Assembly: GCA_019419955.1 (NCBI GenBank)
Contig: JAHZIB010000002.1
Coordinates: forward strand, 23,825-87,824
Length of the DNA: 64,000 bases
DNA from: Clostridiales bacterium
GTDB taxonomy: Bacteria > Bacillota > Clostridia > TANB77 > CAG-508
Direction: 5' to 3'
In this document: one piece after another, positions 1 through 64,000 of the stretch
Numbering within the stretch: the stretch's first letter is position 1
How the letters are laid out: every line of letters starts with the position of its first letter
Made by a program: the position numbers and the translations under genes
The notes under the pieces: generated by a model
The model's input: only the letters and a program-made list of their open reading frames with translations
What the model was told of the DNA's origin: nothing
Databases searched by the model: none

Positions 1-1414
1 ACAATTTCAAGCAATGATGCAAGATGCAAAAGCACATAAATTTGAAAGAGTTGTCGTAAAAGATGTAAGTCGTTTTGCAAGAAATACAGTAGATTTATTA
101 CAAAGTATAAGAGAATTAAAATCTTATGGAATACAAGTAGACTTCTTAAATAATGGCGAAGTTATGGAAGGTGGTTCTGAATTTATACTAACTATTTTAG
201 GTGCAATGGCACAACAAGAGAGTGCTAATATGTCTAAAAGAGTTAAATTTGGGAAGGATATTACAGCCAAAAAAGGACGAGTTCCTAATTTAGTATTTGG
301 TTATGATAAGATCCCAGATGAAAAATATATCTTAAAAATAAATGAAGAAGAAGCCAAAATAGTTAAAGAAATATTTGAAAGCTATGTGTATAAAGGAATG
401 GGAACAACAAAAATCGCTTGGGAATTAAATGATAAAGGAATAAGAACTAAAAAAACAAAATCAAAATGGGTACAAACTTCTATTGTAAGAATGCTTAAAA
501 ATCCAATATACACAGGTAGAATCACAAATAAGAAATCCGAAATTACAGACTTTATAACAGGAACAAGAAAAGATTTACCAGAAGATGAATGGATTATAGT
601 AGAAAAGCCAGAAATGAGAATTATATCGGATGAATTATTTAATAGAGCACAAGACATTTTAGCACAGAGGTCAAATGAATTTAAACTAAATAGTAAACGC
701 GAAAAAACAGAATATGTATTTAGTACACTTATATATTGCAAACATTGTGGTTATTCGTTTAGAAGAATAAAAAGAAAATATACGACTGATGGACCAGAAT
801 ATATAAGATGGGTATGTAGCGGAAGAAATTCGATGGGTGTAAACCATTGCCCTAACACAACAGTAATAGATGAAGAAGAACTATTAAATGCAATTAAAGA
901 ATATTTAAAAAGTATAATTTCTAATAAAAAGAATTTTATGAAAGCAGTTGAAAAAGAGTTTGAAAAAATAACAGCATTAAGAGAAAGTAACGAAAGAAGT
1001 GAAGAAAGTTTATTAAAAGAAATAGAAAAAGTAACAGTAAAAAAGCAAAAATATATGGAAATGTTCCAAAATGAAGTAATCAATATACAAGAATTAAAAC
1101 AATATACAAATCCATTAAATGAAGATATTGCAAGACTAGAGCGAGAATTAAAACTAATTACATCAGAAATAAAAGAAAAAGATGTATTAGAAAAAGAACT
1201 AGCAAAAACAATAAGTACAGTTGATGATGTATTAAATAATGAAACAATTACAAATGCAATGTTAAAAACAATAATAGATGTAATAGAAGTTGATAGTGAT
1301 TCGAATGTAGAAGTAAGACTAAAATTATTAAATGAAATTGGAAGTCAACCTACAGTAATTACTAATTTTGAAGATATAAATTCTACCGTTACGAAAAGTA
1401 ACATCGGTACATAA
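1..1414 (+). CDS. Large serine recombinase, N-terminus cut by window edge
   Basis: Frame is open from nt 2. Resolvase-core remnants (VVVKDVSRFARN, ILGAMAQQESANMSKRVKFG), recombinase domain, Cys-rich zinc ribbon (CKHCGYSF...WVCSGR...HCPN) and a long coiled-coil tail. Confidence 0.9.
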   Translation, partial: QFQAMMQDAKAHKFERVVVKDVSRFARNTVDLLQSIRELKSYGIQVDFLNNGEVMEGGSEFILTILGAMAQQESANMSKRVKFGKDITAKKGRVPNLVFGYDKIPDEKYILKINEEEAKIVKEIFESYVYKGMGTTKIAWELNDKGIRTKKTKSKWVQTSIVRMLKNPIYTGRITNKKSEITDFITGTRKDLPEDEWIIVEKPEMRIISDELFNRAQDILAQRSNEFKLNSKREKTEYVFSTLIYCKHCGYSFRRIKRKYTTDGPEYIRWVCSGRNSMGVNHCPNTTVIDEEELLNAIKEYLKSIISNKKNFMKAVEKEFEKITALRESNERSEESLLKEIEKVTVKKQKYMEMFQNEVINIQELKQYTNPLNEDIARLERELKLITSEIKEKDVLEKELAKTISTVDDVLNNETITNAMLKTIIDVIEVDSDSNVEVRLKLLNEIGSQPTVITNFEDINSTVTKSNIGT

Positions 1415-1577
1415 AGATGTAAGCGAAAGATTATTAAAAATAAGCCCTTGCTTGGCTGCAGAAGTCAGAGCTATTTTGGATGAAAACAAAGCAGAGAGAC
1501 ACATAAGAGGTGGATTAGCAACAAAAAGAAAATATAGCCATCATTGTAATGTTCACTCCTCTGATAAAGCTGGATAA
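1398..1577 (+). CDS. spoIIID: spoIIID 3' segment (C-terminal half of the SpoIIID sporulation regulator); split gene, no start codon
   Basis: The frame is open only from 1380 (TAA at 1377-1379) and has no ATG. Translation TSVHKDVSERLLKISPCLAAEVRAILDENKAERHIRGGLATKRKY matches the recalled B. subtilis SpoIIID STVHKDLTERLPEINPDLANEVKEILDYHKSVRHLRGGEATKLKY. Stop at 1575-1577. Confidence 0.75.
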   Translation, partial: VTSVHKDVSERLLKISPCLAAEVRAILDENKAERHIRGGLATKRKYSHHCNVHSSDKAG

Positions 1578-1612
1578 AATAAACTCTTAGGTAAATATAT
1601 TTAAAGATGCGC

Positions 1613-1664
1613 TTTGGGACACTATTTAATGTTCAAAAATCTGAATATAAAATAGTGTCCCAAA
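1613..1664. terminator. Bidirectional hairpin between spoIIID segment and fabI
   Basis: 15-bp stem TTTGGGACACTATTT / AAATAGTGTCCCAAA with an AT-rich loop, between convergent genes. Confidence 0.6.
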
Positions 1665-1672
1665 AGTTCATT

Positions 1673-2443
1673 TTAAATTCCCATAATGTTATATCCATTA
1701 TCAGCATATACCACTTGGCCTGTCACAGCTGATGACAATTGACTAAATAAAAATGTTATTACATTTCCAACTTCTTCTGTTGTAACATTTCTTTTAATTG
1801 GTGCTCTTTCTTCTACTACTTCTAATATGCTTCCAAAATCTTTTATTCCTTTTGCCGATAGTGTTTTAATTGGTCCTGCTGAAACTGCATTAACACGAAT
1901 GTCTTTCTTGCCTAAATTTTCCGCCAAGTACCTAACACTTGCTTCCAATGCTGCTTTTGCTACACCCATCACATTATATCCAGGAAGTACTTTAGTAGAA
2001 CCGTAATATGTTAAAGAAACTAAACTTGCTCCTTGTTCTAACATTTCTAGTTCATCTGCAATTCTCGCTACTGCCACAAAAGAATATGCACTTACATCAT
2101 TTGCATGTGAAAATCCCTCTCTACTTGTTGTAATGAAATCATTTCTCAAATCCTCGGTATTTGCATGAGCTATACTGTGTAAAATCCCATCTATTTTTCC
2201 ATATTCTGCTTTTATTTTCTTAAAACATTCTCTTATTGAGTCATCATTTGATGCATCGCATGTATATGCTTTAGAACCAGGAATTTCTGAAATCAATTCT
2301 TCTATTTTTTCTCTATTTTCCTCTCCCATAAATGTAAATAACACTCTTGCACCATTTTCACTAGCTGCTCTTGCAGCTCCCCAAGCAATACTCCACTTGT
2401 TTCTAATTCCCATAATTAACACTGTTTTATTTTCTAATAACAT
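1673..2443 (-). CDS. fabI: Enoyl-ACP reductase (NADH), FabI type
   Basis: SDR fold; FabI-like Y-x6-K (YNVMGVAKAAL); SAGPIKTLSAKGI motif; last gene of the fab cluster. Confidence 0.9.
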   Translation of the reverse strand: MLLENKTVLIMGIRNKWSIAWGAARAASENGARVLFTFMGEENREKIEELISEIPGSKAYTCDASNDDSIRECFKKIKAEYGKIDGILHSIAHANTEDLRNDFITTSREGFSHANDVSAYSFVAVARIADELEMLEQGASLVSLTYYGSTKVLPGYNVMGVAKAALEASVRYLAENLGKKDIRVNAVSAGPIKTLSAKGIKDFGSILEVVEERAPIKRNVTTEEVGNVITFLFSQLSSAVTGQVVYADNGYNIMGI

Positions 2444-2462
2444 AAATTTTCCTCCTCTTTTT

Positions 2463-3251
2463 TTACATATTTCTAAACTTAAGGTATCTATTTTCTACTA
2501 ATTCTTCTACCTTAAGTTGTTTTAACTCTTTTGTTAAAGCAACTACCCTCTTTTTTATTGTAGCCGACATCTTTTCTATATCAGTTTTAGCATTTCCATT
2601 AGGTTCTTTCAGTATCTCGTCTATAATACCCATATCCAATAAATCTTTAGCAGTTAATCTCATCTTCTCCACTGCCTCATCTGCTTTTGAACTATCTTTC
2701 CATAAAATACTTGCATATCCCTCTGGAGAAAGGATTGAATATATTGCATTTTCCATCATTAAAACTCTGTCACCAACTCCAATTGCTAATGCTCCTCCAC
2801 TTGAACCTTCTGCTATAACTATTGTTATTATTGGAACTTTTAAGTCAGACATTTTCATTAAACTCCTTGCTATTGCCTCTCCTTGTCCTCTTTCTTCTGC
2901 TCCAATACCCGGGTAAGCTCCTTTTGTATCAATAAAAGTAATAACTGGTCTATTAAATTTCTCTGCCTGCTCCATAAATCTTAATGCTTTTCTATATGCT
3001 TCTGGATTTGGCATTCCGAAATTTCTTTCAATATTTTCTTTAGTTGACCTACCTTTTTGCTCAGCAATTATTGTATAATTTTGTTCTCCTATATTCCCCA
3101 AACCGCATACCATAGCTTTATCATCCCTAAAGTATCTATCTCCATGTAGTTCAATAAATTCATCAAAAATGTAACTAATATAATCTAGCGCCGTCGGTCT
3201 ATCTGGCTCCCTTGCTATTTTCACTCTGTCCCATGCAGAAATTTTTGCCAA
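2463..3251 (-). CDS. accA: Acetyl-CoA carboxylase carboxyltransferase alpha subunit
   Basis: Typical AccA sequence (RPTALDYI..., FIDTKGAYPGIGAEERGQGEAIA), adjacent to accD. Confidence 0.93.
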   Translation of the reverse strand: MAKISAWDRVKIAREPDRPTALDYISYIFDEFIELHGDRYFRDDKAMVCGLGNIGEQNYTIIAEQKGRSTKENIERNFGMPNPEAYRKALRFMEQAEKFNRPVITFIDTKGAYPGIGAEERGQGEAIARSLMKMSDLKVPIITIVIAEGSSGGALAIGVGDRVLMMENAIYSILSPEGYASILWKDSSKADEAVEKMRLTAKDLLDMGIIDEILKEPNGNAKTDIEKMSATIKKRVVALTKELKQLKVEELVENRYLKFRNM

Positions 3252-3272
3252 CTTTTCTCACCACCTATCTGA

Positions 3273-4118
3273 TTATTTATTAAGCAATATTAATTTGTGC
3301 AAAGTTTCTTTCATATTTTTTCTGTTTACCACTTTATCAACAAAGCCATGCTCTAATAAGAATTCAGCTGTTTGAAATCCTTCTGGTAAATCCTGTCCTA
3401 TAGTTTGCTTTATTACCCTAGGTCCTGTAAATCCTATCATTGCATTTGGTTCAGCCAAGATTATATCTCCCAAACTTGCAAAGCTTGCAGTAACTCCTCC
3501 ATATGTAGGGTCTGTCAAAACAGAAATAAATAACAATTCAGCTTTATTCAATTTTTCAATAACTGCTGATGTTTTAGCCATTTGCATAAGGGATACTATT
3601 CCTTCTTGCATTCTTGCTCCACCTGATGCAGAAAAAATTATTACAGGCAATTTGAATTCTATAGCTTTTTCCACCGAATATGCAATTTTTTCTCCAACGA
3701 CTTTTCCCATGCTGCCCATTAAAAAGTTGCTATCCATCACACAAATTACAACTTTTTCAGAATAAATTTTACCTGTTCCACATTTTACAGCCTCATCTAA
3801 CCCTGTCTTTTCCCTTAATGCATGCAATTTTTTTATATAATCTTCCATATGAAGTGGGTTATCTGTCTCAATATCTAACTTAAACTCCTCAAATGTTCCA
3901 TCATCTATAATTTGCTCTATTCTCCTCCTACTAGATAACCTAAAATGAGCTCCACAGTTTGGGCATATACTGTAATTTTTGTGTAAATCTTCCTTATACA
4001 AAATTTCTTTACACTTTTCACATTTAACCCATTTCCCAACAGGAATATCACTTCTGTGTTCTTTTTCTATTTTATCATCATTAAATTCTATTCTCTTCTT
4101 TATCTTATCAATAACCAT
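3273..4118 (-). CDS. accD: Acetyl-CoA carboxylase carboxyltransferase beta subunit
   Basis: N-terminal zinc ribbon CEKC...CPNCGAHFRL followed by a carboxyltransferase domain. Confidence 0.93.
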   Translation of the reverse strand: MVIDKIKKRIEFNDDKIEKEHRSDIPVGKWVKCEKCKEILYKEDLHKNYSICPNCGAHFRLSSRRRIEQIIDDGTFEEFKLDIETDNPLHMEDYIKKLHALREKTGLDEAVKCGTGKIYSEKVVICVMDSNFLMGSMGKVVGEKIAYSVEKAIEFKLPVIIFSASGGARMQEGIVSLMQMAKTSAVIEKLNKAELLFISVLTDPTYGGVTASFASLGDIILAEPNAMIGFTGPRVIKQTIGQDLPEGFQTAEFLLEHGFVDKVVNRKNMKETLHKLILLNK

Positions 4119-4212
4119 TTTTTTGAACCTTTCCCTATAAAACTTAAATAATTCATTTTTTATCTAGCTATAACTTTTAATCGAAACACATCAATACTCT
4201 TCAATATTATAG

Positions 4213-5550
4213 CTACATAAATTTCTCAATAAATGATGTGTCATAATCATTATTTACAAAATGATCATTTGATAATATTTTGAATAAAAAATCTATATTG
4301 GTATCTATTCCTTCTATAACACATTCTTCTAAGGCTCTTTTCATTTTTGCGATTGCAGAAGTTCTATTTTCCGCATGTACTATTATTTTAGCTATCATTG
4401 AATCATACACAGGCGGTATTGTATATCCTGTATATACTGCTGTATCTATTCTTACTCCATTTCCACCTGGTAAATTTAGCTCAGTTATCTTCCCAGGACA
4501 TGGTCTAAAATTTTTATCTGGATTTTCTGCATTTATTCTACATTCTATTGCATGACCATTAAAATTAATATCTTTTTGTGTAAATTCTAATGACTCACCT
4601 GAAGCAATTTTTATTTGTTCCTTTACAATATCTACCCCTGTAACCATTTCTGTAACAGGATGTTCAACTTGTATTCTAGTATTCATTTCCATAAAATAAA
4701 AGTTTTTATTTTTATCAACCAAAAATTCTATAGTACCTGCATTTGTGTATCCAGATGCTTTAACTGCTCTAATTGCTGCCTTTCCCATCTTTGCTCTCAA
4801 TTCATCATTAAGAACCATTGACGGAGTTTCTTCTAATATTTTTTGATTTCTTCTTTGTACAGAACAATCCCTTTCCCCTAAATGCACTATGTTTCCATGT
4901 TCATCTGCTAGAATTTGCATTTCTACATGTCGTGGATTAACAATATATTTTTCTATATATATTGAATCATCATTAAAAGAAACTTTTGCCTCTTGCCTAA
5001 CTAAATTAAAAGCATTTTCCATTTCCGATTCAAATTCGACTTTTCTAATTCCTTTTCCTCCACCACCAGCAGAAGCTTTTAATAATACTGGATAACCAAT
5101 TTCTCTTGCACATTTTATAGCCTCTTTGACATTTTCAACACACCCTTCAGAGCCCGGCACGACTGGAACTTTTGCATTTTTCATTAATTCTTTACTATTA
5201 GATTTATTTCCCATCAAGTCAATTACTCTATATGATGGTCCAATAAATTTTAATTTGCTTTCTTCACACATTTTAGCAAAACTTGCATTTTCTGATAAAA
5301 AACCAAAGCCAGGGTGAATACTATCACAATTTGTCGTACAAGCTGCTTCTAAAATATTTTGAATATTCAAATAACTTTTGGCTGAAGGTGCTGGTCCAAC
5401 GCAAATTGCTTCATCAGCAAGTTTTGTATGAAGTGCATCCTTGTCAGCTTCTGAGTAAATTGCAACTGTTTGTATATTTAATTCTTTACATGCACGAATT
5501 ATCCTTACAGCAATTTCTCCTCTGTTTGCAATTAATATTTTTTTTAACAT
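4213..5550 (-). CDS. accC: Biotin carboxylase
   Basis: ILIANRGEIAVRIIRAC, ATP-grasp GGGGKGIR, EMNTRIQVEHPVTE. Confidence 0.95.
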   Translation of the reverse strand: MLKKILIANRGEIAVRIIRACKELNIQTVAIYSEADKDALHTKLADEAICVGPAPSAKSYLNIQNILEAACTTNCDSIHPGFGFLSENASFAKMCEESKLKFIGPSYRVIDLMGNKSNSKELMKNAKVPVVPGSEGCVENVKEAIKCAREIGYPVLLKASAGGGGKGIRKVEFESEMENAFNLVRQEAKVSFNDDSIYIEKYIVNPRHVEMQILADEHGNIVHLGERDCSVQRRNQKILEETPSMVLNDELRAKMGKAAIRAVKASGYTNAGTIEFLVDKNKNFYFMEMNTRIQVEHPVTEMVTGVDIVKEQIKIASGESLEFTQKDINFNGHAIECRINAENPDKNFRPCPGKITELNLPGGNGVRIDTAVYTGYTIPPVYDSMIAKIIVHAENRTSAIAKMKRALEECVIEGIDTNIDFLFKILSNDHFVNNDYDTSFIEKFM

Positions 5551-5561
5551 TTTATTTCTCC

Positions 5562-5984
5562 TTATACAATAGCAAATGTAAGCTCACCTTTTACTGCTAC
5601 TTTTCCATCTACTGTAGCAATTGCTTCTCCTACACCTATAGGTCCCTTTTGCTTAATTATTTTCACCTCTAGTTTCAATACATCTCCTGGTAATACTTGC
5701 TTTTTAAAGCGTAACTTGTCAATTCCCCCAAACAAAGCATTTTTTCCCTTGTTTTCTTCTTTTGAAAGAATTGCAACAGCTCCTGTTTGTGCTAGAGCTT
5801 CTACTATTAGAACTCCAGGCATAATTGGGTTACCTGGGAAGTGTCCTTCAAAATGAGGTTCATTTATACATACATTTTTATATGCTGTGCAACTTTCACC
5901 TGGTACATACTCCTCAACCATATCAATCATCAAAAATGGTGCCCTTTGAGGGATTATTTTCATTATTTGTTTAATATCTAACAT
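5562..5984 (-). CDS. fabZ: 3-hydroxyacyl-ACP dehydratase
   Basis: [22 protein letters not shown] hotdog-fold motif. Confidence 0.95.
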
Positions 5985-6074
5985 AAGTTTTCTCCTTTTT
6001 TCTTATTCTTCTTTGTGTTTTTATATATATAGTTGTAATATTTCTGCAAATAGTATGCATCCTTTGTAAAATTC

Positions 6075-6231
6075 AAAAGAAACGAGTAGCTTTACTTTTT
6101 CTTTCTAGACGAAGCAAAAATGGTATATTACTAGGAAAACAAATAAAAATTTTTGAGATAGTACGTGTTGTACATCGAAAAAATTTTTATGAAGTTTGAC
6201 AACGTAAGATGCCATTTTTCATTCGTCTTAG
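6075..6231 (+). repeat. Structured intergenic repeat, copy R1 (between accB and fabZ)
   Basis: Outer stem CTAGACGAAGCAAAAATGG (6105-6123) / CCATTTTTCATTCGTCTTAG (6212-6231). Head TTACTAGGAAAA; core GAGATAGTACGTGTTGTACATCGAAA; tail GACAACGTAAGATGCC. The right end overlaps the accB stop codon. Confidence 0.8.
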
Positions 6232-6686
6232 CGAAGTTTGAATAATGGTCTACCAAAATCCACCATCTCCCCATCTCTAACACAAACTTCTACTACTTCT
6301 CCATCAAATTCCGATTCAATCTCATTCATTAACTTCATAGCTTCAACAATACAAAGAATATCACCTTTCTTCACTTTATTTCCTACTTCTACATATGGTT
6401 TTGCATCTGGTGAGCTCTTTGAATAAAATGTACCAACCATTGGAGCTTTTACTACTTTATAACATGGTTCCTCTTGTTTTTCTTCCTTTTGTTGTACTTC
6501 TACTCTATCTGCTGAAGTAACATATTGTACATTCTCTTGCACTTGAGTTGGTATTGTAGAAATACTATTCTTTTTCATTTTTATTTTTGTTCCATCTGGA
6601 AATTCAATACTCAATTCATCAATCTTAGATTCTTGCATATCAGAAATTATTTGTTTAATTTCTTCATATTTCATATTTACTCTCAT
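6228..6686 (-). CDS. accB: Biotin carboxyl carrier protein
   Basis: Biotinyl-lysine motif EAMKLMNEI in a C-terminal lipoyl-like domain. Confidence 0.95.
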   Translation of the reverse strand: MRVNMKYEEIKQIISDMQESKIDELSIEFPDGTKIKMKKNSISTIPTQVQENVQYVTSADRVEVQQKEEKQEEPCYKVVKAPMVGTFYSKSSPDAKPYVEVGNKVKKGDILCIVEAMKLMNEIESEFDGEVVEVCVRDGEMVDFGRPLFKLR

Positions 6687-6730
6687 TCCTTTCTAAAGTA
6701 ATTATTTATTTAATTTTAGACTTAAATACT

Positions 6731-7966
6731 TTACTCATATTTTTTTATTAAAATACTAGCATTATGTCCTCCAAATCCTAACGAATTTGACATAGCAAAT
6801 TTCACATCTATATTTCTGCCTTGATTTGGTACAATGTCTAAATCGCATTCTTCGTCTGGTACTTTATAATTTATTGTAGCAGGCACAAAACCATCTTTAA
6901 CTGATTTAGCACAAACCACTGTTTCAATTCCACCTGCCGCTCCCAATAAATGTCCTGTATTGCTTTTAGTAGAACTTACCATGACTTTCTTGCTTGCTTC
7001 TCCAAGTGCTGTTTTTATTGCAGATGTTTCAAAAGAATCATTTAAATGTGTAGATGTTCCATGAGCATTTATATATGTTATCTCTTCTGGCTTTACATCT
7101 GCTTCTTGCATTGCAAGTTTCATAGCTCTTGCTCCACCTTCTCCTCCTGGAGCTGGCGAAGTTATATGGTATGCATCAGAAGTAGCACCATAGCCAACCA
7201 CTTCAGCATAAATTTTTGCTCCTCTTCTTTTAGCATGTTCTAATTCTTCTAAAACAACAATTCCTGCACCTTCTCCCAAAACAAAACCGCTTCTTTCCTT
7301 ATCAAATGGAATGCTTGCCCTATTTTTATCTGTTGCTTGAGAAAGTGCTTTTATATTAGTAAATCCAGCTACTCCTATTTGTGTTACTGCCGCCTCTGTT
7401 CCTCCTGCTAAAACAACATCTTGATAACCATGTTTTATCATTCTAAAACTCTCTCCAACACAATGTGTACCTGAAGCACATGCAGTAACCATAGAAATAG
7501 ACTCTCCTTTTATGCCTAAATCTATAGCAATATTACCTGATGCCATATTTCCTATAGTCATAGGAATAAACATTGGTGAAACTCTATCTGGCCCTTTTTG
7601 AACTAAGCTACTTATTTCTCTTTCCATTGTTTCCAATCCGCCTATTCCAGTGCCTACAATAACCCCAATTCTCTCCATATCTTCTGTATCTTTATTCAAT
7701 TCACTATCCTTCCAAGCTGCTCTAGCTGCTACTATAGCATATTGAGAAAATAAATCCATCCTTTTTGCACTTCTTTTATCAAAATGCTCCTCAGCATTAT
7801 ATCCTTTTACTTCTGCAGCAAGCTTCACTTTAAAATCTGTTGTATCAAAATGTGTAATTAAATCAATTCCACACTTTCCATTTTTTATTCCTTCCCAAAA
7901 CTCGTCAACATTATTTCCTATTGGAGTAATAGCTCCAAGTCCAGTAATAACTACTCTTCTTTCCAT
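6731..7966 (-). CDS. fabF: 3-oxoacyl-ACP synthase II
   Basis: Active-site ACASGTH, HGTSTHLND and GHLLGAAG motifs. Confidence 0.95.
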   Translation of the reverse strand: MERRVVITGLGAITPIGNNVDEFWEGIKNGKCGIDLITHFDTTDFKVKLAAEVKGYNAEEHFDKRSAKRMDLFSQYAIVAARAAWKDSELNKDTEDMERIGVIVGTGIGGLETMEREISSLVQKGPDRVSPMFIPMTIGNMASGNIAIDLGIKGESISMVTACASGTHCVGESFRMIKHGYQDVVLAGGTEAAVTQIGVAGFTNIKALSQATDKNRASIPFDKERSGFVLGEGAGIVVLEELEHAKRRGAKIYAEVVGYGATSDAYHITSPAPGGEGGARAMKLAMQEADVKPEEITYINAHGTSTHLNDSFETSAIKTALGEASKKVMVSSTKSNTGHLLGAAGGIETVVCAKSVKDGFVPATINYKVPDEECDLDIVPNQGRNIDVKFAMSNSLGFGGHNASILIKKYE

Positions 7967-8000
7967 TTGTGATTTCCTTTCTATTAAATTTTTTATAAAA

Positions 8001-8097
8001 CTAAATTGCTAGGCAAAATTTAGTAAAAAACCGGAAACATACTTGGTGTATGTCGAGAATTTTTTATCTAAATTTTAACAACGCAAGATGCAGTTTG
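8001..8097 (+). repeat. Structured intergenic repeat, copy R2 (between fabG and fabF)
   Basis: Head TTGCTAGGCAAAA; arms TTTAGTAAAAAA / TTTTTTATCTAAA; core CCGGAAACATACTTGGTGTATGTCGAGAA; tail TAACAACGCAAGATGC. Confidence 0.8.
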
Positions 8098-8111
8098 TTC
8101 TTAATTTTAAA

Positions 8112-8852
8112 TTACATTACCATACCACCATCAACATTAATAACTTGCCCTGTAACATATGAACTATCTTCTGATGATAAAAACTTTACTATCCTTGCAA
8201 CCTCTCTTGGTGTTCCCATTCTTTTTAGTGGAATCTGTGCATTTATTCCTTCTTTTACTACATCTGATAAAACATTTGTCATATCTGTGTCGATAAATCC
8301 AGGTGCAATAGCATTTACTAAAATATTTCTACTTGCAACTTCTTTCGCTAAACTTTTTGTAAAGCCAATTATTCCTGCTTTAGATGCAGAATAATTTGTT
8401 TGTCCTGCATTCCCCACAATACCAACAACTGAAGAAAGATTAATTATCCTACCAGACTTTTGTTTTAACATATATGGAATTACATTTCTTGTTACATTAA
8501 ATGTTCCTGTCAAATTCACATCCAATACAGCCTCAAAGTCTTCTTTTTTCATTCTCATTATAAGACCATCCTTTGTAATTCCAGCATTATTAATAAGTAT
8601 ATCTATCTTGCCAAACTTTTCTATTGTTTCTTTTACCATACTTTCGCATTCTTCAAAATTTGCTACATCCGCCTTCACAAATTCACAACGTACACCATTC
8701 TTTTCAATTTCCTTTTTTAAATCATCCATTCCATTATGCTCACTTCTGTAATTTACAGCAATATCAAAACCATTCTCAGCAAGTTCTAATGCAATTTCCT
8801 TTCCTATTCCTCTCGTTGCACCTGTTATTAGTGCCACTCTATTTTCATTCAT
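8112..8852 (-). CDS. fabG: 3-oxoacyl-ACP reductase
   Basis: SDR with TGATRGIG, NNAG and YSASKAG motifs. Confidence 0.95.
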   Translation of the reverse strand: MNENRVALITGATRGIGKEIALELAENGFDIAVNYRSEHNGMDDLKKEIEKNGVRCEFVKADVANFEECESMVKETIEKFGKIDILINNAGITKDGLIMRMKKEDFEAVLDVNLTGTFNVTRNVIPYMLKQKSGRIINLSSVVGIVGNAGQTNYSASKAGIIGFTKSLAKEVASRNILVNAIAPGFIDTDMTNVLSDVVKEGINAQIPLKRMGTPREVARIVKFLSSEDSSYVTGQVINVDGGMVM

Positions 8853-8940
8853 TTTTACTTTCCTTCCTTTCTTAGGGACAAATTTGTTTAAAAACTATTT
8901 AACCCTATTCTCCTTATATACTATTTTTTTGGCAGCATTT

Positions 8941-9879
8941 TTATTTTAAAACAGCCATAGCCTTCTCCAATGACTCGACACTCTCTATATTCAAAATGTT
9001 TGTATCTCTCCATCTTTCTTTACAAACCTTTTTTACAAAACCTGATAGAGTTTTGCCAGGTCCAATCTCTACAAAAGTATCAACTCCCATTTCCAGCATA
9101 GTTTCTATGCTTTTTCTAAACTTTACAGGATTTACAACATGGTTTGCCAATATTTCCACCATATTATCTCCTTTTTTATACATAAGTCCATCTAAATTTT
9201 TTATAACTTTTATCTGGCTATCAAAAAACTCAATTTTGTCTAATTCCTTTTCTAATTCCTCTGCTGCTTTTTTAAGTTTTTCTGTATGAAATGGTCCACT
9301 GGTTTTTAGTTCCACCACCTTTTTTGCACCAGACTCCTTCGCAAGTTCCATTGCTCTTTGTACAGCATTTTTTTCTCCTGAAATCACTACTTGCCCAGGG
9401 CAGTTATAATTCACAGCTCTTACAAAACCTTCTTTAACCTGTCTACAAACATTTTCAACCTGTTCATCTTCCAAACCAATAATTGCAGACATTAGCCAAT
9501 CTCCTACTGGAGCTAATTCTTGCATTAGTCTTCCTCTAGTTCTAACTATTCTTGCTCCATCTTCTAATCTAAGAACTCCTGCACATGTCAAAGCCGTATA
9601 TTCTCCCAAACTCAATCCTGCTGATGCAATAGGCTTAACTCCCTGCTTATTCAAAACTTCTAAAATTGCCATACTCATAGCATATATTGCAATTTGCGTA
9701 TTCTTTGTCTCATTTAACACATCTTGTGAAGAATTATACGTCAGTTCTTCCACATTTTCACCTAATGTAATATCAATTTTCTTATAAACATCTCTAGCTT
9801 CTTCATACTCTTCATAAATATCCTTCCCCATTCCAACAGTCTGAGTCCCCTGCCCTGGGAATATGTATCCTATCTTCAT
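8941..9879 (-). CDS. fabD: Malonyl-CoA:ACP transacylase
   Basis: GQGTQ and active-site GLSLGEYTAL motifs. Confidence 0.95.
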   Translation of the reverse strand: MKIGYIFPGQGTQTVGMGKDIYEEYEEARDVYKKIDITLGENVEELTYNSSQDVLNETKNTQIAIYAMSMAILEVLNKQGVKPIASAGLSLGEYTALTCAGVLRLEDGARIVRTRGRLMQELAPVGDWLMSAIIGLEDEQVENVCRQVKEGFVRAVNYNCPGQVVISGEKNAVQRAMELAKESGAKKVVELKTSGPFHTEKLKKAAEELEKELDKIEFFDSQIKVIKNLDGLMYKKGDNMVEILANHVVNPVKFRKSIETMLEMGVDTFVEIGPGKTLSGFVKKVCKERWRDTNILNIESVESLEKAMAVLK

Positions 9880-9893
9880 ATTTTTTCTCCTTG

Positions 9894-10820
9894 CTAAATT
9901 TCTATTAATATACTACCTATATTAAGTCCACCACCATAACCAGCTAGTACAATACTATCATTTTCTTTAATCAATCCTTTGGCAAAAATTTCATTCAAAG
10001 CTATTGGCACACTTGCATTAAACGTATTTCCTACACCGTTTATATTTATGTACATTTGCTCTTTCGTAGCACCAATTTTTTTGCATATATTCTCTAGTAT
10101 TCTAAAATTAGACTGATGAGGAATTATATATTTTACATCTGATATTTTTAAATTACCTTTTTTCAATAATCTATTAATATTGTTTGACACCATTGTAGTC
10201 GCAAACTTATATACTTTTTTCCCCTCCATATATAACTCTTCATTCTCTCTACAAGTTAAAATATCACCATCTTGCCCAATGCTTTCAATATTATATAAAT
10301 ATTTCTTATTTTTTGCCTTCGTAATCAAAGTAGCTCCAGCCCCATCTCCTAAAAGAATTGATGTATTCACATCTTCCTGATTAATACTTTTAGAAATAGT
10401 TTCAACACCTATTACTAAAGCATATTTTACTTCTTCAAGCTCCAAATACTTTTTTGCAATATCTAGTGCATTAATATATCCACTACATCCTGCCAAAAGA
10501 TTTATGCAAATACACTCTGGTATATTAAACTCCTTCTGTATTTCAAAAGCAACTCCTGGCATTGCATCATCAAACTTTGTCGAAGCGACAATAATCAATC
10601 CAACTTCTTTTATATCTATATTACTCTTCTCATTTAAATCTCTTGTGGCATTAATAGCTAAATCTGTGGCACTTTCATTTTTTACCCAAAACCTTTTCTT
10701 AATCCCTGTCCTTTGCTCAATCCATTCTTTACTTAATCTAAATTTATGATTAAAATATTCATTTGTAAGTTCGTTTTTAGGCAAATACATACCAGTTGCT
10801 AATATTTTTATTGAATTCAT
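9894..10820 (-). CDS. fabH: 3-oxoacyl-ACP synthase III
   Basis: Cys-His-Asn triad context (AGCSGY, HQSNFRI, GNTFNASVPIAL); first gene of the cluster. Confidence 0.85.
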   Translation of the reverse strand: MNSIKILATGMYLPKNELTNEYFNHKFRLSKEWIEQRTGIKKRFWVKNESATDLAINATRDLNEKSNIDIKEVGLIIVASTKFDDAMPGVAFEIQKEFNIPECICINLLAGCSGYINALDIAKKYLELEEVKYALVIGVETISKSINQEDVNTSILLGDGAGATLITKAKNKKYLYNIESIGQDGDILTCRENEELYMEGKKVYKFATTMVSNNINRLLKKGNLKISDVKYIIPHQSNFRILENICKKIGATKEQMYININGVGNTFNASVPIALNEIFAKGLIKENDSIVLAGYGGGLNIGSILIEI

Positions 10821-11014
10821 ATGTGTTCCCCTCTGCTAAAAATTCCGTTTGATATTATATCATATATGTAAAATTTTTTCATCTTTTTTTACTAATCGGT
10901 CAGATTTTTTTCAATTCACAGCATACGCGAAAATATATGTTTCGTCCAGCCTTCTCCTAGAGTATTTCGTTAATGCTAACTGTTTCATTTAATACTCACC
11001 TCTGCATACAAAAA

Positions 11015-11050
11015 ATACAGTATGATATTTTTTTATTTTACACACTGTAT
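11015..11050 (-). terminator. Rho-independent terminator downstream of rimO
   Basis: Stem ATACAGTATG / CACACTGTAT, followed on the minus strand by a T-run. Confidence 0.6.
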
Positions 11051-11124
11051 TCTTTCCCCTTCCAAATAGAAATTACTTTCTGCCTATACTTTATCATATA
11101 TTTACATTATCCTCAACAAATTCA

Positions 11125-12549
11125 TTAAAATTCACATATTAAATCATAGTCACTAACCTTAACCACTATAGCTCGAATAAATTCTCCCACTTGTACAAGG
11201 CCTGCTTCTTCTATTTGACCGTTTGATATATTATTCTCTTTAACTTTTTTTGTTCGCAAATACACTATACCATCAATCTCTGGAACATCAAAGCTGGTTC
11301 TCCCAATATATACTTTATTATCAAATGTTGCATTTTCAATAAGAATCTCTACTTCTTTTCCTATTTTATCTCTTAAATTTTTCTTTGATATTTCTTGTTG
11401 TAATTTCATAATTTTATTGTATCTACTTTTCTTTGTCATTGGATGTACTTGTTCTTTAATTCTAGCTGCTGGTGTTCCATCTTCTTTTGAATAAGCAAAA
11501 CATCCCAATTTATCAAATTTAGCTTCTTTTAAAAATTCGTATAATTCGTTAAATTCCTCTTCTGTCTCTCCTGGAAAACCAACCATTACTGTAGTTCTAA
11601 TAACTACTTCTGGAATTTCTTCTCTTAGTTTTCTTATTAATTCTCTTATTGAACTGCTATCACTTTGTCTATTCATTCTTTTCAATACTGTATTAGAAAT
11701 ATGTTGTATTGGAATATCAAAGTATTTACATATTTTTTCATTTTCTTTTACAACTTTTATTAATTCGTCATCTATTGTCTCTGGATACGCATACAAAAAC
11801 CTAATCCAGTGAAGTTGCTCTATCTTACATAATTCTTGTAGCAATTGAGCTAACATTGTTTTTCCATAGATGTCTAATCCATATTTAGTTGTATCTTGAG
11901 CAATTAAAATTAACTCTTTGTATCCATCACTTGCTAATTTTTTTGCCTCTCTTATTATATCTTCCATTTTTCTACTTATTTGTGAACCTCTTATATATGG
12001 AATTGCGCAATATGTACATCTATTGCTACAGCCGTCTGCAATTTTTAGGTATGCAAAATTATTTCCAGTTGAAACAACTCTTTCCTCAATTGTATCAAAT
12101 TCACTATATTTTTCCATATTTGTCACTTTGCAAGCTGTATGGCTTTTATTTTCTTCATCTATATTGTACTTTCCAGAATTGTTTGCCGCTTCACACTTTG
12201 AGCCTAATGGCTCTGTAATCTGCTCCCACAAAGTATTATATTCGCTATATTTTACAAACAAATCAACCTCAGGAAGAGCTTTTATTAATTCCTCTTTGTA
12301 TCTTTCTACTAAACACCCTAAGACAATTAGATATTTACATTTCTGTTTTTTATACTCTGCCATCTCAAGAATTGTATTTATTGCTTCTTCTTTTGCAGAT
12401 TCGATAAATCCACAAGTATTTATAACAATAATTTCCGCTTCTTCTGGTCTACTCACTATCTGATATTTTTCCGCTTTAAAAATTCCTATTATCTTTTCTG
12501 TATCTACTAAATTTTTACTACATCCTAATGATACGAATCCTACTTTCAT
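11125..12549 (-). CDS. rimO: Ribosomal protein S12 methylthiotransferase RimO (MiaB-family radical SAM)
   Basis: MKVGFVSLGCSKNLVD N-terminal MTTase domain, CSNRCTYCAIP radical-SAM cluster, C-terminal TRAM-like domain. Start placed at the ATG preceded by AAAGGA; the ORF track start is 12588. Confidence 0.85.
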   Translation of the reverse strand: MKVGFVSLGCSKNLVDTEKIIGIFKAEKYQIVSRPEEAEIIVINTCGFIESAKEEAINTILEMAEYKKQKCKYLIVLGCLVERYKEELIKALPEVDLFVKYSEYNTLWEQITEPLGSKCEAANNSGKYNIDEENKSHTACKVTNMEKYSEFDTIEERVVSTGNNFAYLKIADGCSNRCTYCAIPYIRGSQISRKMEDIIREAKKLASDGYKELILIAQDTTKYGLDIYGKTMLAQLLQELCKIEQLHWIRFLYAYPETIDDELIKVVKENEKICKYFDIPIQHISNTVLKRMNRQSDSSSIRELIRKLREEIPEVVIRTTVMVGFPGETEEEFNELYEFLKEAKFDKLGCFAYSKEDGTPAARIKEQVHPMTKKSRYNKIMKLQQEISKKNLRDKIGKEVEILIENATFDNKVYIGRTSFDVPEIDGIVYLRTKKVKENNISNGQIEEAGLVQVGEFIRAIVVKVSDYDLICEF

Positions 12550-12668
12550 TTCTACTATCCTTTCATATATGTTATATTCTCTTTTCATGTCTATGTATAA
12601 TTGAAAATTATATAGAGACTGACCTTATTATGCCTAAAATTTCAGGTGCACAAAAAATAGAAGTGTCC

Positions 12669-13928
12669 CTAATTCGTAAATTGCTTATTCAGTTTATTTA
12701 ATGCATTTACTAATTTATCATAAGTTTCCTTTGATATTTCGTTTGTATTTTCTAATGAATATGAAGTTACAGTTCCTTTCAAATCAATTAATTCAAACCT
12801 ATTCTGAGCATTCTCTCCATTATCTAACATATATATTGGTGTATAGTTGACTTTATTTAATGTAACTTTTCCATCAATGCCACTTTTCCTTAGCTCAATG
12901 TTTAAAACGAGCTCTGTTCTAGCATCTTCTGATGATAGTGTTGATATATATGTTCCTATTGAATATGCTATAAATACATTGTCTCCATTTTCATTTTTCC
13001 TTATTTCCATTGGCTGTACTACTGATGGATGTGAGCCTAATATCAAGTCTACTCCATTTTCCACTAAAAAGTCTGCCACTTCTTTTTGCTCGCTATTTAC
13101 TTTTTCTGTAATTGCATCTCCCCAATGTATTGCAACGCATATGTATTCTGCTCCATTTTCCTTTGCATATTTTAAGTCTTTTAATACTCTTTCCTCACTA
13201 TACATATTTACACACTTCAATTCATCCTCACTTTTTCCTTGCTCATTATCCATTAAACAAGTATATGTAAGAAATGCAATTTTTGCATTTTTCACTTGCT
13301 TTATTTCCACAGAATTTGCAGTTTCTATCTGGCTTCCTATTACTGAATATCCTAATTCTTTCATATTAGCTTGAGTTTCAGCTAGCCCGTCTACTCCATT
13401 GTCCAAGCTATGATTATGAGCAATTGTAACCAAATTTACCCCTGAATCCTTTACTGCTTGTGCAAATTCAATAGGAGCATTTTTACTGTCATATTCTTTG
13501 CTATCTGTAACTCCTGTTTCCATTGTTCCTAAAACAATATCTGCTTCATTTATAAATCCAGATACTCCTTCAAACATATGTGAAAAATTATATGATTTAG
13601 TTTGCTCATTATATGCATCATCAAGCATCTCCTGACTACACAATATATCACCAACAGCAGACATCTTTATTAAAACATCTGACTCTGATATGTTTTGATT
13701 TGTTTGATTTATATTGTCAGTAATTTGAGAAAAAATTTCTTCTGACTGTTGCCTTATTTCCTCTTGCTGTTTTGCAATCTCTTTTATGTCAAAATACAGT
13801 CTAGTTCCGTTTATTCCAATGCTAATTATAATAATTGCAACCAGAATTCCTACAATTATCAAAAATGTTTTCATATTCAAATATTCTCTAATACTTTTTC
13901 GTCTTGTGTTTCTTCTATTTCTTGCCAT
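12669..13928 (-). CDS. CapA/PgsA-family metallophosphoesterase-like membrane-anchored protein
   Basis: N-terminal TM helix, then a CapA-like domain (MSAVGDIL..., TIAHNHSLDNG, LILGSHPSVVQP). Confidence 0.7.
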   Translation of the reverse strand: MARNRRNTRRKSIREYLNMKTFLIIVGILVAIIIISIGINGTRLYFDIKEIAKQQEEIRQQSEEIFSQITDNINQTNQNISESDVLIKMSAVGDILCSQEMLDDAYNEQTKSYNFSHMFEGVSGFINEADIVLGTMETGVTDSKEYDSKNAPIEFAQAVKDSGVNLVTIAHNHSLDNGVDGLAETQANMKELGYSVIGSQIETANSVEIKQVKNAKIAFLTYTCLMDNEQGKSEDELKCVNMYSEERVLKDLKYAKENGAEYICVAIHWGDAITEKVNSEQKEVADFLVENGVDLILGSHPSVVQPMEIRKNENGDNVFIAYSIGTYISTLSSEDARTELVLNIELRKSGIDGKVTLNKVNYTPIYMLDNGENAQNRFELIDLKGTVTSYSLENTNEISKETYDKLVNALNKLNKQFTN

Positions 13929-13989
13929 TTTTCCTCATTCCTTTATAATATTAATTTTTGCCAATCATTCTCTTCTACTTCACTTAATT

Positions 13990-14120
13990 GGAAAAAAAGT
14001 TGCTTCGCCTTTTGTAGCATTTCTCTTCGCGAATATGCACAGCCCAAGGAAGCTTAAGCTTGTTGCATACGAAAAAATCGTTATAAGTACTGAAATATAA
14101 AACAAAAAACCGATTTTTCC
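13990..14120 (+). repeat. Degenerate repeat copy R8 carrying the GC-rich module
   Basis: CCAAGGAAGCTTAAGCTTGTTGC (14044-14066) is 20/23 identical to 28883-28905 in R6. Followed by a GAAAAAATCG ... CGATTTTTC hairpin containing AGTAC. Confidence 0.5.
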
Positions 14121-14236
14121 TATACAATTAAAAAAGAATTGATTTTGATCAAGTGAGCAAACAAGAAACTCTTAAGCATATGTATTTGCTCACTAAAAAA
14201 CTTTGAAATTCCACTCAACAGCCCTAAAAATAATTA

Positions 14237-16651
14237 TTACTTTCTAAGTGTTGCACCTAATTTCTTATCCAATATCTCAATTATTTTTTCCAAACTATCA
14301 TTTATCTCTTCATCCGTCAAAGTCCTATCCATTTTTTCAAATGTTAGAGAATATGCTATGCTCTTTTTGTTCTCTTCAATTCCCTTACCTGTATATACGT
14401 CAAATACTTCTATATTGCTTAAATTTGAACCTGCTGCTTTCTTTATCCATATTCCAATTTGTTCTGATGTTACATCCTTGTCTACTACAACAGCCAAATC
14501 TTTCTTTATACTTGGGAATTTAGAAAATTCTTTGTATTTCATCTTTCCAACTTTTTTATTTAATAATTTATCTAGGTCAATTTCAAATACAAAAACATTA
14601 TCATTCTCTAGTGTAGGATGAACTCTGCCTATTATCCCTACAATATCATTATTTACTGAAATTAATGCAGCTTGCCCTGGGTGTACTTCTTCTGGCATTT
14701 TATCTTCTTTTATTATTAAACTGTATCTGTTTGCATATCCTAAATAGTCAAGCAATTCTTCTACCAAACCTTTTAAAATATAGAAATCTGCCTGCCTCTT
14801 ATCATCAACACCTAAATAAAAATTCCCTGCTATAAGAGCTGCAACTTTGCTATTTTCTCCATATTCTTCGCCTTGTTTATAAAATGTTTTTCCTATTTCA
14901 AATATAGATATATCTTTATTGTTTCTTGACTTGTTATATTCATATACTTTTAAAAGCGAAGGAAGAATACTATGCCTTAAAGTATTTCTTTCTTCAGTCA
15001 TTGGGTCTGATAATCTAACAATTTCGGTATCATCCTTTGTAAAATATTTCGCCTCTTTGTCATTTACTAAAATATATGTTAAAGTCTCATTTAATCCTAA
15101 ATCAACAAGCTTGTTTCTAATTCCTCTATTTACCCTATCATAGTTACCCGCCTTCATAGGCATTTCTGGAAGTTTCCCTATAATGTTATTTACTCCATAA
15201 ATACGTCCCACTTCTTCTATTAAATCCTCTTTAATAGAAATGTCTCCTCTTCTTCTAGGTACTGATACAACAATATTCTCTACATTTTTCATATTCTCTT
15301 CTGTTTCAGTAAAATCACTTTTATTTCCATTTATTAATACATCGAATCCTAGTCTTCTAAATACATCTAATACGTCTTTTTTTAGAATTTCCATTCCTAA
15401 TACATCATTAATTTTTTGAAAAGCAATCTCAATATTTCTGTTTGCTCTGTCAGATTTATCAAATTTAGCTATTCCGCCAACCACTTCTCCTTCTGCATAC
15501 TCTTCTAAAAGTTTACATGCTCTTTCTATTGCCATATATGTTCTGTTTGGGTCAAGTCCTTTTTCAAATCTTGTACTAGCTTCACTTCTTAATATTTGTT
15601 TCGATGTTTTTCTAATTTTTACCCCATCAAATATTGCAGATTCAATCAAAACATTTTTTGTATTATCAGTAATTTCTGTGTCTAAACCTCCCATAACACC
15701 GGCCAACCCAATTGCTCTTTCTCCATCAGAAATAACTATATCCTCATCAGACAAAGTCCTCTCTTTTCCATCTAAAGTAAATAACCTTTCTCCTTGGCTT
15801 GCCATTCTCACTTCAATCTTCCCTTTTAATGTATCAGCATCATAAAAGTGAAGTGGCTGGCCTGTCTCTAGCATCACATAATTGCTAATATCAACCACAT
15901 TATTAATAGGTCTAATTCCAGATGCAATAAGTCTACTTTTTATAAATGTTGGACTTTCCTTAATCTTTATATTTTTTACCTTTTTTGCCAAGAAAATTGA
16001 ACAATTCTCTGTATTAACTTCAATTTTAAAATCATTACTTATATCTTCTTCGTTTTCTCCATGTGTCAAATCAATATCCCTTACTCTTTTATCATAAATT
16101 GCCCCAATTTCATAAGCCATTCCAAGAATGCTAAGCAAATCTCCCCTGTTAGCAGTTAAATCAAAATCAATTACCTCGTCATCCATCCCCATGTATTTTA
16201 TTGGGTCTTCGCCAACTGGTGCATCTAAAGGCAATTCATGTATTCCAGTTTTATCAATTTCATCAGCATACTTATGCTCTAATCCCAACTCTAACATAGA
16301 ACAAAGCATCCCATTTGACTCTTGCCCTCTAATAATCCCTTTTTTTATTATTCCTCCTGGTAGCTCAGCACCATCTAGAGCAACAATAACCTTTAATCCT
16401 TTTCTAACATTTGGTGCTCCACAAACAATATTTAAAATTTCATTTCTCACATTCACTTTACATATGTGTAAATGGTCAGAGTCTGGATGTTCCTCACACT
16501 CTATCACTTCTCCAATAACCAATTTAGTAGCATTTAATAGCTTTCCCGCTTCATCATACTCATTACCTACGTTTGTCATGTCTTCTGCAAGTTTTTTAAC
16601 ATCTACATCTATATCCACATAGTCTTTCACAAAATTTGTACTCAATTTCAT
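14237..16651 (-). CDS. pheT: Phenylalanine-tRNA ligase beta subunit
   Basis: 804 aa; N-terminal tRNA-binding domain, B3/4 and B5 domains, FDX-ACB C-terminus. Lies downstream of pheS. Confidence 0.95.
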   Translation of the reverse strand: MKLSTNFVKDYVDIDVDVKKLAEDMTNVGNEYDEAGKLLNATKLVIGEVIECEEHPDSDHLHICKVNVRNEILNIVCGAPNVRKGLKVIVALDGAELPGGIIKKGIIRGQESNGMLCSMLELGLEHKYADEIDKTGIHELPLDAPVGEDPIKYMGMDDEVIDFDLTANRGDLLSILGMAYEIGAIYDKRVRDIDLTHGENEEDISNDFKIEVNTENCSIFLAKKVKNIKIKESPTFIKSRLIASGIRPINNVVDISNYVMLETGQPLHFYDADTLKGKIEVRMASQGERLFTLDGKERTLSDEDIVISDGERAIGLAGVMGGLDTEITDNTKNVLIESAIFDGVKIRKTSKQILRSEASTRFEKGLDPNRTYMAIERACKLLEEYAEGEVVGGIAKFDKSDRANRNIEIAFQKINDVLGMEILKKDVLDVFRRLGFDVLINGNKSDFTETEENMKNVENIVVSVPRRRGDISIKEDLIEEVGRIYGVNNIIGKLPEMPMKAGNYDRVNRGIRNKLVDLGLNETLTYILVNDKEAKYFTKDDTEIVRLSDPMTEERNTLRHSILPSLLKVYEYNKSRNNKDISIFEIGKTFYKQGEEYGENSKVAALIAGNFYLGVDDKRQADFYILKGLVEELLDYLGYANRYSLIIKEDKMPEEVHPGQAALISVNNDIVGIIGRVHPTLENDNVFVFEIDLDKLLNKKVGKMKYKEFSKFPSIKKDLAVVVDKDVTSEQIGIWIKKAAGSNLSNIEVFDVYTGKGIEENKKSIAYSLTFEKMDRTLTDEEINDSLEKIIEILDKKLGATLRK

Positions 16652-16689
16652 TTTTAATCACATTCCTTTCTAAAGGCACAAATCTGGTT

Positions 16690-16805
16690 GGAAAAGAATT
16701 AAATTTTGAGCAGTCAAAACGAGTCTGAAATTTATGAGGCGTACTTTTTGTACGTTGATTAAATTTCAAATGAAGTTTGTTAGCCACCAATTGTAATTCT
16801 TTTTA
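16690..16805 (+). repeat. Structured intergenic repeat, copy R3 (between pheS and pheT)
   Basis: Core GAAATTTATGAGGCGTACTTTTTGTACGTTGATTAAATTTCAAATGAAGTTTG, near-identical to copy R7 at 37802-37853. Confidence 0.8.
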
Positions 16806-16988
16806 AACCTTACTTACCTTCTTTCTTTTTGGGTTACTAGATAATGCTGCTTCAAAACTATATGCTCTTTGAAACAAGCATCCTCATTCCCATGTAACCT
16901 TTACTTAATTTATTATCCAATACTTAAACCTATTTCTAAGTAATTACTATAAGTTTATTAGATATTACTTGCTTATAATTTAAAACTC

Positions 16989-18026
16989 TTATCTATCTAA
17001 CCTATCAAACTGACTTAAAAACCTTATATCATTTTGATATAGCAACCTAATATCTGTAATTCCATACTTGAACATTGCCAATCTGTCCAAACCAGTTCCG
17101 AAAGCAAAACCACCGTAAACCTCTGGGTCATATCCATTCATTTCAAGGACATTTGGATGTACCATTCCAGAACCCAAAACTTCAATCCAGCCAGTTTGCT
17201 TACATAGATTGCAACCCTTTCCTCCACATTTAAAACAGCTTACATCAACCTCATAAGATGGCTCTGTAAATGGGAAATAACTTGGTCTAAAACGAAGTTC
17301 TAGATTCTCTCCAAGCATTTTTCTAACAAACACTTCTAATGTTCCCTTTAAATCTGCTAGTGAAATATTTTTATCTATCAAAAGTCCCTCAACCTGACTA
17401 AATTGATGAGAATGTGTTGCATCATCATCTCTCCTATATGTTTTTCCTGGGCAAATAATTCTAATAGGAGTTTTTTCCTTGTTATCCATCATTGCTCTTG
17501 CTTGAACTGCAGATGTTTGCGTTCTTAAAAGATATTCAGATGTAATATAGAAACTATCTTGCATATCCCTTGCTGGATGACCTTTTGGAAGATTTAACCT
17601 CTCAAAACAATATTCATCTGTTTCAAGCTCTGGACCTGTTACAACATCATACCCCATAGAAACAAATAAATCTTCTACTTCTTCTATAATTCTATTTAGA
17701 GGATGTTTGCTTCCCCTTTTTACTTTTGTGCTAGGAAGAGTAATATCTATTCTTTCATCTTTTAATTTTCTTTCAAGTTCTATCTTCTCAAACTCGTTCT
17801 CTCTAGTCTTAATCAAATGCTCAATCTCGTTCCTTGCCTCATTAACCTTACTACCAATAACTGGTCTCTCCTCTGCACTTAAACTACCCATTCCTCTTAA
17901 GATGGCAGTAAGTTCCCCTTTCTTGCCTAAATATTTAACTCTTAACTCTTCCAATTCTTTTGCATTAATAGCTTTTTCAATTTGTTCAACAGCTATCTCT
18001 CTAATTTTGCTAATCTGCTCTTGCAT
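16989..18026 (-). CDS. pheS: Phenylalanine-tRNA ligase alpha subunit
   Basis: Class II aaRS motifs ([36 protein letters not shown]). Confidence 0.95.
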
Positions 18027-18137
18027 AATCTTCCTCCTTCATTATGGTAGTATCTATATTAGATAAAAAAAGTAATTAATTCCTATTATCTATTTCAATT
18101 TAATCCAAAATATACTCATACTACTTTTATCTATCTT

Positions 18138-18390
18138 TCAAAAAAAGCTAATCGTCCTATTTATATAGGACGATTAGCTTTAATATATCGTGGTACCACC
18201 TAATTTTATTAATTTTAATAATTAACCTCTTTTGCTGTAACGGGCTTCCCGTCTTTTCCTACTATAATTTCAAAAAAGAACCTCAAAAGTGAAATTTCAG
18301 TTTAATAAATATTAGTAAACTTCCAGCCTAGATTTACCTCTCTTAAAATATTTTTTCATTAAACTTACTTTGCTTTTTCAACGGTTTTAA
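18138..18390 (-). promoter_or_regulatory. T-box leader (Phe specifier) with terminator, upstream of pheS
   Basis: Minus strand shows AGAGAGG and GGCUGGAAG stem-I elements. GAAAUUUCAC contains a UUC Phe codon (18291-18293). T-box sequence AUUAGGUGGUACCACG lies at 18189-18200. Terminator AAGCTAATCGTCC/GGACGATTAGCTT (18145-18180) is followed by a U-run. Confidence 0.8.
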
Positions 18391-18604
18391 TTTTTTACAC
18401 ATTTATTATATCATAATTTTCACCAATTTCAAGTATCAACGTAAAATTTTTTCCTTAATTCTTTTTCTTTTTAAAAATTGTTACAAAATTTCCCTTGCAT
18501 ATATTTTCCATATATTGTAAAATATATGAGTAACTTTAGTTTACAAAGCTGTTAAGCGAAGTATAATTATTAATGAGCTTATCTAAAATGAAAGGATGTG
18601 TATT

Positions 18605-20329
18605 ATGAAATATAAAAGCAAATTATACAATGCTGATAAAATAAATGACTTTAGAGAATTGGTTAATAGGTATTCAAATTTATATGCAGACAAAGTTGCA
18701 TTTGAATACAAAGAAACACCTCAATCTAAAGAACATATAAAAATAACTTATGCACAATTTGTAAACGACATTAAAGCTCTTGGAACAGCTTTAATAAATC
18801 TTTGCTTGTCTAAGAAAAGAGTAGCAATCATTGCTCCTAATAGATATGAGTGGTGCGTCAGTTATCTAGCAATTACTACATCAGATATGGTTGTTGTTCC
18901 ATTGGATAGAGCTTTACCTGATAATGAAATTATTGATTTGCTCATAAGAAGTGAAGCCGAAGCTGTTTTCTTTGACAAAAAATATAAAGATGTTTTCTTA
19001 AAATTGAAAAATGAAAATTCTTCAAAATTGTCTCACTTCATTAGTATTGATGATTTAGAAAGTTTTTCTAGTTATTCTGAGCTTCTAAAAACAGGTAATA
19101 TAATGATTAGTCAAGGAGATACCTGTTACAATAATACTAAAATAAATAATGAGGAAATGTCAGTTATGCTTTTTACCTCTGGCACTACATCAATTTCGAA
19201 GGCAGTTGCTCTTTCTCAGTCAAACATATGTGAGGATATTTACTCCCTTGCTCAAATGACTGACATTAGAAAAGAAGATACCTTTTTATCTTTCTTGCCA
19301 TTACACCATACTTTTGAGTCAACCTGTACTTTTCTTTATGGCACTTTTTCTGGTATTACTGTTGCTTTTTGCGATGGTTTAAAATATGTGCAAAAAAACC
19401 TTGCTGAGTTTAAGGTTACTGGTTTTGTTTGTGTTCCGTTAATGCTTGAAATTATGTATAAAAAGATTAGAAAAGGTATTGAAGAACAAGGTAAAGCAAA
19501 GATAGTTAAAAATATGTCTAAGTTTTGCAATAGTTTACTAAAAATTAGAATTGATATTCGTAGAAAAGTTTTTAAACAAATTCTAGATAACTTAGGAGGT
19601 AAACTAAGGATTTTAATTGCTGGCGGTGCTGCAATGAGCAGAGAGGCTATTCAAGGATTTTTAGATTTGGGCATTAATCTTTTGCAAGGATATGGATTAA
19701 CAGAAACTTCTCCAGTTATTGCAGGAGAAAATGATAAGTTTAAGCGATGTGGTTCAGTTGGTTTTCCATTGCCCGGAATAAATGTAAAAATAGATAATCC
19801 TAATAAAGAAGGCATTGGAGAAATTGCTGTTCAATCTCCAACAGTTATGCTTGGATATGTAAACAATCCGGAAGCCACAAAAAATGTCTTTAAAGATAAT
19901 TGGTTTTATACTGGAGATTTAGGATATCTTGATAAAGACGGTTTCCTATTTATTACTGGTAGGAAAAAAGATGTTATAGTACTAAAAAATGGTAAAAATG
20001 TTTTTCCTGAGGAGTTGGAAATATTAATAAATAAATTACCCTATGTTTCTGAAAGTATAGTTTTTGGAAGACCTTTAGATGATGGAGATTATAAAATCTG
20101 TACTAAAATAGTATATAACTCTGAGACTGTTTCAAATATGTTTCCTAATATTTCTAATCAGGAATTATATAATAAGGTCTGGGAAGATATTAAGGAAAAT
20201 GTAAATCATAAAATGCCTGCGTATAAATATATTAGAGAATTACTACTCACAGAAACACCTCTAATAAAAACTACTACTCAAAAAGTAAAAAGGCATGAGG
20301 AATTAAAATTAATATTAGGAGAAAATTAA
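18605..20329 (+). CDS. AMP-dependent long-chain-fatty-acid-CoA ligase
   Basis: AMP-binding signature LFTSGTTSISKAV, YGLTETS, GDLGYLDKDGFLFITGRKKD. ATG at 18605 has better spacing to GAAAGGA than the track start 18596. Confidence 0.85.
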   Translation: MKYKSKLYNADKINDFRELVNRYSNLYADKVAFEYKETPQSKEHIKITYAQFVNDIKALGTALINLCLSKKRVAIIAPNRYEWCVSYLAITTSDMVVVPLDRALPDNEIIDLLIRSEAEAVFFDKKYKDVFLKLKNENSSKLSHFISIDDLESFSSYSELLKTGNIMISQGDTCYNNTKINNEEMSVMLFTSGTTSISKAVALSQSNICEDIYSLAQMTDIRKEDTFLSFLPLHHTFESTCTFLYGTFSGITVAFCDGLKYVQKNLAEFKVTGFVCVPLMLEIMYKKIRKGIEEQGKAKIVKNMSKFCNSLLKIRIDIRRKVFKQILDNLGGKLRILIAGGAAMSREAIQGFLDLGINLLQGYGLTETSPVIAGENDKFKRCGSVGFPLPGINVKIDNPNKEGIGEIAVQSPTVMLGYVNNPEATKNVFKDNWFYTGDLGYLDKDGFLFITGRKKDVIVLKNGKNVFPEELEILINKLPYVSESIVFGRPLDDGDYKICTKIVYNSETVSNMFPNISNQELYNKVWEDIKENVNHKMPAYKYIRELLLTETPLIKTTTQKVKRHEELKLILGEN

Positions 20330-20346
20330 TTTCAATAAGAACTATA

Positions 20347-20380
20347 AAGTGGACTGGTGTTTTTTACCAATCCACTTTTC
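20347..20380 (+). terminator. Terminator after the acyl-CoA ligase gene
   Basis: AAGTGGACTGG / CCAATCCACTT stem followed by a T-rich tract. Confidence 0.6.
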
Positions 20381-20442
20381 TTCTATTACATGAAAAATTT
20401 TAATTTGTTGTAATACAGTTATTTTACTCTTCTAGAGGCTCT

Positions 20443-21633
20443 CTAATCATTACTGCACATGTGTTTTCGTGTCATTTCTAATAAATTTAATTTAGAAAAT
20501 CCAACTATTTGAGTTTTGGACCTATCTTTTTTCAAATTTTCTTCAAATAGCTCTATTATTTTCTCTTCATTATCTTTGCTTTGCATATCAATATAATCTA
20601 TTATAATTATTCCACCTATATCTCTAAGTCTTAACTGTCTTGCTATTTCTATAGTTGCCTCTTTATTCACAGTAAAAATTGTATTTTCCAAATCTTTTTT
20701 TCCCGTATACTTTCCTGAATTTACATCTATTGCCGTCAAGGCTTCAGTTTTATCAATTGTAATAAACCCACCACATTTTAGCCAAACTTTTCTATTTTCC
20801 ATATCTTCTAATTGTTTTCTCAAATCATACATATTTAAAATATCTTGTTGCAATTCTACTTTTATATCCTTATTATTTCTTTCTAGTTTTGACTTTATTT
20901 CATCATAAACCCCTTCGTTATTTGTCTTTATAGTTAATAAATCTTTATCCATAAGGTCAGTAATTACTCTTTGTGTTATATCTTCGCTTTTATATATAAG
21001 CACTGGTTCCAATCTTTCATTTTTTTTCTGCTTTGCATATTCTTTTTGTATTTCCTCATATTTTTCTATAACATTTTTCAAATCTTCTAAAATATTCTCT
21101 CTGCTTTGCCCTATTGCAGATGTTCTTATAATAGCTCCATATCCTTTATTCATATTCTCTTTTAATATTTTTTTTAGTCTTTCTCGCTCATCTTCAGAGT
21201 CTATCTTTTGTGAAATAGTAATAAACTTTTCTTCAGGAATAAGAACTATAAATCTGCCTGGAATACTTAAATGTGCAGAAATTCTTGCTCCTTTTTTATT
21301 TGTACTATCTTTTTTTACCTGAACCAAAATTGGCATTCCTGTTTTTAAATAATCTTTTATGTTATAATTTGCAAAATTCTCATTTTTATTTCCTGTTTCC
21401 AAGCTTACTTTAGGTATTATGTCTCTAATATGTATAAATGTATTTTTTTCTTTTCCTATATTAACAAAAGCTGCCTGCATTCCTGGCAAAACGTTTTCAA
21501 CAACCCCCAGGTATATGTTTCCTTCAAGTCTTTCCTTTCCTTGCTCATCAACATATCTCTCCATAAGTTTTCCATTTTCTACTAACAATATTTCTTTCTT
21601 GTCCTTTTCAACATTTACCAATAATTCTTGCAC
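20443..21633 (-). CDS. rng: Ribonuclease G/E family protein (short form)
   Basis: S1 domain GNIYLGVVENVLPGMQAAFVNIG, catalytic AIDVNSGKYTG, IIIDYIDM. Confidence 0.85.
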   Translation of the reverse strand: MQELLVNVEKDKKEILLVENGKLMERYVDEQGKERLEGNIYLGVVENVLPGMQAAFVNIGKEKNTFIHIRDIIPKVSLETGNKNENFANYNIKDYLKTGMPILVQVKKDSTNKKGARISAHLSIPGRFIVLIPEEKFITISQKIDSEDERERLKKILKENMNKGYGAIIRTSAIGQSRENILEDLKNVIEKYEEIQKEYAKQKKNERLEPVLIYKSEDITQRVITDLMDKDLLTIKTNNEGVYDEIKSKLERNNKDIKVELQQDILNMYDLRKQLEDMENRKVWLKCGGFITIDKTEALTAIDVNSGKYTGKKDLENTIFTVNKEATIEIARQLRLRDIGGIIIIDYIDMQSKDNEEKIIELFEENLKKDRSKTQIVGFSKLNLLEMTRKHMCSND

Positions 21634-21637
21634 GATT

Positions 21638-22216
21638 TTATCCTTCCTTACTTGTCTTTATATTGTATTTATTCATTGTATTATCAATTCCATTTTCTAT
21701 CCAGTATATGACTGCATCTCTTGCACTATCAACACCTTTTTGAAGTTTCAACTGCTCCTCTTTTGAAACTCTGCCTATAACATAATCTATTCTATCAAAC
21801 TCGTTCTTTGGCTTTCCTATTCCTACTCGTATTCTTGCAAATTCTTCTGAATTGAGCTCATTAATTATCGATTTCATACCATTGTGTGAACCTGCGCCAC
21901 CTTTAGCTCTAACCCTTATCTTGCCAACTTCTGTATCCATATCATCATAAATTACCAAAATGTTTTCCATTGGCATTTTATAAAAACTAACAAATGCTTC
22001 TACTGATTCACCACTATTATTCATAAAAGTTTGTGGTTTTACCAAAAAAACTTTTTTTCCTTCTACAACACCCTCACCCAAAATTGCATTAAATCTGGTT
22101 TTTTTTAGGTCAATATTTAATTCTCTTGCAATCTTATTTATAGAATCAAAACCCATGTTGTGCCTTGTATTTGCATACTCTGGCTCGGGATTTCCGAGTC
22201 CTACTATTAAATACAT
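21638..22216 (-). CDS. pth: Peptidyl-tRNA hydrolase
   Basis: LIVGLGNPEPEYANTRHNMGF, GGAGSHNGMKS. Confidence 0.95.
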   Translation of the reverse strand: MYLIVGLGNPEPEYANTRHNMGFDSINKIARELNIDLKKTRFNAILGEGVVEGKKVFLVKPQTFMNNSGESVEAFVSFYKMPMENILVIYDDMDTEVGKIRVRAKGGAGSHNGMKSIINELNSEEFARIRVGIGKPKNEFDRIDYVIGRVSKEEQLKLQKGVDSARDAVIYWIENGIDNTMNKYNIKTSKEG

Positions 22217-22253
22217 ATATAGCCACCTTTCGTATTACAATATAAGCTTTTTT

Positions 22254-22282
22254 AGTATATCACAATCCATATTTTATGTCAA
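22254..22282 (-). promoter_or_regulatory. Sigma-A type promoter upstream of pth
   Basis: Minus strand TTGACA (22277-22282), 17-nt spacer ending in TGA, then TATACT (22254-22259). Confidence 0.5.
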
Positions 22283-22341
22283 ATTTAATAGACAATAAAC
22301 TTATGTCTTAAAATAAAAACGGCTTAATTTCTCTCAAAAAA

Positions 22342-22374
22342 AACAGGTTTTCTTTCTCTTGCACAAAACCTGTT
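22342..22374 (-). terminator. Rho-independent terminator after recO
   Basis: AACAGGTTTT / AAAACCTGTT stem with a U-run of 8 on the minus strand. Confidence 0.7.
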
Positions 22375-22378
22375 TTCA

Positions 22379-23125
22379 TCAGAACAATTTATTAAGCTTA
22401 TATTCCTTATCTAGTTTCTCGTTTAAGTATAGGCTAGCTATAATCTCTAGCTCCTTTATTCCTTGCTCAGACAAGTTAAAAGAAAAAAGCTTTTTAGGTG
22501 GTGCTAATACAATATATTTTATTGCATTTAGAGTTCCTACTGAAATCTCCACAGCACCTTTATCTTGCCTACTACATATGTCACACTTCAATCCATTATT
22601 TACAAAGCTAAAATGGTTTAGAGTTACATCTGTATTTTTGCAATTTGTACATTTATTAATAATAGGAGTAAATCCTAGATAGCACATAATCTTTATCTTA
22701 AATATTGATACAATTAAATCCAGATCTTTATCTGTTTCTGAAATTACATATAAAGTGTTTAAAAATAGCTGTAATATTTTATATGTATTTTGATTTTCAT
22801 CTGTTACGTCATTAATTATTTTTGTAATATGAGAAGCATACTGAAGTTTATCCAAATCCATTCTAATATTATAGAATACTTCATTTACTTCACATGAATT
22901 TATATTATATGAACTTACTCCTTGATATACCATATAATCCCCAAAGCATAGAAATTGTGTAGCTGCCATAAGCGCACTCTTTGGTCTCCTTGCACCTTTA
23001 GCAGCACACCCTATTTTACCATTTGGAGTAAGAATTGTAACCATTTTGTCATAGTCACTCATATTATTTTCTGATATTACTATTCCCTTCACTTTCAATA
23101 TTCCCATTTTGTTTTTTCGCCTCAA
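22379..23125 (-). CDS. recO: DNA repair protein RecO
   Basis: OB-fold N-terminus (KGIVISENNMSDYDKMVTILTPNGKIGCAAKGARR) and zinc-finger CTNC...CDIC. The real start may be the MGILKV codon at 23107. Confidence 0.9.
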   Translation of the reverse strand: MRRKNKMGILKVKGIVISENNMSDYDKMVTILTPNGKIGCAAKGARRPKSALMAATQFLCFGDYMVYQGVSSYNINSCEVNEVFYNIRMDLDKLQYASHITKIINDVTDENQNTYKILQLFLNTLYVISETDKDLDLIVSIFKIKIMCYLGFTPIINKCTNCKNTDVTLNHFSFVNNGLKCDICSRQDKGAVEISVGTLNAIKYIVLAPPKKLFSFNLSEQGIKELEIIASLYLNEKLDKEYKLNKLF

Positions 23126-23222
23126 CCATATTTTTTTCTACATTCTCCACTTCCATAAGCTCCAGAAATGTATTTATATCTCCGGTATTCTTAAAAGTAT
23201 TCCAAGCCATTTGTTTTATCAT
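23064..23222 (-). CDS. YqzL-like small protein (52 aa), not in the ORF track
   Basis: Translation MIKQMAWNTFKNTGDINTFLELMEVENVEKNMVEAKKQNGNIESEGNSNIRK. It occupies the era-recO position of YqzL, has the W..F..TG.I..(Y/F)L motif, and GGAGA lies 8 nt upstream. Overlaps the recO 5' end. Confidence 0.5.
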   Translation of the reverse strand: MIKQMAWNTFKNTGDINTFLELMEVENVEKNMVEAKKQNGNIESEGNSNIRK

Positions 23223-23339
23223 GCTAATCATCTCCATTTCATAAAGTTATCCGCAAACATAAAATTGTCTGCCTTTCTTTATTTTATCTTTTGCAAATTT
23301 TAAAAAAATATACACTAAATTTTAGTTGTTTTTTCTTAA

Positions 23340-23590
23340 ACTTAAGTTAAAAAAGCAAGCAGTAATTAAAATACAAAGTTTAACTTATTTACTATTAGAG
23401 TAAAAAGAAACGAGTATTGCTAGGCGAACAAATAAAAATTTTTTATATGAATTTTAGTCGTTTCTATATTATACTTAGGCTAAAAAGAAGCAAGCAGTAC
23501 TAGGCAAAATTAAATTAAAATGCGGAAACGTACTTTGTGTACGTTGAGCAATTTTCATTTAATTTTAACAACGTAATGCGCCGCTTATTT
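23340..23590 (+). repeat. Cluster of three repeat units (R4-0 truncated, R4a core-deleted, R4b complete) directly downstream of the era stop
   Basis: R4b: AGTACTAGGCAAAATTAAATTAAAATGCGGAAACGTACTTTGTGTACGTTGAGCAATTTTCATTTAATTTTAACAACGTAATGCG. R4a: AGAAACGAGTATTGCTAGGCGAACAAATAAAAATTTTTT...TCGTTTCT. The cluster ends one nt before the era stop at 23591. Confidence 0.8.
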
Positions 23591-24484
23591 TTAGTCCAAG
23601 CGGAAAGATTTGATAAACTTATCACTATTAATCCAATCCTCCCTAACCTTAACCCATATTTTAAGATTTATTTTAATATTTAACATCTTTTCTAAATCCT
23701 GCCTTGCAAAAGTTCCTATTCTCTTTAGCATACTTCCATTTTTCCCTATAATTATGCCTTTATGTGAAGCTCTTAAGCAATAAATAGTTGCCTCTATATT
23801 GTAGATTGGTTCATTTCCTATTGTCTTTCTTTTTTTCATTTTTTCAACTTGTACTAGAATTCCATGAGGAACTTCATCATCCAAAAGCTTCAATGCTTTC
23901 TCTCTTATTGTTTCTTCTACTAACTGTCTTGTAGTTTGATCTGTATATTCTTCTATATCATAATATGCAGGTCCTTCATTTAGGTTCTTCTCTATTTCAT
24001 CTAATATAGCATCTAAGTTTATATTTTTTACTGTTGATACTGGTATTATACTCGCAAAATCATATTCATCTTTGTATAATTCTATTAATTTTGCAACTTT
24101 TGCTTTATCAACTAAATCTACCTTATTTATTACCAAAATAGTTTTCTTATTAGCCTGTTTTATTTTTTCTAAAATTAGCTTGTCCCCTTTTCCAATATCA
24201 TCTGATGTAGCTTCCACTACAAAAACTACAACATCAACATCTCTTGATACTTCAAAAGCATTATCTACCATTACGTTTCCTAATTTCGACTTTGGTTTAT
24301 GAATTCCAGGAGTATCTATGAAAATTATTTGAGAATTAGGTCTATTTACTATTGCACGTATTACTGTTCTTGTAGTCTGAGGTTTATTTGCAATTGCGGC
24401 AACCTTCTCTCCAACTAAGCTATTAATTATACTAGATTTTCCTACATTTGTTCTACCAAGAATTGATACAAACCCTGATTTCAT
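23591..24484 (-). CDS. era: GTPase Era
   Basis: G1 GRTNVGKSS, DTPG, NKVD, C-terminal KH domain. Confidence 0.95.
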   Translation of the reverse strand: MKSGFVSILGRTNVGKSSIINSLVGEKVAAIANKPQTTRTVIRAIVNRPNSQIIFIDTPGIHKPKSKLGNVMVDNAFEVSRDVDVVVFVVEATSDDIGKGDKLILEKIKQANKKTILVINKVDLVDKAKVAKLIELYKDEYDFASIIPVSTVKNINLDAILDEIEKNLNEGPAYYDIEEYTDQTTRQLVEETIREKALKLLDDEVPHGILVQVEKMKKRKTIGNEPIYNIEATIYCLRASHKGIIIGKNGSMLKRIGTFARQDLEKMLNIKINLKIWVKVREDWINSDKFIKSFRLD

Positions 24485-24505
24485 CTATTTCCTCCTCATA
24501 TTATC

Positions 24506-24630
24506 GCTACGAAATATGAAATTAAAGTATAAACAATAGGGGTTAATGGTTTTAAAATATAATTGTCCTGCAACGTGAGTTCCATTAACCTTTAACCAAT
24601 AAGGTACTTTAACTTTCTTATTCGTAACAC
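24506..24630. repeat. Long imperfect palindrome carrying the AATTGTCCTGCAACGTGAGTTC motif (copy A)
   Basis: Outer arms GCTACGAAATATGAAATTAAAGTA / TACTTTAACTTTCTTATTCGTAAC (17/24 complementary). Inner stem GGTTAATGG / CCATTAACC. The 22-mer at 24561-24582 recurs 20/22 at 57532-57553. Confidence 0.55.
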
Positions 24631-24823
24631 ACATTTAGCATTATACTTCTTTTAGTATACATTTTTTGTAGAAAAAAGCAAATGACTTTTATGAATTTTT
24701 CGCCATTTTTCTCTTGATTTTTTAATGATAACCAGCTCCACATAGGACACATATTTTTTATGCGAAAACTTGGGGAACACAAAATATGTGGATTAACAAA
24801 ATGGAGTGGATTTTATATACAAT

Positions 24824-26563
24824 TTATATCCTATACTCTTTCATTGGAGTATAATATGTATGCAAAAGTTCATGTGCCTTGTGTTCTCCTGGTTTGCCAA
24901 GATATTCCTTATAAATCTGTTGTAATACTGGGTTTTCATGAGATTTCCTTATTGTGCTTTTTTCATCTATAGAATACATAGCTTCTGCTCTTTTTCCTCT
25001 TACATCCAATGTCATTCTCGTTTTAGAGTTTTTAATTGGCTGTCCTCCCCCCATTATACATCCACCAGGACATGCCATAACTTCAACAAAACTATAATCA
25101 GCTGTGCCGTTCTTTATTTCTTCCATAACCTTCCTAGCATTGCTTAACCCATGTGCAATTGCCACTTTTACTTCTTTTTCTCCAATTTGAATAGTTGCTT
25201 TTTTTAGTCCTTTTTCCCCTCTAACATCTTCAAACTCAATTTTTTCTAAGTTTTCTCCTGTTATTAACTCATAGGCTGTGCGAAGTGCCGCTTCCATAAC
25301 TCCTCCAGTAACGCCAAATATTGCTGCTGCACCTGTTGCTTCACCCATTGGACTATCAAAAGTATCATCTTCTAATTTTTCAAACTCAATATTTGCCTGT
25401 TTAATCATTCTAGCAAGCTCACGTGTAGTTATTACAGCATCCACATTCCAAAGTTCGTTATTTTTCATTTCTTCTCTTTGTCTTTCATATTTTTTTGCAA
25501 TACATGGCATAACTGAAACTACATATATTTTTTTTGGATCTATGTTATTTTTTTCAGCGAAATAAGATTTTATAATTGCTCCAAACATTTCATGTGGTGA
25601 TTTACAGCTAGATAAATGTGGTAAATTTTCTGGATATTCCATCTCTGCAAATCTTACCCACCCTGGGCAACATGATGTTGCCATCGGTAAATTATCATTC
25701 TCTTTAAATCTTTTTACAAACTCTGCCGCCTCTTCCATAATTGTAAAATCCGCTCCTGTATTTGTGTCAAAGACTTTATCAAAGCCTAAATGCTTTAGTG
25801 CTGAAATCATTTTTCCTGTAACATTTGTGCCTATTTCCATTCCAAATTCTTCGCCAAGTGCTACCCTTACGGATGGAGCTGTTTGAACCACCACATATGT
25901 ATCTGGGTCTTTTAATTTTGCCCATACATCATTAATATTCTCTTTTTCGTGAAGAGCACCTGTTGGACATGACTCAATACATTGCCCACAAAATGTACAA
26001 TTTACATCATTCAAACTGTGGTCATATGTTGTAGAAATACAAGATTCAAAACCTCTATTAATACAATCTATAGCTCCGATATTTTGCATGTTTTTACAAG
26101 TTGCAACACATCTTCTGCACAAAATACACTTATTGAAATCTCTAACGATTGCAGGAGATTTATCATCTATTTTATGCTCTGTTCTCTCTCCTTTAAACTC
26201 TATATCTAAAACATTAAATTTTATTGCTAAATCTTGGAGTTCACAATTACCAGAACGTGTACAAGTTAAACAATCCTTTGAATGATTAGATATAATTAAA
26301 TCCAATATTGCATGTCTTGCCTCCAAAACATTTCTTGTATGAGTGTGAACTATCATACCTTCCTCAACCTTTTGTATACAAGAAGTAGCAAATCCACGAC
26401 GCCCCTCTACTTCAACAATACACATCCTGCAATCTCCGACTTCATTGATATCCTTTAAGAAACACAATGTTGGAATATCTATTCCAGCTTGTTTTGCTGC
26501 ATCTAATATGGTTGTACCCTCTGGTACACAAACTTTTTTATCATCAATTTTTAAATTAACCAT
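24824..26563 (-). CDS. hydA: [FeFe] hydrogenase catalytic subunit (HydA, NuoG-like N-terminus)
   Basis: H-cluster motifs TSCCPGW, MPCIAKKYE, EVMACPGGCIMGGGQP. N-terminal 2Fe-2S and 4Fe-4S cysteine clusters. Confidence 0.95.
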   Translation of the reverse strand: MVNLKIDDKKVCVPEGTTILDAAKQAGIDIPTLCFLKDINEVGDCRMCIVEVEGRRGFATSCIQKVEEGMIVHTHTRNVLEARHAILDLIISNHSKDCLTCTRSGNCELQDLAIKFNVLDIEFKGERTEHKIDDKSPAIVRDFNKCILCRRCVATCKNMQNIGAIDCINRGFESCISTTYDHSLNDVNCTFCGQCIESCPTGALHEKENINDVWAKLKDPDTYVVVQTAPSVRVALGEEFGMEIGTNVTGKMISALKHLGFDKVFDTNTGADFTIMEEAAEFVKRFKENDNLPMATSCCPGWVRFAEMEYPENLPHLSSCKSPHEMFGAIIKSYFAEKNNIDPKKIYVVSVMPCIAKKYERQREEMKNNELWNVDAVITTRELARMIKQANIEFEKLEDDTFDSPMGEATGAAAIFGVTGGVMEAALRTAYELITGENLEKIEFEDVRGEKGLKKATIQIGEKEVKVAIAHGLSNARKVMEEIKNGTADYSFVEVMACPGGCIMGGGQPIKNSKTRMTLDVRGKRAEAMYSIDEKSTIRKSHENPVLQQIYKEYLGKPGEHKAHELLHTYYTPMKEYRI

Positions 26564-26660
26564 TATTTCCTCCTTTTTTCTTTTTGGGGATAGATCTCAC
26601 AACGAATTTTTTTTCGTTTTTTGGACACATCTTATCTCTATTATATTAATTTTCAAAAAA

Positions 26661-26750
26661 CAATTAATGCTAGGAAAAATTTAGTAAAAAATCGCAGGCG
26701 TACTTTGTGTACATCGAGGATTTTTTATCTAAATTTGGGCAACGCAATAC
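26661..26750 (+). repeat. Structured intergenic repeat, copy R5a (hydB-hydA spacer)
   Basis: ATGCTAGGAAAAATTTAGTAAAAAATCGCAGGCGTACTTTGTGTACATCGAGGATTTTTTATCTAAATTTGGGCAACGCAATACG. Confidence 0.8.
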
Positions 26751-26781
26751 GAAGCCTATTTTGAAAATTCCCAGGCTTAAT

Positions 26782-26890
26782 CAAAAGCGAGTATTACTAG
26801 GAAAGCTAGCTAAAAATTTTGAGATAGTACATAGGTACATCGAAAAATTTTTTGCGACGCTTGACAACGTAAGACGATGCTTTTCATTAA
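26782..26890 (+). repeat. Structured intergenic repeat, copy R5b (tandem to R5a; ends 3 nt before the hydB stop)
   Basis: AAAAGCGAGTATTACTAGGAAAG...AAAAATTTTGAGATAGTACATAGGTACATCGAAAAATTTTTT...TTGACAACGTAAGACGATGCTTTT. The core is nearly identical to R1. Confidence 0.8.
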
Positions 26891-26892
26891 GC

Positions 26893-28749
26893 CTACCCAA
26901 TTGCATGGAACGGACACGTACGTACACAAGTCGTACACTTAATACACTTATCCTGATTTATGTGTCTCTTTTCTCTTCCTTCTCCTTCAATTGCATTTAC
27001 AGGACAATTTTTTTGGCACAATCCACAAGCTTTGCACTTTTCCTCATCAATCTCTATTCTGGATAATGCTTTACACTCCATTGCTTTACATTCTTTTTCA
27101 ATAGCATGCTGTCTAAACTCTTCCCTAAAATATTTCATTGTACTAATTACAGGATTTGGAGCACTTTGTCCTAATCCACATACACTAGCTTTTTTTACAT
27201 TGGCTGCCAGTTTTTCTAATCTATATATATCATATTCGTCTCCTTCTCCATTGCATAATTTTTCTAGAATTTCGAGCATTCTTTTGGTTCCAATTCTGCA
27301 TGGTGTACATTTTCCGCAACTTTCACTTACTGTGAATTGTAGATAGAATTTTGCTAGACATACCATGCACTTTGTATCATCCATTACTATTAGTCCACCA
27401 GACCCCATCATTGAACCTATTTCTTTTAAAGATTCGTAATCAATCGGTGTATCCAAATGTTCTTTTGGTATACATCCTCCTGATGGTCCACCTGTTTGAG
27501 CTGCTTTAAACTCTCTGCCATTTGGTATTCCTCCACCTATATCAAACACTATTTCTCTTAAAGTTGTACCCATTGGCACTTCTACCAATCCTACATTATT
27601 TACATTGCCACCTAATGCAAATACTTTTGTACCTTTTGAGGTCTCGGTTCCTATACTAGAATACCATTCTGGCCCTTTTAATATTATTTGAGTAATATTT
27701 GCAAATGTCTCAACATTATTAATTAATGTAGGACATTCCCATAAACCTTTTTGAGCTGGATATGGTGGCTTTACTCTAGGTTGGCCTCTCTTTCCTTCTA
27801 TAGATTCTAATAGTGCTGTTTCTTCCCCACAAACAAATGCTCCTGCGCCTAATCTTATTTCAATGTCAAAACTGAAATTTGTTCCAAATATATTTTGTCC
27901 AAGTATTCCATATTTTCTTGCCTGATCAATTGCAATTTGAAGCCTTCGAACAGCAATTGGATATTCAGCTCTAACATATATATACCCTTTTTGAGCTCCT
28001 ATGGCATATCCTGCAATCTCCATTGCTTCTAACACTGCATGTGGGTCGCCTTCTAAAATACTTCTATCCATAAATGCTCCTGGGTCGCCTTCATCTGCAT
28101 TACAAACCACATATTTTTTATCTCCAACCGCTTCCTTAGTACTCTTCCATTTTTTTCCTGTTGGAAAACCAGCTCCACCTCTGCCTCTTAATCCAGCTTT
28201 CTCTATAGTTTCAATGACCTCATCTGAGCTCATTTCAAAAAGTACTCTACCTAAGGCTCTATATCCATCAAATGCTATATATTCATCTATGTTCTCTGGA
28301 TTAATCACACCACAGTTTTTAAGAGCAATTCTCTTTTGTTTTTTATAAAAGTTTAAGTCGTCAAGCTTAATTACTTTTTTTCCATCTACATCTTTGCAGA
28401 GTAATCTCTCAACCACCTTTCCACCCATTATGTGTGACTCAATTATTTCTTTGCAATCATCAGGTGTAACCATTGCATAAAAAGTATCTTCTGGTCTTAT
28501 AATCACAATTGGACCTTTAGCACATAAACCAAAACAGCCTGTTTTAATGACTCTTACGTTTTTTAGTTCTTTTTCCTTTATTAACTTATTAAAATTCTCT
28601 AGAATTTGTGGTGATTTTGACGATGTACAACCAGTTCCATGACAAACCAATATATGCTTTTCTCTAGTATCTGCTTCCGTATTTTTCCTCAAATCTAATT
28701 CTACTTTTTTTTCAACTCTTATTTTATTCAATTCCTCTATAGTTTTCAT
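26893..28749 (-). CDS. hydB: NADH-binding hydrogenase subunit, NuoF-like (HydB)
   Basis: GRGGAGFPTGKKW FMN/NADH motif, SLBB domain, N-terminal thioredoxin-like 2Fe-2S, two C-terminal 4Fe-4S ferredoxin motifs. Confidence 0.93.
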   Translation of the reverse strand: MKTIEELNKIRVEKKVELDLRKNTEADTREKHILVCHGTGCTSSKSPQILENFNKLIKEKELKNVRVIKTGCFGLCAKGPIVIIRPEDTFYAMVTPDDCKEIIESHIMGGKVVERLLCKDVDGKKVIKLDDLNFYKKQKRIALKNCGVINPENIDEYIAFDGYRALGRVLFEMSSDEVIETIEKAGLRGRGGAGFPTGKKWKSTKEAVGDKKYVVCNADEGDPGAFMDRSILEGDPHAVLEAMEIAGYAIGAQKGYIYVRAEYPIAVRRLQIAIDQARKYGILGQNIFGTNFSFDIEIRLGAGAFVCGEETALLESIEGKRGQPRVKPPYPAQKGLWECPTLINNVETFANITQIILKGPEWYSSIGTETSKGTKVFALGGNVNNVGLVEVPMGTTLREIVFDIGGGIPNGREFKAAQTGGPSGGCIPKEHLDTPIDYESLKEIGSMMGSGGLIVMDDTKCMVCLAKFYLQFTVSESCGKCTPCRIGTKRMLEILEKLCNGEGDEYDIYRLEKLAANVKKASVCGLGQSAPNPVISTMKYFREEFRQHAIEKECKAMECKALSRIEIDEEKCKACGLCQKNCPVNAIEGEGREKRHINQDKCIKCTTCVRTCPFHAIG

Positions 28750-28826
28750 TTAAGCCCTCCTTTTAACTTACAAATTACTTCTTAATTATTTGGCTAGTAA
28801 TTAATAATCTTCCCTGTTTTAACTTG

Positions 28827-29016
28827 AAAAATAATTAGTATATTGCTAGACGAAATCCATGTCCTCGCTTTGCTCGGACGGTCCAAGGTAGCCTAACCTT
28901 GTTGCTCCGGAAATTTCTAACGAATTTTTCTATGTAATAAAAAAGCGCAGGCATGCTTTTTGCACATTGAGTATTTTTATCTAAATTTCAACAAAACAAG
29001 ATGCTGATTATTTTTC
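28827..29016 (+). repeat. Structured intergenic repeat, copy R6, with GC-rich insert (hydC-hydB spacer)
   Basis: Outer stem AAAATAATTAGT / GCTGATTATTTT; head TTGCTAGACGAAA. GC-rich module at 28861-28915. Core GCGCAGGCATGCTTTTTGCACATTGAGTA; tail TTCAACAAAACAAGATGCTG. Overlaps the hydC stop at 29008-29010. Confidence 0.75.
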
Positions 29017-29484
29017 AAGTTTGTCTAAAATCTCATCAAGTTTCTTCACAGTTGCATGACCATAAACTTCTCCATTAACTGTAAATACTGGCGCTATTCC
29101 ACATGCTCCAACACATCTTGTTGTATCTATTGAAAATTTGCCATCACTACTCGTTTGCCCTTCTTCTAATTTTAACCTTTCCTTTAATCTATCCAATATT
29201 GCTTGTGAACCTTTAACAAAGCATGCTGTTCCTAAGCAGACTGAAATATTGTATTTTCCCTTTGGTTCTAATGTAAATCTTGCATAAAATGTAATAACCC
29301 CATAAATCTCCGCCATAGGAATATTCAAATACTTCGATATTTCCATTTGTGCAATTTTAGGAATATATCCGTACTTTTCTTGTACTTCATTTAATATCTG
29401 TATTAAATTATCTTTTTCCTGTTTATATGGTTTCATAATTTCATTTACTTCTTGTATTATTCTTTTTTCAACATACTCACACAT
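29008..29484 (-). CDS. hydC: NuoE-like 2Fe-2S hydrogenase subunit (HydC)
   Basis: Thioredoxin-like ferredoxin cysteines CLGTAC...CVGACGIAP. Confidence 0.9.
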   Translation of the reverse strand: MCEYVEKRIIQEVNEIMKPYKQEKDNLIQILNEVQEKYGYIPKIAQMEISKYLNIPMAEIYGVITFYARFTLEPKGKYNISVCLGTACFVKGSQAILDRLKERLKLEEGQTSSDGKFSIDTTRCVGACGIAPVFTVNGEVYGHATVKKLDEILDKLEK

Positions 29485-29648
29485 CTTTTATCAATCCTTT
29501 CTCAATCCCGTCTTCTTAATTATATGCTTGTATTATATCAAATAGATTGACTTTATACAATCAATTTTCGACATTTTGTGAGTTTTTATCTGAAACTCGC
29601 AAAAAAAGAAAACATACAAAGCCAGTTTATATTTTTGTATGCTTTCTT

Positions 29649-29954
29649 TTATCCTTCAGCACTATACACAAGTACTTCTTCCAAGTCTTCATCTTCTAAC
29701 AAAGACCCTTTTATACTACCTGTTGTAATAATATCAACCTCTTTTTGCAATGCTTCTTCCAAAGCAAATTTCACCTCTACTATTTTAAAACCTTCCGCAA
29801 CATCTTCCGTCTTTACAATAATATCTATATCACTATCTCTCCTCTGTTTCTTTTTTGCATATGAGCCAAACACCCAAATGTAAGTCAAATTGTACTTTTG
29901 GGCAACTGGTTTTACTTTTTCACTAATTTTCTCTAACTCAGACATGCGTTTCAC
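29649..29954 (-). CDS. Minimal nucleotidyltransferase (MntA-type antitoxin)
   Basis: FGSYAKKKQRRDSDIDI, a GS...DxD NTase motif; 101 aa. Confidence 0.85.
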   Translation of the reverse strand: MKRMSELEKISEKVKPVAQKYNLTYIWVFGSYAKKKQRRDSDIDIIVKTEDVAEGFKIVEVKFALEEALQKEVDIITTGSIKGSLLEDEDLEEVLVYSAEG

Positions 29955-29956
29955 CT

Positions 29957-30298
29957 CTATTTCAATACTCTTAAACAGAACTCCTTTATTTTCTCTGTTT
30001 CTTTATCTGCCACATTCCATAGTATTAGTTTGTCAATTGTTTCATAGTTATGTACAACTATATCTCGCATTCCTGCAATATTTCTCCATGGTATTTCTAT
30101 ATGTTCAAGTCTAAATTCATTTGGTAACCTCTTTACAAGCTCTCCTATTTGTGTAACAGGTGTAAGAATTGCATTTTGATATATATTATTTTCTTCAAAT
30201 TCCTTATAACTATCCCCAAAATGTTCTTTTGTTTCATTAATAACATTACAATGTTTTATTATTGCTAATAGAATTTTTTTCGTTCTCTCATCTATCAT
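29957..30298 (-). CDS. HEPN/DUF86 toxin (HepT-type)
   Basis: R-x4-H motif RDIVVHNYETID; 113 aa; separated by 2 nt from the NTase gene. Confidence 0.85.
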   Translation of the reverse strand: MIDERTKKILLAIIKHCNVINETKEHFGDSYKEFEENNIYQNAILTPVTQIGELVKRLPNEFRLEHIEIPWRNIAGMRDIVVHNYETIDKLILWNVADKETEKIKEFCLRVLK

Positions 30299-30300
30299 TT

Positions 30301-31368
30301 TTATTCTTCCTCCTTAAACTCCACATCTGCATTTATTGGGCATATTTGTATAAATGTCTTTCCGTCATTTACTTCTATTTCATTTCCTTCCATATCTTTA
30401 TATACAGTCTGACCGCTTCTCGATTTCTTCTCACAAGTTATTTCTATAGCCTTTCCATTTGTAATATAATAACCATCTAATGTATCAACATTATCCAATG
30501 TTTGTCTGCCTTTGCCAGAGCCATCATTAAGTGTAGAATTTCTTGCTTTTGTAATAATTATATTTTTTGTTGTGATTGGTTTTTCACTGTCCCAGTCAAC
30601 TTGTTTTTCTCCTCTTGAATATCGTACATATTCTTTTGAGTCAGCATCATACTTGTATTTCACAGTATTTGAATATGAGTATGGAATTGTAACTGTATCT
30701 GCTATTTCTCCATCTTCAAGATTAACTTCATCTATCACATAGTTTAACACATTTTCTTTTTCCTTTTCTACTCTATACCCTTTTCTATCCGCTATTTCCA
30801 TTATGTTCTCCATGCTAGTTACTGCATTATGTGGTGCATATTTGTCTTGTACTCTCCAAAACGAATTTGCGCTTTCATATATTCCATTAATATTATCAAC
30901 ACCCAATGTAGAAATATCAGATTGAGCCTGTGGACTCCATCCATAATGTACATAAATTGCATCATTTTCTAATGCATAATCTAAAAAATAATGTCTTGAA
31001 CTTCTTACTGGTCCAATTTTATCTAAATCTTCATCTTGTAAAATAAGCATTAATCTGCTTTCTCCACCTTCAACAATTATTTCATATATTATGTCTGCTT
31101 CCAAAAGCCCTGCCTGCGGCATTGCATCAATATGATTGTCTATCATAATTGCTACTGGTCTTGAATCTCCTGCCAATGTTTTAGGAGTTGGTACTCCTGG
31201 TTCTGTTGCCTCTTTCATTGAATCTTGACCATTCACTACTTGAGAACTATTTTCCCCAACCACTTTTAATACAAATAACACTCCTGCTATAATTATTAAT
31301 AGTACCAACACAATACCAAATACCTTTGTTCCTTTACTTCCTGCACTCTTTGTTCTTTTCCCTTTCAT
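30301..31368 (-). CDS. DUF3048-domain membrane-anchored protein (YerB-like)
   Basis: N-terminal TM helix; RPVAIMIDNHIDAMPQAGLLEADIIYEIIVEGGESRL is typical of DUF3048. Confidence 0.8.
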   Translation of the reverse strand: MKGKRTKSAGSKGTKVFGIVLVLLIIIAGVLFVLKVVGENSSQVVNGQDSMKEATEPGVPTPKTLAGDSRPVAIMIDNHIDAMPQAGLLEADIIYEIIVEGGESRLMLILQDEDLDKIGPVRSSRHYFLDYALENDAIYVHYGWSPQAQSDISTLGVDNINGIYESANSFWRVQDKYAPHNAVTSMENIMEIADRKGYRVEKEKENVLNYVIDEVNLEDGEIADTVTIPYSYSNTVKYKYDADSKEYVRYSRGEKQVDWDSEKPITTKNIIITKARNSTLNDGSGKGRQTLDNVDTLDGYYITNGKAIEITCEKKSRSGQTVYKDMEGNEIEVNDGKTFIQICPINADVEFKEEE

Positions 31369-31390
31369 TTTTCCTCCTTATTTTCTTGAG

Positions 31391-32701
31391 TTATATTCTC
31401 ATTACACCTAGCGTAACGCCATAAATTAATAATACAATTGAAATACCAACGCACGCACTAAATACAACTTCAGAGGTCTTATGTGCTTTTGCTTCAATTC
31501 TACTTGCAGACACCAATATTGCAAGTACGAGAGATAATGTTAAAATTACAGCTCTAATTGCCTCATTATCTGTAACAGTATCAATCATTACCCAAATAAT
31601 AGTATTTATTGCAAAAGCCAGAGCCGTAAAACCACTTGGCATAAATTGCTGATTTAATACTTTATGTTTGTTTGTTCTTGCCATTGCAATAAGCGCTACA
31701 ATCGCTACTACTACTATTACAATAGATGTAAATGCTAAATGCACTGGAGAATTAATAACATTTCGTATAAAGTTCAAACTTATATCGCTAATCTTGTCAA
31801 AGAATAAGAAATATGCTACTATTATTGCATTTATCGCAGTTATAACCACTCCTCCAGCAGCAACGTCTTTTGCAATTTTTGCTTTTGGATGATATACATC
31901 CACATATAAATCAACCACAGTTTCAATTGCAGTATTACACATTTCGGCAAACAAAATTAGTATTATTGTAAATAGAAAACATAAAAATTCTGCTCTACTC
32001 AAATCAAAAAACAAACTTATAATAACAACTGCAACTGCTATCACTAACTGTATTTTCACATTTCTTTGGGTCGTAGTCGCATATATTATGCCATTTATTG
32101 CATTCTTCCAAGCATCAAGGAAATTACTATTTGATGTCTTCTTTTTAGTGCTCTTTTCATCTTTTTCTAATTCTTCCAGCTCTTTTTCCCCTTCTTCAGG
32201 TGATGTCTCTCTTGTTATTCCCAGTTTTGAAAGTATAGTTTCTTCTTTTTCTCTCATTATACTCTTGTCTTGTTCTTCAATATGGTCATAACCCATTAAA
32301 TGATAAAAACCATGAACCACCATATATGACAACTCTCGTTCGAAACTATGCCCATACTCTTCCGCCTGTTCATACACCCTCGGAATTGATATTACAACAT
32401 CTCCTAATATATCTGCTTGTATGTTTTGTTCACCTACTTGCATACTTTTATGAATAAATTCCTTTAATTCATCTTTCTCAAACATAGGAAATGAAAGTAC
32501 ATCAGTCGCTCTATCTATGTTTCTATATTGCTTATTTAGTTTCTCAATTTCCTCTGGATTTGTAAGAGTTATACTAATATACAAATTAGTATCTTCTAAT
32601 TTTTCAGTTTTGAAACATTCTTTTACAACGTCTTTAATAGTACTTTCATATTTTTCTTTTTTGTTTATATTTTTATATATAATCTCGCAATATTCCTTCA
32701 T
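31391..32701 (-). CDS. Fusion protein: YbeY endoribonuclease, DgkA-type lipid kinase and an extra PAP2-like membrane module
   Basis: YbeY zinc motif HGFYHLMGYDH (about aa 130-140), then an acidic linker. DgkA motifs follow (AWKNAINGIIYA..., EMCNTAIETVVD, AKDVAAGGV). The C-terminal ~130 aa has PSGF and SRIEAKAHKTSE, resembling PAP2 C2/C3 motifs. Confidence 0.8.
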   Translation of the reverse strand: MKEYCEIIYKNINKKEKYESTIKDVVKECFKTEKLEDTNLYISITLTNPEEIEKLNKQYRNIDRATDVLSFPMFEKDELKEFIHKSMQVGEQNIQADILGDVVISIPRVYEQAEEYGHSFERELSYMVVHGFYHLMGYDHIEEQDKSIMREKEETILSKLGITRETSPEEGEKELEELEKDEKSTKKKTSNSNFLDAWKNAINGIIYATTTQRNVKIQLVIAVAVVIISLFFDLSRAEFLCFLFTIILILFAEMCNTAIETVVDLYVDVYHPKAKIAKDVAAGGVVITAINAIIVAYFLFFDKISDISLNFIRNVINSPVHLAFTSIVIVVVAIVALIAMARTNKHKVLNQQFMPSGFTALAFAINTIIWVMIDTVTDNEAIRAVILTLSLVLAILVSASRIEAKAHKTSEVVFSACVGISIVLLIYGVTLGVMRI

Positions 32702-32781
32702 AAGCCCCCCATTTGAGCAATTACATTTTTTGCCTCAGCTTGCCCAAGAATTACACATTCAAAGGCAAACTTATTATTATT

Positions 32782-34023
32782 TTAAACAGCTTCTTTATTT
32801 ATAGTAATTTTTGTTTTTCTTTTAACCGTTTTTTTTTCAACTTTTTTATAGCATCCTTCTGAAATACATGAATTATAAAGATTTCTCATAACACCTAACT
32901 CTACCAATCTATCTTTGTAAAACTTTATAATTTTATAGTACTTATTTGCATTTTCATAAACTTTGCTTAAATCTGTTTTAATAAATAATATCTCTTTTTG
33001 TCTAACATATTCCTCATAATTTGCATCTTTTAGTTTTTCTACTTCTTGATACTTACTCCAGAATTTTTTGTACTCTTCTCTTTGCGCTGGTTTTTCCCAA
33101 TAAATCTTTGTACTTAATAATTTCGCATTATACTCTTCCATTAAATTAATTAATAGAGAATAAGCCTTTTGTTGTTTTCTAATAATTTTTGTATCTACAA
33201 TTAAGCTCCTAATATCCCTCAACAATTTTACATAACATTGCTCTGCTACAACTAATGGAAGGCTATGAGTAAATAGCTTTCTACTTAATCCCAAAAGTAA
33301 CATGTTTTTTTCTATTATATCATTTTGATCCAACTTACCAACGCTAAACCTATCCACTTTATCAAATTCATCTAGTATTTCTTTATATGTATTATTTTGC
33401 TCAATTTCAAATTTAATTGGTAATATATTAGAAATATATTCCTCCAGTGCCTTAAATATTTTGTTATATATATTCTCTTTTTCTCCATCTGTAATATTAT
33501 CTGCAAGCTTAATTGAAAAATGTTTTAGTAACCCTTTATATAATGTTTCTGCTTCTGAAACATAAAACTTTTTATATCTTTCAATTAATTTTGCTTTTTC
33601 CTCTAATACATTCTGATAATCTAAACTTATTAAATATATTTGCTTTTTATATTTATACTCTGCATATTCTGTTTCTTTCAAATGAGTAATCATATAATAT
33701 TGCGATAAAGCTTCTTTTTCAAACTCAGCCGCAGTATCATTCCTAACTTTTTTATATATAGTATCCATTATGTATTTATCAATCGATTCTAAATATAGGG
33801 CATAGCAATCATCTAACTTTTTATTAAGTACTTCCTTCTTAGCTTCTTCATCTGTAGCATTTACGTTTTCATAAGCCTTTAGCACATTGTTCCTTTTTAA
33901 AGAAATTATCATTCCATTAATTCCAATTTTAGTAGGTATAAGCAACTTACTTATAGTACTTGAAATTTTTGAAAAAAACGTTTTCTCCGAATTATAAATT
34001 CTTAAACTTCTTTCTTCCATCAT
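32782..34023 (-). CDS. Hypothetical K/E/Y-rich helical protein (413 aa)
   Basis: Long ORF with good coding character and no motif I recognise. Sits between yqfD and ybeY. Confidence 0.6.
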   Translation of the reverse strand: MMEERSLRIYNSEKTFFSKISSTISKLLIPTKIGINGMIISLKRNNVLKAYENVNATDEEAKKEVLNKKLDDCYALYLESIDKYIMDTIYKKVRNDTAAEFEKEALSQYYMITHLKETEYAEYKYKKQIYLISLDYQNVLEEKAKLIERYKKFYVSEAETLYKGLLKHFSIKLADNITDGEKENIYNKIFKALEEYISNILPIKFEIEQNNTYKEILDEFDKVDRFSVGKLDQNDIIEKNMLLLGLSRKLFTHSLPLVVAEQCYVKLLRDIRSLIVDTKIIRKQQKAYSLLINLMEEYNAKLLSTKIYWEKPAQREEYKKFWSKYQEVEKLKDANYEEYVRQKEILFIKTDLSKVYENANKYYKIIKFYKDRLVELGVMRNLYNSCISEGCYKKVEKKTVKRKTKITINKEAV

Positions 34024-34063
34024 ATCATTCCTTTCTCGTCATTAGTGTACTAATCATTTAGAC

Positions 34064-35245
34064 TTAAAAAACTATTTTTTCTTCTACTCCAATCTCTTCT
34101 TTAACTTCATAAGTAACCTCAACAATAATAGCACCGTTCTCCGATTTAGTATTTATTTGTGTATCTAGTATTTCTTTATCTTTTAATTCTTCTGAAAGTT
34201 CTTCTTCTGCCCTATCTATACCAATTTGTTTTGCTTCTTCAATGCTATGAATAACAACTACTTCTTCGTATTCTTTATATGTATATTCTACTAATTCAAT
34301 TGGTAAATAGAAATTAGAAAATAGTTTTAATTTTTTTCCCGTTTCTATTGTATCATATTTTTCGAATTTTGGAATACTTTTATGAAAATTTATATGAAAA
34401 TTATTTAACTTTACGGAATATTTAGTTTCCTGTTCTCCAGTTTCTTTTTTTTGCACCTCCTGTAACTCTACTCTCTGAGTACTTGTATACCACACCTCAG
34501 CCTGAACCTCGCCTTGTGCATGCACATATCTATCTCCTGTATATTTTCCTCTAAAAACCCCTTCTATAATTATATCACCTTTTTTTACAACATCCCCCTC
34601 TTTTACTAGGGGTGTACCATTTTGAGCACTCACTTTTCTTATAATAGCATCTTTATCTGCTACAATATTGCAATAATCATCCTCGTCAACTATCTCTGGT
34701 TTTTTATCTGCCTCTACAACTTTTATAATCGCATTTGTTCCTTTAACATCTATTCCTACCCATGCAATATCATCTCTTTCTAATCTAATTTTATTTATAA
34801 CCTCCTTGGTGTCTATCTTCCCTTTAAATTTTCCAACTGCAAGACCTTCAGTTTCTGCTAAATTTAATATATCCTGCTTAGAAATAGTCTCAAGTCCTTC
34901 TACCTCAATGTTCCAAATAAAATTTGACAATCCGATTATTATAAATATAATAGCAATTAACAAGCCAATAAACACTTTCCTCTTTTTATATTTTTTTATT
35001 ACAAATGGGAACCCCTTTTTTTTCTCAATCTTTACTTTGCACCTTGTATCCTTGCATATTCTCTTAAGTAATTTAAAATCAGAAATATGTATACTAGCAC
35101 GTAAAACAATAGAATTTTCCCTTTTCAAATTCCATAGCATAATATTTTTATTAGTACAAATATTTATAAATTTTTCTATATAATAACCTTCAACAGTTAT
35201 GTTTACATATCCAGTTAAATATTGTAATAGTTTATTCGAATTCAA
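34064..35245 (-). CDS. yqfD: Sporulation protein YqfD
   Basis: Length, a single central TM helix and the position after yqfC. Similar to the YqfD family (GYVNITVEGYYIEKFIN...). Confidence 0.85.
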   Translation of the reverse strand: MNSNKLLQYLTGYVNITVEGYYIEKFINICTNKNIMLWNLKRENSIVLRASIHISDFKLLKRICKDTRCKVKIEKKKGFPFVIKKYKKRKVFIGLLIAIIFIIIGLSNFIWNIEVEGLETISKQDILNLAETEGLAVGKFKGKIDTKEVINKIRLERDDIAWVGIDVKGTNAIIKVVEADKKPEIVDEDDYCNIVADKDAIIRKVSAQNGTPLVKEGDVVKKGDIIIEGVFRGKYTGDRYVHAQGEVQAEVWYTSTQRVELQEVQKKETGEQETKYSVKLNNFHINFHKSIPKFEKYDTIETGKKLKLFSNFYLPIELVEYTYKEYEEVVVIHSIEEAKQIGIDRAEEELSEELKDKEILDTQINTKSENGAIIVEVTYEVKEEIGVEEKIVF

Positions 35246-35330
35246 TTCCAGCTACCCCTTTCTCTAGCTTTTGCTTTAGTCTTTTTCTCTTCTATAATTG
35301 GTTAAATAACTATATTATTACCTTCCACAA

Positions 35331-35618
35331 TCAATCTTCACTCTCTTCAGTGACACTTTCAAAATCAATGCTATCAATTCTACCAGTAACCAGTAAATCA
35401 TCAGTCGTCATTTCTTCCAACTTCAAATTAAATCCATTAATATTTAATATACCTATATAAGTATTCACTCTGACAAAATAATCCTGATATTCTAGAATTC
35501 CTCTATAATTTTCTATAAGCATTCGTTCAAACCCTGTAATAGTTATCTTGGGGTTGTTGGTACTCAATTCAACGGGTATTTCTAAAATTTCCTCTATTTT
35601 CCTTGCTTTTCTTCTCAT
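35331..35618 (-). CDS. yqfC: Sporulation protein YqfC
   Basis: 95 aa, YabP/YqfC family (ITITGFERMLIENYRGILEYQDYFVRVNT). Confidence 0.85.
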   Translation of the reverse strand: MRRKARKIEEILEIPVELSTNNPKITITGFERMLIENYRGILEYQDYFVRVNTYIGILNINGFNLKLEEMTTDDLLVTGRIDSIDFESVTEESED

Positions 35619-35644
35619 CTTTTCTCCTTCCTTGAATATTAGGA

Positions 35645-36051
35645 TTAATTATCTCCTTCAAATTCATCCAAACTCTTAAACTCATATCCCATATTCTTTA
35701 TTTCCTTTATACAATAATCTAAAATATTGCTATTATCCTTTGAAGTACTATGAAGTAACATAACTTCTCCATTATGAACATTATCTATAATTTTCTTTTT
35801 TCCATATTCTTCTCTTCCTTGTTTATCCTCATCCCAATCATCATATGCAAATGACCACATCACAGTTTTATATCCAAGTGTATTTGTATATTCAATTGTT
35901 CTCTCACTATATTCTCCTTTTGGTGGTCTTATATATTTCATTTCATACCCAAATTTATCATACATTGCAGTATGAAGTTCCATTACATCTTTTTTTATTT
36001 CTTCATTTGAACATTCTGGCATCGGTATGTGATTTGTTGTATGATTTCCTA
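35645..36051 (-). CDS. pdaA: pdaA 3' segment (delta-lactam-biosynthetic de-N-acetylase, C-terminal ~135 codons)
   Basis: The frame stays open upstream of the track ATG (KKLGNHTTNHIPMPECS...). Matches the PdaA C-terminal half (IRPPKGEYSE, VMWSFAYDDW, MLLHSTSKDN). Confidence 0.85.
36038..36051. repeat. Left copy of the 14-bp direct repeat TGTATGATTTCCTA (element/pdaA junction)
   Basis: Identical to 43500-43513; encodes GNHT on the minus strand. Confidence 0.9.
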
Positions 36052-36111
36052 ATTTCTTAATGTCTAATTTTTAGCGGTTTCTAACCGCTTCTATTATTTT
36101 TTTATATGCTC

Positions 36112-37738
36112 TTATTTCGTCCTAACGTTAGGATAATTTTGAAATGTAAATTTAATTGTTATATTTTTTTCTTTGTCAAATTCAATTTTTTCAATTAACT
36201 TTTCTAATATCATTTTATTTTGCTTTTCCATTTTTAAGAACTCAGTTGTAATTTGTTTTATTTCTTTAAAATCTATTTTTGGTAATTTTTTATTGTTTTC
36301 TTCAAGTTGTGTTTCTGTCTCTTTTATTTGTTTCAAAGTTTTATTTCTTTCTTTTTGCTTTTTTTCATAAATAATTTTAAAATCTTCTATTTGTATAATT
36401 TTATTTATTTTGTCTTGATATATTTCTTCAATTGTATTTTCTATATTTTTTAATTTTTGTTTTAATTCTTGTAACTTTGTTTGCAATAAATTATTTTTGC
36501 TTTTTGCTTCTTTTTCTGCTTGTTCATAAATCTGTTTTATTTCTTTTTCAGAGAAATTAATTTTTTGTATTTCTTCCTTTATTTTTGCATTTACCACTTC
36601 TTCTATTAAATTTGCTGAAATTTGTTTATTATCACATAATGAACTATAATTATTTCTTTTAGAGCAAATAAAATATGTAGCTCTCCAAACTGTTCCATTT
36701 TTTCTTTTTTCTTCTCTACATCTTAAAGTTGCTTTATTTCCACATTCTCCACAATACACGAATCCTTTTAGTGGGTGATCATATTTCCTATCTCTAGTTT
36801 TGGTATATCCATTTAATTTATCTTGTGCTTTATTCCAAGTTTCAATATCTATTATTGGCTCATGCATATTTTCTAGGACAATATATTCTTCTTTTTTTGT
36901 GCATCTTACTTTTGCTATTTTATGGCTTACTTTTTGAAATTTTCTTCCTACTACACTTCCGAAGATAAACTTCATTTCTTAAAATTTTTCCTATTTGTGC
37001 CCTTAGCCATACATATTTTCCATTTGGATTTACACTTTTTCTCTTCATATACGTAGGTATTTTTAAATATATTGCTGGTGGCTCTATCTCTCTTCTATTT
37101 AATTCATCTGCTATTTTTATTGTTGACATACCTTTATTTACATACATATCAAATATTTCTTTTACAACTTGTGAACTATATTCATCAGGTACTAAATGAT
37201 TTTTTATTTCTATATCTTTTTTATATCCATATGGTGGAATTCCTGCTTGATATTCTCCTTTTTCGATTTTTCTTTGTTTTACACTTTTAATTTTGTTTGA
37301 TATATCTTGTGCATAATAGTCATTAAAACTTAGCTTAAATGTTAAAAATTGTAAACCATCTGGCTTTATTGTATCTACATTATCTCCAATTGCTATGTAC
37401 CTTATATTATTCGCAGGTAAATATCTTTCTAAATAATATCCAGTGTCTATATGATCTCTACCAAATCTTGATAAATCTTTTGTTATAATACAATCTATTT
37501 TTTCATCTTCTATGTCTTTTAACATTTTCTGAAATCCTGGTCTGTTAAAATTTGTACCTGTATAACCGTCATCAACATATTCTCCTGCTTCTATTAGTTC
37601 TTCATGACCTAATATATAATTATCAATAATGTCCCTTTGATTTTCTACACTTTCGCTTTCTCGGTCATCTCCATCTTCACGAGATAACCTTATGTATTTT
37701 GCCACTCTTATATTTCTATAACCATTTACTCTATTCAA
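36112..37738 (-). pseudogene. Large serine recombinase interrupted by a one-nt frameshift (near 36958-36964)
   Basis: N-terminal ORF (TTG start, RBS GAGAGGTG) has the resolvase domain (YIRLSREDGD..., DCIITKDLSRFGRD). It ends out of frame at ...ILRNEVYL. The second ORF continues GSVVGRKFQKV..., with a zinc ribbon (CGECG...) and coiled coil. The junction reads TAT CTT C GGA AGT. Confidence 0.8.
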
Positions 37739-37761
37739 CTTAATTCACCTCTCTTTTTTTG

Positions 37762-37882
37762 GTTCAAATAAGAATTGCTATTTTACAAGGCAAACGAATT
37801 TGAAATCTATGAGGCGTACTTTTGTACGTTGATTAGATTTCAAATGAAGTTTAACGAAGTAAAATACAATTGTCATTTGAAC
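37762..37882 (+). repeat. Structured repeat, copy R7, inside the mobile element upstream of the recombinase gene
   Basis: Outer stem GTTCAAATAAGAATTG / CAATTGTCATTTGAAC; stem CTATTTTAC / GTAAAATAC; core GAAATCTATGAGGCGTACTTTTGTACGTTGATTAGATTTC. Confidence 0.85.
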
Positions 37883-37960
37883 TTTCCTGAGAGTAAATAG
37901 CCTATCTAAAGCATAATCAGAATAACGTGCTCTTTCCAGATTGTCAGCCTTAAATAAGCA

Positions 37961-38209
37961 TTATTTTTCGTTCATAGTTATATAATTTATGTATTGTTGT
38001 TTTAGCAATTCTATTAATATTTCTTTTAAATTTGCTGTTCCATATTCTAGTTTAATATTTACATTTCGTCCGTTTTTCATTTTATCTTTACTCCTTTTTT
38101 TGTTTTGTTTAATCTTATGAGAAATCTTTAAATTTATTCCTCTACTATTAAAGTCTGCTAAAAAATATAAAAATTGGACAAATTTTTGAAAATTAGTTTT
38201 TAAAATCAC
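37961..38209 (-). CDS. Small hypothetical protein (82 aa, or about 39 aa from an internal ATG)
   Basis: ORF only; basic N-terminus. Lies immediately upstream of the recombinase gene. Confidence 0.35.
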   Translation of the reverse strand: MILKTNFQKFVQFLYFLADFNSRGINLKISHKIKQNKKRSKDKMKNGRNVNIKLEYGTANLKEILIELLKQQYINYITMNEK

Positions 38210-38292
38210 AAAAAAGAGATATCTTTTGATACCTCTAATACATATATTTTTATATAAAATAACAATTTGTAAGTTGTCGTTGAGATGTGTAA

Positions 38293-47426: not shown

Positions 47427-48102
47427 TTATTCCAGAATTTTCCAGCTACCTTCAAACTTTGGTAAATCTTCAAAAGTCATTCTCTCTTTAGTAATTGGGT
47501 GTTCTATAGTTAGGCTGTACGCCCAGAGAGCAATTTGTTTGCCATGCCCTCTTCCCCTATATTTTGCATCACCATAAATACTATGTCCTCTACTAGATAG
47601 CTGTACTCTAATTTGATGATGCCTTCCTGTGTATAATTTTATTCTTAATACAGATAAGTTTATCTCTTCATTGTATTTAAGAACTTCATAATCAAGTTTT
47701 GCATATTTTGCATTTTTCGTTTCCTTATCTACAACCTTGCTCATGTTATTCCTTTCATTTTTCAGTAAATAATCTTCTAGTGTTCCGTTTTTCGCTAATC
47801 ATTTTACCATTTACTATTGCCAAATACTCTTTTTCAAATATTTTACCTCTCACTTGTTCACTTAGTCGTCCTGCTGCTTTAGAAGTTTTAGCAAATACCA
47901 TAACTCCTCCAACTGGCCTATCTAACCTATGTACTAACCCTAAATATACATTTCCTGGTTTATTATTTTTTTCTTTTAAATATTTCTTTATAAGTGTTAA
48001 CATATCTATATCGCCAGTTTTGTCTCCTTGAGATGGTATGTTTACTGGTTTTTCTACTACTATAATGTGATTATCTTCATAAATCACTTTCAAATTCTGC
48101 AT
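47427..48102 (-). pseudogene. RluA-family pseudouridine synthase, frameshifted in an A5 run (plus-strand T-run 47788-47792)
   Basis: N-terminal ORF has HRLDRPVGGVMVFAKT (catalytic Asp). The C-terminal ORF frame extends upstream as GTLEDYLLKNERNNMSKVV... and contains TGRHHQIRVQL. One extra A would fuse the two. Confidence 0.8.
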
Positions 48103-48220
48103 ATCTTCTTTCTCCTCTTAATATTCTTTTCTCTTATCACACTTTTTGTACTATAACAGCTCCAAATCTCCTTTAATATGTTTTTTCACACTAATTTTCA
48201 ATTCGAATTACTTTTCGAGC

Positions 48221-49078
48221 TCAATTCTCCCATCTTCCATAAATACCACAAGGTAATAACAATTTTGAATTTTTCATAGGAATTCCTATTTCACCATTTG
48301 AAAATCTACCTTTGTCTCCTATATTAATTCTTAATATATTCTCCAACACTGTACTAGAAATTCCTGTAGTATATGAATTTATTAAGAAAAATAAAGGTTT
48401 TTCGGATAATATATTTGTACATAGTTTTACTAATTCAAAAATATTTTCCTCAAACTTCCAAACCTCACCATTTGCACCTCTACCATATGAAGGCGGATCC
48501 ATTATAATTCCGTCATAATGGTTACCCCTACGTATTTCTCTATTAACAAATTTTTGTACATCATCTACAATAAATCTCACTGGTTTGCCTGCTAAACCAG
48601 ATGTCTGTAAATTTTCCTTTGCCCAAGCAGTCATTCCTTTTGAACTGTCTACATGACAAACCGAGGCTCCAGCATAGCTGCACGCTACAGTAGCCCCGCC
48701 TGTATAAGCAAACAAATTTAATACTTTAATTTCTCTTTTTTGTTCCTTTATTTTATGAATCAACCATTCCCAATTTACGGCCTGTTCTGGAAATAATCCT
48801 GTATGTTTAAACCCCATTGGCTTAATATTAAACTTAAGCTCTTCATATTGTATTTGCCAATTTTCTGGAATTTTTTTAGTATATTTCCAACCTCCTCCTC
48901 CAGATGAACTTCTGTTATATCTTGCATTGGCTTTGTTCCATAATTCTGGATGAGTCTTTTCCTTCCAAATTATTTGTGGGTCTGGCCTTATTAATATAAC
49001 ATTCCCCCATCTTTCTAACTTTTCACCATTAGCCATGTCTAATATTTCATAATCACTCCATCCATTTGCTACTTCCAT
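48221..49078 (-). CDS. Class I SAM-dependent (RlmI/YwbD-like) RNA methyltransferase
   Basis: VLNLFAYTGGATVA SAM motif and IIMDPPSYGRG motif IV. Confidence 0.8.
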   Translation of the reverse strand: MEVANGWSDYEILDMANGEKLERWGNVILIRPDPQIIWKEKTHPELWNKANARYNRSSSGGGGWKYTKKIPENWQIQYEELKFNIKPMGFKHTGLFPEQAVNWEWLIHKIKEQKREIKVLNLFAYTGGATVACSYAGASVCHVDSSKGMTAWAKENLQTSGLAGKPVRFIVDDVQKFVNREIRRGNHYDGIIMDPPSYGRGANGEVWKFEENIFELVKLCTNILSEKPLFFLINSYTTGISSTVLENILRINIGDKGRFSNGEIGIPMKNSKLLLPCGIYGRWEN

Positions 49079-49121
49079 TTTTCCATTCCTTCCTTTTTAT
49101 TATTCTTTATTTAAAAACCAT

Positions 49122-49343
49122 CTACACCGTTCCCAAAACTCCTATAAAGCTCGATATTAGAATCATATCAATTACCATAAATGCAAGCGTTACCACCAAA
49201 ATAGATAATAATATCTTGCGTCCTTCTAGTTTCCTAAACACTCCTCTTCCAAAAAATCTCTTTTTTGCATATTTCCATTCAGTATCATTTTTTACATCTG
49301 GACCATTTTTCATATCCAAAACCACATCTTTTGCATACTCCAT
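49122..49343 (-). CDS. Small membrane protein (73 aa)
   Basis: ORF with a single C-terminal TM helix; no known motif. Confidence 0.4.
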   Translation of the reverse strand: MEYAKDVVLDMKNGPDVKNDTEWKYAKKRFFGRGVFRKLEGRKILLSILVVTLAFMVIDMILISSFIGVLGTV

Positions 49344-49472
49344 TGCAAATTCCCCCTATCTATATATTCACATATTATATAGATATTCATTACTTGTCCT
49401 AAATATTACTACTTTCGTATACAAAATTATTACATAATACACCATTATTCTATTTCTATTAATTGAATTTAC

Positions 49473-51302
49473 TTATGGACTTCCCAATTCTTTCTTAATT
49501 CGCTCTGCTAGTTCACTATTAATTCCTTTGACTTCCGCAATTTCTTCAATCTTTGCATTAGCAATCCTTTTAACACTTTTAAATTTTTTTAGCAAAGCTT
49601 GTTTTTTTACATTTCCAATTCCAGAAATATTATCCAATTCAGACCTCGAGACCTCTTTATCTCTCAACTTTTTATGATAGCCTATTGCGGTATCATGAAC
49701 AGCATCCTGAAATCTTGTAATAAGATTAAACAAATTATCTGTCAGTTCTATTTCTTGTCTATTTTTATCAATTAACGCTCTTGTAGAATGTTTGTCATCT
49801 TTTACCATTCCAAAAATAGGAATGTTCAACTCTATTTCTGCTTCTTTTTTTTCCTTATATTCTCTTTTAATCATTTCAATTGCTTCTAAAGCTGCTCTAA
49901 TCTGAGTAATACCTCCGTCTACAAAAATCACATCTGGCAGCCTTCCAAATCCTCCATTGGGATTATCTATTGAATGCACTAATCTTCTTGATATTACTTC
50001 TTTCATACAAGCTGGATCATCTTGTCCTAGAACAGTTTTTATTCTAAATCTTTTTGATAAACTCCTTCTTATAACTCCATCTTGAAGTACGCACATTCCT
50101 GCCACTATATTCGTTCCAGATAGATTTGAAATATCATAGCATTCAATCTTTCTGGGAAATTTATCTATGTGCAAAATATTTTTTAATTCATTTAAGATTT
50201 CATTTTTATCTTTTTCTTTATTTTCCAAAGTTATTTTAGCATTATTTTCAGCCATCTCGACCAGTCTTAATTTTTCACCTTTTTGAGGCATCTTTATTTC
50301 AACTTTTCTGCCAGCATTTTTACTAAGCCATTGCTCAATAATTTCTTTTTCTTCTATATTCTCTCTAATCATTATCTTGTTTGGTAAAATTGGCCTATCT
50401 AAATAATATTGTTTTATAAATCCAGATACAATTTCACTAGATTCCTCGTCTACCAAATCATTCAAAAAGTAATGCTCTCTTCCGACCATTTTGCTTTTTC
50501 TGATAAAAAAAATCTCAATGCAAACTTTTGAATCACTTTTCACTAACCCTATAACATCAATATCATTCTCCGAAATATTAGAAACTTTTTGCTTTTCTGA
50601 AATTCTTTCAATAGCTACAATCTTATCTCTCAAATATGCTGCCTTTTCATATTGCATATCAACCGATGCTTGTTTCATTGCCTCTTGCAACTGTTTTAAT
50701 AGCTTATCTGTCTTTCCCTCTAAAACTTCAACAATTTCATTAATTTGTTTAGCATAATCTTCTTTTGAAATATACCTCATACAGGGTGCCATACACTTTT
50801 TAATGTGATAATTAAGACATGGTCTATCTTTATACTTAAAACTTCTACATTGTCTAATCTTGAATTTAGATTTTATAAATTCAACCATTTCTTTTGCGCT
50901 ACCTGCATTAGCATATGGTCCAAAGTATTTAGCACCATCATTCAAAATCCTTCTTGTAATATATACATCAGGATAATCAGCCTTTACATTCACTTTTATA
51001 TATGGATAAGTTTTATCATCCTTTAAAAGCACATTAAATTTTGGCATATTCTTTTTAATCAAATTACATTCTAGAATAAGAGCTTCTGCTTCATTATCTG
51101 TCACAATATATTCAAAATGGTCAATCAATGCTACCATATTTTCAATTCTCTTTGTCTTATTTGTTTTTCTAAAATACTGCCTAACTCTATTTTTTAAGGA
51201 GATTGCCTTTCCGACATATATTATTTTATCATCCTTATCATGCATAATATATACTCCAGGTCTTCCAGGCAACTTTTTTAATTCTTCTTCAATATTAAAC
51301 AT
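49473..51302 (-). CDS. uvrC: Excinuclease ABC subunit C
   Basis: GIY-YIG (GVYIMHDKDDKIIYVGKA), UVR domain, endonuclease V-like and HhH2 C-terminus. Confidence 0.95.
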   Translation of the reverse strand: MFNIEEELKKLPGRPGVYIMHDKDDKIIYVGKAISLKNRVRQYFRKTNKTKRIENMVALIDHFEYIVTDNEAEALILECNLIKKNMPKFNVLLKDDKTYPYIKVNVKADYPDVYITRRILNDGAKYFGPYANAGSAKEMVEFIKSKFKIRQCRSFKYKDRPCLNYHIKKCMAPCMRYISKEDYAKQINEIVEVLEGKTDKLLKQLQEAMKQASVDMQYEKAAYLRDKIVAIERISEKQKVSNISENDIDVIGLVKSDSKVCIEIFFIRKSKMVGREHYFLNDLVDEESSEIVSGFIKQYYLDRPILPNKIMIRENIEEKEIIEQWLSKNAGRKVEIKMPQKGEKLRLVEMAENNAKITLENKEKDKNEILNELKNILHIDKFPRKIECYDISNLSGTNIVAGMCVLQDGVIRRSLSKRFRIKTVLGQDDPACMKEVISRRLVHSIDNPNGGFGRLPDVIFVDGGITQIRAALEAIEMIKREYKEKKEAEIELNIPIFGMVKDDKHSTRALIDKNRQEIELTDNLFNLITRFQDAVHDTAIGYHKKLRDKEVSRSELDNISGIGNVKKQALLKKFKSVKRIANAKIEEIAEVKGINSELAERIKKELGSP

Positions 51303-51464
51303 CTTCCGCTTCCCCGTTTAAACTAAATCTAACATTAATATTATAACATGTTTTTTTAACTTGAGCAACGGTGTTTAAAGTCTTAGCCCCATATAATATA
51401 TACTAAGTAAATGTAGGCAATTTTTCTCTCGATTACCTACAATCACTTGGCACTGAGAGCCATC

Positions 51465-52193
51465 TTACTTACTAGATAATGATGTGTCCCTAAGTTTCAA
51501 GTTTTCCACTAAATATTCTATATTTTTTCTCCTGTTATATATTCGAATTTCATTTATCTCCAAATACCATAAGTAAGCAAGTATTAATAAAAGTGCTATG
51601 TTATGAACAAATAATATTGCTATACTAACTATTGCAGTTAGTATTATTAATATTGTTTTTGATGTAATATATGTGATTTTGTAGGCCTTTTTTCTACCAC
51701 AGGCAATATTAAGCATTTCTTTTAAAATTCTTCCTCCATCCATAGGATATATCGGAATTAAGTTAAATACCGCTATTATGTAGTTTGAATATATTATTAT
51801 TTGATATATGTACATATTTTGTGCATTACCATTGAAACTTGCCATAAGTATTGCTATTACTGCTATTGCGAAGTTAGTAATAGGTCCCGCCATTGCAATA
51901 ATTGCTTTTCTTATATTTATTTCTTTTGCTCTCTTTTTTTTCAAATTTATTTCATCATCTCTACTTACTTTGTTTTCTTCTTCTTCTTTTGACTGAGTCT
52001 TAAAACTAATCTGCAATCCCAATGGTGTCAGCCTTATTTCTTCTGGTCTAAATTTCAATATTATACCTGCTACTAGATGACCAAGTTCATGTAGTATAGC
52101 AAATACAAAAAGTATTATGTATATTTCAAATTGCGAGGTTATTAAAAACAAAAATAAAAAAAGAAAAATTTTCAAGTCAATTTTAATGCTCAT
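51465..52193 (-). CDS. spoIVFB: M50 site-2 protease, SpoIVFB-like
   Basis: HELGH and NLIPIYPMDGGRIL motifs in a multi-TM protein; follows an M23-domain gene as in spoIVFA-spoIVFB. Confidence 0.75.
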   Translation of the reverse strand: MSIKIDLKIFLFLFLFLITSQFEIYIILFVFAILHELGHLVAGIILKFRPEEIRLTPLGLQISFKTQSKEEEENKVSRDDEINLKKKRAKEINIRKAIIAMAGPITNFAIAVIAILMASFNGNAQNMYIYQIIIYSNYIIAVFNLIPIYPMDGGRILKEMLNIACGRKKAYKITYITSKTILIILTAIVSIAILFVHNIALLLILAYLWYLEINEIRIYNRRKNIEYLVENLKLRDTSLSSK

Positions 52194-52235
52194 ATAGTAT
52201 CTCCCCTCTCCCTATATTTCCCTTTACATTACTTA

Positions 52236-53063
52236 TCAAAACTCTATTATTGCCTCTGGATTGACAGTTCTATTGTCTCTTCTTATTTCAAAATGTAGGT
52301 GAGGGCCTGTTGAATTTCCTGTAGAACCCACCTCTGCTATTTTCTGTCCTTTTTTAACCTTTTCTCCTTTTTTTACTAAAAGTTTACTACAATGTGCATA
52401 CCTGGTTAAGACATCATTATTTACAATATCTAAATGCTTTCCATATTCTCCCTCTCCCGAAGCTACTTCAACAGTTCCATCCATCGCAGCATATATTGCT
52501 GTTCCTTCATCTGCTCCCAAATCAATACCTTGATGATTAGCAGATACTACCTCAGTTGCTTCCCTTTTTCCGTATCTTGATGTAATACTTCCTTTCAGTG
52601 GTAAATCAAACTCAAAATTTTTCTTAATATATTCAATATCTAATTCTGATTGCGTTTTTTTCTCTTTATTATCATCATCCTCAATAATTTCATCAGTTTC
52701 AGCTCCACCTATACCGCCTACTGCATTTGTACTGTCATCATTTGTCTCATTTGCTACTGTGTTTGTCAAACTATTTACCTCTGTAACATTTTCTTCACTC
52801 TCCCCAAATATAGCTAGAAAACCCAACTTGTCTTTATTATCATTAATAAACGAACTAACCTGACTTTGTATATGTCCAAAATTAATGTCATGTGATAAGA
52901 ACTCTTTAGTTTTGTTTATAACATCTTCTGAAAATATGTAATTTGTATTTTTTATCAAATAAAATATAATGTAAATAACTGCACAAATCGCCAGTTGCAT
53001 AAACATCTTCTTGAATAACGATATTTTTCTCTTCTCCGTTCTATTCACATTATTAGAAGACAC
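52236..53063 (-). CDS. M23/LytM-domain membrane protein (SpoIVFA-position)
   Basis: N-terminal TM helix. C-terminal M23 domain with HQGIDLGADEGT and GPHLHFEIR. Confidence 0.8.
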   Translation of the reverse strand: MSSNNVNRTEKRKISLFKKMFMQLAICAVIYIIFYLIKNTNYIFSEDVINKTKEFLSHDINFGHIQSQVSSFINDNKDKLGFLAIFGESEENVTEVNSLTNTVANETNDDSTNAVGGIGGAETDEIIEDDDNKEKKTQSELDIEYIKKNFEFDLPLKGSITSRYGKREATEVVSANHQGIDLGADEGTAIYAAMDGTVEVASGEGEYGKHLDIVNNDVLTRYAHCSKLLVKKGEKVKKGQKIAEVGSTGNSTGPHLHFEIRRDNRTVNPEAIIEF

Positions 53064-53206
53064 TCTAACACCGATTCAGAGCTTTCCTTCTATTATATAT
53101 TTCTTCCGCCCTTCTTATACGCTCCTCTTGACTCAAAGTTCTTTCCAAAAAAAACACCCTTCCTTTGTTATTTTTTACATTTATATGAAGGTAGGGTATC
53201 TTTTAT

Positions 53207-53551
53207 TCATATTAAATTAAATATAATTCCTAAAACCGTAGTAAAGAGTAACAAAAAATTAATTCTCACAGAAAATTTATATCTTTTTTCAAGTTTCTTC
53301 ATATTCCTTCTCCATTTTGGAGATTGCTTTTCAAGCTCGTCCGTATATTTTTTTACTAACATCTCTGCTTCTTTTACTATATATTCATTATTCTCCTTTT
53401 TATTTTCACTATCTATTCTATTTTCTTTTACTTCTGCCATTTGGAGCTTATGTAATTTTTTGTTTCTCTTCAAAACTACAATTGCTTCCTCGACAATATT
53501 AGATGGCAAATTTTTAAGCACTACAATATTTTTTAGATTTGTTGTATCCAT
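53207..53551 (-). CDS. Hypothetical protein with C-terminal TM helix (114 aa)
   Basis: ORF only. Confidence 0.45.
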   Translation of the reverse strand: MDTTNLKNIVVLKNLPSNIVEEAIVVLKRNKKLHKLQMAEVKENRIDSENKKENNEYIVKEAEMLVKKYTDELEKQSPKWRRNMKKLEKRYKFSVRINFLLLFTTVLGIIFNLI

Positions 53552-53602
53552 AGTAACCTCCTATAAACTTATTTACTTTCATTTTGCCATCTTTTTCTAA
53601 TT

Positions 53603-54145
53603 TTATACATAGATATTTAATTTTTTAAAACTATTTTTTATTCCATCAGTTACTACTCTTGAAGCCCTATGCACATCAGAAACTCTAACACTGCTTAATT
53701 CTCTTAGATTATCTTCTTTATTATTATAATATTTTCCTATCACACACTTTATATTAAGATTTGAAAAGAAGCACACGCTTTTATTAAGTGCTTTTCCAAT
53801 TTTCATATAGCCACTTCCTAGAATTATATCTCCTTTCCTATTTGTATTGCTTAAAGCTGCATCTATTGTAATTAAGTATGGTTCCTTATATTTTCTATTA
53901 ATCTCTTCTATAATTTCTTTACCATTAATAAAATTAACATTCTTATCAATAGTTCCATAAACATGAACAAACTCATTTTCAAGCTCTTTTAGCTCTTCTC
54001 CTATTACTGGCCCTATTGAATCACCAATTAATTTTTTCGTGCCAATACATACAAATACTATATCTGAAAAACTTCCCCTTTGTTGTAAAAAATCAATAAA
54101 TCTATTCTCAAACTTTTTCAAAACACCGCCACTCTCCATTTCCAA
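53603..54145 (-). CDS. yyaC: Spore protease YyaC family (DUF1256)
   Basis: VFVCIGTKKLIGDSIGPVIG and ITIDAAL motifs. Confidence 0.8.
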   Translation of the reverse strand: MEMESGGVLKKFENRFIDFLQQRGSFSDIVFVCIGTKKLIGDSIGPVIGEELKELENEFVHVYGTIDKNVNFINGKEIIEEINRKYKEPYLITIDAALSNTNRKGDIILGSGYMKIGKALNKSVCFFSNLNIKCVIGKYYNNKEDNLRELSSVRVSDVHRASRVVTDGIKNSFKKLNIYV

Positions 54146-54159
54146 GATACTACCTATTA

Positions 54160-54501
54160 TTATTCTTTACTTCTCGCAATTATGATTTTTACATTTCTAT
54201 CTTTTACATACTTTTTTATAATATCACTTGAAAAAGAAGCCATCTCATTACTTAAAATAATTGTATCATACCTTTGTTTTATCAACTCATCAATTTTTGA
54301 ATCCACCTGCTCTGGCGTATCCAATCTAAACACATCAAAACCCAATCTCTCCGGAATCCTAAAATTCTCATCATCCTTTTCATACTTTATCCACGAAAAC
54401 CTCATACAAACCACTCCCCTCGCTCCTTGTAAATTAGGGACACTCATTTTTTCGCAGAAACTCCCTTTATTAGTGTTTGCATTTTTCGCTATTTTATACA
54501 A
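54160..54501 (-). CDS. Hypothetical protein (113 aa; real start may be internal)
   Basis: ORF only; no secure motif. Confidence 0.4.
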   Translation of the reverse strand: MYKIAKNANTNKGSFCEKMSVPNLQGARGVVCMRFSWIKYEKDDENFRIPERLGFDVFRLDTPEQVDSKIDELIKQRYDTIILSNEMASFSSDIIKKYVKDRNVKIIIARSKE

Positions 54502-54528
54502 TCATTTTTCGCTTACAACATTTTACAA

Positions 54529-54560
54529 TTAAGAACTATCAAATATTTGATAGTTCTTAA
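54529..54560. terminator. Perfect 32-nt palindrome (bidirectional terminator-like)
   Basis: TTAAGAACTATCAAAT / ATTTGATAGTTCTTAA. Confidence 0.6.
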
Positions 54561-54771
54561 TAACTTCTAAAAAATTATTTACAATTCACTTATATATTAT
54601 TATGTATATCTTATTTATTAGTTTTGACTATATTACATAAAAATATATGCTTATACTCTAATTCCATATTCTTTATTTAAAGAAACTACTTTTTCTATAA
54701 CATATCAGATAATATAACTTTTTCTTTTCTCTGCACTTATTTTGTATAAACTTTCAAATTTGTAAATATCC

Positions 54772-55278
54772 CTATTTCGCAAGTTTTTGTCTTATTTCTT
54801 CATTTGAAATATATTCTAATGCCCTTTCGTCATTTTTTACAGCTGCTATTGCAATTTCTTCATTAGCCCTTAGTCTTTTACTTGCATACTTTAAGATTAA
54901 TCCCTTGTTCTTAACAGCTTCTAGAACAACATCATAGTCATCTCTTAATCTTTGAGATGCATAATAAAGTTCTTGACCATTTTTTTTGACTGCTTCCAGC
55001 ATTATTTCTTTATCGTCTGCTAGTCTCTCGCTTACATAGCATGCAGTCCATCCAACTTTTTTTATAGAAGATAATACCACATCTTTATCATCTTTTAGTT
55101 CTGTACTTGCAAATTCTAAAGCATTACCATCTTGGGCAATAGCCTCCAATACCACACTTTTATCATTTTTTAGTTGGTCTGATGCAAATTCTAATAAAAT
55201 GCCTGTCTCTTTTACTTTTTCTATTACATATTCTTTATTATTTGCTTTGCTCATATCAAAACTCATTTCTACTATCAC
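54772..55278 (-). CDS. DUF4116 repeat protein
   Basis: Five tandem ~30-aa repeats of the type DKxVVLEAVKxNGxALxYASxxLK. Confidence 0.8.
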   Translation of the reverse strand: MIVEMSFDMSKANNKEYVIEKVKETGILLEFASDQLKNDKSVVLEAIAQDGNALEFASTELKDDKDVVLSSIKKVGWTACYVSERLADDKEIMLEAVKKNGQELYYASQRLRDDYDVVLEAVKNKGLILKYASKRLRANEEIAIAAVKNDERALEYISNEEIRQKLAK

Positions 55279-55317
55279 TCCTCCTAAATCTCAAGTCTGA
55301 TTATTATAATAATTTAA

Positions 55318-56178
55318 TTATTCTCCCACAATTTTGTTTTTATACTTTCTATAGATTTCCTCATATTGTTCTATGAATTCCATTATAACATATTTTGTGC
55401 ATGGATAATCCTTTCTTAACTCATTCCCTAAAACATGCTTCCTTCCATTCTTATATTTTACTATATATTTGCTTCCTCGTATTTTCTTCTCTCTATCCTT
55501 ATATATTGGAATAATAGCATCTCTATATAATCGTTTATGCGAAAATGTAAAACTTTTTCCAGCAAACTTTTTTGGTACAAAAACTATTGGTTCACCATTA
55601 TAAACTGGCAATTTTTTAGTTATATGTACCCATTCCGACTTCTTATGATCCCAACATAATTTCTTTAACTCAATTCTTTTCGTTGGTATATTCCACAATT
55701 TACACTGTTCCTGTGTATACTTAATTAAATCCATAAAAATAATTGATGTAATCAAATCAGAAACTTTGTCCTCAGCAATATTTGGCAATACCATCATGCA
55801 ATCAAAAATATCTTCCACTTTTCCGCTCATTATCATATCATTATTGGTCAATGCTTGAACTAAGTACTTTCCCCCATTTGCTCCAAAACTCTTTCCAAAG
55901 CTGCTAGTTATACTATACCCCAGCCTTGTTTCATTTCTCTCATATAAATTATCAACTATCTTTAAAAGTTCAGTATATTTTCTCTCTTTTGCCAACTGTA
56001 GCAAATTATCAATAAATTCTTCAATTTTTTTATAACATATTCTTCCCATTTCAGTTCCAGATCTCTTGATTTTTAATGGATCTATAAATAATAAGTTGTC
56101 TTTTACTATACTTATATTAACAAAATCTAACGCCTGATATGGAATATTATATAATCTACTAATTTTCATTATAATCAC
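55318..56178 (-). CDS. Hypothetical protein (286 aa)
   Basis: Long ORF, no recognised family. Contains a D-x9-E-x-K string (IFDCMMVLPNIAEDK). Confidence 0.55.
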   Translation of the reverse strand: MIIMKISRLYNIPYQALDFVNISIVKDNLLFIDPLKIKRSGTEMGRICYKKIEEFIDNLLQLAKERKYTELLKIVDNLYERNETRLGYSITSSFGKSFGANGGKYLVQALTNNDMIMSGKVEDIFDCMMVLPNIAEDKVSDLITSIIFMDLIKYTQEQCKLWNIPTKRIELKKLCWDHKKSEWVHITKKLPVYNGEPIVFVPKKFAGKSFTFSHKRLYRDAIIPIYKDREKKIRGSKYIVKYKNGRKHVLGNELRKDYPCTKYVIMEFIEQYEEIYRKYKNKIVGE

Positions 56179-56279
56179 CTATGTTTTTTTGCAAAAGTAT
56201 ATCATTGTTTTTGCAAGTATAAAAGAGTGCAATAAATTTTTATTTACTTTTTAGTAAGAAAGACATTTCCTATAATCTT

Positions 56280-56794
56280 TTAAAGAATTTCCATATGCTC
56301 ACAATATTTTTCAAAACTATTACAAAATTCAGCTATTATCTTTTCTTTTGACATTTCTACTTGAAACTCATTTTTTAAAGAACTAGCTTTTTTTTCTAAC
56401 TCTGGTGGAAATTTTTCCTGAGTAACATTTATACCAATTCCTATTAATAAATATTTTATTTTATCTCCGTGTACTTACAATCTGTGTTAATATTCCTCCT
56501 ACTTTTCGGCCATTATGCATTATATCATTTGGTTTCTTTAACTCAAGTTTGCATCTATATTCATTATATATAGTATCAATTAAACATTTCCCTATATCTA
56601 CTGTCAAACTTTCTAGCCTACTTACTTTGCATTTTGGATACAATATTATTGTAAAAGTAATATTTTTTCCTTTTTCTGAAATCCATCTTCTTCCATGTGT
56701 TCCGGATTCCATTTGTTTGATTTTCGGTTAAAATTATTGTTCCATTTTCAATATTTTTTTCTGCCAAATTTCTTGCTTCATTTTGTGTTGACAT
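56280..56794 (-). pseudogene. birA: Biotin-protein ligase (birA) remnant, truncated with at least two frameshifts
   Basis: Three consecutive frames give GTIILTENQTNG / ESGTHGRRWISEKGKNITFTIILYP...KKPNDIMHNGRKVGGILTQ / GDKIKYLLIGIGINVTQEKFPPELEKKASSLK. Together these cover the BPL catalytic domain. Confidence 0.75.
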
Positions 56795-57103
56795 TATTTT
56801 CTCATAATATAGTATTTTTTTTCCGTATTAATTTTGTATTAAAAAAAGTATTCTTTTTTTCTTGCATTTTTTATTCTCCATTTCTAAACTTTTTTCCCTT
56901 CGCAAGTATAACATTTTTCAAGCTTTTTGTCTATTTTATGCATAATTTTTTTTCATCGAAACATACTATTAGTATGTATTAATCGTGTATATGTTTACTT
57001 TATAGTTTCTGTAATTTAATTCACATACATGCTATATTCAATTTAGATTATGGGGAAATATTAAATTTATTAGAGCTATTTTTTTGCTCGAATGGAGGTT
57101 TTT

Positions 57104-57427
57104 ATGGCATTAGATTATAATATTATTGGAGAAAGATTGAAAAAGGCTAGAACAGATAGAGGATTAACTCAAGAAAAGTTAGCAGAAAAACTAGATGTGT
57201 CTATCGCTTTCTTAAGTAGAATTGAACGTGGTAGCTCTCATATCAGTCTGAAAAGATTAAGTCAAATTTGTGACATTTTAGGTATTAGTGAGGGTTCTAT
57301 TTTAAATGGCTCATCTAATAATTCTAGCACATATCTATCTTCAGAATTTGATGATATCTTGAAAAGCACAAGTTCTGATAAGCAAAAATTAATTTATAAA
57401 ATTGCTAAAGTTATTAATGAGGATTAA
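57104..57427 (+). CDS. XRE-family helix-turn-helix transcriptional regulator
   Basis: IGERLKKARTDRGLTQEKLAEKLDVSIAFLSRIERG; GGAGG RBS before the ATG at 57104. Confidence 0.85.
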   Translation: MALDYNIIGERLKKARTDRGLTQEKLAEKLDVSIAFLSRIERGSSHISLKRLSQICDILGISEGSILNGSSNNSSTYLSSEFDDILKSTSSDKQKLIYKIAKVINED

Positions 57428-57450
57428 TATTTTTATTTGAATATTTATTA

Positions 57451-57490
57451 AGATATTATTTATAATAATTATAGATAATATCTTTTTTTG
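57451..57490 (+). terminator. Terminator after the XRE gene
   Basis: AAGATATTAT / ATAATATCTT stem followed by T7. Confidence 0.7.
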
Positions 57491-57531
57491 TTGTTCTCAT
57501 TAAAAGTTACAGGATAATAGTTAAAAAAATA

Positions 57532-64000: not shown

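What the first reader, a model, noticed from the sequence alone, without database searches (positions are those of the whole stretch)
1..1577. Second split sporulation gene: a spoIIID 3' half directly abuts a large serine recombinase gene at the window edge
Frame 3 from 1380 to 1577 has no start codon. It encodes ...TSVHKDVSERLLKISPCLAAEVRAILDENKAERHIRGGLATKRKY..., which matches the C-terminal half of SpoIIID from the STVHKD helix onward. The DNA immediately upstream is occupied, in another frame, by the 3' end of a large serine recombinase gene (stop at 1412-1414). The spoIIID 5' half therefore must lie beyond an element that extends left of the window. In B. subtilis, SpoIIID is itself the activator needed to transcribe spoIVCA, the skin recombinase. 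An element interrupting spoIIID would have to excise one tier earlier in the mother-cell cascade, under sigma-E alone. This organism would then carry at least two recombinase-gated sporulation genes within 45 kb. I am not aware of spoIIID being a described target of an intervening element.
Basis: partly seen in the sequence, partly recalled or inferred. Interest (0 to 1): 0.8.

Follow-up and report, generated by a model that had tools for sequence, protein, structure and literature searches.

The report
Mobile element splitting sporulation gene spoIIID
The left edge of the window is the right-hand end of a 10.8-kb mobile DNA element inserted inside spoIIID, a master regulator of spore formation; the same element family sits at exactly this spot in well over a hundred uncultured gut Clostridia, and it probably has to cut itself out for the cell to make a spore.

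Summary
Window 1-1414 is the 3' part of a 526-aa large serine recombinase (LSR) gene. Window 1407-1577 is the 3' part of spoIIID.

Contigs of the same strain type supply the missing 5' half 10,843 bp upstream. Conspecific contigs that are 99.9% identical carry an intact 93-aa spoIIID at this locus.

The joints share the 5-bp core GTACA, and the crossover dinucleotide is CA (window 1410-1411). The element has no phage genes. It is an integrative mobilisable element with TnpV, a Mob_Pre relaxase and regulators.

LSRs at least 87% identical abut a spoIIID 3' half in 78 of 80 species-representative genomes and in 105 of 105 metagenome contigs. Element sizes range from 4.6 to 11.2 kb. Elements 99.7% identical occur in different species, so the element is actively mobile.

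Only the LSR and a 59-aa protein (p59) are shared by all complete elements. The LSR has a conserved sigma-A-type promoter and p59 a conserved sigma-E-like one. That fits sporulation-timed excision, which remains unproven.

The target is not unprecedented. Galperin et al. 2022 noted a skin-like element in spoIIID of Ruminiclostridium cellulolyticum. Verdict: a new, very widespread member of the known class of sporulation-gene intervening elements.

The parts
1..1414 (+). 3' part (codons 57-526 plus the stop codon) of the element's large serine recombinase gene. The stop codon TAA 1412-1414 lies in host (spoIIID) DNA.
   Evidence: [quoted passage not shown] 100% identical to residues 57-526 of the 526-aa protein of L002. 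The stop position can be read directly.
1385..1409 (.). Element-side arm of attR (ACCGTTACGAAAAGTAACATCGGTA), the presumed binding arm for the recombinase.
   Evidence: Conserved in 75 species loci and in 105 metagenome contigs. It forms the left arm of the dyad-symmetric reconstructed attP.
1407..1411 (.). Core GTACA shared by attL, attR and attB. The inferred crossover dinucleotide is CA at 1410-1411.
   Evidence: Comparison of attB, attL and attR. The dyad symmetry of 23 reconstructed attP sites peaks at CA: 16.3 of 26 complementary positions against 3.7-7.3 for neighbouring centres. L072 has GTCCA in attL and GTACA in attR.
1412..1436 (.). Host-side arm of attR (the right half of attB, inside the spoIIID coding sequence).
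   Evidence: Identical to the intact allele L001/L010 from this point on.
1407..1577 (+). spoIIID 3' part: codons 39-93 (VHKDVSERLL...SSDKAG) and the stop codon.
   Evidence: PF12116 positions 35-80, E 9e-20. Identical to the corresponding part of the intact 93-aa SpoIIID of conspecific contigs.

Best explanation
Shown:
- The window starts inside a 10,843-bp integrative mobilisable element inserted into spoIIID at the codons for the recognition-helix motif STVHKD.
- The element carries a site-specific large serine recombinase (LSR) at its right end, reading outward across attR.
- It also carries a TnpV protein, a Mob_Pre relaxase, regulators and cargo, and no phage structural genes.
- The LSR recombines a roughly 52-bp dyad-symmetric attP with the attB inside spoIIID, at a CA dinucleotide within the core GTACA.
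- Joining attL and attR in silico restores exactly the intact gene found in conspecific strains.
- The family is strictly specific for this site and moves between species.

Inferred:
- The LSR is made constitutively from its conserved sigma-A-type promoter.
- The only other gene shared by all complete elements, the 59-65-aa acidic-tailed protein p59, is the recombination directionality factor.
- p59 is transcribed from a conserved mother-cell-type (sigma-E-like) promoter. In small elements it may also be read through from the spoIIID promoter.
- After sigma-E activation, p59 switches the LSR to attL x attR excision on the mother-cell chromosome. This rebuilds spoIIID so that the cascade can proceed.
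- The forespore chromosome keeps the element.
- Excision in vegetative cells together with the relaxase accounts for transfer to new hosts.
For: Structure:
- The fragment is assigned to SpoIIID and the ORF to an LSR.
- Conspecific contigs are 99.7-99.96% identical up to window 1396-1407, and three of them carry an intact 93-aa spoIIID.
- The 5' half, attL and the whole element lie on the same ENA contig as L002.
- Gene content is TnpV (E 1.5e-33), Mob_Pre, an ECF-like sigma factor, RHH and HTH proteins, with no phage structural hits.

Site specificity:
- 78 of 80 species-representative loci have the LSR directly followed by SpoIIID residues 36 to the end.
- All 105 metagenome contigs that carry the element arm continue into spoIIID.
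- 22 of 23 complete loci give an in-frame full-length SpoIIID when joined. The exception, L072, was a core picked wrongly by my script.
- attP dyad symmetry is centred on CA.

Mobility:
- The elements of L015 and L016 are 99.7% and 98.4% identical to the window-type element over 10.8 kb, while their flanks align only within spoIIID at 78-83%.
- LSR and host distances are nearly uncorrelated (Spearman 0.13), and 11 pairs have less than 1% LSR divergence against 10-25% host divergence.

Excision module:
- Only p59 and the LSR are shared by all 23 complete elements.
- p59 is conserved as a coding sequence in 65 loci and has 844 database clusters.
- A TTGCAA-17-TACAAT promoter with a TG extension lies before the LSR, and terminators flank p59.
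- The motif TAATATT-14-AATAGTAT is the only match to a relaxed sigma-E pattern in 20.7 kb, and it sits 24 nt before p59.
- That motif holds the same position in 47 of 63 loci, and its -10 octamer in 60 of 63.

From the literature:
- All studied LSR elements in mother-cell sporulation genes excise during sporulation, using a constitutive LSR and a regulated small directionality factor (PMC5025042, PMC4191935, PMC5595907, PMC10747680).
Against: - No excision product was seen. An exact search for the attP joint found nothing in metagenome contigs or viral contigs.
- p59 has no family assignment, and its AlphaFold model is of low confidence (pLDDT 63.5). Its role as a directionality factor rests on conservation, size and position only.
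- The sigma-E-like pattern was relaxed after seeing the data. The host's own spoIIID promoter does not match it exactly, and about a quarter of loci (16 of 63, including 10 with a CATAGTAT -10) have a different -35.
- Because insertions are recent and recurrent, the intactness of the two gene halves says little about selection for reconstitution.
- I could not test whether carriers have a second spoIIID copy elsewhere in the genome.
- Some LSRs, such as TnpX of Tn4451, need no directionality factor.
Confidence: 0.55

Rival explanations
1. This is a plain integrative mobilisable element that happens to use the conserved, vegetatively dispensable spoIIID sequence as its attachment site. The insertion simply knocks out spoIIID. 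Carriers sporulate poorly or not at all. The element persists through frequent horizontal transfer and useful cargo, and excision occurs only for transfer.
For: - The element has a relaxase, TnpV and variable cargo that includes defence-like genes.
- Near-identical elements occur in different species, and element and host phylogenies are uncoupled.
- The insertion is polymorphic within the species, with about two thirds of contigs intact.
- No excised form was found.
Against: - The element is very prevalent. It is present in the representative genome of at least 77 distinct hosts and in 105 metagenome contigs, which is hard to reconcile with loss of a core transmission trait.
- A conserved sigma-E-like motif sits at a fixed position before the one conserved accessory gene.
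- Every experimentally studied LSR element in a mother-cell sporulation gene does excise during sporulation (PMC4191935, PMC5595907, PMC10747680).
Confidence: 0.3
2. Excision is stochastic or depends on growth phase in the whole population, not specifically in the mother cell. The element would then act as a reversible switch of sporulation competence (bet-hedging).
For: - The yin element in yabG of C. botulinum shows excised and integrated subpopulations at all time points (PMC10747680).
- The LSR promoter looks constitutive.
- Both occupied and empty sites are common in one species.
Against: - Large serine recombinases are normally unidirectional without a directionality factor.
- The p59 upstream region lacks a sigma-70-type match on its strand and carries the sigma-E-like motif.
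- Germ-line excision would lose the element unless it re-integrates.
Confidence: 0.1
3. The spoIIID fragment is a decayed relic or an assembly chimera next to an unrelated recombinase.
For: Within the window alone there is no 5' half.
Against: - The 5' half is intact and in register 10.8 kb upstream on independent contigs.
- The same joint is found in more than 180 independent assemblies.
- The LSR is full length.
- Joined halves give intact genes.
Confidence: 0.02

Closest known systems
skin elements in sigK (B. subtilis SpoIVCA/Skr; C. difficile CD1231/CD1234)
   Same: - An LSR gene sits at the edge of an element that splits a mother-cell regulatory gene.
- A short core is repeated at both joints, and precise joining restores the ORF.
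- In C. difficile the recombinase is constitutive and a small directionality factor gives the timing (PMC5025042). The promoter layout here matches that.
   Different: - The target is spoIIID, which in B. subtilis and C. difficile acts upstream of skin excision, so control cannot depend on SpoIIID.
- The element is not phage-derived and is demonstrably mobile between species.
- The LSR is not a close relative of any curated family. Its best NCBIfam hits, XisF and CcrB, fall far below their cut-offs.
- Excision has not been demonstrated here.
skin-like element in spoIIID of Ruminiclostridium cellulolyticum H10 (Galperin et al. 2022, Table S3)
   Same: [quoted passage not shown]
   Different: - That element is 64.7 kb. 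Its LSR lies beside the 5' fragment on the opposite strand, whereas here it lies beside the 3' fragment on the same strand.
- It has been reported in one genome and only as an annotation note.
- I could not test relatedness of the two recombinases or identity of the crossover site.
gin element in gerE of Bacillus cereus ATCC 10987 (GirC/GirX)
   Same: It is a small non-prophage intervening element in a mother-cell transcription-factor gene, consisting essentially of an LSR plus a small directionality factor (PMC5595907). The 4.6-4.9-kb family members here are similar in size and make-up.
   Different: - gin has no mobilisation genes and no evidence of recent inter-species spread.
- The target gene acts late (gerE), whereas spoIIID acts early.
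Tn4451/Tn4453 mobilisable transposons of clostridia (TnpX, TnpV, TnpZ)
   Same: The gene kit in the window-type element is the same: an LSR, TnpV (PF14198) and a Mob_Pre relaxase.
   Different: - The resemblance to TnpX is weak (35 bits to the TnpX N-terminal domain 2mhc).
- From my own knowledge, TnpX is about 700 aa, needs no directionality factor, uses a GA crossover and inserts at many sites.
- Here there is strict single-site specificity with a CA crossover.
- TnpV is absent from most family members.
SP-beta prophage in spsM (SprA/SprB)
   Same: - An LSR with a 58-aa directionality factor, sporulation-time excision, and an active mobile element (PMC4191935, PMC5499854).
- The solved SprA (YokA) structure is the best full-length PDB match (E 7e-13).
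   Different: SP-beta is a 134-kb functional phage, the sequence similarity is distant, and the target gene is different.

Membership tests
SpoIIID (PF12116 / TIGR02844) | The sequence matches the family profile above threshold. | tested here: met
   The window fragment scores 71 bits against a cut-off of 27 and covers profile positions 35-80. TIGR02844 gives 66 bits, below the full-length cut-off of 111.5, as expected for half a gene. The intact conspecific gene is annotated PF12116.
Large serine recombinase | Resolvase catalytic domain, Recombinase domain and zinc-ribbon domain, with an N-terminal catalytic serine. | tested here: met
   All three Pfam domains are present. The full-length N terminus MKIAAYCRVSTEKE carries the RVS serine. 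The best PDB matches are conjugative-transposon and SP-beta recombinases.
Sporulation-gene intervening element (skin type) | The element interrupts the coding sequence of a mother-cell-specific sporulation gene. | tested here: met
   spoIIID is split at codon 39-40. Mother-cell, sigma-E-dependent expression of spoIIID comes from the literature (PMC517825, PMC5025042) and was not tested in this organism.
Sporulation-gene intervening element (skin type) | Precise attL x attR joining restores an intact ORF. | tested here: met
   The in-silico join equals the intact conspecific allele. 22 of 23 complete loci give an in-frame full-length SpoIIID, and the exception was a scripting error.
Sporulation-gene intervening element (skin type) | A cognate recombination directionality factor is encoded in the element. 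| tested here: inconclusive
   p59 is the only gene besides the LSR shared by all 23 complete elements. It has no family hit and a low-confidence model.
Sporulation-gene intervening element (skin type) | Excision occurs during sporulation in the mother cell. | not testable with these tools
   Only promoter-like motifs are available. No attP joint was found in assemblies.
Integrative mobilisable element | An integrase plus a relaxase, without a conjugation apparatus, and evidence of horizontal transfer. | tested here: met
   The element encodes an LSR and a Mob_Pre relaxase and no type IV secretion genes. It is 99.7% identical in another species whose flanks do not align outside spoIIID. The relaxase is present in 13 of 23 complete elements.
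Tn4451/Tn4453 family | A TnpX-type recombinase with relaxed target choice. | tested here: not met
   All 105 metagenome contigs and 78 of 80 species loci are in spoIIID. There is only a weak N-terminal match to TnpX.

The most novel reading that the evidence does not exclude
A horizontally spreading mobilisable element family has taken over the first transcription-factor checkpoint of the mother-cell programme in a large clade of uncultured gut Clostridia. In this reading spoIIID can only be rebuilt when the element's own small factor p59, driven by a sigma-E-type promoter, turns the constitutively made recombinase to excision. Spore formation in carriers, and hence host-to-host transmission, would then be gated by a mobile element one tier earlier than any studied case. 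The same recombination unit would also serve inter-species transfer.
Probability: 0.5. Interest if true: 0.75.

Novelty: new member of a known kind. Interest (0 to 1): 0.6.

Why it matters
Gene-intervening elements are known in sigK, spsM, spoVFB, spoVR, gerE and yabG, which act in the middle or late mother-cell programme. For spoIIID I found only a one-line annotation note, in a single genome.

Here the split is not a curiosity of one strain. One element family occupies the same 5-bp core in spoIIID in at least 77 distinct hosts and 105 metagenome contigs from the guts of humans and other animals, and it is clearly moving between species now.

If excision is tied to sporulation, a mobile element controls entry into the SpoIIID/sigma-K part of the programme in many abundant, uncultured spore-formers. 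That would affect how sporulation capacity is inferred from genomes, because split genes are missed or called pseudogenes.

The recombinase, its 52-bp attP and its attB also form a well-defined new site-specific integration system, with many natural variants.

Tried and rejected
- attP joint. I searched for the excised-circle joint (attP) with a degenerate 52-nt pattern and found 0 hits in metagenome contigs and viral contigs. The control with the left arm alone gave 105 hits, all of them attR. Assemblies therefore give no evidence either way on excision.
- p59 annotation. Pfam and PHROGs gave nothing for p59. Its AlphaFold model reached only pLDDT 63.5, so I ran no fold search.
- ToxN/AbiQ guess. 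I guessed that a recurrent 156-182-aa cargo protein is ToxN/AbiQ-like. Pfam gave no hit, and PADLOC gave only one weak AbiQ hit, E 1.7e-4, for the L087 protein. The guess is not established.
- Crossover position. I first read the attP centre as CGGT-AC-ACCG with crossover AC. I rejected this after the symmetry scan and the L072 joints pointed to CA.
- spoIIID promoter. I first took CATAGTTT as the -10 of the host spoIIID promoter. Comparison across 23 hosts shows that the conserved element is GTTCTAAT-14-AATACAAT.
A 37-aa query was too short.
- Time-out.
- Taxon names. The Melainabacteria and Bacilli names on two loci sit on contigs of 3.4 and 4.1 kb. I treat them as probable binning errors, not as host range.
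- Literature. Searches for spoIIID as a target found only the Galperin et al. note.

Full report
[quoted passage not shown] In frame 3, 1380-1577 has no start codon. It reads ...KVTSVHKDVSERLLKISPCLAAEVRAILDENKAERHIRGGLATKRKY...* and matches Pfam SpoIIID positions 35-80 of 82 at E 9e-20 and TIGR02844 positions 35-79. Downstream, on the minus strand, lie fabI and the acc/fab operon.

**The missing half and the empty site.** I looked up the exact FabI protein and obtained contigs 99.7-100% identical to the window over 11-12 kb.
- Three types (L001, L003, L004, representing about 12 of 21 contigs read) carry an intact 93-aa spoIIID next to fabI.
- The others (L002, L005, L006) carry the recombinase as in the window.
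- Identity between the intact and interrupted forms begins at window 1407.
- A look-up through the 244-aa gene on the far side of spoIIID returned the other part of the same ENA contig as L002. This is L011, and it holds the spoIIID 5' half.

The merged sequence gives these three sites:
- attB: ...AAAAGTACC GTACA TAAAGATGTAAGCG
- attL: ...AAAAGTACC GTACA CACCGAAGTAACATTCCAGAACGG
- attR: CCGTTACGAAAAGTAACATCG GTACA TAAAGATGTAAGCG

The element is 10,843 bp long, with 24.8% G+C against 29.5% in the flank. Joining attL and attR reproduces the intact allele.

**What the element is.** From left to right the element contains the following:
- the read-through tail of the 5' fragment;
- TnpV (PF14198, E 1.5e-33);
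- a Mob_Pre relaxase;
- a minus-strand block with an ECF-like sigma factor and putative membrane proteins;
- two ribbon-helix-helix proteins and several unknown ORFs;
- a 155-aa HTH protein;
- a 59-aa ORF (p59);
- the 526-aa recombinase.

PHROGs gave no structural or lysis genes. This is an integrative mobilisable element, not a prophage remnant.

**Distribution and specificity.** Scanning one genome per species with the recombinase gave 155 relatives. The best 80 are all at least 87% identical and come from gut MAGs labelled uncultured Clostridium sp. or Clostridia bacterium. They include Clostridium sp. CAG:343 and two closed 1.6-1.7-Mb chromosomes.
- In 78 of 80 loci the recombinase is followed at once by SpoIIID residues 36 to the end, with the same joint ...GTAAC..C. 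GTACA [TC]AAAGA....
- One exception, L032, ends at a contig end.
- The other, L083, is joined to a second element in a tandem array.
- A pattern for the element arm found 105 metagenome contigs, and every one continues into spoIIID.
- A search with the SpoIIID N terminus returned hundreds of short proteins. Of the 27 I fetched, 17 end in the attL signature ...STVH[KT][DE]V[TI][LF]... and come from many different hosts.
- In 23 loci both halves lie within reach. Element size there is 4.6-11.2 kb, and joining gives a full-length in-frame SpoIIID.

**Crossover.** Reconstructed attP sites from 23 elements show dyad symmetry that peaks sharply at the CA of GTACA. The mean is 16.3 of 26 complementary positions, against 3.7-7.3 for neighbouring centres. 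attB is much less symmetric. L072 has GTCCA in attL but GTACA in attR, which fits exchange at CA. The recombinase stop codon lies in host DNA. In the excised circle the ORF would run on for 8 more codons in the window-type element (read).

**Mobility.** The elements of L015 and L016, which sit in other species, are 99.7% and 98.4% identical to the window-type element over its full length. Their flanks align only within spoIIID, at 78-83%. Across 77 loci all host 3' halves differ from one another (mean 20.6% nucleotide divergence). LSR genes differ by 0-16.8%, and the two distance sets are almost uncorrelated (Spearman 0.13). Eleven pairs have less than 1% LSR divergence but 10-25% host divergence. 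Conversely, nearly identical hosts carry LSRs that are 10.6% apart. Insertions are therefore recent, recurrent and horizontal. Consequently the intactness of the gene halves cannot be used as evidence of selection for reconstitution.

**The excision module (inference).** Among the 23 complete elements, only the recombinase (88-100% identity) and p59 (67-100%) are always present. The relaxase is present in 13 and TnpV in 2.
- p59 is a conserved coding sequence with an acidic tail. It lies on the same strand as the recombinase and 0.15-5 kb upstream of it. It has 844 database clusters and no annotation.
- In the window-type element p59 is bracketed by two terminator-like hairpins.
- The recombinase has its own TTGCAA-17-TACAAT promoter with a TG extension, and this promoter is conserved across the family.
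- No sigma-70-type match lies before p59 on its strand.
- Instead, TAATATT-14-AATAGTAT fits the B. subtilis sigma-E consensus ZHATAXX-14-CATACAHT at 7 of 7 and 5 of 8 positions (the consensus is quoted from memory). It is the only match to a relaxed pattern in the 20.7-kb locus.
- That relaxed pattern has about 1.9 chance matches per 64 kb.
- It sits at the same distance from p59 in 47 of 63 loci, and the -10 octamer is present in 60 of 63.
- The host spoIIID promoter region has a similar AATACAAT element 14 nt after TTCTAAT.

A constitutive recombinase combined with a small factor carrying a mother-cell promoter is the arrangement demonstrated for skin in C. difficile and for SP-beta (PMC5025042, PMC4191935). 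I therefore favour sporulation-timed excision, at about 0.55. The relaxed pattern was chosen after seeing the data. p59 has no demonstrated function, its AlphaFold model is poor, and no attP joint was found in assemblies.

**Comparison with what is known.**
- Reviews and primary papers list sigK, spsM, spoVFB, spoVR, gerE and yabG as interrupted sporulation genes.
- spoIIID is not new as a target. Galperin et al. 2022 state that a skin-like element interrupts spoIIID of Ruminiclostridium cellulolyticum. Their Table S3 gives a 64.7-kb element with a 511-aa recombinase beside the N fragment on the opposite strand.
- That element has a different size and layout from the one here.
- The gene kit resembles Tn4451 (LSR, TnpV, Mob_Pre), but the recombinase is not TnpX-like and its target choice is strict.
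- The finding is therefore a new and unusually widespread member of the class of sporulation-gene intervening elements, carried by a mobilisable element rather than a prophage.

**The 'second split gene'.** The other recombinase in the window (36112-37738, minus strand) is broken into two overlapping ORFs. It abuts the C-terminal part of a polysaccharide deacetylase next to yabP. No N-terminal deacetylase motif is present in the window. It looks like the same kind of architecture, but it may be defective, and I did not follow it further.

Noticed in passing
window 35645-37738 (minus strand): A second large serine recombinase is split into two overlapping ORFs (36920-37738 and 36112-36975), suggesting a possible frameshift. 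Its 3' end abuts the C-terminal part of a polysaccharide deacetylase (35645-36022, Pfam profile 72-124, beginning near GNHTTNH), just upstream of yabP (35331-35618). No TFDDG-type N half is present in the window.
   Followed up: partly
L083 11540-11700: The recombinase end is joined not to spoIIID but to the left arm of a second, non-identical element (GTACA CAAAGATGTAACACTAAACAACGGTAG). This is an attP-like joint, so two family members sit in tandem inside spoIIID.
   Followed up: partly
L011 20158-20185, conserved in about 70 loci: The recombinase 5' leader ATGTAACAGAACGAAATTAAAGATAC is more than 90% conserved. It resembles the right half of attB (ATGTAAGCGAAAGA), so it may be a half-site for autoregulation by the recombinase.
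   Followed up: no
L089 about 6250; L157 about 625: There are single-base indels in the spoIIID 3' half next to the element: 1 of 80 genome loci and 1 of 105 metagenome contigs. They could be sequencing errors or the first signs of decay.
   Followed up: no
L047 5459-5620: The recombinase abuts a divergent SpoIIID-like C half (VHLDVTKRLLILSPITARKVQKIL..., 55% identity). This could be a paralogue or a distant host.
   Followed up: no
L009 19294-20735: The same species and the same insertion site carry a variant element. It is 95.7% identical over the left 9 kb but has a different right-hand part, with a faint PIN-domain ORF before the recombinase region. More than one element variant therefore circulates within one species.
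   Followed up: partly
L045 8026-9450, L077 about 7870-9270, L087 9252-9728: Small family members carry variable cargo. One is a Schlafen/AlbA_2 plus HATPase_c_4 plus HTH protein. Another is a 156-182-aa protein with a weak AbiQ match (E 1.7e-4). Both are defence-like genes.
   Followed up: partly
L010 10760-10830 and 22 other hosts: The host spoIIID upstream region is conserved across hosts: GTTCTAAT-14-AATACAAT followed by an inverted repeat GAATAC...GTATTC just before the ribosome-binding site. This is possibly an operator or an RNA hairpin.
   Followed up: no
window 40251-43324 (minus strand): A tyrosine integrase (40251-41246) and a HipA_C-domain protein (42431-43324) lie near the second recombinase. 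They suggest another integrated element or island.
   Followed up: no
L030, L050: Two short contigs (3.4 and 4.1 kb) with the element and a spoIIID half are filed under Melainabacteria and Bacilli MAG names. These are probably binning errors and not real host range.
   Followed up: partly

Follow-up and report, generated by a model that had tools for sequence, protein, structure and literature searches.

What are the long palindromes that recur on one strand between the genes of a Clostridiales bacterium: traces of a mobile element, structured RNAs, or marks that punctuate operons? A covariation model built from 54 members and run with filters off over the whole window, the 64-kb stretch of DNA analysed here, finds eight copies, exclusively on the + strand and spanning 6.1–37.9 kb, a density of 8 in 32 kb; the best reverse-strand or unrelated match in the window has E ~1. 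A strict pattern search of the window gives 3 matches against 0 expected, and repeat finding recovers the family. The repeat family put forward in the original prediction is real, with these copies in the window:

6100–6236, + strand: copy 1, full hairpin (model match 6115–6221, 104.5 bits); neighbours accB (6228–6686, minus) and fabZ (5562–5984, minus).
7985–8108, + strand: copy 2 (model match 7993–8100, 83.6 bits); neighbours fabG (8112–8852, minus) and fabF (6731–7966, minus).
16692–16804, + strand: copy 3, a degenerate one whose head and tail motifs have eroded (model match 16700–16796, 37.4 bits, E 2e-5); neighbours pheS (16989–18026) and pheT (14237–16651), in an operon under T-box control.
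23340–23598, + strand: copy 4 region, full hairpin at ~23476–23598 (model match 23484–23590, 93.6 bits).
26646–26769, + strand: copy 5a, first of a tandem pair (model match 26654–26761, 79 bits).
26773–26895, + strand: copy 5b, second of the tandem pair (model match 26781–26886, 105.8 bits); neighbours of the pair, a NuoF-like hydrogenase subunit gene (26893–28749) and hydA (24824–26563).
28827–29021, + strand: copy 6, interrupted (model match to the 3′ part, 28914–29013, 27.2 bits).
37762–37883, + strand: copy 7, variant head CAAGG and tail AACGAAG (model match 37770–37875, 59.6 bits).

The total of eight copies plus fragments is lower than the at least 10 copies first proposed, because 13990–14120, taken for a degenerate copy, has no model match, and 23340–23590, taken for three units, holds one full copy; the other two units are 5′-end fragments that precede it (~23345–23375 and 23404–23450, the latter scoring 10.9 bits). 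Since it has a 23-mer (14044–14066) in common with the insertion inside the 28.8-kb copy, 13990–14120 belongs to a different, second repeat. That interrupted copy consists of the head (28843–28855), an insertion of ~85 nt (28856–28940), and then core and tail to 29013. Tandem pair, 5′ fragments and nested insertion are all features of mobile repeats.

First, each copy is one long imperfect palindrome, layered from the outside to the centre. Inside an outer stem of ~8 bp, whose sequence varies between copies, comes a second stem that is semi-conserved; next is an internal loop, asymmetric and conserved (5′ CUAGG(C/A) opposite 3′ (A/G)ACAACG). Two arms that covary freely and then a tandem G-A/A-G lead to the innermost part, 7 bp of stem topped by an invariant GTAC/GTAC and closed by a variable loop. 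The architecture described originally (CTAGG at the head, arms that vary, a core of GTAC-loop-GTAC, flanks of GA...GA, ACAACGYAAG at the tail) holds, and the covariation of the helices is far above chance in two sequence sets. Among 83 sequences, 96.0% of cells are paired versus 76.3% in shuffles, and compensatory changes occur in 19 of 21 pairs, slid controls giving ~35%; among 72 distinct metagenome sequences, collected separately and fitted to the same covariation model, the paired fraction is 88.1% versus 73.1%. The unpaired segments are conserved as well, as had been claimed: the internal loops keep their sequence and are asymmetric, and covariation links two loop positions that form no Watson-Crick pair (C...A in 45 and A...G in 36 of the 82 ungapped rows, with 1 exception). 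Some members carry optional extra hairpins inserted at fixed points. The kink-turn RNA motif was considered and rejected, as it needs a 3-nt bulge beside the tandem G-A/A-G, which in the alignment sits between P3 and P4 with a bulge that is absent or 1 nt.

Could the element then be a structured noncoding RNA family, its + strand transcribed and functional (protein-binding, catalytic, or cis-antisense with its end at the 3′ end of the gene next to it) and its mobility secondary? Unpaired nucleotides conserved across phyla amid covarying helices, the conserved tandem G-A/A-G, the two loop positions that covary outside Watson-Crick rules, and optional hairpins at set positions, such as many RNA families have, all speak for it, as do the copies that lie sense in ribosomal-protein operons, closely upstream of rplB, rplC, and rplF. 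Under RNA parameters, 75 of 82 copies fold better as the + strand than as the reverse complement, and the model strand is more stable by ~7.8 kcal/mol; both strands fold well (copy 1: −43.3 kcal/mol as RNA, z −7.0; reverse complement −34.8). The reading of G-U juxtapositions as a sign of plus-sense RNA needs qualification. G-U is confined to three fixed positions, where invariant G48 and U72 accept G-U partners (19–72 cases, with A-C ≤1 at each such pair), but in all other helices it is no commoner than A-C (10 and 22 vs. 12 and 26), both being rare at ~1% of cells, unlike typical RNA helices. This Watson-Crick-only pairing outside three positions argues against a purely RNA-level constraint; a Watson-Crick-only constraint, at the DNA level or on both strands, fits better than typical RNA. 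Further against an RNA family, most copies are antisense to the sole obvious transcription, the sequence upstream of copies holds no conserved promoter and is merely T-rich, a related subfamily has target-site duplications, and eight copies fall within 32 kb. A search of all 4227 Rfam families gave zero matches, whether at gathering score or at E up to 10 for the low-GC and up to 5 for the high-GC set, in keeping with the original failure to match a named family. On balance, we consider a dedicated RNA family unlikely.

Second, the family reaches well past the window. Members occur in Clostridia MAGs from the gut and in Clostridium sp. CAG:508, on a plasmid of the Geobacteraceae isolate Trichlorobacter lovleyi SZ, and in metagenome bins labelled Nitrospira, Uhrbacteria, Phascolarctobacterium, and Proteiniphilum, with hundreds more in soil and sediment contigs and one only in viral contigs. 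The fetched loci hold 76–83 members; nearly all of 120 metagenome pattern matches have the family architecture, judged by eye, and among the first 100 metagenome loci the covariation model bears out 76 matches. The family is best read as very old and spread over several bacterial phyla. Cross-phylum spread, fixed element length, and stop-codon adjacency are all absent from the first account of this DNA.

Third, the element has fixed boundaries. Pairing of flank position −i with +i is 68–93% for i = 1–8 and at background level for i ≥10, reaching exactly 8 nt past the model ends, and the entire element is an inverted repeat: a hairpin of ~123 bp, mostly 120–130 nt in all lineages, in which the core-to-end distance is fixed and the termini vary. 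Terminal sequence is conserved within subfamilies only (e.g., TACCGAG...CTCGGTA). In a near-identical, recently amplified subfamily, the Geobacter type, a 3-bp TNA duplication with the same N on both sides flanks 28 of 31 copies (7.8 expected, p ~3e-14), the four bases being about equally used; the signal is weak in other high-GC subfamilies and not detectable in low-GC (Clostridial) copies, the window's included. Since a closely related subfamily thus combines terminal inverted repeats with a 3-bp TNA duplication, the family can be called MITE-like, and it is also small, non-coding, and multi-copy (~123 bp, in intergenic gaps between long ORFs, eight copies in the window). Gain and loss are visible at one orthologous site, rplW-rplB, which is occupied by three different subfamilies in loci L050/L089, L037, and L077 and empty in L094, L110, and L057.

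We favour, at roughly even confidence, an old, phylum-spanning, once- or still-mobile MITE-like hairpin whose asymmetric core would be recognised on one folded strand. A trans-encoded transposase would move the element through staggered 3-bp cuts, and such recognition of the conserved asymmetric core, be it on DNA in transposition or on RNA, would account for stems that drift in sequence yet go on pairing, and for loops that do not change. Identification as the ends of a known IS or MITE family with target-site duplications had originally been named among the findings that would count against the prediction; the inverted repeats and TNA duplications of one subfamily match that description in part, but no known IS or MITE family does. 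The proposed search for a transposase gene with matching terminal inverted repeats came back empty, with no parent IS or transposase sharing the element's ends in the fetched loci or pGLOV01 and no left and right ends found kilobases apart; the only protein families recurring beside copies in the fetched loci are the abundant two-component and ABC families. ISGlo4 (IS5-like, on the T. lovleyi SZ plasmid) was rejected as parent, its ends being unrelated. This missing autonomous parent counts against the MITE-like reading, as do the low-GC copies with no detectable duplication and the non-conserved termini, the reverse of a classical MITE. The conserved loops, non-Watson-Crick covariation, and optional hairpins, moreover, resemble a functional RNA more than a passive transposon.

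A neighbouring idea is that the single-stranded DNA hairpin serves a structure-specific enzyme, either of the Y1/HUH type, as in IS200/IS605 and REP/RAYT, or an integrase, as in attC. An enzyme that reads the top strand in its folded form, together with a few bases outside the helix, would let paired stems drift, and would suit the Watson-Crick-only covariation with its few fixed G-T wobbles, the asymmetric unpaired bases that mark one strand, the preference of DNA parameters for that same strand in 79 of 82 copies, and the variable termini at fixed distance from the core; the position after stop codons recalls attC. However, IS200/IS605 or RAYT would not be expected to leave the direct TNA duplication that the active subfamily shows, and no RAYT, TnpA, or integrase recurs near copies in the fetched loci. 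The alignments lack the attC R″/R′ boxes as well as the GTAG head of REP, housekeeping operons and not cassettes flank the copies, and in L050 and L062 copies of opposite orientation lie only a few hundred bases apart. We regard this proposal as improbable.

Finally, the copies lie between cistrons, and the 3′ arm adjoins the edge of an ORF, usually at a convergent stop codon. Those of the window, all on the + strand, lie within operons of co-transcribed minus-strand genes (fab/acc, pheS-pheT, and hydrogenase), antisense to them as originally stated. The 3′ arm of copy 1 overlaps the accB stop codon (6228–6230); copy 2 takes up almost all of the 145-nt fabG/fabF intercistronic spacer; copy 4 abuts the era stop codon at 23591; the outer stem of copy 5b, AGGCTTAAT/ATTAAGCCT, overlaps the TAG stop codon of the NuoF-like gene (26893–26895); copy 6 reaches the stop codon of a NuoE-like gene at 29008; and copy 7 is 32 nt off the start of gene 36920–37738. 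Across the family, a convergent stop codon lies ≤15 nt from the 3′ end in 52 of 83 copies (~60% of Clostridial copies), mostly at +7 or +8, a peak that the high-GC set shows likewise, and a co-directional stop codon adjoins the 5′ end in 3 of 83 copies only. The tail (3′) arm thus points to the ORF with strong bias. Since TAG makes up 12 of the 52 adjoining stop codons, the same frequency as background, TNA targeting cannot account for stop adjacency in Clostridia, and both this background-level TAG share and the orientation bias weigh against the MITE-like reading. Orientation does not track the replication strand, given the close opposite copies in L050 and L062.

Stable hairpins right after stop codons might recall intrinsic, possibly bidirectional, transcription terminators, yet they sit between genes needing co-transcription (pheS-pheT behind one T-box; the fab genes), no T-run follows the stem on either strand, a terminator scan shows no excess, and a normal terminator exists elsewhere, at ~1618–1660. 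The sequence upstream of the element, rich in T on the model strand, reads as A-rich behind the hairpin in the mRNA. That the copies terminate transcription is very improbable. Might they instead be host punctuation, an mRNA hairpin (mostly the reverse complement) that sets processing or protects cistron ends, selected and no longer mobile in this lineage? Such a role would suit their residence in fab/acc, pheST, hydrogenase, and ribosomal-protein operons, the good folding of both strands, the absence of a U-tract in either direction, a hairpin that begins ~2 nt or less from the stop codon or directly before the ribosome-binding site, and orthologous sites retained across species with compensated stem changes, e.g., after rplF (L089, L062, L115, L052). 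On the other side, the asymmetry favours the non-mRNA strand for most copies, distant phyla retain this core in different surroundings, and the punctuation role is known by analogy only, from REP, ERIC, and Correia (review PMC3184786). Punctuation as the primary explanation seems to us to have a slim chance.

As for cellular function, the MITE-like reading would make the copies in this Clostridial genome old insertions, now fixed in the fab/acc, pheST, and hydrogenase operons. They would probably be co-transcribed as the reverse complement and either be tolerated or serve as mRNA hairpins between cistrons (punctuation for processing or stability), and presumably not as terminators. More tentatively, the CUAGG/ACAACG loop, the tandem G-A, and the GUAC hairpin may possibly form an undescribed functional module of at least four phyla, either a new class of structured RNA (protein-binding or catalytic) or the fold recognised by a new, structure-specific transposition system that duplicates 3 bp. 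If so, the borders of cistrons would be flagged systematically by this module, its 3′ arm towards the ORF.

How does the element compare with known systems? TNA target duplications are the rule for the IS1031 group of the IS5 family (ISfinder). With Tourist-like and IS5-family elements (IS1031 group, PIF-Harbinger) the present family shares the 3-bp TNA duplication of its recently amplified subfamily; no matching transposase or IS ends were found in the fetched loci or pGLOV01, and its own ends are TACC...GGTA, not GAG.... Like REP/BIME/REPIN, it comprises palindromes outside genes, at their 3′ ends, with stems that stay paired and a probable reading as single-stranded hairpins, but those lack target-site duplications, whereas the Geobacter-type subfamily has TNA. 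An assignment to REP/REPIN (20–40 nt, GTAG/GTGG head, inverted and in REPINs symmetric doublets, RAYT) was rejected, since here a single asymmetric hairpin of 123 nt lacks GTAG and no transposase recurs beside the copies in the fetched loci. Integron attC sites likewise keep structure above sequence, mark the active strand by asymmetric unpaired bases, and lie after or over a stop codon. They too were rejected, with R″/R′ boxes (RYYYAAC/GTTRRRY) absent from the alignment and neither integrase nor cassette array present, and the element differs from them further in its housekeeping-operon neighbours (fab, pheST, hydrogenase, ribosomal-protein), its occurrence in both orientations, and the target-site duplication of one subfamily. 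IS200/IS605-derived PATE, also rejected, have two subterminal hairpins, no duplication, and insertion 3′ of a fixed tetranucleotide, in place of one continuous hairpin with a direct TNA repeat whose N is free on both sides.

Bacterial MITEs that fold into long hairpins offer a further comparison. Like ERIC/IRU (~127 bp), Correia/NEMIS, and RUP, the element is a non-coding, multi-copy imperfect palindrome of ~100–160 bp at transcribed intergenic or in-operon sites, with short target-site duplications at active copies, here those of the Geobacter-type subfamily. Each of those families, however, stays within a genus or family, its termini are conserved, and it duplicates TA, whereas the present element combines variable termini, a cross-phylum asymmetric core, a 3-bp TNA, and a 3′ arm towards the nearest ORF boundary. 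Traits of ERIC/IRU, Correia/NEMIS, and RUP are partly tabulated in PMC3184786. Chunjie, a Geobacter uraniireducens MITE of 178–235 bp whose inverted repeats measure 21 bp and direct repeats 9 bp (PMC3184786), differs from the present element, with its ~125 bp and 3-bp repeats, but offers a parallel in the Geobacteraceae for a MITE that inserts in operons and leaves them unbroken.

The hairpin repeat, a non-coding imperfect palindrome with a CTAGG head, a GTAC core and an ACAACG tail, was searched for in the window (G+C ~30%, long ORFs almost all on the minus strand) using a covariation model built from 54 aligned members from the window and public genomes. With filters off, eight significant matches were obtained, all on the plus strand (the model strand) and all between 6.1 and 37.9 kb; the remaining matches across the whole window had E values of about 1 or worse. 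The family was also recovered independently by a de novo repeat search of the window (families D1-D5), and the strict pattern GTACRTYGA-N15-30-RACAACGYAA gave 3 window matches against 0 expected.

Hairpin copies and neighbouring elements in the window
6115-6221, plus: copy 1, between accB and fabZ; model match 104.5 bits
7993-8100, plus: copy 2, between fabG and fabF; 83.6 bits
13990-14120: second small repeat, between ORFs 12669-13928 and 14237-16651 (pheT)
16700-16796, plus: copy 3, between pheS and pheT, behind one T-box; 37.4 bits, weak, degenerate
18163-18390, minus: T-box leader upstream of pheS-pheT; 120 bits, above the Rfam gathering score
23484-23590, plus: copy 4, after era; 93.6 bits
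26654-26761, plus: copy 5a, between a NuoF-like hydrogenase subunit gene and hydA; 79 bits
26781-26886, plus: copy 5b, in the same spacer as 5a; 105.8 bits
28856-28940: second small repeat, nested in copy 6
28914-29013, plus: copy 6, 3′ part of an interrupted copy, between NuoE-like and NuoF-like subunit genes; 27.2 bits, weak
37770-37875, plus: copy 7; 59.6 bits

The common architecture described in the original prediction is apparent on reading the sites it named, with two revisions. The stretch at 13990-14120, proposed as a family member, belongs instead to a second repeat, because the 23-mer CCAAGGWAGCYTAASCTTGTTGC is common to it and to the ~85-nt insertion interrupting the 28.8-kb copy; this 23-mer occurs at 14044-14066 and 28883-28905 (2 matches, 0 expected). 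What had been counted as three units at 23.3-23.6 kb is one full copy accompanied by two 5′ fragments.

RNAalifold folds the alignment into a single long hairpin; its modelled core contains 21 pairs, 14 of which have compensatory changes. Among the 83 sequences of the window and genome loci, 96.0% of cells are paired versus 76.3% in shuffles, and 19 of the 21 pairs have compensatory change (slid controls, 29-38%). The metagenome set (72 distinct sequences, mostly 45-70% G+C), which came from a separate search with another pattern and was fitted to this model as well, has 88.1% of cells paired versus 73.1% in shuffles and compensatory change at 13 of 21 pairs (slid controls, 22-36%); in either set, none of 500 shuffles attained the observed pairing. 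Within the alignment, a conserved loop places 5′ CUAGG(C/A) opposite 3′ (A/G)ACAACG, a conserved tandem G-A/A-G separates the inner arm from the terminal stem, and the GUAC/GUAC top of that stem is nearly invariant and is capped by a loop whose 4-9 bases vary. Covariation that is never Watson-Crick links two loop positions (C...A in 45 and A...G in 36 of 82 ungapped rows, with 1 exception), and U18 in the head occurs together with C105 in the tail, as A18 does with A105. Pairing extends exactly 8 nt past the model ends on both sides and falls to background beyond, so that the hairpin unit is ~123 nt; the sequence of these outer 8 bp varies between copies, their pairing is almost always kept, and in all lineages most whole hairpins measure 120-130 nt. 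In some members an additional small hairpin is inserted at fixed points (loci L325, at 5005-5061, L373, L316, L359/L425 and L362), one example being 57 nt that separate the P2 3′ strand from the AACAACG tail, similar in appearance to the optional stems of RNA families.

The family extends far beyond this genome. Scanning one genome per species with a pattern gave at least 118 loci; about half of the matches listed are true members, and these come from many gut "uncultured Clostridia" MAGs, Clostridium sp. CAG:508, an Erysipelotrichaceae MAG, Phascolarctobacterium, Geobacter/Geobacteraceae, a deltaproteobacterial MAG, Nitrospira, a Candidatus Uhrbacteria MAG and a Proteiniphilum bin. Many loci hold multiple copies in both orientations, with five copies in 8 kb in Clostridium sp. 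CAG:508. A more GC-specific pattern gave at least 120 metagenome loci (soil, peat, sediment, gut), almost all with the family architecture by eye, and the model confirmed 76 matches in the first 100 of them. BLAST against the plasmid collection found nothing similar to the window's copy and one family member in an isolate, on pGLOV01 of Trichlorobacter lovleyi SZ, unannotated between a DUF2149 gene and cobN and antisense to both. A phage origin was rejected, as two scans of the whole of IMG/VR yielded a single true member (L295), the other matches being judged chance by inspection and regex filtering rather than by model search. No Rfam family matches low- or high-GC members at gathering or permissive thresholds, no description of the family was found in the literature searched, and its motif strings are absent from the supplementary multicopy-sequence lists of Geobacter genome papers. 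If the family holds up, a range that takes in gut Clostridia, Geobacter and bins labelled Nitrospira and candidate-phyla-radiation (Uhrbacteria) would place this hairpin among the most widely distributed small bacterial repeat families.

Of 82 copies, 75 have a plus strand that is more stable than the reverse complement when folded with RNA parameters (mean difference -7.8 kcal/mol; for copy 1, -43.3 versus -34.8), and 79 when folded with DNA parameters. G-U exceeds A-C by 68:14 in the window and genome set and by 171:26 in the metagenome set, nearly all G-U falling at three pairs (11-115, 48-74 and 49-72), and the strand asymmetry thus stems from fixed features. Outside these pairs both combinations are rare and G-U (10 and 22, respectively) is no commoner than A-C (12 and 26), and the variable helices therefore follow an essentially Watson-Crick-only rule. 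Such a rule is unusual for RNA and agrees with a constraint acting on DNA, or on both strands; it counts against the rival view of the family as a true ncRNA gene, in which the plus-strand transcript would be the product. The invariant G48 and U72 with their wobble partners, together with the asymmetric loops, mark one strand as special, either as RNA or as single-stranded DNA; a single-stranded DNA element of the REP or attC type is another rival reading. We regard it as less likely than not, yet a real possibility, that the core represents a new functional module of RNA or single-stranded DNA.

Placement at gene boundaries is highly regular. Crude ORF calling places the hairpin antisense to each of its two flanking genes in 54 of 82 copies. 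The stop codon of a convergent ORF starts no more than 15 nt from the model 3′ end in 52 of 83 copies, with a mode at +7 or +8, overlapping or touching the last paired base, a peak that recurs in the high-GC set; a co-directional stop codon at the 5′ end was seen in only 3 of 83. Twelve copies are sense to both neighbours, most of them 18-36 nt upstream of a start codon with room for a ribosome-binding site only, the genes downstream being rplB (conserved in eight MAGs), rplC, rplF and topA. In both placements, therefore, the 3′ ("tail") arm faces the nearest ORF. In tight operons the hairpin fills the gap from the stop codon to the next ribosome-binding site, copy 2 occupying ~123 of 145 nt. 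Adjacent stops are TAA in 38, TAG in 12 and TGA in 2 cases, versus a background of 263:92:62; since TAG is not depleted, TNA targeting is ruled out as the cause of stop adjacency in Clostridia, where no duplication was seen either. It may simply be that insertion is tolerated nowhere but at the stop-codon edge, an account that leaves the orientation bias unexplained. Four species share the hairpin after rplF, and changes in its outer and inner stems are compensated; this comparison points to long retention.

Two further observations concern ribosomal-protein operons. At locus L062, rplF lies between two copies, 6690-6796 (plus) and 7381-7485 (minus), tails inward, one sense before the rplF ribosome-binding site and the other antisense on the rplF stop codon; the two are mutually complementary in the mRNA and could pair across the whole cistron. 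Separately, in the rplW-rplB spacer of eight MAGs (L030, L037, L050, L057, L077, L089, L094 and L110), the sense copy upstream of rplB is preceded by a conserved ~80-nt stretch (ATCGGGAAAGAACCCGG...ATATCTG...GCGGAGCAGGAAAAA.ATCCGTAAAT), which in the oriented L094 locus lies ~150-60 nt upstream of the hairpin. The stretch has no Rfam match and could be an undescribed ribosomal-protein leader.

A terminator role is a further rival reading. No T-run follows the hairpin on either strand, and hence the elements are not terminators; the copies moreover lie within operons, copy 3 between the two genes under T-box control (pheS and pheT), and the window copies must be co-transcribed with their operons as the reverse complement. 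A perfect inverted repeat, GGGACACTATTT...AAATAGTGTCCC, at ~1618-1660 between convergent genes looks like an ordinary bidirectional terminator, and the genome thus uses conventional terminators elsewhere.

Several observations speak for mobility. One subfamily occurs at unrelated sites as dozens of copies that are nearly identical (ATACCGAGTTGCAATCAAAATGAGTA-CTAGGCGGC...GCCAACAACGTAATCGTTTGATTGCGACTTGGTAT). Its members, with ends TACCGAGTTGCAATC...GATTGCGACTYGGTA, have T-N-A on both flanks, with the same N in 28 of 31 copies versus 7.8 expected (binomial p ~3e-14) and TGA, TAA, TCA and TTA about equally used; judged from these flanks, T-N-A is evidently a 3-bp target-site duplication. The spacer after rplW is filled by a different subfamily in each of three lineages and is empty in three more, and the window itself contains a tandem pair, fragments and a nested insertion. 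Low-GC copies, including those of the window, have no target-site duplication signal and no conserved ends. No parent element was found when matching ends kilobases apart were looked for, and all-against-all clustering of 790 flanking ORFs revealed no protein recurrent next to copies, only two-component and ABC families. ISGlo4, an IS5-like element on pGLOV01, was rejected as parent, its ends being unrelated to the hairpin. The missing duplication signal, the variable ends and the lack of a parent or recurrent neighbour protein count against a simple MITE. In the near-identical, high-GC Geobacter-type subfamily (e.g., L324, ~715-740, minus), the reverse complement of the 3′ arm, AATCAAACGATTA, agrees with the IHF consensus, WATCAANNNNTTR; other subfamilies do not conserve this match.

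The family itself, its covariation, its fixed boundaries, the duplication in relatives and the placement are established. They are best accounted for by a MITE-like hairpin element that is ancient and spread across phyla. The asymmetric conserved core would be a recognition fold on one strand, and the stems would need only to pair; the transposase is one that we infer, and the strand and chemistry of the form recognised are likewise putative. Some lineages would still be amplifying the element, with TNA duplications, and in this Clostridial lineage the old copies, fixed at cistron boundaries, are probably tolerated or used as mRNA hairpins, any host function being presumptive. Pure host punctuation, in which the hairpins would act in the operon mRNA, is a rival reading. 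The family brings together an unusual mix of transposon signature, conserved asymmetric structured core, variable ends, fixed length and a strict stop-codon habit with one arm toward the ORF. This mix makes testable how hairpin elements are recognised and move, whether they punctuate operon mRNA and why one orientation survives. Such elements also enlarge intergenic regions; in metagenome-assembled genomes, ncRNA, terminator and riboswitch searches could be misled by them.

Among known systems, the hairpin lacks the defining properties of REP/RAYT, IS200/IS605 derivatives, attC sites, terminators and every Rfam family, and Chunjie is a different element. Resemblances to the hammerhead, hairpin ribozyme, kink-turn, GNRA tetraloop receptor and sarcin-ricin motifs, judged by eye from the consensus sequences, concern parts of these motifs in single copies and are not a conserved trait of the family (GAAAC...GUC in copy 2, GUAUAUUAC in copy 1). 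At locus L340, 1-96 (minus), ~140 nt from a hairpin copy, there is a sub-threshold Rfam match (39.6 bits versus a gathering score of 56) to STnc490, an antisense RNA of IS200; a neighbouring IS200 end may lie behind this match, which is probably coincidental. Most features of a MITE are present, but there is no parent IS among the sequences examined and only related subfamilies show target-site duplication. The element works like the hairpin MITEs of the ERIC, Correia and RUP type and, like attC and REP, is defined by structure; it differs from all of these in having variable ends around a core sequence conserved across phyla, and in its 3-bp TNA duplication, fixed length and tail-to-ORF orientation rule.
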